Source: Tubiluchus corallicola
Lineage: Eukaryota; Animalia; Priapulida
Direction: 5' to 3'
Assembly: GCA_030141605.1 (NCBI GenBank)
Contig: JAQGDQ010002374.1
Coordinates: forward strand, 248,001-312,000
DNA length: 64,000 nucleotides
This document shows, one piece after another, positions 1 through 64,000 of the stretch. Numbering within the stretch: the stretch's first letter is position 1; the number at the start of each line of letters is the position of its first letter. The position numbers were made by a program, and so were the translations under genes. The notes under the pieces are model-generated. The model worked only from the letters and a program-made list of their open reading frames with translations. It was not told the DNA's origin and ran no database searches.

Positions 1-385
1 GAAATAACACTATCATGACCAGCGTCTAATGATTTATAATGAAATGTCATTCACATGTGGCATTACCTTGCAACTTTATTCCTCTACAGAAGAAGCATCC
101 TAAGTAAGGCATAGTTACATTCCAGTTTTGCTGCAAAGTGTGAAATCCACCAACAAAAAAGCAGTAAGCTTATTGTTGTACTGTACTTAACTATACACAT
201 ACACAAGCTTCTAAGTTGAAGCCATCTTAAAATTACCTTCTCGCAGGCCGAATGTAATAGTGATGCATAACTTGTGATAAAATTCTGTCATTAATGAAAT
301 TTCCTATCTTTATTGGAAGGGTGAAATTCATTTTATTGATCTTTTGTCATAATAATAAATTCTAAGCTTCGTAATAACATACTAA

Positions 386-559
386 AGTGGCATTTATCAG
401 ACATCCAGGATGCATATGCGTTATCCACTTGCGGAACTGTTATGTACATAAAAATTTATAGGAAACAGCTGCAGAAAAAATAATGCATAACGCAAGTCTG
501 ATAAACGGAGCATATTCTGCATAATGCAGCCGCATTCCGGATGTCTAGTAAACGTCACT
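386..559. mobile_element. PIF/Harbinger (Tourist-like) MITE
   Basis: Imperfect terminal inverted repeats (AGTGGCATTTATCAGACATCC vs reverse complement of right end AGTGACGTTTACTAGACATCC), flanked by TAA at 383-385 and 560-562. Confidence 0.6.
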
Positions 560-1844
560 TAAGCTGGTTGACAAGTCCTGGATCTGGGTACTCTGCTTCT
601 GTAATTAGAATGTCTGGGATAAATACAAAATTAAGAATCAGTGGGGAGGGAGAAGGAGCAGAAACAGAGAAAGAGAGCATAAGGGAAAAGAAACAGGGGG
701 AAGCAAATAATTAAAAAAAAGATAAGGGAGAATAAGGAATCTACGAGTGAAGAGACTGTGTCACCTCTGAGTTCTTAAAGCCAACTCTGTATCCAAGACG
801 AAGTTTTGTTAGTAAGACATGCGGAAAATTGAAAACAGTAAATTTGAATTTGTCTTATGGTTTTATACTAGTTGCTCATAGCAAAAAGTCTGTCTGTCTG
901 CAACAAACTGTCTCACACAAAATTTACAAATGCACCGCAACAACCTATTGTACTAAAATCCCACACAATGGCAGGATGAGTGTGGGACAGAGTGTGAGCA
1001 CATTTAAGCAAAATCTAAGTGTGTGACAAAGTTGGTAAATCAAGTTACAGACAAACTTTGCAGCATGTGCACCAAGTATTAGTATTTGATGCGTTATGTT
1101 GCCGATGCATTTAAAAATGTACATGTGAAATGGATTTCACTCAGTAGTGTGATGGCTGTAAAAGGAAAGCAACTTTATCTGAAAACATGAGCACAGCGAA
1201 AAACATGAACTAGGAGCAATTAATTTTAAAAAGACATTTTATTGTAACAACAAATTTTTGTCTTAGTATATATGATTCTTTGCAAAATCCTCATGACAAT
1301 CTAATTGGCAAATTATTATTACTTTAAAACTTTGCAATATAACTTTGCTTGTGAAATTTAGTGGGAAATGTCCAGATGTTTGGAAATAATTTAAGGTTGT
1401 CACAAGGCATGTACGGTTATAATTTAGCATTTAAATTTCAGTCAATAACAAAGCTTGAAATGCTGCTGGCAAAAAATCAGTTTACTTGGTTTTTGCATTG
1501 CCTGATATCTGATTACTTTGCCCAATGGGACAGGACGCAAGAACAGTATGAAATTATCATTAGTTGTCCTACCCTACTATGTAAAACGTATGTTCGCTAA
1601 CGGCAGATGCTAATTGAATCATGCATCATTCACTTAAATTGTTTGGCTAATTAAAGCAAAACAGAACGTGTTTGTCCTTTTGTTGCATGAATTCTGGCAA
1701 ACACTGAAGCAACCGAATGCACAAAAATCATTCTCCATTTACAGTATGTGCAAATACATGCACATCAGGTCCTTTAACAATTTACATATTGCCACTGGAA
1801 GAAGCCAGTGAAACGCATCCATTCACAAAAGACACTAGAAAACA

Positions 1845-1850
1845 TTTATT
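1845..1850 (-). promoter_or_regulatory. Candidate polyadenylation signal (AATAAA) of PRPF3
   Basis: TTTATT on the + strand about 200 nt beyond the PRPF3 stop codon. Confidence 0.45.
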
Positions 1851-2051
1851 CAGAGTTGAAGCTGCATCAGCAATTTTGTAAGAAATACGTACACAGGTAA
1901 CTTTGAATTAACGAGCTTTTCCACTTTCCTACACCTTTCGTCCTTTCCTGGAGTTTTTCTCATATAATAAGTGCATGTCACTGTAGGCAGAACACTTAGG
2001 CAGCACAAGCCTTGCCATATAATTAAGCTATTGACACATTTCTACCACGTT

Positions 2052-5000
2052 TTACTCCACCTCTGTCTTTTCTACAATTGACTGTGTATACGCTAAATCC
2101 CAGTAGTGTTCAACATTGTGCTTGCGAAAATGCTCACGAGCGAAAGCTTCAGTGGGGCACAGCTTAAATTTCATCTCACCAAAGTTTCTTTCTTTCACCA
2201 TGCCTTCCCAGACTAACACACAACTATTCGTAGATGAAACCTCTTTACTATCAAATGCCGAATCTTTTCGTTTCTTCTCGTCTAATTTCGTATCTTCTGC
2301 CCACTTGATTCTGTGCAACATTAATCGTCGGTATTTTTTCTGTTGCCTTGGCCCTCCTTCGACAACGATGACATTGCAGTCCCGATAAAACACTACAGTG
2401 CCTGTCATAAGCAACTGTTTGCAGTTCGTTTCCACCTTGAACTTTTTCGAGGGGTTTGAGAGATCCTTCACACGGTAAACGGAAATGTGCACACCTTTGG
2501 ATGTATCCTCTTTGATTTTCTTGATCTTTTTGTCACGCACTTGTTCTTTAGTAAGCTTCCTAGCTGCATTGGCCTCTTCATGTGCTTTCTGCCGTTTTGC
2601 CATTTGTGCTCGCACGTGAGCTTCGATCTTTGTAGGATCTTGTACCTGTACCAGCAAAAAACTCATGTCATGTTACTATATTTAATCACTTATTTGACAC
2701 TCCAAAAACTCATCTTTTAGATCCCTGACAGCTATGCTAATTATTATGTCAGTGATTGGGTTCCTACTGCAGAAATTTACTAGACATAATATAGACTAGT
2801 AAACATCTAAATACACTAAAAGAATACAACACCAATTAAAACTGAACATCTTGCAAGCATGACTGTTCACACAGAACTGTAAATACTAAAATTGCGAATT
2901 AATGTAATAGTCGTAACATCATATTTCGCACCTGTTCAGTTCCGAGAACACGCATCAAATTCGACATGCGCACTTTAGGTTCCGGAGGAGGTTCTAGTCC
3001 CAGGCGGATCTTCTCTTGCTTCTCCTTCCACGTTTCTCGTCGGTTCATCCGCCGCAATTTCCTCCTTTCCTTCTTTGTGAGCATTACAGGTATGGCAGCT
3101 GCATCTGTGGAGCCTGGCAGCTAAATATGTAAGGACACTTGTATGTTGTATTTTTAAGCAGTGAAGCTAGATTTATCTCTACCACTTCTCTTCATGATAG
3201 AATTTAATATTAATGATTCTCTCCTTTTGCTTATTAATTTCTTGTAAGACGAAACAAATATCCCTAATTATGATAACAACAACTATAACATTAGATCAAG
3301 TGCAGTTCTCCTTTTACTAATTACAGTCAAACCTCGTTATAACGCCAGGTCTGGGACACCACTAAATATGGCGCTATAGTGGTGTTGGCGGTAAGCTGAG
3401 GTTCATTAAATATCAAAGCCGTTCTAGTCTGTAACCTCTATTTTGTTTCCTAGTTAACTTTAATATGTCATAAATAGTAAATTATTATTACGCTACAATA
3501 ATACATGTATAATACTGTACATTTTTGCTATTCAGTACACATTTGTACTGTGCATCAACAAAATTAATGCAGGTAATAGTCCTAGGGCCGTGTGATGCAA
3601 AACTTTTAGGTAACACAATGTGGAGTAGAGTCTTGTGAAATACTGCTGTCTCCTGATAAGAGGAATATGCAGCCACGCAGCCCATCCAAGCTCCCAACGT
3701 AACATTACTAGATAATTAATACTATATATAGCTGTCGCATATAACTTTACCTTGAGTCAAATAGCTTTTACAGCCGTAAAATCCCTGTGCTTTATCTTGG
3801 CTGGAGTCATAACAGAATAAATTTATTATGTAAAACAGACTTTTGGCACAGCAGATATGGCGGTAGGCGAGGTTGGCGGTATTCCTTATATTTAATATAT
3901 TATGGAAAGTGGGACAGGGCAATACAGTAGTTGCCGCTTAATAGACTCAGTCGCTTAATTGACTCAAAAATACCTGGAACCGGCTGCTTCTATTCAAATA
4001 TGCATAAAAACTATCGGTAATTGACTTAAATAACTTCGCTTAATTGACTCACTATTTTTCCTTCACGTACTTAAAATAAGACACATGTATGTCCCCAAAC
4101 AGCCTTTCCTACTTTTATGTCATCTTTACTTCCCTTTTGTTTGGAAACATGTACGTTTATCATGCCTCTAATACACTTAGCGTAGTGGTTTTGCTTTGAA
4201 TCTGTTACCCGCTCGCCCGCTGCAATTAACCTCGTTACCCAAAGAATTTCTGGAAGCTAAACATTTAATCACTTGCTTAGCGGTTTTCTTTTGATGCTCT
4301 AGTTGCAAATCACGCTTTCAGGCTTAATGAGTTAATAGTCAAATATGCAGGTACGGTACATTTACTGGCTATGTCATGTAGCAATGCAAGTGAGCAGACG
4401 ATTCGGAACTGTTTTAGTCATGCCCAATTCAGACTTGTGTGATTTAGAAAAGTATAGTTTTTAATTTATTGTTAATTCACTTATATAAATTAATATTTTA
4501 AAATATTTTTTCTAATTTTTAACTGCACAAAGGAATTTAGGCGTTACTTCGTTTCTAAAATTGATTAAAAGCTTTTGCAGTGCATAGCTGATGACTCATA
4601 CTTCTATAGCAGTAATACTACACCCATCGGTAAATAGGTTCAATCGGTTAATTGGGTCAAAACATGTCGGTCCAAAAGTGAGTCAATTAAGCGGCGACTA
4701 CTGTAGTTGGCATTATGGCAAGGCTGGTGTTATAATGGGGGGCGGGCGGCAGTATAACTAGGTTTGACTGTATTATCTGAACGTTTTCAGGATATACAAA
4801 AAAAGCGTTTGTAGTATAAAATTAATAACTACATTTGTGACAGAGACACAAATTTCACTCAATTACTAAAAATATGTACTGTACTGGGTATACTGTACCT
4901 GCAAACGATCTGTACAAGTTGTAAGTTTTGTAGCCGTAATGGTACAAAGTTTATTGATTATCTGATAAATAATCAAACATTTAACCGACTATCTTGTATT

Positions 5001-8000
5001 CAATAAATAAATAAATGCGAAAAAATCACACAAATTTTTAATAAAGCAGAAACAGAAAAAAATATATGCATTACCATTTCCTCAGCTGTGGGAGGTTTCA
5101 TCTGAATTGGGTGCTCAACGAGATTCGTAATGCCTTCAAATTCATCCTGACCCTCCAGCCTCTTATCCAAGCTTTCGTAAGCCTCATTCTGGAGTATCAC
5201 AGCGTCCCACCATTCTACGTCTGGAATCTCATCAGCTAGCAGCTCTTTCTTCGGGGCAATCTTCGTCAAGACCGTAGCAGATTGGATTCCAGTCTTCTTG
5301 GCAACCTGTACAGTGAGTTTTATGAGCAACATTATGAACTATTCTTTACACCGTGCAGCAGATAGCACAAAAATCAATTTGCTAAAAAAGTACAAATAGG
5401 CTGTATACCATAAACTTAACACCTGTTGCAATATCTATTTTAATGGGATAAATCTTTAAGTTAGCTTTTTCCAAATGTAGCCATTTTGTGCCATTCAGTA
5501 GAATTATGATGTCAGAACTGGAGCCCTATCAATCATCCAGAAATGTTTTCTCTAGGCTAGGTACATAATACTTTACAATGTATTTTGAAATGACAGGATC
5601 TTGGGCTTTTTACTGATGATGCCATCATCAATAAGCTTGAAATTATGACCCCTGTTACCTATTAAAGTTTTATTCTGTCGGCTAAGTTCTTTCGGCTAAA
5701 TAATGAACTAAAAATGAACCTTAAAATCCATAATTTCTTGTTCAAATGCGGTGGAAGGTTAAAATTTCCAAAAACCAAGTCAATAACTAAAGAATGCTAA
5801 GTTACAATCTGTTCATAGCAGCAAAACATCTGGTTCTTTTTAAATATACTTCCAATGAAGTGGAAATGTAAAACAAATGCAAAAAACTTCAGAGCTTGTC
5901 AACTCCCAGTTATATTAGTTAAGATTTCGTAGTTATTCTACAGATTTAGCAGGAATTGAAAATTGAAAAGTAACAGGTGTACAATCCACTAGGTAAAACT
6001 GTACTTTGTACCTGTGCAATTTCCTTCTGTAACTTTTCCAACTGCGCTTTTGTCTTGAGTCGTTGTTCCATCTGTACATATCGACCGTGTTCGACAAAGT
6101 GGAACTTCCTTCTAGTTCTTTGCGACATCTTCGCTGGCATGCGCGGATCAAAGAATTTACTAGCTTCTGAAAGCTCTTCTGGAAGCTTCTCCTGGAGGAC
6201 CATTTTAAATTCTTCCCTTCGTTTCGCGCGAATGTTTGCTTTCAGGGTTGGAGTATACTGAGGTATCTGTAAAAAGGAAAAAAACCTGTCACTACAACCT
6301 CAATTCACTTTCATATTGTTTGATAATCTTGTACTCGCAAAAATGTTAGTTATAACGGGGTTAACAGTCACTAGACTTTTTTGGTATTTGGATATTAAGT
6401 TTGAAACACCGTATATTATAATATATTAAAATATTGTATTATAGTTTTTTGAGAAATAACTCGAATATTGCTGTACCTGCATTAAAGCAGCTGCTATTAA
6501 CAGTTGTAATTTTAGGACAAAAGACGCTGCATTAAATATAATGCAAACAAATAATACATCTGGTAAGTTAAACTTGAAAATTTCGCAATTTTACCCAAAA
6601 ATGTTTATATAGGTTTAGAAATCCGCATACAAAAAAGATAAGAAACACTGAATTTACAAGTTTAACATTTTTAGGCTCATTCACCATTCAAGTTTTTTGA
6701 AATGAGCAATATTGCATAAGTAAAATATAATCAGCAAGGGAGCCAAAAAAAATTCAAAAGGGAGGAGACAGAGAGACCATCTTGTGAGAGAAAGGGAGGG
6801 AGAAGGAGCAAGCATTACAAGTAAACTGTAAGAGACAATTTTATCTGACTTCCTAAGACAAAACATGAATAAAATAATGCAAACATACATGTATAGCTTT
6901 GCCCGAAGAATCCACTGTGCGACCTTCATCATCAAGAATCAGTGGTGTTGGTCCTTTTGACGGATCCAGAACGGCTTTCGCTGCTTCGGCACCTGAGAGT
7001 GTTACTAAGAGATTTGGCTTTGCTGTAAGATGTGCCTAAAATACGGTTAACAAAATACGAGTAAAAAATAGCATCAAATTAATTTGACAGTATCAATGGA
7101 TTTCCCTAACAGTGCCCCAATTTTTATTGTACTAGATAGAATCACAATTGGTTTATACAGTAAGAGCCGCTTAATAGACTCACTTTGGGATGGAAGAGTT
7201 CTGTGCCAATTAAACGACTGAGTCTATTGTCCGATAGCTATAGTATTGTTAGTATAGAAATACAAGCCATCACTCCTCAGCTTAGAATGCGCTGCAAAGG
7301 CTGAGAGAGCTTTAAATTTTATGCTCCATTTTTCAAAATTAACTCTATGCTCTTAGCTGATCTATGACGTTTACGCTTAAAAAGTCGCAAAGAATACATC
7401 GGTGACATAACAGCAACAGTTAACTAATTAAGATTTCATGAAAAGCAGCAAGAACTTCAAAGGGAAACCACTAGACATGTGATTAAAAGTTTACGTTCCA
7501 CAAATTCTTGGACAAGGAGGTTAAATGCAGCAGACGAATGGGTGACAGGTTCAAAGCAAAACTGTTACACTAGCATTTCAACACATGATAAACGTACTTT
7601 ACACGTACTTCTAAGTGCATCATAGTACACAAAAATAAGGAACAGTTGCTACTTTTATACCACAATAAGTGGCATTAAAAGTAGTAAAAGCTCTTTGGTC
7701 ACATGCAAGTATCTTATTTTAAGTACGTAAAGCAAAAATATTGAGCCAGTTAAGCGGAGCTATATGAGTTACTTGCCGACTGTTTTTATGTACATTTGAG
7801 TGGAAGCGGCCCGTACTAGACATTTTTGTGTCAATTAAGCGACTGATTCTATTAACTGTGAGTCTAGTAAATGGCTCCTACTGTATAACTAAATCGCATG
7901 CTGCAAGAAATCTCAAATGGTAAGCTAAGTTATGCTCTTTTGGGTTATGAAAATCACTCTGATATCTCATGTAAGCTTCTAGTTAGCTGCTGGGAAAACA

Positions 8001-11000
8001 GAAGGTCTCTGATTCTAATACCAATGGAGGTGCTAGATTTTTCAATGTCAATGTAGTTCAGTACCACTCATGAATTTATTGGATTGACATCACAAAGTCT
8101 TGATAGAGCATAAACTACGATTCTCCCGTGAATCGCCTCTAGCGGCTTGTAGAGTAAATTTGAAGTCTGAAAAGTCAGGCCGTGAGAGTGCCTCTGTGGT
8201 GTAATAGCCCAAAAAGGAGAAGGTCTTGGGTTCTAGTCTCAGTAGAGGTGCAAAATTTTTGATAAAAAAAATAACAGACAACAACATGTGTAGTACTTAA
8301 CACTATTTCATTTAAGACTTAAAAAAAGGTTTCCAAGCAAGATTAAGTGTGGGAATAAATTTGTCGTCGCTCTTGTAAACGTGATAGTGTAAAAGTTCTA
8401 CATGTCACCGACAAGTAAAAATGCTTTACCGCACGCTTTCTAGCATTCACACTGTTTTTACTGAAAACTGCTCTATTATTGCACCAGTATGTGCCAGGTT
8501 AGTTTAAGACATAACAAAAAGGAATGACTAATGCAGAATGTTAATTAGCAGCTCACACCTGTATCCTTGCTTGTATTTCAGCAGCTCTTTTAGCCTTGTC
8601 TTCAAGAGCATTGTTCTGCACTCCCGGCTGGACTGGCTGCAAACAGTTAAATAACAGAGCTGTTGAAAACGGTTTAAACCCGCATGTACAAAAATGCACA
8701 TGTAAAATATCATACAATAAAAAGATTACATTGAAAATAAATTTCTTACACATTTTTCTGGATTACTTTTTATGTATGCAAATTCTCTATGCAAAAATTT
8801 GCTTCTAAAAACTATGTATCACCTATTAAATGTAACGGGTTGCTAGTAATGCATAGTTATTACAAAAATACTAACTAGAAAATACTAAACATTGGTCCAA
8901 GCGAGGTCGTGTAATTCAAAGTAAAGTGCTAAGGTTAGATAATTTGAACAATTAACTTGAACTTATTCAAGACAGCATATGTAGGTTAAGATGAACCAAG
9001 TAAGAAGATACACATCAGCAAGACAAGTACAAAAGCCGTTCCAACCAGCTTTATCATAACAAAAAAAAACTGTTCAAGGAAAAAGTAGAAAAATCACGGC
9101 AGAGAAATTATTGGTGATCTAACTTTGAGTAGAACTCGAATGTGCAAGAAAAACTTGTGAATTCTTTTCCTCATAATTTGATAATTCATGACTTTAAATA
9201 AGTTTATTTGATATAATACTTTAAAGAATTAAAGGCTTACTTACTATTAAATTTAACTGTTTCTTTCGTTCTTCTATCATTCTCTGTGCATTTGCCATCA
9301 TATCCTGAATTTGTATTGCTGTAAGCATCCCTGGACTCGGTTTATTCGGATCTGGACCAGGAATAGGACCATCTTCCTGCGTTTCCTACCATAATCAAAC
9401 CAAACGACAATTACTAACTCTGTTCAACGATTAATCACAATAGAAAATTTGATTATCCATTTGGAAATTATGTGCATATGTGCATGTAGGAAATTGTTGA
9501 ATAAATAAAGTATCACCCAGAAAATGAATTTTCAGATTTTTTAAGATACATGTACTTGATTACAGAACAAGTTTCCCATTCATTCAATAATATCTCGAAA
9601 TAAATCGGTATATTGCAACGTGTCAAATCAGTTCCAGTGAGCCATTAAATGCTAACAGTAACAGGTCTGTAACATAAATGCGAGCAAAGTAGCAACATCA
9701 AGATATCTAGGACTTTAATCAATAATTTGCTTGGCTAGACTTGCAGCAACAAATCAATTGAGTAAACAAATTAGTGGGACAGTTTTTACAGATTATTCAG
9801 CAGTGGTTCTTCTGTGCTACTGTCAGAGGAGTCAAGGACGCCACAACTTTTTAAAATGTGGGCCTATGTTGTGCAAAACTAGGCCCACACAATATACATT
9901 GTACTATTATTACGCAAATGTTCTGCAAGACTGAAATAGACTTACTTGAATTTTAAAAATATACTTAATCAGTTAATACTGTATGCTTCCATGGTGTCTG
10001 ATTTCCACGCATAAGATAATGCTGCTCCCTTGACAACTGTCGATTTGACGCCACTAATTTTTTCAGGACATAATTTATTACAAGAATTGCATAGCAGTAA
10101 TTGCTATACAAATTAAATTTGCTTTGAAACTACACTTCTGTTCTTCGACATACCTACTTAAAATTGCAAAGGAACCCAGGAATGAGTTGCTGACAACCAA
10201 AACTGGCAGGGTCAAAGCATGATTTTCAAATTTTTAGAGAATTATTTATATTAACATTCTCAGTCTCAATTACTATTATAGTATGTGTATGGAAAAAAAA
10301 CAGTTCAGAACATACTAAAGAAACACGACCATGTTTAAAAATTACGTAATAACAATTATTCTCCAAGTTTCTCATCCATCTATGAACTTCTTACCAAAAG
10401 GCAAGTATATATGCCAATATATACTTAACTATTAAATATTGCTAAGCACATTCATGCGCTATAAAGGCATCTGGTTAATTGTTCAGTAGCTGCCTATGTC
10501 AGGTAATAGTATTTTGCTATTATTTTTAATGACTACTTAGCAAAGAGACAGCATCCATAAATTGATTGTTAATTTTGAAATAATGAATATTAATTTTGCA
10601 CACTGGTTTAGTTTTTGGTTTCTCCTTCTTGTCGTCTCTTTTTGGTCGTTTTGCCTCCTCCCGGCTGCCATTAATTTCTTCACTGTACCTGCAAAAGCAA
10701 ATTACATAGACCTTAAAGCATTACTGAAATTATCAAAAGTACTCACTCTCCAAGACAACATTCAATGCTCAATAGCAACGTCTACTTAAAGTAGCTCGTA
10801 GTGGCAGGACCACTCGTAAACAATTCTCCGGACAAACACCCATCTCCTTACTAACCAAGCTTGGTTCGCTTAACTTAAAGCTCTAACCACGAACAGCGAC
10901 CATTCAGCTATTAAAACTAAGAGACACGACGAAGTCTGCAAATATGAATAGCTATTTTTCACAAAAACCTCTTCCTGCTACTTGAATCTCTATCTCGTTT

Positions 11001-12128
11001 GCCGTCTTCTTTTCTGTCTTTCCTACGATCATCCTCATCATCAAATCGTCGTCGTTTGCTGGCTTTTTCTTCGTCAGTTGACTCTTGTTTCACCTGAATG
11101 AAAATAAGCAAATAAAACTTCATATGTGCAGTAAGTACGCCATCATCACAGAAAAAGAACTGTCTCCAACATTCACGTCTGAATTATTTACCCAAGGTCT
11201 TTATTTTTACTTAATGTATCAGCTTATCTAATTAGCTAGTTTTACTATAGTGCAAGAAAACTAGCTTTTTGAAATGTCAGTGCACTATTAAGATAAAATC
11301 AAAAATGAATCTTAACACAAAGATTTTGTAAAAGAAGACAACTTTGTTAACGAATGTTGTAGTTTTAGATTTCAAAAACAATTGCAGGTAGTACATGCAC
11401 AGTACATGTACAGGCCATACATGCAGAAAAAATTGACAGATCACTAATTTTTAACATTAGTGAGTTAGACCCTGCTAAAATTTACTCTTCCCAATCACAA
11501 ATCAAACAATTTTTTCGAGAAAAAAATTGACGAAAATGGCTGTTAATCAATATACAATTATTAAAAGTTGGTAATTTTCTAATAAGCAAACAATATTCAA
11601 AACACTTTAGGCAAAATAAATCATCTTTTATGTAATTCAGTGTGCTTAACACATTATCAACATTGACACAATTCATGCCCCATTTAGTTATTGTCAAGGC
11701 GAGCAGCAGTTTCTGTATATTACATGTGGTTTAAAACAAGTGGTGCAAAACATGATTAGTTGGATGAGTTAATTTCCAAACTAATCACAAGAGAGAAATG
11801 AATTTCATAGAATTTTAAAATATTAAACAACACAGCACAATTTGGAAAAAAAATGAAGAACTAAAATATTGTTACTTGCCTTTCCCAAATCAAAAGCTTG
11901 GTCTTGAATATCCTTAAAAGCTCGCAAAAGTTTTTCAGACAATTTCTCTGCTTTCTTCTCATCCAGGTAACGAGCCAGCTTGCGTACCATTTTCTTCTTC
12001 TCATACTGTTTTTGATAGCAATTGACGGAAGCCGACTCTAAATGCGGTTCACTATAACCTAAAAACTTGTACACAACTTTTTCAATCTTTGGTCGTGCTG
12101 CTTCCACCTCACTCTTAGACAGAGACAT
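2052..12128 (-). CDS. PRPF3: U4/U6 snRNP protein Prp3 (pre-mRNA processing factor 3), about 697 aa, 10 coding exons
   Basis: Exons in transcript order: 12128-11880, 11093-10969, 10688-10604, 9385-9245, 8636-8559, 7035-6889, 6266-6012, 5305-5075, 3120-2932, 2645-2052. All phases are compatible; introns are GT-AG except the first (GC-AG). N-terminal PWI-like domain ([28 protein letters not shown]) and Prp3 motifs [107 protein letters not shown] and EHYWDLA. Confidence 0.95.
3324..4770. mobile_element. Tc1/mariner-pogo-like non-autonomous element (outer member of a nested pair) in a PRPF3 intron
   Basis: TIRs CAGTCAAACCTCGTTATA ... TATAACTAGGTTTGACTG with TA on both flanks; interrupted by a second element. 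Confidence 0.75.
3925..4703. mobile_element. pogo/Tigger-like MITE nested inside the 3324-4770 element
   Basis: 25-bp TIRs CAGTAGTTGCCGCTTAATAGACTCA / CAGTAGTCGCCGCTTAATTGACTCA (reverse complement of right end), TA target-site duplication, subterminal GCTTAATTGACTC repeats. Confidence 0.8.
7158..7883. mobile_element. Related copy of the 3925-4703 MITE family, opposite orientation
   Basis: TIRs CAGTAAGAGCCGCTTAATAGACTCAC ... GTGAGTCTAGTAAATGGCTCCTACTG with TA flanks; its left end resembles the reverse complement of the right end of 3925-4703. Confidence 0.75.
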
Positions 12129-12761
12129 GATGACAGCTGTATTTGAGGAAAAATAAAATGAGCTACCACTAAAGCTTTATTCCCGAAACTAGAATCCTTT
12201 GTCTGGATAAGTCAATAAATCTCAGGACTTTATACATAAGTATCCATGAGTGTCATGTCTTATTACATCTGAAAGAATGCACACAAATTTATTTTAGAAT
12301 CTTCAAACATTTTGGCTAAATCAATTGAAGAGTGATTACTTCACTAGACATTTTGTCAGAATTACTAGCAGAAAGCAACCAGAAGAATATAATTATTTAA
12401 TCTTACAGAATTAAAAGACATTAATTAAAAGGTCTTCTTAAAATGTTCTACCAAAAACTTCTTAAAAGTTTTCTTACAACTTAATTACACTTGGGAGTGT
12501 TGCTTCCAATAAGCTTATTAATAATGGTCTTGGCTTCACTATTTAATTTGTACATTAAAAAGGAATCACACGAGTCAACACTTAATTACCACAATCCCTT
12601 AATGATAACCGATAAAAACATTTTCCTACATCTCATAATAAATTATACAATTCAGTTTTCATCTCCATTATACTCTAGTCCAATGTTAGATTTAATATCC
12701 CACTGTTATAATCTAATACTGTGAATGTGAAACCGTTTCTTATGTACCTCTGTTTCTATGT

Positions 12762-12776
12762 CCCCCCCCCCCCCCC
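12762..12776. repeat. Poly(C) homopolymer
   Basis: Run of about 15 C. Confidence 0.85.
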
Positions 12777-13550
12777 GGTAAATTGCAAATGTTACTCTCT
12801 AATATTTCAACGTTACTTTTCATAAAGATTTTTTTCAAATAATTTCCTAATAACAGAGGTTAAAAATCTGTTAATTCTCCTTTAGATCTCCCACCTTTGT
12901 ACTTAGAGTTGATTATTATCTCTTTCAATCATTAGGTAGGTCATCAAGTAGCCCATATACCATAACAACAGCTATCAATGAAGTCAGTTGACTTTCCCTC
13001 TAACAGTTTTTAGTAAGTGGATGTAAACAAAGATTATGTTTCAAAGGATTAACTATATTTTAAACAAGGAATTAGTATATTTCATAGAACAAAATTCTCA
13101 ATTTTATTTTTAGTTGCTAGAAAGCAGTTTCAAAAATCCATAAATATGCAGGAAACGCGCCAATTTATGGGCGGCGGCGGTTCACTGGCTCCTCTTCACC
13201 TTTTCCAATATCAGCACAACCTATTAAATGTGCAAGAGCAGATTATTTTCTTCTATCATTATATGGTCGTTCCTAGTTCCGCATAGGAGTGTCATCCTTC
13301 GCACTCATTACATTTAGTTGTAACACGTTTTCTCTTAATTCCATAATTTCTCTAAATGCTCTTACTAATCATTGAAGCGTATCCATTTCAGTCAATGGGA
13401 ACTGTTCTGAGCGTCACTGGGGGAATTTATAGCACTCACCAGATAGCCTACCATATTTGATTCATGACTAGTAAAAGCACTTTCAAACTTTTGGCATCAA
13501 GTCCTACAAAATCCAGAGAACAGTTCCCCAAAGGTGGAGTAGGAGGTGTA

Positions 13551-14458
13551 GGGAGCCGAGTGGACCACTGAGCCAAGTAGACCACTTCCGGTAAAACCGA
13601 TGCGCTAAAAGTAGTGTCCTACATGGGCAGCCCAAGTAGGACACTAGCGATTTTTGTCGAGAAACTTGCTCTGGCAAATCTTGTTTCCAGTTTATATTAC
13701 CATTGTTTATAAGTATTGTTATGACATAATAAAGCATAAAACAAAATTTCTTTTAGAAACGGATATTCCTTGGCAATTTACAAATGCATTTCTTACAATA
13801 ATTTCATCATTATGATTAACTCCATTAATATATCATAACATTAAACCTAGTATCTAATGCTTTGAAGAGAGAAATTCTGCACACAGTTATTACAGAAATA
13901 ATTGCAAATTTAAAAATGAGACAGATGCTGCTAAGCCTTCACAACACAAAAAAGTAATTTTTAACATTTAAGAAAAGCAAGGATAATTAGTTTTAATATT
14001 ATCAGTAATATTGTAACATGTAGGGCACTGTCCTACATGGCTCGCTAGCCCATGCAGGACACATAGATCGCTAGAACGTTTACTTATAAGAAAACAATTA
14101 TTTGCCCAAGAGGTAGTGAAACGGATCACCTGTTTGTGAAGTGCGACAAAATCAAAAATGATATACCTTAAACAAATGTTGAATTCGCAAAAAAGTGGTT
14201 TTTTTCACTTCAACAACATTAATATCGAAACCAAATTTAATATTGTCCGTTCTACCAGCTCAGAATAAAATTCTTTTATTTTATTAGATGTATAACAAAT
14301 TATTCAACGTGTACTAACGTTTTTAATTATTATTATTACATAAACAAGCACAACGGACGGTGTCAGTACAGTTAACGACTCAATTCGCGACCTGTCTCTA
14401 GTGTCCTACTTGGGCAGCCCTAGTAGACCAATTGGTCTACTTGGCTCCACTCGACTCA
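13551..14458. mobile_element. Non-autonomous TIR element with internal palindromic motifs
   Basis: Left end GAGCCGAGTGG...AGCCAAGTAGACCA vs reverse complement of right end GAGTCGAGTGGAGCCAAGTAGACCA. The palindromic motif GTGTCCTAC(A/T)TGGGCAGCCC(A/T)AGTAG occurs near 13614 and 14401, with a variant near 14028. Confidence 0.6.
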
Positions 14459-15005
14459 TAACAGGAGGTTCACATTTGCAAAGGGAGTAATTAATGAGTG
14501 GAACATGTTGCTTGACGCTGTAGTTCAAGCCTCCAATCCTGCCCAGTTTAAGATTCGTCTTGATAGACACTAGAAATGCAATCCAGAAAAATATAAAGAT
14601 CCCAGATTGCCACAATGGCAACACTCAGGAAATCTTGTGCTATACTTCATGATCGCAGTGTGGCCACAAATTTTGTTAATTTTTATTTTAATAAAGTAAA
14701 CAAGGAAGAGTGGAGAGGTCCATAAGCTGCTTATGCTTAACCTCTATCCTTCGACGGTAACGGTAATTTAACTTTTATAAACTGTTAACAAAAATTCAAA
14801 AACGTTACGTTTACGTTCATGCCTAAATCACCAGATTCACCACCAGGGCGCACAACAGTAGCGTTGCCAATATACTTATAATTGCGAATGTAATTGCAGC
14901 ATCGTTTTTGTTATTAGTCAAGCATCTGTACACACAATGAATTGTGCACACGCCACACTAAAGATCATGTCAACACTCAACAGGTGAGCAATCTCTATCA
15001 GAAAG

Positions 15006-16160
15006 TAGGGATGAGCATTCTCTACCAGAAAGCGAATTCGAATCGAACCGAATTTGTGACTTTCGAATTCGAATTGAGATTGAACGATTTTCGAACAAGT
15101 TTCCGGAACCACCAGTAAAAATTAGTCTTACAAAAATTATGCATGCATATCACTAGATTTTGTTCTGCAATAAAACGACTAGTAATTTGTTTAAAGTTGT
15201 GCACAGAAATCACAGCTAAATTATGCTAATTGCATGACGTTTCAATCGTTTTAAGGATCAGGAAGAAATGTGATTGAAGTGCTGAATTATTAAAATCTAT
15301 AGTTTTGGATTCGAATCGAGTTCGAACTAAAAAACTCGTTCGAATCGAATTCGAGCGTTCGAATTCGATTCGAATGTTCGATGCTCACCCCCTACCAGAA
15401 AGCGAATTCGAATCGAATTTGTGACTTTCGAATCGAACCGAAACTTTAGCATTTCAAATTCGAATTGTGTTTGAAAGATTTTCGAGCCACCAGTAAACAG
15501 CGATCTTACAAAGATCATGCAAATTACTCAATTTTGTTCTGCAATAAAACCGCTAATAATTAATTAAAAAATGTAAAATTAATTAAAAATGTGCACAGGA
15601 ATCACTACTAAATTGTGCTAATTGTATGATGTTTCAAGTGTTTTAATGATAAAGAATGTGTATGGCTGAAGTGCTCAATTATTCAAATCTATAATTTTAG
15701 GTTTGAATCGAATTCAAATTAAAAAAAACTCGTTCGAATCGAATTTGAACATTTGATGCTCTCCCCAACATTAGAGCATTCTCAACTAGAAAGCAAATTT
15801 GTGTCGAATCGAATTTGTGACTTTCGAATTCTAGTTGAACCAAATTTCAGTATTTCAAATCCAAATTAAATTCAAATACACTTTAAAAGATTTTTGAACT
15901 AGTAAAAAGTGGTCTTACAAAGATCGTGCATAGAACTGTATTTTGTTCTGCAGTAAAACCGCTCTATTAGATTGTTAAAAATTTCGCACAGAAAACGCAG
16001 CTAAATTGTGCTAATTGCATGCTTTCTCAAACATTTAAATGATAAAGAACATATGTAGCTGAAGTCACGAATTATTCAAATTGATGATTGAAGGTTTGAA
16101 TCAAATTCGACCTAAAAAAACTCGTTCGAGTCAAATTCAAACGTTCGATGCTCACTCCTA
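15006..16160. repeat. Three head-to-tail copies (about 385 bp) of a TTCGAA-rich, hAT-like MITE unit
   Basis: Units at about 15006-15393, 15391-15770 and 15771-16160 share AGAAAGC(G/A)AATT ... TTTGTTCTGCA(A/G)TAAAAC ... AAAAAACTCGTTCGA ... GATGCTC. Outer ends TAGGGATGAGCAT / ATGCTCACTCCTA are inverted. Confidence 0.75.
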
Positions 16161-19100
16161 TCCTACACTCGATAGGCAGGTAGTAGCCTAATAAGCCTTT
16201 TCTTAACATTTAAAAGCAGTTCAATTCCTTTAACTCCATTTTCAAACACTTAGCTGTTTGTTAGTGTGTCTATTAGTAATTAATTACATGATTAGTCTTT
16301 AAGCTGCTGTATCAATTTCTTTACTGGTCTATTATTCATCATCTATTTGTCTCCTGTTAACAGTTTAATTAGTACATAATAAGCTCTGCCTATTGAATGT
16401 TTGTAAATCCACCACTGATGATGGCAGCAGCAGCTAGCCGAAACGTTTTCTGAGCCTAATCTGGGCAGAGGCATTTGTTTGGGACTTAAATCCTTGTGTT
16501 TTGGATTCTCTACAACTTTCTTTTAAACTATTGTAACTGTTTTGCAATTCAGATTTTCCATAAAAATATTGTAATATTCAATTCTTCGTTTAACCTTTGC
16601 TGCTTGTGCTTCATTTGTGCATATCTTAATAATTATTGTGAAATATTTTTGTCGTAAATTCTCTACTTTAGCTTCTTCAGGACCATAAGTGGGTGTTGCA
16701 TTTTGCATGCTTCATGAAAAAAATGCTCTCACCAAGCAGCGATTATGTTATATTTGATCATGTTTGTTGGCTTCTATTCTGCACACAATAGATTTTCTTG
16801 CAAAATTATATGAAATGTGTTTGCTTACCTTAGACAAATTTAAAATCCATTTTTGATGAAAACACTGTAAAAAGCTTTCAGTAAATGCATAGTTTGCACT
16901 GTAGCACTATCACTTGTGCAAAATCCGTTAATGCAAAAAATTTCAACTATCCAGACACAGTATTCTAACGCACGTTGGCCTCAACTCTGCTCTATTTTTA
17001 AGGAGAAATTCCTGTTAAAAGATGAAATGACCTTTATTTCTCATTGCTGATTGCAATTGTTTACAGCTGGTGATATTGGATGTATAGGGTAGACAATCTC
17101 ACTGTGTGCCACCAAACAGCTGGCTTAAATACAGGGAGAAACTTTATTGAAGAAGAATGCAAATATGCTATCACAGGGAGACATACATGTTAAAAATAGA
17201 TTGACTACACCTAGTCAATACGTATAGCTTCTCAGTGTTCTAACCTCATGATCTAACCTTAGAGTAGTGCATACAAGAACAGCATACGAGCTATAAACTA
17301 ACTTGAGTTGTTTATTACCATCTTGAAATGTTGAATATTTAGTGTTTAAGTTGCATAGACACTCTATTTACAGCGCACGTCACTTAGCTGAAATCTATGC
17401 ATGTATGTAGCACAAACTGCAAAGTGTTCTTAACCAAAACTGTGCTAAAAACAGCTCAACTCTCTCTGTCTGCACAGTTCAACGCTTAGCCCGCATATCT
17501 CTCATCTTAGCGGCTCGGACTCTCAAATGCATCTCCCTTGCAAACAGGGATCTGATTCTCTCCTCACTTGCATATGCTGGAATTTGTTGAAGTCCACTAA
17601 GCAGTGGCTTATTTAATGGCATGATTTCCACATTGCCGTCCTACTCGAACTGCCGTAAACCGTTAATCGCAAATAATAAACTTTATATTTCCACTGAAAC
17701 ACTTGCGATATTTTCTCAACAATATCTCTAAATATTATTGGCCTGGTCGACTTACGTGCGCAAATGTGAGTGCGCAGAGCGAATATGAAAAAAAGCTATC
17801 TTGAATGCGTTTGTGTTGTGTAGCAATTTTGTTCCTATTGCAAATGCTAAGAAAAGCCTTAAATAGAAGAATAATTATTAGAAAAATTGCAATGACGTTT
17901 TTCAGTTTAAAAAAAATACTCTTAGGAAATTCTGTCGTGTTTGAAAACGAGACAAGGTAACGATATGTTGGCTGTCACAAATTTGAAAGGTTGGAATGTG
18001 TTGTTGACGTTTGTCACTTTTATATTTTTGATAAATATTTTCGTTTCTGAAACTCCAATTAACTTTAAAAAATGCGAATGAGTGTGATTGACAAACTGCA
18101 GTGTTTTATTATTAGTGCTAAGCAATTTATGCGATAGAGCTTAAAACCGCATAGAAAACACTCCAGCTTTTTTCTCGTCTGTTGTCTATTAAGTTTTATA
18201 CTACTATACTGGCCTTATTTAACTAATTTTTAAGTTTATTTAACGTTTATACGTAGAGTGATTTTCCGCACGGTGTCCCGCAAAGGAAATTCGCATGGTT
18301 TTCCAGGGCCAGAATTTCGTTATATTTTGCCAGTATCTAAGCGATTCTCGAAATGACTTTTGTGAGAATACAGAGAATCAGGATCTAAGTTACATAATTC
18401 AAGTACGATCAGTTATAATTATTGAAACAACTTACTTAAACTAGTCGATTGAATTTCAATTAAAGTGATTTATTATTATAAGAATTAATCACTACCAGTA
18501 CTAACATCTTTTTTTCAGAATGAGACCTAACATAAAATTTACTGATTCAGTCTCCAAACCATTTAGAATTTTGTTGATTCTCCTCTTTGTCAGTGAATAC
18601 AATCATCATTTCCCTTATCAAGAAGTGTATAACAAGCATTTGAAAGAAAAATTTATCTAAATTTATGCGAAACTCGGAAAATTTTACTCGTATGGTTTTA
18701 CTGATATGGTCATATCACGCGCACACTTTTGATATGATAGGTCATGCATCAATCTACTCTAGCAAAATCTAAGAAAGAATTAAAGAAGAAGATCGTAGAC
18801 AAATACAAATAAACTTTTAAATGGTCCAGCATTTTCCCCCCATACTATAATTTGTAGTGTAGTTAGTGTTTTAACTATATTATTTTTGTTGCAGTTTATT
18901 TATTACAATATTGCTGATTAATTAATTATTTGTTTTAGTTTGTGACTGCATATATGTGACAAAATGCAAATAAAGATAATACATATTGCTGGAATTTAAC
19001 ATAATTATGTTGTTGCCAGTCATATTTTCTCCTTTCCTTGTGTCCTAATTTTTCTTCTTTTTTCACTATCCTGTAACCATAATACCCTATGAAATACTTG

Positions 19101-21654
19101 ATCCACGATACGTTTATCTCTGTTCCATCTTTCAAGATTCCTGTGAAACCTGGCTTGAATCTCCTATTATTGTATTATTGAATCCTTTTATTGATTTATT
19201 ATTGTATTAATGTAATTTACTTTGAACATTTACATTAGTTTATACTGTAACAGCGATTTTGTTATATGTTGTGTTATGTGTAATAAAAAAGTCTTGGAAA
19301 CTTGCACATATCTTATATGTTGACTATTACAAAGAACTTGAAAGAAGATCCACCTGCAGTAAATGCACCAGCCGCCTCGTACAAGAACCCTACGTAGGTA
19401 ACAAATCCCATTTGGTACCTTCCTAAGTCTGCACCGATTTTCTAAAAAAACGTCGCTCAAAGAACAATCTAAAGGAAAATTTCTTCTTAAAATAGAAAAA
19501 TGATGCTTTTTAAAAGAGTTTTTTAATAGAAATTTTTTCTCTTTTAATTTCAGTTATTCGGGCTTCCACTCCAATAAAATTGGTTTTTGTTGTCATGCTG
19601 GAGACATTGCTTGGCCTTGTATTTAATAAAATATTGAAAATCACGTTTAATGGGTACCACAACAATATTAATTTATGATTGGTGGAGCACGGTTTAACTA
19701 AAACTGGACGACAGCCAAAAATGGCAATACTGTTGTACCATGTCACGGCAACGTATTTTTGATGGATGACAGGAAAAGGAGCCTTCAGTATTTTGTTTCT
19801 TGTTTGGTTGTTGCCAATTATTATTAATGTAACTAAACATATCATTTGAAGACAAGTTCATGTCAATTTGTAATGTCAGGTTTAAATTAATTCATATTGC
19901 ATAATTTAAATTCACTTATCTGTTGTTTTAACAAGAAGAACAGTTAAGTTCTTCGACTATGCAGCCTGATTTTCGCCATCTTAATTGTCATCTGGCCTGA
20001 TGATGTCACTGACATTAAATATCCGTAGTGAGCTTAGCAAACGCGTTGCAAAATAAACGGCGGCTGTTGTATTTACAAACATACTATAATAGGTGTTCCT
20101 GCTTAATAAATAATGAGATGTCCAATATACAGAGATTCAAATACATCACTGACTACTGTCAGTCCTATACAGTTTGCAAGTACTGTAAGTTCCTCAGTGG
20201 GTTTTGTGTTCTACAGTTTTTAGATGCCTGATTTAATACTAAACCTAGCAGAAGAAATGCTTTTCAGACAATGCTTCTTATATTTTTAGACACTTGGGAA
20301 AACACTCACATTTTTTTCTAATGTGCGTTCCCGTTTTCTATCTCACTACGATCCCATTTTGTCTGTATGTCATGATCCTGGAGATCCCTGGAATGCATGT
20401 CATGTGGTTCAAGATGTACAAAGTGCTACATTCAGTTTCTGGTCCAATGTTATTATTATTATTATTGCAATAATTATTATTATTACATCACTTTTATACC
20501 AGTTTGGAAGTTTTTTGCTATACAAAATTGCGACTAATTGGTGCTTATGTTGTCCAACCTTACCCTAATTGCAAGCAATAATAGGTCTGAAATTGATTGA
20601 TGTCTTTAACCAGTATATACCCTTCAGCAATAGTATGTGGTCACTAATGGCCACTTTGCCAGATTGTTCTGTTCGTATCAAAAGGTACTGTGATTTACTG
20701 GGTTGATTTTCGGCCTCAAATCGTAATTGTGAGGTGTGGCCTTTTACAGCAGTTAAAAACAGATTCGAATAGCTATTATATGCTATGCACCATGATACCT
20801 TTGGAAATTTATTACAGTTGCCTACTTTGTTTGTTCAAACGAATAAGTTTAAATTGTGCAAAAATTAGATTTCATTCTACTCAATAGATGTTTTGTTTCT
20901 TAGAATAAATGTTCAATTGCATGAGTAGCACATACTACCAAACATTGTTATTGAGGTATGATGGTGTCAAAACTCTAGTGCCATATCTATTGCTCACGAC
21001 ATTTTAACACTTGCCGTAGAACATGTACAGTGCAGGTATAAAGATAAAATTTTCGCTTGTTCATAACTGCCATAATCTTTGTAAATCGAATCCACATTCT
21101 ATGCCGCTTTCACAATCGGTGGCGCGCAGTCCAAAGTTAAGGCGGCAAAATGCACTCTGTTTTACGGTAAGAAATTTGGAAGTTGGGATAGCTGAGCACT
21201 TACAACATAATGAAGCTATAAATTTTAATGAAAATGTACCTTACACTCTGAACACTTTCACTTTAAGAACGTTAATTTAAACCTCATTTTATAAAGTGGT
21301 CCTAGTACCCTTTAAGGCCGACCATTTGGTTGACCAGGTGACCAAAACCACTTGTATCGTCCATTTGACTTAGCTCAGGTGGACCATAAAGGGTAAGAGA
21401 AGGTTGATTGATTGTTTTCGGTTAGATTGCAGCAAAACCGATAGATTATGACTTCGCTATTAGGAATATTAGGTTTAAGCTCTTACTATTCTTATTCAGG
21501 TTATTCAGTTTAGCTTCTCTGGCAGTGCATTGTGGCGCTCTACTGAATGGCAACAGATTACATCATTGTTTTGATAACAGTGGCATTTACCAAGTTGTAT
21601 TTGTTATGAAATTTATTGTGTTGCGTTTTTGCAGGTTGACGATGGCTGCTTGAT

Positions 21655-21780
21655 ATGGAAAGAGGAAGACGTGGAAACAGGAAGTGGAAACTTGATATAA
21701 ATACAGCTGATCTTACACAGTTACAAAGTCTGACTGGGGTCGGACCCAGAAAGGCAAAGCAAATAATCAAATCTAGAAAG
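21655..21780 (+). CDS. First coding exon of a ComEA-type helix-hairpin-helix protein (HhH motif 1); predicted N-terminus of a long FBXW7 isoform
   Basis: Acceptor TTTTTGCAG|21635, in-frame stop at 21637 upstream of ATG 21655. Translates [42 protein letters not shown]; donor AAG|GTAATT, phase 0. Confidence 0.85.
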
Positions 21781-24700
21781 GTAATTAGTAGTAGATGACT
21801 GTTATTTAAATACTTACACTTCTATTTCTCTTCAGAAACAAATGAAAAGCAACTAAAAGGATCTAAGACTGACAACAAAAATACATCTTTTTCTATCTAA
21901 TCGCCCAGGTAATATTTTGTTTATTGCACACCTGACCAGAATTTTATTACAAAAATTTTGTACATTCATATACTTACCGGATGTAGTCATATAAAAGCGT
22001 ATTTTTTAATTTAAAACAAAATGCAATGATTATTAAGACATCACTCTTTCGGAGTGTACGCAGCCATGTTTTCGACGACAAACTCTGGTCAACGTTGCTG
22101 TTTTGTATGATGCTTATTATCATATTGGAGGCTAAAAATACCGTATTTTCTGTCAAATTAGTGTATTAATGACCGAGTAGTGTTGCCGCTTATTCCATAA
22201 TTATCAATATACGTTCATGCTTACAAAAAACAGACTATACGATAATTTAGTAATGTGAAACAAAAAACTAAAAAACAAAGTGTGAAATAATGTGCATTGA
22301 AAATAATTTAAAACTTTACTTCTAACTGGTGGGAAATAAACAAACTTTGATTTCAACGGATTTTAAATGTTTCATGATCCAGCTTTAAATATTCACAAAG
22401 CTTAAGAATATTTTTAAGTCTCCTACTGATGTCTTTTGACCTCATAAAGCTAAGACAGGAATAAACTTTTGTGTGGCCTACCTAAGATTTGTCTACTGCA
22501 ACTATAACTGTCTACGTTTCGACAAAATTAATACCCAGAAGTTCTGGAACTATTCGTGTATTCTTGCACTTTTTTTTGTAGCTGAATAGAAAAAAGATTA
22601 AATTACCATTAAGTTACATTCATATTTAAAACTCGTACACCATTTGGCTGATACATTAAAAACTATTGTATATACGATATCAAGTAAGGTTTGAGCTCCT
22701 TGACAAACATCAAAAACTGTTTCATCACGCTTTTGCTAATTTTGTAAACGCAATGAAAATGAAGTCTGCATTTGATTTTTATAATGCTTAATAACATTTA
22801 TTGTACAATTTTTTTATTTTGATTAAGGAATGTTTTAATTTGACCTAAATCATAAGTATATTTTTTTATATCAGATTATTATTATTTACTAATTCCTTCA
22901 TTTTCATTTTTATTTATATTTACTAATGTAAATATAGTATGATATGTATGAAACGTTAGAAACAAGACTGTTTTTAGTGAGGAACTAGGAAGTTAGTATT
23001 TTCACTCGCCAGGACACTGAGCTAGTCATTAATTTTGTGCCTGATCATTTCAAGTTATTTTAATTGTTACACGGTCAATTTGAGTGTTGTTCTTGTTTGA
23101 CTAATTTACTCTTTGTTAAGTTTTTATCTTTTATTTTTGTAATTTTTAGTCAGTAAATCTAATCTAATCTAATTTATGGATGGTTTTTATGATGGTGGTA
23201 CTTAAACATAACAATGAATGTGATTTATCTATCTGCATTAGTATTTAAAATTTAGTGATGTTGCAGCAAGATGGTTGTTCAATTCATGTTGTCTTACTTA
23301 TAAATACATGTCTTTGAACTTTGGCTTGATCCAAACATAGTCCCTTCATATATCTAAGCTTTGCTAAATATTTTTATAACAGTGTCTATTCCTAATTGAT
23401 TTCATCATAAGTATCCCATAGTTTGATTTTTATGGGTTAGGTACAGCTAGTAGGTTTCTAATGTCTAAGGTTCGATGTCATATGCGTTTGGCTTGTTCAG
23501 TTTTTTGCTTCAAGATGTTTGAAGACTTCATGACAGGGCCAAAAATTTCCTGAAATGAAGTGCTCCAAATGCTGCCCCTCGAGATGTCCTGTAGCTCACA
23601 TAATTAATGCATAAGGCTGATCTGTGTGATAATGTTCATTGTCTGCTGAACTTGAGGGATAGTCTGCACTTATTTATTTATGATTTAGACATCATGGGAC
23701 ATCTACAATGTTTTCTTATATTTTGTACATGTGCATGTTTTACATATTTTAAAATTTGAGTGTGTGTTTCAAAATTATTTGTCTTGCACAACAGCTGTTC
23801 TAAAATCGATTGATTTTTAATTTTAAACGTATATTTTAAATAGTTTGTTATTCCGCTCAAAATCAGTGTTTTCATTCATACAGCAGAAAACTTTCCCAGG
23901 CAGATACATTGGTGAAGAGGGTGTGCAGCGGTACTAACTGTTCATTCATGCCAAATAACCACTCATTAATTAGGCATTTTTATAGTAATTTAACATTGGT
24001 ATTTTTTAGCATTTTTGACCTCATATTGCTACTGAGATATTAACCTGAGATATTAGTCATGGTTCTTAAATTTTGTTTGTTTATCATGTGTTTGGTGTCA
24101 GTGCTAAGAAAACCAAATTTTCCAGAATTTTTATGAGGCCAGTGAACGTATGAAACCAGGAGCCTTAGTGGTCTTGCTTTCGCACATGGTTACAGATTTC
24201 TAATACTGTGAGAAAAAGTTGTTTTTTCTGATATAATGGGTATAATTTCTAATTTGCAGCCTTCTTTTGTATTCTGCTCACCTTATTTTTATATTATCTG
24301 TAAATGATGTCTTTGCATTGGCTAACTGCTCTAATCATTTGTAAATATGATCTTATTACTCTGCAATTGATACTGAACATATAATGACATATAAGCTTTG
24401 GCTCACAAGAGGAGACAAATTTAACATGTGGCTTTTTAGCAACTTATTAACAGTTTACATCGTATCCTTGTAGCTATTTATTAAATGACGAAACAGTGTT
24501 AAATAATCTATAGAAAATGGTTGCTTTTGCCTTTTTTACACGCCCTTTGAACGAAGTGTAATGGACCAGTGACTTCTAATATACCTATCAGCTACAGTTG
24601 TATGATTTTGCAGTTATTTTAAAAACTTTGGTGCAGATAAAAGCTGAATGGTGCCAGTAAGCATTTTTACAGTTTCGATGTGTGCACGAACAGTTGCTGT

Positions 24701-27700
24701 AGGTCAAAGGTTAAGTGTACTACAACCGTCAAATGGCGTGTATAAAGCAAAACCGTCTGCTGTATCAGTTCAGTAGCTTCAGTTGTTTTATGTGGACTCA
24801 CATTGTAACCTATACCATTCAATTCGCCTCATCAAGACCTTGATATGCTACATGGTACTATTCGTAAACACTCAATGCATTTCTGTTCCCGACCCCAATT
24901 TTTCCGTTTTTGCCCCCTAGCGGGGTCGCGGATTAGCTATTCTCGTTGCAACATATGCCATTCGATCTGCCTCATTGAGACCTTTCATTTCATATGCTAC
25001 AAGGTACCTTTGCTCAACACTCAGTGCACGTCAGTTCCCGACCCCCATTTTTTGGTTTTTGCCTCCTAGCGGAAAATTGTCCCCCTCCAAATCACCCATA
25101 TTTTGCCATATCCAACAACTTGGCCCCACCTAACCACCAAATATTGTCGCCCTAGCCCACAAACTGTGGGAGCAGATGGATCTTAAAGAAAAATAAATGA
25201 AGACCCGACTGCTCCATGACCTTTGACTCGGCAACTTGAGTCACGTGTATACATATATAACTTTGGCCAGAGAGTCCCTAGCACCCTGTGAGTTTTATGT
25301 CCCTAGCACTCAGCGTGTAAAAGGTCACAAATTAGGCGGTCCCCAAATTTTGCATTTTGGCCCCTCACTCGGGCGTTTAAAGCTTGTCGGCTTTTTAAAA
25401 CCCCAGGTGCACACCTGCCCCACAGTACCCAAATACTTGTGAAAAAAATTTGGAAAATGACGAAAGTCGTAGGAGGAGTTGAATCATAAAGGAAAAACCG
25501 ACCAACGGCCACTGTCCTTCCCCCCTTGACCACTGGTCAGCGATTGCTATACATTTGTACGTCCCCTGCCCAGGGCTACCAACTCTGCGTGTTTGGCGAC
25601 CCTAGCTTGCAAGGCTTACGAGTTATTAAGCGTTAAAATGGCGGAGAATAAATAATATCAAATTTGCACTCAATGAAAAACAGTAAGATTTTGCTATGGC
25701 GAAATCTTAATAAATTACAAAACGTAATTCCTAAGTGAACTCAATAGTCAACCTTTTCAATTAAATTAATTGTAGTTGCATAGGCATCAAAATTTATAAA
25801 ATTAACATCATTATATAATATGTACATCTGCATTTGCATATCCAGTACCTCCCAACTATGATTTCGTCATTTTATGTATATTAATAGCTTTGGCACACTG
25901 CGAGTTGATATCAAGCATTGATTGGCAAGGCCTCTTCATTGCAATGTTTGTGGCATGAATGTACACGGGCTCTTTATTAGGGATATCTGATATAAGATAA
26001 ATGGCTAAATTAGTAGAGTTAAACAGCCAGAATCAATTTAAATAAAAATAGCTCAGGGTGAGTATTGAACCCAGGCAATCAAGAGCCATTCACGTGAAGC
26101 ATGTACGTGAAAACCCTCAGCGTGAACTCCACTATATTTTTAAAATTCCACATTTGATTTGTAAAGTGGCACTTTTTACACAAATATGAATGAAGCTTCA
26201 AATGATGGTCATCTAATGAACGGTATGTTGTCGCAAAAATACAGGAAATTTATTAGATTTTAATCAGACATATTTGCTTACATGACATCATAAATCTGAC
26301 TTGCAAGTGAAATTGCTTATATACCTAGGAAAATAAAAACGGAGTTCATGATTAATTAATGATACAGTTCACGGTTGATGGTGTGCTTTAATTCTATTGA
26401 CACTTTGTTATTGACGAGCCGCTTTGTGTGATCACACCCGTTCGTGCTACCACTATTGACCCACATCTGACTGTCTTGTGTGCTGGTGTGTGTCCGGGAA
26501 ACGTTGTGTGCCTTCACTGCCTTGCACTACAACCCCAGGTACGGGGTGCTACCAGTTACGCACCACAGAACACCTAGTATTACTATCAGAAGACATTCTT
26601 ATAGTACTTTCTATGATGTGTGGCTGTACTGTGCTTGATATTCTGAAGTTTTATTAGTTTTTTATAAGTTTGTTGTTGCCTAGTGTACCCTGAGTACTTT
26701 CTATTAGTTCATTTTTATCCCTAGTAGCTCTGACCTATAAGAAAACTGTTTAAAATCCAGCCCTGAAAGTACAGTAACAATGTCTATGGTGTTAGCTCTA
26801 GTGTTGCGCAAAGCTAGATTTCTTATAAATATACATATGTTAGATTCCCTGAAATGTGATACTCACTCATCAAAATGGCTGTGATTATTTGGAGTTTTTG
26901 ATTTCTAGAGGCAGAAATGTGTGACGCTAGTCATGCTGCAGGTTCGTACTGGAGTGATTAAATGCTCATTTTAGTGTATTTTTTGATTAAGGGAACACCT
27001 GTCCATTCGTTCGGCAGTGACCATTTATTATGGCAGAGGAGATAAAGCCAGGAGATTTAATACATGGTTTAGTCTAAAGAACTTGATTCAGTGCATAAGC
27101 TGTTACAGTTGTTCAGTACATAAGCTGCGTAACATAGAATAGATTAGTTTAATGTCTCTTTTGAGATCATTTATTTGTGTGAACGTACCTTTATTCTTGA
27201 AATGGCAAATTGTTTGTTGAATACATTTTACTTATTCTTTGCAGATTTCTTCTTTTACTTTTCCCTTTTGCCATTTACTTTTTATTTAACTTATTAATCT
27301 ACTTTTGATCATTATTTCATTCATTTGTGTGTTCTTCCTGTATACATTCTTCATACAGGCATTTATTCACTGATTCATTCGTTTTTATTGATTTCCTTAC
27401 TCATCTAATCATTCCTTCGTGTTCATTTAGTTGTTTATTTATTATGTGCTGTTACGGTTAATTTTGTAAGGAAACTGTTCTAAGTAACTTCCTCTTTTGT
27501 AAGTTCACATGCTGTCATTACTCAGCACTGAAGAGGTCATATAGTTCCTTCTTCCTTGTGGGAAAGGAGATTTGAAACGGATTACAATCTATTATTTTTA
27601 AATAATTTATGCTGTGAGATACATTTCACTGCAGTATATCTCGCTTTGCTTAGTTCTGTTAAAAAGTGAACTGAATAGTTGAGTGGTCATGGTATGTGGT

Positions 27701-30700
27701 TAGTAACCAAAGTTGAACAGTGCTAGGTTTGGTTAGCAAATGAATGGGTAACTGTCAAGAAAATAAATTCTGGGAATTTTCATGTGCCATACTGCTTCTG
27801 ATTATTTATTTCATTGTTGCTTGCCTATATATATATATATATAAAGGTTCTCCTCCCACCACAGTTATTAACATAAAAACTGGCCCCTGCATTGAGCGCT
27901 GGATGGTGGCTTCTAGGTACACACACAACAACAGTGCGATACAAACTACATGTATAATTATGTAATATGTGTTACAGAGTGGCCAGTTTTCATGGCTTTC
28001 AACTAATGTTTAATAATTGCATTATTTTGTATAGATACGAGGTGGTTTCGTCAGCGTGAAGGATCTTTCAGATATTCCAGGCATCGGAGAGAACATTGTC
28101 AATCTCAACCGGCACCGTCTCATCTGCTCAAAGCTTGCACAGATTGCAGCAGCACGCCGGGCAAAGGCATGCCGGCGGTGAGTAGTTCTTAACCCAACCA
28201 TTCTTAAGAAAAAGCCTTTTCTGTTTAATGGGATAGAATCTGTCTCAGCTCGACTGCAGGTTGAGAGAGCTTTTTGAGGAATCTACTAACTAAGAGGAGA
28301 TCTCAGATAGCCTACACTTCTTAAGTGTTTCATTGAGAGTACCCTTGAAATTGGCTAAAATGGCATCATATAATGCTATGTTGGTGCTCTCAAGAGCATG
28401 TTGGACACTCGCTGTCTCAACCATTGTGCTACAAAAGGTTAATAACTGTGACTGACAAACTGATCAAAAACTGAGCTAGGTATTATCTCGAAAATTTCTT
28501 CTCACTTTTTCCTGGTCCTGTCAGTTTCTGGCCCTTTTTATGTTTTTTGAAGTGCGGACAATTGTTTTATCATGTGTGTGCGCATGCATGTATGAGCATG
28601 TGTGTGTGTGTGTGTGTGTGTATGCATGCGTGCGTGTGTGCGTGCATGTGCTTTGTGAAACAAACAGATTTTTTGTCAGCGGTTTAATTGGCAACATTCT
28701 AAAAAACTTTCTAAGGTTGGTTTGTTACTGTTATAAAATTGGTTTGTTTGGTGATAATGATTTGATGTAGAATGTCTAGTAGCTAAGCTTTCATCTTTCC
28801 AGTGAGACTCGTAGTTCTGCTAGAACTAAACAGTGGTTGGCCCTAGAACGCACAGGTAAAGAGATGGACCATGGTAGTCCTGGAAAAGAGAAACCGTCTA
28901 CTAGTCATCCAAATCAACACTTAAAAGAGGTGGCTGACGAAGAAGATGATGTTCCGCCTGAATGCACTGACACACCGTCACCATCTGCATGTGTGAGTAA
29001 AATGATCATCATCAATGGTGACTGTTAAGGATTAGCTGATGATAACGATGATGATAGTGATGATAATATAATGAGATGGTGACAAAATTTATTTAGTTTT
29101 AAAATCATTTTCTTATTAAAGAAATGAAGGAGTGAAGCGTCACTCGGGCAGCTAACAGCTAGCTAACATCTTCACTGATGGAGCACCATGGAGACTGAAG
29201 TTAAACCGCAAAACTCGTAAAGCATGCTAAATGCTGATTTCTACTTGCCTTAATGCAGAATTGGTTTTATAGGCACACATTAGGCTTAGAACCTTATTTA
29301 TCTTTTCGTTACCATATTGTTGCTTGAACGGCTTACAAGATATTTATCGTGATCATAACTTTACGCACTTACTGAGATTTAGCAGTTGCATGTGATGTGA
29401 AGAAAAAGTATTATCCACCATGGTTATTATTACTAACCACCGAAAGCTTCTCCATCTTTCATTATGAGTGCTGTCACAAACATGAAGCAGTTATGTCAAG
29501 TTATACTTCATTTGAAGCACTCTCAATCAGTCATTGCTTTAGAATAGCCATGCAGAATATGCCAAGAGAATGCTCCGGTTTGCTTATGATATAATTAATG
29601 CTGCATTGATTTATTAATTTGTTAATCAGTTCACTTTTAAAGATGTTCTTGGTTTAATGAACTTAATACTGATCCTGTATGTAATAGCTCAGTGTTCCAA
29701 GATTTGCATTTCATGCCTATTCGTGCACACATAGGCACATGCCATAATTGGGTTCCTTGAATTTTTAAGTATTAGTTTGTGGGAGCTAATTTCAAACTTT
29801 AGTTAAACAATCTTTTAAAATAGTAACATCTACAATAGTCTTCTGGAGATCTAATCCGATGCTTTTAATACTATCAGTCCAGTACCACAGCCGTCTGACG
29901 GTGCTGCTGGTTAGTTTTTGCTGCCCAGCAAAAAATTGTAATGTATCCTGCTTATCAACTTTTGTTGTGGGCATTCAGCTAAAATTGTTAGCATGCCATG
30001 ATTGTCCAATTTTTTTATCATTTCTTTGAGGACGTGGTTTGCACTCTTGTGATAAAGATTTTGTGCCATCGTTCACACGAGTGCTTCAGCAGAAACCCAT
30101 GTGTTAGAAAAATGTTGTTAGGAATTTTATTATGTTTTTCAGACAAGTCTTATTGGCCATTAGGTCAGTAAGAATTGTAACTGTACCGTCCGCATCTTGA
30201 GCTCTGCTTAGAAAAATATCAATTAAGCCTCTAAATGTATTAAACCATAAACATATGATAGTTATATTTTGCTTGTGACATTGTCTCCACAGGCATTTTT
30301 ACATTATATAGCTGGTCCTTTGTGTGATTGTAATATACAATTGTCGTTTTTTACAGACAACGCCACTTTTGGAAACCACCAGTGCAGTGACTTTATTACA
30401 CCTTAAGAACACAATGGCTACTACTTGCGCCTCAGACAACGGAGACAGTGATACTGATGATGATGATGGCGATGATAATGATAATAGTATTGGCGAGAGA
30501 GAGCAGAGTGACATAAGCGACATAGAAGCTGATGAAATAGCGGCAGCTAAACAGAACACTATAGTCGATGAACATACAGAAAAAATCAGGCAGCGCAAAT
30601 TGGTAAGTGATTTTGTTGTTTGCTTTCTGCACCAAGATAATCAGGCAGCGCAAATTGGTAAGAGATTTTGTTGTTTGCTTTCTGCACTGAAATAAGCGTA

Positions 30701-33700
30701 TAAAAATATGGAAAATTGATCTAATACATGTAGATGATTACATCTTGTTGTGCATTCAAACTAATGCACTGTATTTTGGGGCAAGCTGCATAGCCAAGTG
30801 GTCACTTGTGAATATTTCTTGACTGTCTGGGTTCAATACTTGTGTAAGTTTTATGCATCTTATTGGTTGTGGCTGGATATACCTCATAGAAGATGTACGT
30901 CATCACTCGGATGTCCCTACTGTTGATGATGGCTTGTCTTAGAGAGTTACCTGTGATAATGAGCTAGGTTTTCGTCCTACCACAACCATTGTTTCTTGAG
31001 TACACGTGTTGGTAAGTGAGCGCTTGCGATTATGACTTGCAGTGTGGTGAAGTGTGTAAAAAATGAAAGGATCGTATGTGGTATTGTTTACTGAACTCAC
31101 AGACATAACCACATCCCACCGATGAATGAGATAACCTAGAAATAATGTTGTTGAAAAGCCAAGTGAAGTATGGCAGAATACATGGAAAATATGGGCTGTG
31201 AGGTTAGGATTGGTAACGAGGTGTGACACAGGCTACTGACAGATGATTATATCTGAGCACTATAGAAAAGCACTGTATAAGTAAGAATGAGAATGTACAT
31301 GTAGAATCAGTTAACATACTGTTGGCAATTGAAGGCCATATTCCCAGTCTATGAAGTTTACCATAACAGGTATTTTTTGATAAATTGTGCTGAAGTCTAG
31401 GACATGCACATGCACGGATTTAGTTAGCTTTCAAGTTTTAACTTTTGTGTTTTTGATGCTTATAAAGGCAGTAAATAACTGTTCAAAAACGATAAGCTAG
31501 CCAACTGAACTTTATTTGAATGACATAACATTCAACAGTAGTTGGATGTTTTTCAAGCTGATAATGATGTGATGTGTTGTCACCTTCTCTCATCTTTAAA
31601 GATACACAAGTTATCAGTATTTAATTAAGATATAGTAGCAACTCATTATACATTTGTAAAACAAAGATTTTAGAACTTAGGGAAGTTATTCACCTAACTA
31701 AATTGATATGTTTATTTGCCGCACATGTAGCAGTTAATGTGATCAATTTCCATCCACGTTGCTTTCCTAGTCGTTGTCGAGACAATGCTCAGGTAAATGA
31801 ATACATGAGATCAGAGGTATGCATAAGTGATTGAGGTCAACTGTTCCAACATTATACATGAATGTTCACCATGACCAAACATTTGTTTAATGCCTTATGT
31901 TGGTACGTTGTTAAGATGCTTGGCCATGCTGTTCATCATTTACTGTAGAAGTGTTAAGATTGCAAATTGTCATTAAGTGGCATAAAGTTGTTAACTGTAG
32001 CTGCAAGTTTGTGAGTATTTATGAAAATTGTAAAGGTCTGTACCCTAACTAATTTCGTTTTTTCATATGCAAGTATTTGCTCATTGTATGACTCGCTGAA
32101 ACTGGATAGTTAAACTGTGAATGAAAAATCAGGAACTAGTTCTACCCACTTCTCAGGAATCACCATATTCAGTGAAGGTGTCAAAAATTTGGATTTTGGA
32201 GAAGTAAAACAAGCTTATCAGAACTTAGTTGTTGCAGAACTTAGTTGTTTTGTTTCCGGGCTTTACACTACTCTATCGTTTAACAGCCCTAGATCACACC
32301 AAGTCTTGTACCCAGCAGCCGTGTAAATTACATCAGTCATCTAAAAAGAGCTTTATAATGATTTCCAAACATTTTGACTACATACTAGTGTTCAAGAGCG
32401 TAGCCAGGTCATAGAATTAGAAGTAGCAAGCACATAAAAAAGGCACCGTCACATTTACCAAACATTTTTTAACGCATTAATTATACATTTTTGGTTTGTA
32501 TTTAAAATCAAAACATGAGGAAAATGTAGTTCTAAAGTACATAACTATTGTGTTATATTTAAAATTAAAACACAATGAAAAGTTTTATAGTAAGCTCATA
32601 AATCTCAAAATATACTAAAATGTGTGTTATTTAATTACTTTGATTTTACATGTAAAAAAAAAGATTCAACTTTTATCGCACAAGAGAACTAAATAGTTAA
32701 AAAATTTCAAAAGGCTCCAATTTTGAAATATGTGCTTGGGGAAGCAGTGGTTCCCCTTACTCCCCTATTAGCTATACTACTGTTAGTGTCTTATATGTCC
32801 ACATGTATTTAGTTGTGCCACATACAAGGACATTGAATTTCACGTTCACCAATTTCATCTCCCCCATTTTTGAAGGTGCATAATTTTAGTCGGAATATTT
32901 ATCACGTGTTTATAATCACTATTTCACTCTTTTGTTAAAATGTGCTATATAAATTTGCTTTTGTTTAAAAAAATGCTTATGTTAACAGTGCAGTGAATGC
33001 ACAGTATATTAATTTTGGTATTTAACATGGGCTGTTTCGGCCTGTTTGGTGCTCAAGGCAGAATAAACTGGTGGCCTTTGGTCACTTTGCTATCCTCAGT
33101 CTAAATGTCTTTATGAGAACTGTGCGTTTGTATGTTTTTGTGATTACCGCGAGACATACATAGTTTCGTATTGCTTTTCACATTTGTTGTGCTGCAAACA
33201 TGCTGTGCTATGTTATTTTCTTACGATAATATTGTAATCAAAAATTCGCACTTTTTTGCACCACCTGACACAACAATATTTTTTCTACTTGCAAAAATAG
33301 CAGAAATTTCATTTTTAAGAAGAATTTAAATTATTCTGATTATTTTATTCGTGAACATTACAAAATTGATAAGTATGAGACTTTTGCTCAGCTTTAGGAG
33401 AAAGTGACACAAGTTGTACACAAAGCACGTGTGCCTTTGTCAGGTAATTGGGTTTTGCCCTCGAGCTAAAATCTAGAAATATTTAACCCCGCTTAATGCA
33501 GAGGTTAAAATGTTTTGTGCTAGATTATGATATGTCAGAGTTCATTTTTTAACATTTCCAAAACCATGTTGGATATATATTTAACTATGCCATTCTTGAG
33601 TTCATAAGCCCTGCAATGGATGTGATATATTAAAATGTGTATATGTACTAACATATATTAGTTTTTGGTACTTTTTTAATTCAAAATTTGCTAAAGTTTT

Positions 33701-36700
33701 TTCATAATAAAATACCATTTTCAAACTTTGAAGCATTCGGTTGCTTGTTTATCTTGCATGATCACAATTTTTTTAATGTCTAGTGATCTTGTATGTGAAT
33801 CTTATGTTTTGTTGAACTGATGTTAGCACATTGATTGTGTATACATGTTTTTATTTACCATTTATTCGTATATGTTTAGCACAAACAATACAGTCACGTT
33901 AGTGAACTAGTGCAGAAAAGTATGCAACGTTAGCCTTATTATAACACACTCGCACAATATACAAAAAAAAAATTGAATAAATTTTTAAATGCTAATGAAT
34001 TAGTAATATACTATGTCAAAATACATAAACAATGTAAATAGGTAGAGTTTCACAATACTGTTTTTAACTCACAGTACTGTTTTTAACTCACAGTACTGTT
34101 TTTAACTCTGTGTGTCTCTCTATCTATCTTCATCTGCTTTCTTGCCTATGCTTTCAATGTTTTTTCATACTTTTTCTTCCTTTCTTCACATATCCACAAT
34201 GCTTTACACAAGTATGTTTACTTCTCAAGTACCTCACTTACATACTTGCTTTTTAAAGCTCTGATTTAATTATACAGTATCATTGTTGTTCAAATGTATG
34301 TAATTATGTGGATCTAATAATCTTATAAATCTGTGAAAGCGAATACAGTTTTTTAAATATACAAATTTATGGTAGCCAGGAATGACAGCTGTTAGTGATT
34401 AGAATTGATTATTCACTAATTGATTAAATGAGTGCTTGATTTGTTGCATTAAATAACAATACACGTAACTTGCAAACTGTTACGAACATTCTGCCCTAAC
34501 TAATGCGTTGTACTTTTTATTCATCCACGAAATTTAGCAGATTACAGTTTGCTGTGATCAGATCCTATTGATATAGGAATTGATTTTGTGAATGACAACT
34601 GCCTGCGTTTTGATTGTTCGCGGTTATCGACAAATACCCATAAAGGCGTGTTGAGTTGCATGACCCCCTTACCTAATTTCACTTTTTCTGCAAGCAGACC
34701 TGCTGCCTCTTGTCAAAATTACGTATGTAACTAAAATGTCCGACGCGTTGCGTAGTTGTGATGTTTTTTGTATGTTCAGTGTTGGTTACAATCCAAGCTG
34801 TCATTGACATTGTAAGTGAATAATTTATAAAGACGTTGTTATTGTTGTTCTTTTTTTTGAAAACTTGACATTGAATGAGTGAGCATTATCGTCGGTAGTT
34901 TAATTTTATTTTGCGAATCTTTAAGTGAAGTTGTCCAGGCTGTTGTTTTCAGTTGCTACTTTTCATACAGATATTTGGTTTCCAATATGAAGTAATCACA
35001 TTTTCATTATTCAAATAAACTAAATTTGCTAATTAATTTTTAATCGGTATTTTACTTTTATGTTGTTACTCAAGGCTATTAATTAAAAATAATTGTTGTT
35101 TTATCAGACAATTGGAACTAGCAGTGAAAAAAAACTTAGTCGCAGCTCTTACATGTTCGGGATACTGTATGCATGTAATTAATAATTTCAATTATACGAA
35201 TTTGTTAAATATAATGTCATTTTAAACAATTGTTAATCATAATCGTTTGTCTAATCATAATAAGCTATAAATGTCTAATAGCTAGCCTATTAAAAAACTA
35301 AAAAATTAACAGTTGGCTCTAAGATACGATCTCTCTTAATGTCCATGCACTGGCTAATGTTTGTTGTTGTCGTTGTCTTTGTTTGCTTTCAATCACGTTT
35401 GCACTAGTCACACATAACTTTTATATTATTGGTACTAGTTTATGGTGACAACAGTAATTATAACTTAGTAATGCATATATTTATTACGTAATATATATAG
35501 TTCAATTAATGCCACGCAGGCAAGATGTGTTAGTCAACTTATCGCGCACAGTTAATTAATTAATTAATAAATCGATTAATGTTAGCTTTAATGAAGATTG
35601 GTTACTAGTGTGAACGGTTTTTCAATTTGCAATTTGACCGTGCACGCATGCTGAGAATGATTTTCATTTACTGCGTGCTCAATGCTCACAAGCGCACAGT
35701 CCGCTGAGAGTTTTCTCACGCATATGCGTGCGTGAGTGATTGACATCTGATCAGGCGGCCGTTCTCTGCATTAAACTGTTTACTTTGCATAAAAACGGCG
35801 CTCAAAACAAGCGAGTATTGTATGCGAAAACGCTGCTTTGTGTTATTATGACAGTTTTTATTGTATTACAGCATATTATACAGGCAATTAAGTGCCCTGG
35901 CTGTGGTCGAGAAACACAGCTTGCCTTGTCGGCGCAGAGCGGCCTTGAGCGCATCTTACTGGCGTGGAACATCTTGATAGGAGAAAAACTTTGCTGAGTT
36001 GTTCTCAATATGTCTTTAGTGCCAGATTTACTAGATGAAGATAGACGCTGCACAGTTTAGCACTGATTACACAAGTTCTGCTTATTATCCTTGAGGCGGG
36101 GTGGGGCAGGCTATCTCCTTGAAGCAGCCCAGTCGTTATTCTTAATAAGTATTCGGGTGATTGGAAAATGGAAATTGTCTTTAATTTTTATTAACAGATT
36201 TCTTTCTTTTTGGTATTTGATAGACGTTAGTTTGCCTGCCGCCTTTTAGTACAGACCTTGGACTAGCTGCTCTCTGGTCGATCCTATTGTGACTTTTCAT
36301 TGGTTAGATAGATAGATTTTTTATTTTTAATATCCCTGAAGCTTGCATACTGATGTACGTTCACCTGCTCAGTTTATTCAAGAAAATTTGCTGAAGCGAC
36401 TTTCAGACTTAAAGCTTCTAGCATGTTGGAACTTAGAAATGTTTCACATTAAAAGCATTCAAAGCAAGAATCCCAGTAATTAGGTGCTGCAGTTGAATAA
36501 TTTCTAGCAATTGCGTGTTATTTGTATTTGTATGCCTGCACTTAGTGTATGTGAATGCTCACAGTGTCCCTACTTTGCCGTCAGGTACTAGCCCGTTGCA
36601 CATGCTAGCATTATGTGGGCGTCATTACGGGCCGTGCTATTACCCTTTACATGCAAGTGGGTGCGCTGCGCCCCTCCACCCCCCGGGCGCAATGCAAACG

Positions 36701-39700
36701 CCCGCAGCGGAATAACAGTCCTGTCTCAGTCACACCAGTATAAAGGCGTTTTGTCTTGCCATGAATGGCACACATTCAGACTGAAAACTAATTTCTAGCA
36801 CTATAATTTCATCAAGAGCGTCAAAATTATACTGGTTTGTGAAAAGTCACGGCCAGAAGCTGTGGAGCGGTGGTCGGGAGAGAATGTGGGTACTGGATGA
36901 TGCTCCATCTTGCAAACCTCGTGTCACGCTGATTTTTACTCCCAAGGTAAGGTTGATTAATCACATTGCACTGTTGTTTTTGGCCTTTGATTAAGTATTG
37001 ATTGGCGGCTGGTCTGATTCCGAACACACTCGGAGCAAACGACGATCTGTCTCTTTCTCTCTCTCGCGATCCTATTTCTGTGTCTTTTTCATTCTCTGGC
37101 TCTTTTCCGTTTCTCTTTCTCTTTTTCTTGGTCTGTCCTCCTCAGTTATCAAGAAAGACGGAATAGCGGTAAATCTTCCTAAATAGCGGCAAGGTTTTTT
37201 TTTACAAAAAATTGATTTATCAGTTACAAATTGCTGTGCAGTTCAATAAAGATGTACGGGCATCATGGCATGTGTTGTTTATTTATCATTTAATGAATAT
37301 TGATTTAACAGTGAAACTAATCAGTGCTTCTCCGTCCTTCGACTTGTGTAATTATTATAAAGAGAGTAAAGATGTTCACATTTTCAAATGAAGAAGCAAG
37401 AGATATTGTTGGTAATGATCCCATGTATCTTCACTTTTGTAATATGAAATATCTGTTTAACTTTACGGAACAACCTCTTATTAAGTAGATTTTCTTTATA
37501 CATTATAAGCTAATACTCATATTCGTATGTAATGTAAATTGACATAAAGTAAACTCACTTACTTCTCTTACTTTGCTGCTTTTAAATTGTTTGTTGCTTT
37601 AAATCAGTTGTTCACAAAAGCAAATCTAACCATACTTGTACTGGGGTTGTACATTAGTAGTTTTGTATAGTAGTGATGGTATTCAATGTATTGTATAATA
37701 TCATAAAAATACAAGTTGAGGCAATGCGATGATGATGATGGTGACCATGACGATGACGATAGCGATGATGACAATATGTTCTATCCTTCCCCCTTGTGTC
37801 CCATATTATCTTTTTTTCGCTGTTTTTCTCTGTCAGTTGTTCTTACATTACTAGCCCATTTTTTAGCCTTTTTGGTTACTAGTCTTCTGCAACTCCTTTG
37901 TGCACTTCATGAGGAAAAACGTGTCAATTAAATAGCCAGTGATTATGACGATTGTAATTCATAGCTCTTGTTTACTTTATGAAGTTTTTTTCGACACACA
38001 TGTATTTCTATTTATACTGTGCCTTTTCTTTATTCGCTAATATTTTTTTTGGCTTCACTTTTGATCCATCTAAGGAATTGCTTCCTTTTTTTGTTTTCAT
38101 CAAAATCTGCCTATGTAGGGAGTTAATAATAGAGATTCATTCATTACTGTTCAGTGTCTCTACCATTATCGACGACGACGTAATGTCTGTTAATTTTGTG
38201 TTACCCATATCCGTCTAGCGTTTGGAAAACTTCAAGTAATGTGCTGCTGTTATATTATAGGCATGTAGGCATGCGTTGATGTAACGTGTTGACAAAATGA
38301 ATACTATGTCAAAAAATTTTTGCGTCCTATTCTTACACATACTATTGAAATTTAGACGGTTTTTAGCGTCTACTGTACTACTACAGTTTTTTTTTATAAT
38401 TTACATCCATATACTACGAATGGTAAGTATCCATACGTTTAAAATATGGGACTTGTCATCTTTAACATAAAAAACATAATGCCCATTATAGTCTCAATGA
38501 CCATATATATAATTTCAGTGGTATATAGGGGAGGAACGGGGGCGAAAAGCCTCCAAAAATGGCCATTTTGCCATTTTTTTTTTGCAAAACTTATACCTCT
38601 CATTTCTAGCATTATATTATTTCAGAAGCTTTCACTCTAGCGGTATTATCAGCAGGAAATTACATAAGAAGTGTTAAAACAGTATATACCGGTGTGAAAC
38701 AAGAACATTAAAAACAAAAATAGTTGCTAAGCAACAATAAGGCATTATGTTTTTTGTGTTAAACATGCGTACGTGTTCGTGCAATTTTTACTACTTTATC
38801 GCTGGCCTCTTTCATTTATTGGGCCCATTCATTTATTTACTGTGCCGGCGCTCCTGTCTTAGCATACTGATAAGCTCTTTCACTGCTCATCTCAGGTGCC
38901 TCCTTTCCTCATAGACGCGCCAGGATATTGTAATGCCAATCAGTAAGCCGGCTAGCCTAAAAGGGAAACTATATATAAGAACAGCCAGCAAGTGTCTCGA
39001 ACTCGCGACCATTTGACTGTGCGTTGATTGTTGATATAACACCTTGAATTCAGTAGCGTGCGCTTTGTAAGAAAATTTGGGCGAGACGCTGTTACCAAAG
39101 GTGTCATTGATGTCAAGTAGTGTAACAATTTGTAAAATTGATGACGCACGTAATTGTTTTTGCACTGTAGGTCAGGCTTTTATCGCCAGCTTTTGTCACA
39201 CTGTTCTAGACTGTTTGAGTTACACCGAATTTAATTTAACCAATTGCTTCTTAAGGTGATACATTGGCATTTTGTAAAAGCTAAACCGCTTTGTTTCTAG
39301 ATTTATTATTATTTGTCACAAAAAGCAATGTACATTCAATGATACGTAACACTAATAACAAAATGGCATACCAAAATGTATAATGATGCATACAGGAATT
39401 ATTATGCTTAATAAATAGCTCATTGTAAGTGGTAATAACACTCGTTAGTAGTCACAATTTTTCGAGTGAGCGCTGTGTGCAGCAATATTGTTATTAAAAT
39501 TGACAAACAAACGTCCTGCAAAAACGTTTTACACATAATCGTGGAATTGTTATCGTTTTACACATAATTAAAGTGTGTGCCAACAAGTATTGTACTCATT
39601 AACAAAGGCATGAACAAGTATATGAGTAAAGTATGTAAATTATGTAAAGTACCTAATAAACGTCCATGCAGTACTGAACAATCAATGACGGCTCTCCGCT

Positions 39701-42700
39701 GTCTTTTGCTACCCCGTCTCAAATACTTCACTAAGTCTGCTATAGAAATAATAAGTTTGCTTTAAATAATTATTATATTGGACATTAAAATATTTTTTAG
39801 TAGAATATTCAAGAGAAAAGTCAACGACAAGGAATTATACAATTGCTTAACCCACACTGTATGATGTTTTTGAAAGAGGACATCTTGTAGCTCTGTTCCT
39901 TTCTCTTTCTAAAGCACTAGTTGTTTGTATATGATATTCAGTAAAATTTTAAGTAAATTGTGTGGGAGGTTTGTCATGCAAAAGCCATTTATAGAAGCTC
40001 AGTATCTGAAACTATTTATTTGTAAAGCATTTTTTGGAACTCTTTTTCAAATTTCTGAAAACTTGACAAAATGTCAAATTAACAATCACCATGACTGATT
40101 TTTAACCACACGCCAATGTTTCAGTAATTTGCCTCATCAATCACAAATTACGTTAACACAGCTTTGCTGTTTTTCTATCAATTTGATCATAGAAATAAGA
40201 AAATTTGAATGTTTTAGCAGAGCTCATGAATTTAATTAATTGCAGCATTTGCAACCAAAACTCTCAAGAACTAATGAATGTCACATTAATAACTAATTAA
40301 TTAAACTATCATTAATTTTTAGCATGGATTTCTGTACGTATCTTATTTTACTTGCACAAGATTTAACCAATTGAAATAAAAGTAAACTTGCTAATTGCCT
40401 GGTTGACTCACAATTTTTTCACACTTTTGTTGTTCAGTTAATCAACTATTATTGTTGTTGTTGTCGTCGTCGTTGTCATCATCATCATCATCATCATTAG
40501 TATTTATTTATTCATTGGGTTATCACATTTCAATGTGTAAAAATCTATTATTGAGTTGAGAGCCAACTAATTTGATGACATTTAAAATTTATCTATGAGT
40601 TTGGAGTTTGATTACAAACATTATGATTCTTTTTAACTCGCTAATTACTGCTTTCAGGCTGAGATTTCCCTGAAAAAGAAAAAGTTTTTTTTAATTATAA
40701 TTTTTGGGGTCATCACTCATGATGCTCTACCTGCCCCTTCACTAGGATCCACCTTCACTAGTGGTGACTCCTTAATCCAACGTGCTACTCACTCAGTAAC
40801 TGGTTTTACTCCTGTCTTACAATTTTAACGCAACATTGAACTTTCTTAAATTTAGCTTGAAGAAGACAAAGTGCCCTTTAAGTCTCAAAAAAAATTATTT
40901 TCCCTGGTGCATTTGTGCTTGGTAGAGATACAACAATTTAAAAAATCATAAAAATTATAGATAAAACTACATGTAAAGTGTAAGTATACAATGGCATTAA
41001 AATAAGGGATACAAAATTCATTAAGAAGCTGTATTAAAAACTAAAATAGAAAAAAAAATCATTGGGAAGCTGTATTAAAAACTTATTTAGAAAAAACATT
41101 ACAATTTCTAATTAATAAAAAAAATCAAGATCAAAATGAAACTGCTGACAAACATACCTGAAGCTACTTGTATGGCCTAGAATAGATCATGAAATAAAGC
41201 CTTCTTAATGAACTTTGTATCCTCTATTTTAATGTCATTGTATACTTACACTTTACATGTAGTCCGTGACGGAATGAAAGCTTCTGGAAAAATAAAAGTT
41301 TTTGAGATTCAAAGGGCACTGTGACTTCTTTATGATTATTTCTTGAATTTAGTATGCTTCATGCATTTAAGAAATTCTGACATTCGTAGTGCTGTTATCT
41401 CAGACATAATGACTCTCTAGTTATTTCTTACTTTCTTTGTTTGTGTTTTTACGATATTTGATTGATTTCTTGTAAGAATACACACTTTCCTGGAAATTTA
41501 TCTTTTCTTTGTTTTCTGTGCTACATTTACAGGTTTAATTAAAAAGTAGACAAATGAAAAATGTTGGTTTTTTTTGTTTATTTTGGTTTTATGTCATTGG
41601 ATTACTTTTAAGATTATACGTATTCCATGAAAGTGATTGCTAATATTTGACTGCATTGTCAGGACTTAGAAAAAACAGAATGACACCTGGCAAGGTAACG
41701 TTCCATTAGTCATTGCTTGAGTTTCATTTCAGGTGTTTAAAATTATACTTTGCCATTTCCGCTGCATTTTATGTACATTTGTACATAAATATTCATTTAT
41801 TTTGGTTGTTTAAATTAATTTTAAATATTTTCTTTTAGTCAAAAAGAAAGTCAGAACGTGATGAGCCTACCACAGAGAACTGTGCTGCCAAGATCAAGCG
41901 CAAGTCGGGCGATTCCCCAACTGGAACACCGAATTCTTCTTCCACCAGAAAAATGTGCCAATTTAGCGATAGCCTACCACCGTTCTATTCCCAGTAAGTG
42001 TGGTACAGTCGTATCTTATACGTATTTTTATAGCAAAATTGCTACCTTTCATTTTAAAGAAAAGTAGGAGTCCGCTAAGTGCCAGTTTAAATTCAGCAAT
42101 ATTACTGCGTTTTTAAACGAAAATTTCAGGTCAGCTAGTTATCATTACCCACCACAAGAGGGAGTGATGGCAGACCGTCATCAGGCTTTTGGTTTACCAA
42201 CAGGCGCTACATCTGCCTCATTAACGCCACGACGACGCATCCCGTCCAAATCTAATCCACCAGTGGAGATGAACGAGTGGCTAAAAGTATTTCAGGTCAG
42301 TTTACTTTGAGATTCATACTGATCGCAAATTTAGAAATGGAAAAAAATTGCTCATAGTTAATCGTTGTGTGTAGATAAAGTTGTATGTTTGAGAAAGCTT
42401 GTGGTCATCTGAATCTGAAAAAATGTAGTCTCTTGATTCTTTTACGAAGGTGATGATTTCTTTATTGTAAGAGCTAAATATTTTTTGTATTTACTTTTAG
42501 TCATGGAGTAATGCTGAGCGCTTGCTAGCGTTAGATCAACTAATAGAATTATGTGAGCCAACACAGGTACGACATATCATGACTGTTATTGAGCCACAAT
42601 TTCAGAGGGATTTTATCAGCTTATTGCCAAAAGAGGTAATTAACTGTTTTTCATTTCTCATGTTAACATATTTCTTAGGTTAACAAGTAATTCTAATATT

Positions 42701-45700
42701 CACATAATTTGAGTTTTGATACAAATTTTTGCTGCGTCAGAAATGGTAATTTGTAAGAGCACTAGCTTATAATGCTTCCTCTTACTTGTCAGTTCTGTTG
42801 CCATTTTATGCACATTTTATGGTCAACACCAAAGTTTAGAGCACTGATTCTGCCATCTAGTTGAATTGCTGTTGAACTAACAGGAGTTGGTATGCCTCTA
42901 AGCCAGTGGTTCTTAACCTTGTTGGAGGTACCGAACCCCACCAGTTTCATATGCGCATTCACCGAACCCTTCTTTAGTGAAAAATAAAATATGATTTTTT
43001 TCAAATTCAAGACATAGATATGTTTTTTACTGGTACACAAAATGAGCCGTGCATGAACATCACCTTATTCAAAGAACAAAACCAACACAATGCATAAACT
43101 CACAACAAATTACATACCTGCAAATCAGTGTGACTTCTGCTGTTGCCTTTGAGAGACCAGTTCAGATATGCATGGCTTCACCTTGGCCACTCTGCTGAAC
43201 CCCTGAGATCGACTCACCGAACCCCTAGGGTTCGATCGAATCCAGGTTAAGAACCACTGCTCTAAGCTAATAGTTTTTCATGCACTATTTGTAGTTGCTA
43301 ATGTTAATTATTGTGTACTCCTAATATTTAAAAAAAACTTGGAAATGACCAGCATTTGTGCATTGCAATTTCACCTAATGCATCATAATTAGTCATTTGA
43401 ACGAGAGAGGAAAACCGTGTAAATATTCTTTTGTTTTAGCTTTTTTGTAAACTTTCTGGTTCGTTTTAGAAAAATAGTCTGCAATTTGCTGTCGCAATTT
43501 ATTGACCATGGCTCATTTAAGTTTTACACTCACGACAGAGACATTCATTCATTCATTTTCATATAAAATTTAATGCCTGCGGGCCATTTTTCCAAAATTG
43601 CTTAAATTTTTTTGAACTTTGGAAAATTATAAGACTATTATGCTTAGATAAGTTGTGTTTGCTGTTGAAAAACTAACTGCTTACAGTCAGTAATAATTAA
43701 TAGATCAGTAATAGTTAATAGATAATGATACAGAGTGAAATTAATGCATAACATAATGTTGACCTTTTTAGCTTGCCCTGTACGTGTTGTCGTTTTTGGA
43801 GCCTCGGTCACTTTTACATGCGGCTCAGACATGTCGTTATTGGCGTGTGTTAGCCGAGGATAATCTACTTTGGCGAGAGAAGTGCCGAGAAGCTGGAATA
43901 GACGAGGCAGTCGTGTTTAACAAGTATGTATGCAGTTTTATACAGAGCACGACATTGGCTTTTTGTTCTTATACGAATGAAGCATAGAAACATGATTAAG
44001 AATGTTTGCTATTAAAAATAAGCTAGTGACAGCATGGTTTCAGTCAAACTCGATTGACTTCCAATCATTCACTTTTACATTGCGCTTGTGGCAAAATTTT
44101 TGCCTTGCGCCTAGTTTCTTGAATTTCATATACATTAGAATCTTGTTTTGTCACGGTGTTTGTGATGGCATAGCCTGTTATACTTGCATATTACATATTA
44201 CAGTAAAACTTACATATTACATGCACGTGCATCCACTGAACATTACACTTGTGTTAGTAATCTCTTGTCACCCCTTTCCGTAAATGAAACTGCTAATAAT
44301 GGGGTTGTCATTTTCTACTGTATTAGCTCAAACACCTGAAACCATTTAAACTATTCTAAGTAGAGCATACCTGCTTCATGGGACTCTTTAGTAGAGCAAA
44401 CAAAAGTGTATACCCAACGACAGAGATATTTTTAGAATGCGATTTTGTCCTGAAACTCTTAGAACTATGAGATGTTCTTATCAATTGTGTGCATAAAATT
44501 TCAAAAGTATTTTGCTGTTTTATTTTCATCTTTCATTTATTGTTCCAGTTTTTATGTTGATAGATAATACTTCCTTTAAGCTTTTAAATTGGTGCGGAGA
44601 ATTAAGTTGTCTAAGTCTTGATTTTTATATCCATCTTGATGAAGAAATTCTGTCGCAAATATTTCATTTGTCTCAGGTCGTTTTTTTTTACAGATTTCCT
44701 TGCTTTGTTTTTATCTAGGAAACGAAGATTAGTCTCTGGCACTCATCGAAGTCCTTGGAAAAGTGCTTACATGCGACAGCATCAGATTGAAATGAATTGG
44801 CGAGTCGGTCAAATTCGCACGCCCAAGGTATAAGTTAAGAACGTGCGCTGTTATTTATAATCTTTAAATTTTTATAACATTGTCACTTAATAATGGTATG
44901 AGCTATTAGTTGAGATTTTTTTAACCAGACTTGTTCAAATAAAAAAATGTGAAAAGCTGAGAACGAACCTAGCTGATATTGGACTTGTAGTCTAAAGTTA
45001 GTTCTGGCTATTTCAATTTCTTATCTTGGCATTGGATTTAGAATCCAAAAGTCCAGGTTTAAATTAGGGCTCAGTTTCGGTTATGTTTGCCTTACAAAAA
45101 AACCTTGAGTTGTCAGTTTATTCTATTACGATATTCTACATTTCAGTTTCTATCCTGCCCATATGTTTTGGTAAGCAAAACTAAAGATTTTTTTATTTAA
45201 TATTGGAAAAATATTTGTGCTTTTCTAGGTGTTGAAGGGACACGATGATCATGTTATCACCTGTCTGCAGTTCTCAGGTAACCGGGTTGTCAGCGGATCG
45301 GATGACAACACGCTCAAGGTGTGGTCAGCAACCACCGGAAAGGTAAGCGAAGTTTCTTTGGACACATATCTTATTTATTGTTTCATAAATGTTCCATCAA
45401 TACAAATGTAAACATACAACAATGTATAGAATAACAAACAAAATGCTAAGTCACACTTTTGCCTACAGTTTCATTGTGTCCGTTGTACATACAGACCTAT
45501 GAAGCAAAGTTCAAAAACTTTTGTGTAACAAATTAGGAAAGCCTGTTTTAATTTAATAGTTGTAACAACATAATACAACATCCAACTTTTTCTAGTGTTT
45601 ACGCACACTTGTTGGTCACACTGGCGGTGTTTGGTCATCACAGATGTCGGGTAACATTATAATCAGTGGTTCAACTGACCGCACACTAAAGGTTTGGAAT

Positions 45701-48700
45701 GCCGACACTGGACAGTGTACGCACACTCTGTACGGGCACACGTCAACTGTACGATGCATGCATCTACATGGGAATAAGTAAGCTTTTTTCAGTTTTTAAT
45801 GTACTTTTAATCTACCCAGTGACTTTTACAGTCAAACCTCGTTTGGCATTACAAAAGGAGTAACGCTCCTTTTGTAATGCCAACCTCCCTCAGGACCCAA
45901 ATTTTAGTAAAACAAAATATCCGTATTTGCATAAATACGTATGCATGAATGCACCTTGTTATAATGCCAGACTCGCTATAACGTTTTTGCATTCTCAAAG
46001 TAGGCGGTGTAAAGAGGTTTGACTATTATGTTAATTTAATGTTCAGTAACCCAGATTCTAGATCTAGAGAAAGCAGGTGTTCAGATTTTTATTGCTTTTC
46101 AGTGTGTATGGCATTATATTATCATTTTCCAAATGCATTCAATATGTTATATCTTTCTGCATTTCAGAGTAGTGAGTGGATCACGGGATGCAACACTTAG
46201 AGTCTGGGACGTTGACAGTGGTGAGTGTTTGCACGTGCTGATGGGTCACGTTGCTGCTGTCCGATGCGTCCAGTATGATGGCAAGAGGGTTGTTAGTGGG
46301 GCGTATGATTACACTGTTAAAGTTTGGAATCCGGATTCGGAAGAGTGCCTACACACGTTGACCGGACATACGAATCGTGTCTATTCCTTACAGGTATGGC
46401 ATTTTTAAAAAATCGATCGTAATAGTAGCAAGAATCGAGTAAGCAAATGTCTTTTACAGCTAATATAACAAAATAAATTACAAATTAAGAGCCATTGACT
46501 TTAACTTCATAATTTGAAAAAAAATGAATTTCATGTAAAAAATTAATTTTATGTAACTATGTACTTTTAACTGTTAACAATTTATATGTTGTCAAGTCGC
46601 ATCTTGCCAGAAACAGGAGTCTGCAATGGTGTATTTCATCTGTTGTAAATGGTCAAAACACAAAAACAAAATCTCCCACTCAGTACCACTTTCTCTCATC
46701 ACATAACATTGAAATCCTGGGAAATTTAGGTAGTTGCAGTTATTATCTTTATTATATCAGTGTAATTTTAAAAGTACTTTGTTAACTAATTCTTCGCTTT
46801 GTTTTCACTGCACACGAATGCATCCATTACAAGAATAGGAGTACAGTACATGGCATCTGTTAGTACTACTGGTATCGTATTTTAATGTTTATGTAAATTA
46901 TTCTTGTCTCTCACATCATTGATTGATGTTTACATTTTAGTTTGATGGCATTCACGTAGTCAGCGGTTCACTGGATACATCGATACGTGTTTGGGACATT
47001 GAAACGGGTAACTGTTTACACACGCTGATGGGACATCAGTCGTTAACTAGTGGCATGGAGCTCAAGGACAACATACTTGTGTCGGGGAATGCTGATTCGA
47101 CAGTCAAAGTGTGGGACATCGTGACAGGGCAATGCTTGCAAACATTAACAGGTAAACTAGGTCTCTTACCTTAATGTGTTCTACTACTGGTTTCTACTGG
47201 TGCTGCTGCTATTACTACTTGCTACTGTAGTACTTTACCACTATTTACTACTATGTTCAGCTACTGTAGTTTGCCAGTTAAAGGTGGGGCAAGCTGAAAT
47301 TCATTGAATTTTTAATACCAAACTTGAGTAATATATCTAAAGAAATTGGCAGTGATTCTGGAGTCTAGACTCGAATCGCAGATGATATTTGAATTATGAA
47401 TTTAATAATTCTGTGTTCTTTCTATCAAAAAGTTCATGTTATGTTTTTCTTTTTATATTCTGTATTAAACAATCTCAGTATTTTTTGTTTGACTTAGGCA
47501 CATAGTTAGCCTAGATAGCAATCTGCTTAATCTTCCTCTATCTGGGGCAAGTTATATTCTACATTCTTTTGTGACTGTCACACTTGCTTGATTGATAATA
47601 TAACATTCAAGATGTGTAAACACTTTTCAGGCCCCAACAAACATCAGAGTGCGGTCACTTGTTTGCAGTTTAATAGCAAGTTTGTTATCACGTCTTCTGA
47701 TGATGGTACCGTAAAACTGTGGGATTTGAAGACTGGTGAATTCCTGCGAAATCTGGTGTCTTTAGATAGTGGTGGCAGTGGTGGTGTTGTGTGGAGGATA
47801 AGGTAAGCTAACTGAAAATTACAAAAACAACATACTAAGATTGACTCCCAAAATATGTGTGATGCGATATATGCAGAACAAGTTGATAATAGCAATTATA
47901 CTTTTAATATATGGTCTTGTATGAGATTTTTTATTCCTGGAAATGACAATAATTCATTGCAAAAAATATAGTTTTAAACATGAATTGAAATAGTACAGAG
48001 TAGTATAAAAAATGACAAACATTGTTTGAACCCTAAATAGGAGTGTAGTGGCTATAGAATTAATAAGTAAGCACTTTGAACACGACTTTAATGTAGTTCA
48101 ATTATGTAAACATAATAAAATACTAGGTGATAGTAAACTTTTACTGTGTTATCAGTTCTTGTTTGTTAGCCAAGACAACACAGCCTGTCTAGACAAGACA
48201 ATATGTTTCCGACTCCTTATTGCTAATATTAGGCACATTCAAAAAGCTAATGTTTTAGTTAAAGTTGAATCTTGAAGTGCACTCGTAACATGGCAATCGT
48301 ATGCTAATAAAAGTTGACGTGAAGTAATTGAAGCTGTAGCTGTAGAACGTATCAATGAGTACATTGAAAAGTTGTTGGCTTGACACAAGCATTGCTAGCA
48401 GCCAAAGCAGTAGTAGGCTAATTACATTGTTGCGTATAAGCTTGTGAAATGGCAAACGTGAGCCAGAAAATGCACAAACACCTTTTAAACTCAAAGTATT
48501 GACATGTTTTACGTTTTCTTGGCTTTCTATGCAAACAATAGCTTACTCATTACACAAGTAATGAATAAAAATCAAGCAGTTAATTGAATTATTTTAACCT
48601 TCATTGTCAACAACTTCATCTAATCTTTTATAAAGGCTGCAAATGTTAACTCAGATGTATCATAAGTATTGTATCGTTATAGCTGTACTAGAAACAGGAC

Positions 48701-48844
48701 TATTATTTTGTTTGACGTTAGTTGATAGCAACTTATTTTTGTTTCAGAGCAAGTCAAACGAAATTAGTCTGTGCTGTTGGGTCAAGAAATGGTACAGAAG
48801 AAACAAAGTTATTAGTGCAAGATTTTGATGCTGATGTTAAATAA
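21655..48844 (+). CDS. FBXW7: Predicted long isoform: HhH / acidic linker / D-domain / F-box / WD40 FBXW7, about 825 aa, 17 coding exons
   Basis: Exons 21655-21780, 28035-28177, 28803-28992, 30357-30602, 31771-31792, then the core exons from 41663. Summed length is 2478 nt, in frame throughout, all introns GT-AG. The join to the core is inferred from phase compatibility only. Confidence 0.6.
24845..25712 (+). mobile_element. Probable Helentron-associated (HINE/DINE-1-like) non-autonomous element; 5' boundary uncertain
   Basis: GC-richer intronic island with internal repeats (GTTCCCGACCCC, CCTAGCGG), a CATGACCTTTGAC motif and a 3' hairpin TAAGATTTTGC-TATG-GCGAAATCTTA at 25684-25709 after an A-rich tract. 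Confidence 0.35.
28035..28177 (+). CDS. Second coding exon, HhH motif 2
   Basis: TTTTGTATAG| acceptor; [47 protein letters not shown]; donor CG|GTGAGT. Phase 0 in, phase 2 out. Completes the HHH_3/ComEA consensus (INTA..L..LPG.G...A..I...R...GGF..V.DL..VPGIG). Confidence 0.85.
28574..28650. repeat. (TG)n-rich microsatellite
   Basis: TGTGTG run at 28599-28621 with degenerate TGCG/TGCA flanks. Confidence 0.9.
28803..28992 (+). CDS. Third coding exon (low-complexity linker)
   Basis: TCTTTCCAG| acceptor; [63 protein letters not shown]; donor |GTGAGT. Phase 2 in, phase 0 out, matching both neighbours. Confidence 0.75.
30357..30602 (+). CDS. Fourth coding exon (Asp/Glu-rich linker)
   Basis: TTTTTTACAG| acceptor; [11 protein letters not shown]...[56 protein letters not shown]; donor TTG|GTAAGT. 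Phase 0 in, phase 0 out. Confidence 0.75.
31771..31792 (+). CDS. 22-nt microexon linking the HhH module to the FBXW7 core
   Basis: GCTTTCCTAG|TCGTTGTCGAGACAATGCTCAG|GTAAAT; encodes SLSRQCS+G. Phase 0 in, phase 1 out, exactly what exon 41663 requires. Confidence 0.55.
32393..32782. mobile_element. Old hAT-like MITE
   Basis: Ends CAAGAGCGTAGC / GCTATACTACTG form a degenerate TIR; flanking 8-mers CTAGTGTT and TTAGTGTC look like a decayed 8-bp TSD. Confidence 0.45.
34051..34107. repeat. Minisatellite, 3 x 19 bp (CACAGTACTGTTTTTAACT)
   Basis: Three consecutive copies, the first with one mismatch. Confidence 0.9.
38936..38978 (+). promoter_or_regulatory. CCAAT box plus TATA box: candidate internal promoter for a short FBXW7 isoform
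   Basis: CCAAT at 38936-38940 and TATATATAA at 38970-38978, upstream of a phase-compatible first exon. Confidence 0.5.
39110..39170 (+). CDS. FBXW7: Alternative first coding exon of FBXW7 (short isoform)
   Basis: ATG at 39110 gives [20 protein letters not shown]+G; donor TAG|GTCAGG is phase 1, compatible with exon 41663 (G|GA); preceded by CCAAT/TATA. Confidence 0.5.
40450..40497. repeat. Compound trinucleotide microsatellite (TTG)n(TCG)n(ATC)n
   Basis: Read directly from the sequence. Confidence 0.8.
40859..41331. mobile_element. MITE / fold-back element with long inverted repeats
   Basis: Left arm about 40859-41028 (AAGAAGACAAAGTGCCCTTT...CTACATGTAAAGTGTAAGTATACAATGGCATTAAAAT...TTCATTAAGAAG) is mirrored by the right arm at about 41200-41331. 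Confidence 0.7.
41663..48844 (+). CDS. FBXW7: F-box/WD repeat-containing protein 7 (Cdc4/Ago/SEL-10 orthologue), common core exons
   Basis: Exons 41663-41694, 41839-41993, 42130-42295, 42501-42635, 43772-43923, 44719-44827, 45229-45342, 45596-45777, 46168-46393, 46941-47151, 47631-47802, 48748-48844 (TAA). D domain ([34 protein letters not shown]), F-box ([21 protein letters not shown]), WD40 repeats ([14 protein letters not shown]...), substrate-binding arginines in STVRC, SGSRD and AAVRC, and C-terminal [14 protein letters not shown]. Confidence 0.96.
42904..43259. mobile_element. Young hAT (Charlie-type) MITE, 356 bp, in an FBXW7 intron
   Basis: Perfect 16-bp TIRs CAGTGGTTCTTAACCT / AGGTTAAGAACCACTG and a perfect 8-bp TSD CTCTAAGC (42896-42903, 43260-43267); subterminal CCGAACCC repeats. 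Confidence 0.92.
45829..46025. mobile_element. Short Tc1/pogo-like MITE with the same TIR as 3324-4770
   Basis: TA|CAGTCAAACCTCGTT ... AAGAGGTTTGACTA (one terminal mismatch). Confidence 0.6.
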
Positions 48845-50154
48845 GTGTACTCGAGTCATCATAGAAAATTGTCACACGTACGGGACCAAGATTTCCACTT
48901 GTGTAATTTGCGAGAAGAGTGCAATGATTGGCGTAGAGAGTCCGAACAGTATTAATGAACTCCGACTAAGCCTAAGCATAATTGCATTAACGTTTTCAAA
49001 TAATCGAACTTTAGGAATTTTCTTGCATTACTGTGGCACAAGTACTAAGTTTGTAGTGATCCTTTACCTCAGGCTTTTGCAAAAAATGTGCTTCTTATCA
49101 TCTTTATCAAAGTCTTACAGCTGATGTATCAACCCAACTTTGCTCTTAAAGTATGTAGTGACATGCTCTCTTAAAATTTTATTAGCATTTTCTTTAACTG
49201 TGTAATTGTGAGTCTGTCATTATTATTTTAGCTGTTCTTGTGCCACAATCTTGCAATTTGTGCTTTTCTCTAAAAATATCTGGGAATCAAAGTGATGTGG
49301 AGTATAACGTAACCAATGGAGTTGTACTGTGTGCACGTCTCCTAGTCTTTCTTAATGGATAGTCTACTGTGTTCGATCGTCTTTCACTCGTATAGTGCGA
49401 CATCGAGAAGCAAATGGCTATAATGTTCGCGTTAGGAAACTGAAAAGCCCCATATTGATTATCATTTTACAGTATTGCTAATGAAATATAGATGGTGGCA
49501 TGGTAGATGACATCAGAAAATATAAGTGAGCTAACAGTTTTCTTTGGTCGAGGGACAAATGTCCCTGACTCTTAACTTTTTAGGAGAGATAGTCACTTGA
49601 TTCAGTAATTGATGATAATCTCCATTAATGTCTAATAGCTAGAGGCATGATGGTTACAGTCATGTCAGATCATGCGCATAAATATCCAGTGGTAAGTTTT
49701 TGCACCAATCCTGTTGTACAAATGTTCATGTATATAGTGGCTTCTAGATTTTGTGTAGGCCTTGGCAACTTATTTCGTCACGTTTTTTAGTTTAATTTTT
49801 ACTTATTCGTTTATGCTCTTAAACAAACGAGTAATTCCCGAAAGATCACTTTGGCATATTTACTTAGTATTTTCAGTTTTATTTGGCAACTTTAAAATAA
49901 ACATCTTCAATGTAGCATTAGAGCAGTGCATAACCCCCTCCCCCGATGACAAATTTGAAAATATGGCACTGAGGATAAAGCTGTTTTGCTTGTGTGATAT
50001 TTTTTTTGTTTTAGTTTAGTTGTTGAAGTTGGCAAGTGGCCAAAATTATTACGTAAGTGATAATTCTTTAGTTTATGCTAAAACTTTCTGTATAATTTTG
50101 TTGATGTGTGTGTTTGTTTTATTTTCACTTTGATACTTTGCTTATTTTTATGTA

Positions 50155-50160
50155 AATAAA
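50155..50160 (+). promoter_or_regulatory. Candidate polyadenylation signal of FBXW7 (3' UTR about 1.3 kb)
   Basis: AATAAA preceded by a T-rich tract and TGTA, followed by T-rich downstream sequence. Confidence 0.5.
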
Positions 50161-51034
50161 GTCTTGTTATTGAAAAAAGTGTGCATTGATTCTTTTAAAT
50201 CACTTTTCACTCTTACTACCCATTCCACTAATTCCTTGCATTATACCTGCAGACGTAAAAATTATACTTTGTACGTTTATACTTTTTCGCAGCTCTAAGG
50301 ATTCGTGAAGAGGTAACAATTTTAACAGTTAACCTTAGTTTGTTTTTTCTTTGTTTGTTTCCAAGCAAGATCCTGCTAGTAAATTAATAGTAGTTGCTGT
50401 TAGTAGATCAGACTAACAAAAAATTAAGTAGTCCACACAAAGTAAATTAAGTAGTTTTAGTAGGTACAGCAGCTGCGCATGTACACGATAAAATTGCGAA
50501 AAGGTTAACTGATTGTGGGCTCATAAAGTTTGATAGGTCACTAGCCTTTCTCCGTGTGATGTCACATCCTGCATAAATGCCACTAAGGGATATAAGAAAT
50601 TAGAAACAGATTTGATTTTTCCTGTTAATCATGGCACTTGCACTGTAAAGATTAATAATTTGCGCATTCATGTTTTTATCTTACATTTTTCGAAATATGC
50701 AGATTGGGATATAAATGCTTTTTCTATGCAATAAGCTGTAAACAATGTGTCTTATGGGTTAAACCTTGCATTAGTTGCAAGTCTCTAAAAAACTAATGAT
50801 GTTCAAAAAAGTACGCCTAGAATCAGAAATGAAAAGCGAAAAATGTTTGCAATTAGCTTTATACACAAAAGATTCTTATTTGATAACAATGCAATTTTTG
50901 ACCTTAAGGCATAAATTTGAGAAAAAAAACAGCAAGCAATATAAATTAGAGACAAAATTTAAAAAATGGGCTAAGTTAATGGAGAAACAGCTTTCACATT
51001 GGGTTACTACCCTAGAACTTGCAAAACATACATA

Positions 51035-54000
51035 TCAATCCTCGTCATATTCAAAAGGTTCGGGTGGTTCTGGTTCAGCTTCTTCCTGCTCCACTTTAGG
51101 TCCATGTGCAACAACTTCCTCTATAATTTCCTCTGGTACTTCGGTTTTTAGATTGCGCAACATAATCACTCCTCCGGTAGAGACCGGTTTCAGTGGTCTG
51201 TACCTTGTACCTTCAGGCATGCTAATTACTTTCAACTGTGCCCGCATGACACGAGCCGGATTTGACAACATTTCAAAATTGGGTTCCGGTTCTTTTTTCT
51301 CTTCTAGTTTTTCTACTTCTTCCTCCTTACTTGTGCTTTCCTTGCTTGTCATGGCTTCTTTGTTGGCAGCTTCTTTGCTGGACGACTTGGTCTTGCTCTC
51401 TGCTTTAGCACCCTTCTTTTCTTTTGCATCCTTTTGTTTTGAATCTTTCTCTTTTGAATCCTTCTCTACTTCATCTTTTTTTGGTTCATCTACTTCCATT
51501 TTATCTTGGCTGCGATGACGCTCTCTTTCTAATTCTTTCTTTTTGGCTTTTGCAGTAATACTAAGTATTGCTGTTGAAACTTTCTCCTTCTCTTTTTCTT
51601 TCTTTTCTTCTAGAGGTGGTGGATAAGCATACGTCGACGGCTTTGCACCAGATTTGAACTCAATCTTTGGCATGGCCATGTTTGCATTCAAACCAATGAG
51701 ACAAGTGGGCGTAAATGCTAGAGCCAGAAAATGTGCAAGAGGAAACCAAAACCAGAACTGCAAGAACACTAACATGCCCACAACAGATGTCATGTGTGTG
51801 TGGCCAGTTCTTGACTGTAAAGAAATGGTAGTATTTCGCCCACCAGCATCAAGTATGCCCTGTGCTAATATAGCACCAAATTTAGCCATGACGTCATCAT
51901 GTTTATCATTAATGACTTTGGTGTAAAGTTGTCTGAAGTATGTCACTTTTGGACAGGTAACCTCATTCTGCTGGATCAAAATCAAGGCCGAAGCAATAAG
52001 CACCCCTTGTCGAACGTAGTTTACTGTATCGTTTGCCATGGGTTCTAGCAAAGCAATAGCATCTTTCTGGCCTGTTCCTGCACAAGATATTCCTAATGCT
52101 ATGGCAGCCCCATATCTTACATGTGGATTGTATGATTCTGACAACAAAGAGACTACATTGGGTACTTGTTCTGGAGTCCTAAATAGTAAAAATCCTAAAG
52201 ATTCCACAGCTGCTCGTCGAACATCATCATTTACATCACTAACCGCGACATGCAGTAATCTTCGTATAGCACTGTTATTCCCAGTTCCACAGTATGCCAT
52301 GGCTACTGTATACATGGCTGATCGCCTTAAAATAGGGTCTTTATCTAACGATAGACTTTCAATAAGAGCATCTGCTTCTTCTAAACGCCCGTACATCACT
52401 AAAGCTATTCCAATTGCTAATCCACGAATAATTTTCTCATGCTGCGTTTCTTGTGCATAAGAAACCATGTCCTCGATGGCTGTTGGTGACCTTGAGCCAA
52501 GCATAACGATACCCATAGCTAGCCCAGCGGCCTCACCAGTCACAGCATCGTCTTGCAATAAATTCATCTTCAGCTGATCATAGACATCTTGGCGTGCCGT
52601 GCCCATTGCAGCAAGGCCCAAACCCAGACATGCACCATGGCGAACCATGTCAGTTGTAGCTTCTTTTAGTTGAGTTAATAAATAGTCTATCATTTTACCT
52701 CCATGATTAGCATGAATCAATCCTAGTGCATATAATCCACCCCCTTCAGAATAAGCACTACCAGGGCCAGTTTCTTTAGGCAGGTAAGTTGCCATTAAAC
52801 TCAATGCTTCCTTCTCATGACCCTTGTGAATGACACCTAAACTTGCAGTTGCAGTGAATTTTGCCCAATTCGTGGCTCGTGCTAGCCACTCTAAACTGTC
52901 CCTCAGAAATGTATCACTAGTTGTACCACAATGCATAAAAGAATTGCATATTACTGTCGCTGTATGACAAACTGAATTACGCACAGCATCTTTTGTGTTT
53001 TTCAAAATTAACAAATCTGATTTATTATTTCGTATCAAAAACTGCAAATGAAGACCTATCGAAATTTCTCCGGTGAGAATGGAAGTAAGCTTGTCTAAAC
53101 GGCTTTTTGTTTCTTTATCTTCTTCTGTCTCTGCAGTTTCAACAGCATCTACTGTTTCTTTGCGTTCCTCGGATTTCTCATCTGTCTCCATTTCCTCGTC
53201 TTCAGTTGCAACTTCGGATCCAGGCAGCGCTACAGTGCCACGCAAAGCTTGGTGAACTCGATTGAGAAATTCTTGTGTAGCACTTTCGTACAAGTCAAAA
53301 GCAATTTGATAAGCAAGCAGCGTCCCGTTGTCAGTTTCCTTCACAAGTTTTGTCAATATTTCTGCAACAGAAACCGGATCATCAAGAAATATCAAACATT
53401 GGCATACACTTATATAGTCTGGAGTTTTCAAACCACTGTACAGTTCTACCAGAACTCTTAAGACAGTGTTGCGAAAATGGCGATTAGGTATCAATGTCAT
53501 GCATACTCCAAGGGCATACGATAACATGCCAGATACATCGTTAGATTTATTTATGGCATCCTGAAACACGTCAAGACGACGAGTTTCCAGGGCAATTCCT
53601 ACCGCTTGTTTGTATTTACCATCATCAAAGCATCTCTGAAACATTTTGTTGACAACAGCCTCTAGCCGTGAATCGATTTCTACCTGTTCACTTGTTTCTG
53701 CATTTTGAACTCGTAGTTTTGTATAGTGATCAATACATTTGGCTATAATTGTTTCCACATACTCTGACGATGAATTAACATCAAACAATGCTGCTGCTCC
53801 AAGTGCGTACGTTAACGAGTCTTCAAAAGACCCGAGATGATAATAAACTTTGGATGCAACCAGTGCAGCCAAATTTCGATGTTTAAAAGCATCATCTTCA
53901 TACAACACTTCTATTTTTGTAATCACTTCGGATATTTCTGCCCAGAAATCACTAACGAGTATATTCAACTTCTGGAGGGCATAGAGCTTCAGGTCTGCCT

Positions 54001-54046
54001 CTTTTTCATCCAGCAATGAAATGATCCCAGCAGCAGAAGTGATCAT
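51035..54046 (-). CDS. PSMD1: 26S proteasome non-ATPase regulatory subunit 1 (Rpn2), 1003 aa, single coding exon
   Basis: Uninterrupted ORF. The true start is ATG 54046 ([14 protein letters not shown], the conserved Rpn2 N-terminus), not GTG 54061. PC-repeat toroid ([53 protein letters not shown]) and the C-terminal Rpn13-binding tail [13 protein letters not shown] are present. Confidence 0.97.
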
Positions 54047-54086
54047 GATGACAAAGTCCACTTAGCTGAAAATTCTATTTGCAAAC

Positions 54087-54995
54087 CTACAAAAAACAAG
54101 AAAATTACATATAATAAATGCCTGTGTGTCTGTATATTTCATATTATGTACACTTTGAAAAAGGAAGTAAGAGACTGATATAAACACATAGTTACTAAGA
54201 TAAAAATCTTTCTATATTAGTGGGAAACTATTTAGCCTTGTGTTCGAAAGGATGGCACTTGTTCTTTTGAATTCAAGAACAAACTCTCTTTCAAGTATAG
54301 AAGCGGCATTGTGAACAACAATTATCTTTAAATACTCTAGGTATAGGAAAAATGTGTTTCAATTTCTTCAAGGTTTCATTCTACCTTCCAAACACATACT
54401 TCCCACTTTACTTAACTAATGAGAAAAACTGCTTACACAATGAAAAATCAACACTAAATAGAAAAGAACTACAAAAAAAACAACAAGTTTTACAGTTTTT
54501 CATCAAGCGCCTTTGTTAGCTACATGCAGCAACAAAACGCATTGCTTCACAGCTTAATAATACGTTATACTGTTTTATTTAATTTGGTCTTTGAAACTGT
54601 GTGATTGTCAGTTATATTTATTTTTGTTGATCATGTGAGCAACATAATAAACAACCAAAACATCGTATGCATGTATTATACATGTGTTTCGTTAAATATG
54701 TTTAAGATACACTAACACTTAAGGGTGACAGAAGGGAAGTCAGTGAACACATTTTACGATTACATATGATGCGAGAAGCTATCAGCTGTAATACATACAT
54801 CTACCATCAAATGCCAAAATAATGAAGTAAGGATCTGAAATAAATTTAGATCTAACGATGACCAGGAACACAAGGGTTAAGTACGACAGGAGAAAACGGA
54901 CAGTATTTTAATTTCAAACTTATATTATACAGCAGTAATTTACAGTTTTTACTATTAGCAATTCTATATTAAAACATCTACGCAATTAATTTTAC
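54087..54995 (-). other. 5' UTR intron of PSMD1 (non-coding first exon at about 54996-55110)
   Basis: Minus-strand donor GGAAAG|GTAAAA at 54995 and acceptor TTTTTTGTAG|G at 54087, 40 nt upstream of the ATG. Confidence 0.55.
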
Positions 54996-56863
54996 CTTTC
55001 CTCGCACTCAGCGTTCGTCAAAGCACTCTAACAAGAATTTAGCCACGATAAGCTTTCACAAATATGGAAAAACAAAAGAAAAATCCACATGTATCTCAAA
55101 TTTTCGCCGCAGCTTTTACGCTGTGTCACGCGTACTACTTTCGGAAGTACAGATCGTTACGCTGAACATTAACTTGATAATACAAAATTGTAACCTTTGA
55201 TACAATTTGATACCTTATGATACCTTAAAAGTGTATGAGGGAATAAATTGGTGTCAGTTAGTCACTTTTTAAGCAACATTTAAAAAATTTGTTATGTACA
55301 CCAGTAGGCAAGTGCAAAAGTCCGCAGCTAGCGCATTATTAATTACTTTTGGTACTTAGCCGGAATTTTGCAAAAACGTTTTGAAAAAGAGGGAACCGCA
55401 ATTATTGTGCGACTATTCACGACCAGTTATGATAAATCTCGTTATATTAAAATATTAAACTGGTGTGACACAGATTTATAATAATTATTATTAATCTTCT
55501 ACTAGAAGATGTTGGATGAATCAAGATTAGTGTGGAAGCAGAAGTGGCTCAGAGCAGCATGCTCATTTTGTATGTCCTAGTTGCAGTTGGATTAATTCTA
55601 CAGCTGGAAAACGTAAAGCATTAAAGTACACTATAATGTAATCTTAATTAAAAAAAATTAAGCTTACACAATTTTCGTTACTACTTCTTATTCACTGCCT
55701 CTAAATTCTTAACTTCACCTGTTCTTGGCTTTTGTTATGGCACTGTTGTTTTTGGCTATTGTTATAGCACAGTTGATATGAATCGATTTCACAAATACTT
55801 GACGATCTTTAATTTTCTTTTCTCGCTGTCTAGACATCGCCATATCTGTTTGCTAGTACATTGAGTAGTAATGCAAAATGATGTTTGATCGTTAATGATT
55901 TTACGTAGCCATGTAGTTCTGCTTCTAGTTGAATAACATGGCTAGTCATCTACACTCAACTTGTTCCACTGTGGGGTTGTGCGGGGGGAGGGCGTAGTGA
56001 AAGGTTATGTGGTGAAGATGTGCTTAAAAACAGATACGGATTTGCTGGAATTACGTATGAGGATTGGAGTGACTAGATCCTCAGTTAACTCTCAACATCA
56101 TCATCAACACCATACAGATCGACGCTGTCCTTTCTTTGATATTCAAATATTCACCTTTGGTATGCATTCATTACTATATTATTGCTATGTGTCTAGATTG
56201 CCTACTGTAATAATACTGTTGTTGAAAACGAACTTGAGTCCTTGTCTCTTCATCTTGTCTGTAGGTATGTTGTTGCCCTGTGGGAAATAAATAACCCAAA
56301 TGTCTCCAAGTACTGTACACCACATAATTAGAGTGATGTATTTTTTTTTGATTAAGAGAGTACTCGAGGCTGCATCGTTGCTGTTACTACCTTCTTTGCT
56401 CTGATACCACTATGCTTCACTATGTTATGTCGAGATACATTGCCTGATTGGCTGTGATTTGCAGGCCTAATTGTGTTGTACGCAGCTCGTATGTGTGTGA
56501 AAGTGGTGGCCTTGTTCTGCAACTTAGCATTCCTTTAGCAACGGAGATTGCACAACCCAACAAGAGAAAGACAACAAGCCAAAGCGAGGGAAAATATCAA
56601 TATTGGCCTGAGTGTGTTGCACTGTACACTATTACACTTTTGAATTTTCGCAGCATTATTGTAACAACAGTCAATTTAGGCACATGCCACATCTGGGTGT
56701 TACGGCAAAGCATAGGCAAAAGCTATTATAATAAAGGATTCAGAGCAAAATCTTGACATTTTTATTTTACATCCCATGCACCTGATTAATAGCATCCTTA
56801 TAATATCCTGTAATTATACTAAAATATGGGATATAATACACATATCCCATATCTCATATTATA

Positions 56864-57046
56864 ATGTTTAATTATTCATATGTTAATAACCTGTGAATAC
56901 AGAAGAAAAGCCAATTTTTAACTAATCAGGAAATAGCAAGAATGGCCAGTTAGGAAGCATTCAACCAGGCACGCATGCATTGAAATAGATAGATTGAAAC
57001 TGACATACACACACGCGCGCGCACACGCACACGCACACGCACACGC

Positions 57047-57092
<46 letters not shown>

Positions 57093-57240
57093 CTTTATAT
57101 GTATTATGCCAATTAAAATGCTTAATCATTCATATGTTAATAATATGTGAATACAGAAGAGAAGTGAAACCACTTTCCAACTAATCAGGAAATAACAAGA
57201 GTGGCCAATTAGGAAGCATTTAACCAGGCAAGCATGCATT
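56864..57240. repeat. About 120-bp direct repeat pair flanking a (CA)n/(CACACG)n microsatellite
   Basis: Copies at about 56864-56981 and 57118-57240 (ATTCATATGTTAATAA...ACTAATCAGGAAATA...TAGGAAGCATT...GCATGCATT); microsatellite at 57007-57091. Confidence 0.85.
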
Positions 57241-59334
57241 CACATGGAAATGGTTTACCTCAGAGGGAGCTGGAGGGTGATGAGCAGACACTGGATGATA
57301 CTATAATATTAGAAAATTGAAAGGAAGCCTTTAATTTAAATTTTAATTTCAGTACCAGTTTAATTGTTCTTGTTTATATGACGTGCTACATTTATTAATA
57401 AGTCATACTTGCTTTGTTCCATGTCTATGGTTTTAAAATTTTCCATTGTTATGGTTTCTCTACCGTATGTTTTTTATTCTACTTGTGAATAAAAAACAGA
57501 AAACAGTGTTTTCAGAATCTACAGAATCTACTGTTTTCTGCTTTTCAATAAAAAAAATCTATAAACTAAAAACAAGTAGAAAAAGGCAAAGTGCTTTAAA
57601 CTACCACTGTAGTTTCTCTTTTAGCGAACAAAAAAAGGACAAGAAAAAAGAAGAAAATCACAAGGAATTACCAGAACTGGTAGTGAACAAATTTTTGTAG
57701 GGCGTTTTTAGTTTACAGTATAATTATTGTAAAATTACTGTTCTAGTATAATATTAACTTTAGTTTACATTATTAACACATAAAAAGGATATCACATTGA
57801 AAAGGATACAGACACATATTAATTAACGTTTTATACTTTCATTGTTTTTGCCTTGTGTTCGTCTCTGCTTTGCTGCTGTGCTTTTTTTCTAGGTGCCTGT
57901 ATCATTAACTAAAAAACAGTTAAGTAGCTGTAGCATTCTTTGTGATTTTTCAAGCTCACTTCTTATTGTCCTTTCTTTTGTTTACCTGAAGAAAAACTAA
58001 TTGGTAGGTCGGAACGTTGCGCCCTTTCTTTCTTTTTTCCCTGTGTTCAGAGATCCTTGGCATTTCGTCATACCAATGTATTATTTAACCACAATGTATT
58101 CTTGTAGTTAAATTCATAAACAACAAAGCTGCACTCGTGCTCCTGGATAGCAATACTTTTGTCTTTGATGCGTAAGTGTGAAAATAAAATTACTGGAGCT
58201 GTCAAATCCTGGACGATAGATGTTAACCTCAAATATTTTTACTGATTTTAATTAATCGTCTATTGTCCAGAAAGGACATTCTGCTAAGAAGAAAAAGATC
58301 ATGTATTATTACATTAGAAGTATTGTTTACAGCTCTCAAGAGAGAGTTCTCTATAGGTCACTGATTTTATGTAGCCAGGCCTTGGCTATGATTAGTCTTG
58401 CATTGTTTCCTAAATATTGCTGGTTAGCTGATAAATTGCGCAACAACACATTCTGTGGTATTTTGTAGGTGAGATTGGCATATCACTACTCTGCCCATAG
58501 TCTAGTAAGTCACAGGTTCCAGATTCTGGTTCAGTGGGACTGTAATATAGCTTGATACCAAGGCTCTCAGATGAGATGCTGAAGCAGTAAAGGTGTCTTA
58601 ATCATGTCTTTAATTCAACGAGATAAATTCGGTAAATGCCACCCAGAGAAAGCACTAAACCTTACAGTCTCACACCATTCTCTGATCAGCTTTGCCAGTT
58701 GTTAACTTTGGTCGTTATTCAACGCAATACCGTAACCACTCGGCTGTTCTTTTTCCAAAAAAAAACCGTGTCCATTACTATTAATACTAAATAGCAATGA
58801 ATTAATGATTAGTTTACTACGGCTCGCAATATAATCACACCTTAGACCTATAGTATGTAAACATTATGTTTGCCATTTTTACCGTGTTTCCGGCGTTGGT
58901 GCTTAATATCAGTGTGAGAGACTTAATATTTACTTCTAACGTGACATCCTGCCTTGATAACATCTTGCGATCGCTATTAATAGTTTCATGTGCCATATTC
59001 ACGAGGCTAAAGATTTTGAAGCTGCTTGTGGCCCATCTATGCTATGCTGTAAGCCTGACAATTGTAAACATGTAATGATAAACGTTATTGTTTGCAATTT
59101 AACGTAATATTTCCGGCGATGGCGCAGTCAGAATAACGTTGCGAATAAAATATCGCCACGTTATATTTGTGTTGTATACGTGATACACCATGTAAACACC
59201 ATCGTCAGCCATAAATTTTCTTCATTCGGTCGATAACATTTATCAGTAAATTTAGCTTCCTGTGGGACTGCGTTGAAGCTTCTAAAGTAGGCGGAATATA
59301 ATTGCAGGTGTGTCAGTATTTTTCACCGGTACTA

Positions 59335-59690
59335 GCAAATAAAAAAGGAAATATGGCAACCTAGTAGTCCGGGGCGAGCAACAGCCGAGTGTAAAGGCGT
59401 GTGCTAGCAATGAGAGTTAAACAACACAGGAGTGGTTAGTAAATAAGTGCTTAACTGTACGCAGGAAAATTTCTTTTGGGCAGTTTTGTTTTGTTGTATG
59501 CAGCAAAATAAATAGAAACGAAAAGGGAAATATGGCACAACCTAGTAGTCTGGGGCGTGTAACAGCTGAGTGGTAATGGCGTGTGCCTAGCAACCGAACT
59601 TAAGCAACATGGACCGGTCAGTAAATGGTTGCTTGACTGTCGTATGTCGGTAGGAAAATTCATTTTGGGCAGTTTTATTTTGTTGTATGC
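59335..59690. repeat. Tandem duplication, two diverged units of about 180 bp
   Basis: GGAAATATGGCA..ACCTAGTAGTC.GGGGCG ... AGGAAAATT..TTTTGGGCAGTTTT.TTTTGTTGTATGC occurs twice. Confidence 0.8.
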
Positions 59691-59792
59691 GCGTTACTGT
59701 ACATAGGTATGTATACAGTACATATGTTATGACAGATAAATAACATTACTAATTGCTGTGTTTCTTTCTGTAGAGAAAACAAGAAAACACGT

Positions 59793-60122
59793 TGTCAAAT
59801 TAAACTGGTTTATTGTGTGAGATTTCCACAACGCAAAATATGAAGGAATGCAAAATATGTACAGTCAAATGATAGGAAAATAGCATTCGATAATCTGGGA
59901 ATCTGAGATAAATCTGAGAATCTGAGAATAAACTCGAGCGGCCAGCTCCGCCTTATATACTAATGCAAATGGACAACACCAGAACAATCTAGAAACTACT
60001 ACACGCATCGCGTATAGAAAGTTCTAGAATCTACGATTGCTTCTACAAGGTAAAAAGATTGTTCTACTATACTATAAAACATTCTACAATTTTCTATTCA
60101 ATTCTAATGGATCTCCATAACA
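59793..60122 (-). mobile_element. Probable solo LTR of an LTR retrotransposon
   Basis: On the minus strand it starts TGTTATG and ends near ...GACA. It carries, in order, nGAAn-rich U3-like sequence, TATATAAGG (59959-59951) and AATAAA (about 59814-59809) close to the 3' end. No clear TSD. Confidence 0.55.
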
Positions 60123-62094
60123 CTAATGCATTTATAAATAATAATTTATAAAAAGAATTATCATTTATTTTTTGCAAGCAATTAAACAGTCGTACAATGA
60201 CAAATGAGATAACTTAGTTACTGTAAATCTTTGAAACTCCTTACCAACGATTAGAGCTGCTAAATGCGATTTTCACACATTTCAGTGTAAAGGATCAAAA
60301 GCGTCGAATGATTTAAAAATTGATGCAAGAATTTCCTCCACGCTTAATATCTTTGTAAATAAAATAAGAAATTAGTGATTTATTTTTATCTTTCATGTGC
60401 TGGTTTGAAATATTTGTAGTAATTCTGTAGTTTTACTTATAGTAATTCCGTAATTTTACTTGTAAGTCTGCTTCCGGAGATTCACCTTTTAACGTCTGTG
60501 AGATAATTTGATTTTGTACTGCAATGTACTGCATTAGTTATTTTTATTGAACTAGCGACTTTATTTTCAGCTGATTGTCTTGATATCGCAATGAGTCCTC
60601 GCCCTTGTTTGATTGGTTGCTTTCCGGGTCGGTTTGTTCCCTCGTATTTCGGATGTCAAGTCTTCTGGATTCAATGCTAGGATGATGAAAAACTTTCTAC
60701 AGATGCTGTCCGTTTGTGTCCGTTTACCTGCTGAATCAATGAGGCCATTCGATGTCAGTGATTTTATACCTGGTATACAATGCTGATGTGCATAATTAAG
60801 AGGAATTTTAAACTGCTAATGAGAAAATAAATTGAATTGAATTGAATTGAAATTGATGTGCAATGGCTTCATAATGGATCGAACTATTATTTCATTTCTC
60901 GCTGGGATGAATTTGTCCTGTCAGCCATAAGAAATGGTAACACTGGTTGCCCGTGTCAGAATGCTTATCTATGACATGCCAGTACTGTATATATCGTGTA
61001 AGAAATAAATATTAATATCTGCATCACTAACAAATACTAAATTTTATTCACCAAATTATATTATCTCGATGTTGCGCTCATCGACTGGTATTTTATTGCG
61101 CGTATTTTTTTCAGGAAAGCTAAGACTAGGTCAGAGGTAAAGAGAGAGACCTGAGATTCCTATTTCTGAATTTATCAACATGACAGCTTGCAAACTGATG
61201 CAAAGTTTTTTATGCTAGGTCGTATTATATGTACTGATATTTTTTCAAATTTTATAATAATATTAAGCTTTAAAATATGTTTTTTTCTATGTTACAGTGC
61301 GCATATGTAATGCAATTTTGCGCTGATACATTTGGCTTGAACAATAAATTTTATCTCAGTGTGTGGTTGTGTATCTCAGTCTACCTCATACACCAAAGCA
61401 TCAAGACTACTGAGCACTTTCTTATATTATTTGTTTTAAAAATGACATGTTTGCATATTATCATGATTAAAATTATAAAATCTTAATCAAGGCATGTAGA
61501 TTGGGCGATAGAGCCGGATTTTCCAAGGGCATAATAAGTCACTGGCCCTAGGGCCCACGGGTACCTGGTGTCCCACTGAAACTAATTTGTCATCCACCGT
61601 GCCTGTAAATAACTCTTGTTTCAAATCTACACCGGTTATTTCATTGTATGATATATTCGAAACCATAAGGGCCCCTGTACAATAAGTACAGTGCTCGGAG
61701 AATGGGGCCTCTGCACGATAAGTACAATTTAGGGCCCATTGATTTGTTGGCCTAAGGCCCACAAATAGGTACATCCCGCTCCGATGGGAGAAACTGAAGG
61801 ATTGGACCCAGGCACAAGACGGTCAGTAACGCAGTATAAAACGTTTTAGTTGGTTTAGGTTCGTTTGCCAGAAGTTTTTTTCACAGAAAAACCATTTCCG
61901 AGAAACAGTAACTTCCCAGAAAAGATATTTGCCAGAAAAAACTTTTTGCCAGAAAACTTTTTTCCCGGAAAATATTTTCCCCAGAAACCTCGTTTCACAG
62001 AAAAAGCATTTACCAGAAAGATTTCTTAACAGGAAAATCACGGTTACTTTTTAACTGCTAAAAGTTTGCTGTCTTAGTGGAATAAAGCTTTCGA

Positions 62095-62220
62095 TTTCTC
62101 TTTCTCTGTCTGGTTCTCCCTTGTAGTTCTTTCCCATTTCCCATCTTATCCCTCTCATCTTCTCCCTCTTTTCATCTCCCTCTTTTCTTCACTTTCTCCC
62201 CCGTTCTATCGCCCTTATTC

Positions 62221-62266
<46 letters not shown>

Positions 62267-62340
62267 GTCTTTCCCTTTGTCTTTGTCTCTTTCCCTCCCT
62301 TTCTTCTCTCTTTCCATCTCACTTCTCAGCCCGCCCTCTC
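62095..62340. repeat. Polypyrimidine tract with (CT)n microsatellite
   Basis: (CT)n at about 62228-62258 inside a long C/T-rich tract. Confidence 0.85.
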
Positions 62341-62343
62341 AAT

Positions 62344-62767
62344 TGAATTTGAAGTGATTATGTGTAGCAAATGATACAATGCAAATTATGCTGAGAAAGC
62401 AGTTTCTTATTCGTATTCGTATTCTCTCACCCGTTTTGTTCTTTCCCTACCCGGCATCCCTCCCTTTCCCTTTCTCTCTGTCATCCCCTCACTTTTTCAC
62501 TCTTTGTATCTCCTCCCTCTCTCTCTTTCGGGTTTTCTCTTTCTGTTCTTCTTTAGTTATCTACAGGGCTTTGATTAATGACTAACAAAAATCAGATTCA
62601 TTTCAAATAACGTATTGTTTAGGGTCAATCTTGTTTTTTTGTATTTCGTTTTGGGTTTGTTTTGAAAATTCATTGCTACAATTTAAGATTACTACTTTTT
62701 AGGATGAAACTTTTCTCTCGGCGTAATTTGCATTGTATCACATGCTGCACATAATCACTTTAATTCA
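62344..62767. mobile_element. Nested MITE defined by an approximately 52-bp inverted repeat
   Basis: 62344-62396 (TGAATTTGAAGTGATTATGTGTAGCAAATGATACAATGCAAATTATGCTGAGA) is the reverse complement, with few mismatches, of 62716-62767. Confidence 0.6.
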
Positions 62768-64000
62768 CTTGGTTTTCATAAGATTTAAGATAATACTTGA
62801 TAAATAATAATTATTAAAAATCAAAATACAAAGCTTTGCGAACGATACAGATTTGTTAATATCTTGAGGTCGACATATGCCCAATGAATTATGCTACTTC
62901 GCTAGCAAGTTCAATAGCAAGATAAGCCTCTGAGATAAAATACTGAACAGGCAGAGATATCACAGTCACATTCAGATGCATGAACATCTCTAAACATCAA
63001 GAAATGATTCGGAATCACTGTAAAAGTACTATCCAAGAGTGATATTAATTTGCAGTTTCCCTACAAATCAGTTGCCCTGCTTTGTGCTGCTTAAAGTTGA
63101 TAATCAATTACTCGCCGTGAGTACTCACTATTGCGTTTATGCAAACTTCAACATGATTCACTACCTTATCGTTCTAACGTTGTAAATCTATGATTCATTA
63201 CATTTTCCGTGCATTTTATTTACCAGTTCTGGGAAATGGCAGTTTTTTTCTCGGAAGTAAATACTTCTGGCAAAGTGTACACCGTTTAGTGCTTTGATAA
63301 AAGCAGCTGACACTGGTAGTGAATATAAACAATTATTACAACACTGTTTGCAAAAGATCAAGTATTTGAATAAATTTAATCTAAAAAACTTTTTATACAA
63401 TTTAAAATCGTCAACTTAAAGGCGTCTTGTAGGAGCATAACTGAATAATTCATTAAAATATAAACCTGTACTTCCATTCTGCACTTGCATTAATATATCT
63501 GTACATAATTATAATAATTACTAAACTAAAGTGCTAAATTAACAATGCTTGTTCAGTAGCCGATGGAGATTTTGGAAACGATAGCGTAGGCACTTCTGTT
63601 AGTGGAAGGAATGCTTTCCCCATTTAAGTGACTTAAATTAGCCACAGGTTATCCCCGTACAATAAGACGGGGATGAGTAAAGCCCGGGCAAGGTTGTTGA
63701 TGTTGGGTTTTCCCTTTACACCAACCTAAGTATTCATAAGGCACAGGCATAGCGAAGCACAGGTATTATTGACACACATCAAGCGCCAGAAAGCACATAT
63801 CTTCAGTAACAAGAATACTGCACGTGCAGCTGCAAGGTAAGAATATTATACACTTATTAGTAGTAACGCGATAAGCTTATAAACTTAAATTCCTACACGA
63901 ACGTTAAAATTCAATTGATAGTTCGTACACGTTTACAGTATAAGTATTACATACGTATGTAATTTAAAATAGTTTATTGTGCTTTAAAATCTACATCTAA

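Follow-up and report, generated by a model that had tools for sequence, protein, structure and literature searches.

On the forward strand of the window, a stretch of 64,000 nucleotides from the priapulid Tubiluchus corallicola, lies a gene whose sequence identifies it as encoding a complete FBXW7, with D domain, F-box and WD40 propeller. A longer isoform, beginning with a helix-hairpin-helix (HhH) domain, is likely to be made from this gene. FBXW7 has been studied intensively as a tumour suppressor. It is the adaptor by which growth-driving proteins are marked for destruction, and many of the proteins that it targets act on DNA, but in its familiar form it is not known to have a folded DNA-binding domain.

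Table 1. Exons and domains of the FBXW7 gene in the window, with the evidence for each
Feature	Position	Strand	Evidence
Start-codon exon, first HhH motif, aa 1-42	21635..21780	+	ATG 21655; HHH_3 match
Second HhH motif and basic tail, aa 43-90	28035..28177	+	HHH_3 and homolog-profile matches
Linker exon 1, phase 2 in, phase 0 out	28803..28992	+	splice signals, open frame
Acidic linker exon	30357..30602	+	frame; spliced to 41839 in X2 contig
22-nt exon of the sequence-only reading, possibly alternative	31771..31792	+	strong donor; absent from the single spliced contig
32-nt exon of the sequence-only reading, possibly of another isoform	41663..41694	+	plausible splice sites; absent from the single spliced contig
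First two common FBXW7 exons (41839-41993, 42130-42295)	41839..42295	+	X2 joint 41993>42130; frame
Dimerisation (D) domain exon	42501..42635	+	protein matches
F-box exon	43772..43923	+	PF12937, E 1.2e-13
Seven exons into and forming the WD40 propeller	44719..48845	+	WD40 matches; X2 joint 46393>46941
Individual exons of the WD40 part (stop in the last)	44719-44827, 45229-45342, 45596-45777, 46168-46393, 46941-47151, 47631-47802, 48748-48845	+	

The core of the protein is encoded by 11 exons (41839-48845) that follow four N-terminal ones. Its D-domain exon, which precedes the F-box, matches 941 proteins at E <= 0.001; it is 80-98% identical to the 120 matches listed, among which the named proteins are FBXW7 or else unnamed F-box proteins. 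WD40 matches were obtained in all three exons scanned. Counted along the 807-residue model, the three substrate-binding arginine motifs begin at residues 562, 577 and 602, with the spacing of 14 and 26 that separates R465, R479 and R505, the phosphodegron-binding arginines of human FBXW7 (PMC6486556). D domain, F-box, WD40 and arginine motifs are alike in this protein, vertebrate FBXW7-alpha, Drosophila Ago and C. elegans SEL-10. The protein is 92% identical over 483 columns to a Priapulus FBXW7-like protein, which it adjoins in two quick trees built from FBXW7 rows only. The first two common exons encode basic, NLS-like clusters.

The two HhH exons take up consecutive halves of the Pfam domain HHH_3. 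The first matches at positions 5-35 (E 1.5e-8, 35 bits, against a curated cut-off of 27), and the second at positions 38-63 (E 0.0067), a match that, alone, falls below the curated cut-off. When a profile of 17 homologs was run against the six frames of the window, only these two exons matched (E 9.3e-12 and 4.3e-11; next best 0.21), which means that the match is not due to chance; the same scan indicated a single (HhH)2 unit. Whole-domain homologs score 49-54 bits against HHH_3, and the window domain is 40-52% identical to the FBXW7-fused domains of homologs. The profile matches thus confirm the HhH exons as real. Exon 1 by itself was too short a query for a homolog search, which yielded six candidates and no match. 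Bacterial ComEA-like proteins crowded a search with the HhH profile.

All introns of the HhH-FBXW7 model are GT-AG and its exon phases are compatible. Ranked among AG sites, the acceptor of the start-codon exon reaches the 97th percentile, and the donor of this exon reaches the 99th among GT sites; the acceptor of the first linker exon is at the 99.5th percentile, and the open frame of this exon is required for phase. The frame stays open both when 30602 is joined directly to 41839 (807 aa) and when the two small exons, 31771-31792 and 41663-41694, are added (825 aa). None of the sequencing runs listed for the region is recorded as RNA, which says nothing about expression. Run X1 was taken as DNA because it covers introns and displays no splice joints. 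X2, which is about 90% alike to the window and was taken as RNA by guess, provided the sole spliced contig across the region, in which 30602 is joined directly to 41839 and both small exons are skipped. This favours the 807-residue form over the 825-residue one. Hence the sequence-only reading was right to attach the acidic linker to FBXW7; its exon path has an open frame as proposed, but the two small exons are skipped in this contig. Two further joints, 41993>42130 and 46393>46941, were found in X2. This contig, from a close relative, supports the link of the acidic exon to FBXW7. At 90% likeness the X2 contigs do not cover 27950-29950 and say nothing on absence there; phase, splice signals and homologs make it likely that the joints 21780>28035, 28177>28803 and 28992>30357 are real. 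The acidic exon contributes 19 D/E within residues 178-225, and vertebrate FBXW7-alpha likewise has an acidic N-terminal region, as described in PMC5574586. An upstream reading frame of three codons (21642-21653) stands ahead of the ATG.

The assignment to the ComEA/HHH_3 fold, first made from the letters alone, is borne out by the HHH_3 matches, by structure-sequence matches and by the model of a homolog, and the HMMER-type comparison with Pfam HHH_3, F-box and WD40 matched all three. The model is that of the Solemya homolog P0064, not of the window's joined protein: AlphaFold scores its HhH domain at a pLDDT of about 96 and its linker at about 47, and the domain superimposes on ComEA 8dss with a Z of 12.7 (rmsd 1.0, 65 residues). 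The predicted fold is the same as that of the DNA-binding domain of ComEA (8DFK, 8DSS, 2DUY), whose hairpin glycines are conserved here too. Residues were counted over 47 domains, that of the window included, after mapping ComEA positions through an alignment to 8dfk. The position of B. subtilis K164 (V. cholerae K63) is K or R in 46 domains (K33 in the window), that of G60 is G in all 47, and that of R71 is R in all 47; the K199 position is K or R in 34. In ComEA, loss of K164 or K199 reduces transformation more than 100-fold (PMC9747964), and loss of the K164-equivalent lysine abolished DNA binding (PMC3879209). These conserved positions, together with the modelled fold, predict that the domain binds the DNA backbone with no sequence preference. 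In the window it has a net charge of +5 and basic flanks. Unlike in ComEA, the positions of K193 and K197 are not basic, with one exception each among the 47 domains (the former, after the second hairpin, is N62 in the window), and the K62 position is basic in 10. K193 is among the DNA contacts in the ComEA model, yet K193A has only about a 4-fold effect, according to PMC9747964. Net-negative domains also exist: that of Daphnia carries -3, and P0019 carries -6, with E at the key lysine position. The lack of basic residues at the K193 and K197 positions and the net-negative domains count against a DNA tether.

The combination of HHH_3, F-box and WD40 is found in cnidarians, molluscs, an annelid, a brachiopod, nemerteans, crustaceans, amphioxus, a tunicate and birds; further fusions came from Clytia, two octocorals, Styela, a crab, an amphipod, an ostracod and Colius. 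In birds, the carrier is a second FBXW7 paralog, filed as RRP8. PF12836 is present in 21 of 120 FBXW7 relatives among the matches listed. In a tree of 71 columns, which like all our trees is a quick SH-aLRT tree, 31 of 34 FBXW7 HhH domains, that of the window among them, lie on one branch (SH-aLRT 95) apart from 25 non-FBXW7 ComEA-like domains; the other three are divergent, cnidarian-like domains. None of the 35 insect, 17 nematode and 14 canonical vertebrate proteins checked had the HhH domain; this set is without the full-length human, fly and C. elegans proteins, and absence in it can mean an incomplete model (Priapulus P0002 begins at the core, and some of the vertebrate entries are likewise short or fragmentary). 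The sequence-only reading had held that human FBXW7, fly Ago and yeast Cdc4 have no HhH domain, which agrees with the canonical vertebrate and insect proteins checked. It had put the fusion forward as an isoform of this gene; the distribution shows that the architecture is widespread and no peculiarity of one isoform or species. As this front end is common from corals to the bird paralog, and absent from the insect, nematode and ordinary vertebrate forms checked, the design is likely to be ancestral in animals. The domain was then probably lost separately in canonical vertebrate FBXW7, insects and nematodes, and such repeated loss would make it dispensable for the core function of FBXW7; in birds at least, the second vertebrate copy has likely kept it. 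Teleost 'FBXW7-like' proteins, which might have been orthologs of the bird paralog, were discarded: one of them falls with canonical FBXW7, and those checked all lack the domain. In the ESM Atlas we found ordinary FBXW7 clusters, with HHH_3 in none of the three families shown; a bird fragment gave one weak match.

We lean slightly towards a model in which this gene makes a long FBXW7 isoform with a (HhH)2, predicted to bind DNA non-specifically, on a flexible linker before an intact core, a design that is probably ancestral in animals. The ComEA-type unit at the N-terminus would be followed by a predicted-flexible linker of about 250 residues and then by D domain, F-box and WD40. Fbw7 dimerises via its D domain (PMC5574586), and the SCF dimer would therefore display two (HhH)2 units. 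Two weak DNA contacts could jointly hold the ligase on chromatin and so concentrate it around substrates that are phosphorylated and bound to DNA, for instance transcription factors known to be degraded by FBXW7; more speculatively, the linker's acidic stretch might weaken DNA binding in cis. Any avidity would come here from the D domain, whereas ComEA, a periplasmic DNA-uptake receptor rather than a ubiquitin-ligase subunit, has its own oligomerisation domain. EEPD1 is also an animal protein with N-terminal HHH_3-type (HhH)2 on flexible tethers before a dimerising C-terminal domain; it differs in that each chain carries two (HhH)2 units, together with an EEP fold and a site for myristoylation, in place of one unit and F-box/WD40. 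Its isolated (HhH)2 domains do not bind DNA, the dimer being required, and (HhH)2 also works as a protein dimerisation module in XPF-ERCC1, as related in PMC12988330. A ligase that must be recruited to chromatin to process its substrate is known in RNF12/RLIM (PMC10781586), although RNF12 belongs to the RING ligases and owes its recruitment to a basic region, and HhH-FBXW7 is an SCF receptor with a folded HhH. Whether the ancestral FBXW7 dimer clamped chromatin with a pair of ComEA-type domains, the forms on which the field rests (mammalian FBXW7, fly Ago and worm SEL-10) being independent truncations, and vertebrates retaining an unrecognised tethered second FBXW7, in birds adjoining RRP8 and misnamed after it, we regard as an even question.

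The domain might instead not be a general tether, and might sense DNA damage or fork structures, bringing SCF-FBXW7 to breaks or reversed forks, where it would ubiquitylate repair proteins. The best match in a sequence search of solved structures was indeed EEPD1 (E 8.8e-27, over two stretches), a dsDNA clamp at reversed forks (PMC12988330), and human FBXW7 is recruited to damage sites, where it promotes XRCC4 ubiquitylation and NHEJ. However, ComEA outscores EEPD1 per domain (66.7 against 55.9 bits), the sequence gives no hint of structure specificity, and human FBXW7 reaches damage through PAR binding by its WD40, with no HhH, according to PMC6486556, which makes this explanation unlikely. 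The ligand could also be something other than DNA, namely a protein partner, another copy of the domain, the acidic linker (autoinhibition), RNA or poly(ADP-ribose). The absence of the ComEA K193 lysine from the second hairpin and the net acidity of some members would fit such a ligand; residues conserved within this family alone, towards the C-terminal end (C in 40 of 47), could make a separate surface, and Tex, Spt6, TEFM and PsbU are among the structural neighbours of the P0064 domain. This too we consider improbable, and the more so as the position of the DNA-essential ComEA lysine is basic in 46 of 47 domains, from cnidarians to birds, and the second glycine of the first hairpin is invariant. 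That the HhH exons of T. corallicola are a separate short transcript or a relic would accord with the lack of RNA joints for the three upstream introns and with the many AATAAA/ATTAAA hexamers of the 11.2-kb intron 3' of 30602, but is very hard to credit when X2 joins the acidic exon to the core, the phases chain without a stop, the window domain sits among FBXW7-fused domains, and homologs share the order HhH, basic tail, acidic linker, core.

No description of the HhH-FBXW7 fusion was found in Creative Commons papers of PMC or in bioRxiv, and a term search of the EEPD1 structure paper, a Xenopus F-box survey and an FBXW7 review gave no mention of it. The architecture is already visible, however, in the automatic Pfam annotation of many RefSeq and UniProt proteins. 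An ancestral form with a DNA-binding domain, the reading we prefer, would suggest how an SCF receptor could select DNA-bound substrates. It would also change the reading of the disordered N-terminus of FBXW7-alpha; among the canonical vertebrate, insect and nematode proteins checked, none has the folded (HhH)2 that HhH-FBXW7 bears at its extreme N-terminus. The tail of human Fbw7-alpha is reportedly DNA-binding, which was not used as evidence here. The two vertebrate paralogs present in one bird genome offer a natural comparison with and without the domain. The start of exon 28035 falls in the same domain column as that of the bird paralog's exon, as inferred from read-through models.

The sequence-only reading had proposed that a ComEA-type tandem helix-hairpin-helix domain, (HhH)2 (Pfam HHH_3, PF12836), is spliced through a linker to the FBXW7 core (D domain, F-box and WD40 propeller). 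The exons it named for domain, linker and core are all present in the window, which is animal genomic DNA with a GC content of ~35%, and they are bounded by GT-AG introns and leave the frame open. The HHH_3 profile matches exon 1 (E 1.5e-8) and exon 2 (E 0.0067) over successive stretches; together they make up a single domain, as the reading had it. When a profile of 17 homologous HhH domains was run against the six frames of the window, it found only these exons, at E 9.3e-12 and 4.3e-11, against 0.21 for the next-best hit; once joined, the domain shares 40-52% identity with them across 63 residues. The core is 92% identical to an FBXW7-like protein of Priapulus caudatus over 483 columns, and two quick trees place them side by side (support 96 and 94). 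The D-domain exon, 42501-42635, also gives a sub-threshold Pfam match to the Vts1-like family PF25479 (E 3.8e-5).

Exons of the HhH-FBXW7 gene model in the window
Feature	Position	Strand	Remarks
Exon 1	21655-21780	+	GT-AG introns; HHH_3 positions 5-35; joint to 28035 predicted
Exon 2	28035-28177	+	GT-AG introns; HHH_3 positions 38-63; joint to 28803 predicted
Linker exon	28803-28992	+	GT-AG introns; joint to 30357 predicted
Acidic linker exon	30357-30602	+	GT-AG introns; joint 30602>41839 in X2 contig
Eleven FBXW7 core exons	41839 to 48845	+	GT-AG introns

Two sequencing runs were compared with window positions 27950-47949, and splicing was followed in one of them, X2, which is presumed to be RNA and comes from a relative or a distant population (~90% alike). 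One 334-base X2 contig crosses from 30602 to 41839 at GT..AG, its shorter arm covering 116 bases, and also holds the joint 41993>42130; a second contig holds 46393>46941. The acidic linker exon is thus part of the FBXW7 transcript, and the expected linker-to-core junction was found. The reading's path through two small exons (31771-31792 and 41663-41694) fared less evenly: its frame is open, giving 825 aa (807 aa without both), but both exons are skipped in the X2 contig, one contig of one run. Through a 55-bp tandem duplication at 30584-30693 (51/55 alike), the acidic exon has a second splice donor, at 30657; being in phase 1, this copy could be joined straight to exon 41663 with the 22-nt exon left out. 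A three-codon uORF at 21642-21653, in strong context, stops one base ahead of the main ATG, where it may lower the translation of the long isoform. Two Magallana gigas models with the HhH domain, P0080 and P0088, differ in the acidic linker segment; this may reflect alternative use of the segment or a difference between models.

The fusion is real and widespread. A search with the D-domain exon returned 941 proteins, at least 21 of them with PF12836 as counted among the best 120; the PF12836-bearing FBXW7 proteins among the matches listed include Branchiostoma, Lingula, Owenia, Lineus, Daphnia magna and nine mollusc genera, and in a Tubulanus model the domain is represented by its second half only. 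The 150 matches listed for P0064, the Solemya HhH-FBXW7 protein, among 50%-cluster representatives comprise 12 with HhH and core, 117 with core only, 19 with HhH only and two with neither. Further holders by name are Styela, Eriocheir, Hyalella, Cyprideis, Clytia, Dendronephthya, Paramuricea and the mousebird Colius, so that the architecture read in the window recurs from cnidarians to a bird. At 20 bits or more, the HhH profile matched none of 35 named insect, 17 nematode, three Gordionus and 14 canonical vertebrate proteins, nor seven others (Priapulus, Daphnia pulex, Argonauta, Limulus, Chamberlinius, Oppia, Babylonia); since partial models and short isoforms are among them, a single absence counts for little, and the insect and nematode sets carry more weight. 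An N-extended FBXW7 alpha model, P0245, truncated at its start, likewise has no HHH_3 match, although remnants may lie further upstream. A tree over 71 columns with 25 other HhH domains places 31 of the 34 FBXW7 domains on one branch (95) and three divergent ones, Clytia among them, elsewhere; it is compatible with one origin but does not prove it. Directly ahead of the core, 17 of 49 HhH-FBXW7 linkers carry an SRIP-type motif (one SRFP; e.g. P0001, P0051, P0053, P0114), which resembles the SxIP EB1-binding signal; the window's model lacks this motif.

RefSeq merges a second bird FBXW7 gene with the neighbouring RRP8, whose name it then bears (Colius striatus P0383, P0240, P0380, P0382, P0384 and P0385; Manacus P0239). 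Among the Colius models, 'ribosomal RNA-processing protein 8 isoform X6' (P0383, XP_061845805.1; 742 aa) is a clean HhH-FBXW7 protein, with a full HhH domain (62.5 bits; found in one bird species only), an acidic linker and the FBXW7 core, and with no RRP8 sequence in its N-terminus. In sister bird models, RRP8 exons are spliced onto the second HhH half, and the joint falls on the domain column at which exon 28035 of the window starts; these protein models therefore point to an intron common to the window and the bird paralog. Colius, Urocolius and Manacus group together (100), and their clade is joined to canonical vertebrate FBXW7 (96), amphioxus lying outside; the RRP8-adjacent gene is thus likely a vertebrate duplicate. 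In human, FBXW7 has ARFIP1, TRIM2 and DCHS2 in its vicinity, and RRP8 has ARFIP2, TRIM3 and DCHS1; the bird gene would then be a whole-genome-duplication copy, missing in human. The architecture already shows in the precomputed Pfam annotations of many proteins in RefSeq and UniProt and is thus not hidden; searches of the open literature turned up no account of it, nor of the bird paralog with the HhH domain. The points of note are the architecture's probably ancestral spread and the vertebrate paralog.

The function of the fusion is predicted from sequence. An AlphaFold2 model of P0064 (21 sequences) has a pLDDT of ~96 in the domain and ~47 in the linker (pTM 0.30 overall). The modelled domain superimposes on Geobacillus stearothermophilus ComEA (Z 12.7, rmsd 1.0, 65 residues), followed by Tex and a Thermus thermophilus ComEA-like protein (both 10.7); among solved structures, the sequence profile matches EEPD1, ComEA and KIF22. 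Residues were mapped through a Bacillus subtilis ComEA chain whose four lysines show the K164/K193/K197/K199 spacing, and were counted in 47 distinct domains possessing a first hairpin. K or R occupies the K164 position in 46 and the K199 position in 34, and the K193 and K197 positions in one each; those of Vibrio cholerae G60 and R71 are invariant. In ComEA, K164A and K199A cut transformation >100-fold and K193A and K197A 2- to 4-fold, and a K164-equivalent mutation abolished DNA binding (PMC9747964, PMC3879209). By this alignment, the conserved lysine positions are the functionally important set. Against this, members differ in net charge, with extremes of -6 and +7, and in one of them the key K164 position is E.

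Fbw7 uses its D domain to dimerise and its WD40 domain to bind substrates (PMC5574586, PMC6081812), and (HhH)2 units of EEPD1 bind DNA only in the full-length dimer (PMC12988330). An FBXW7 dimer would display a pair of (HhH)2 units, each on a long flexible arm, which could grip DNA by avidity and thereby favour phosphorylated substrates sitting on DNA; we lean modestly towards this putative mechanism. That the domain instead senses DNA damage or forks is unlikely. A ligand other than DNA, or autoinhibition, seems a shade less probable still. A separate transcript of the HhH exons in Tubiluchus corallicola is very improbable.

Two further features lie on the minus strand. One at ~2050-12130, a multi-exon gene head to head with FBXW7, looks like the splicing factor PRPF3. 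At 51035-54061, an uninterrupted, intronless frame of 1008 aa among intron-rich neighbours, which looks like the proteasome subunit PSMD1/Rpn2, is possibly a retrocopy.
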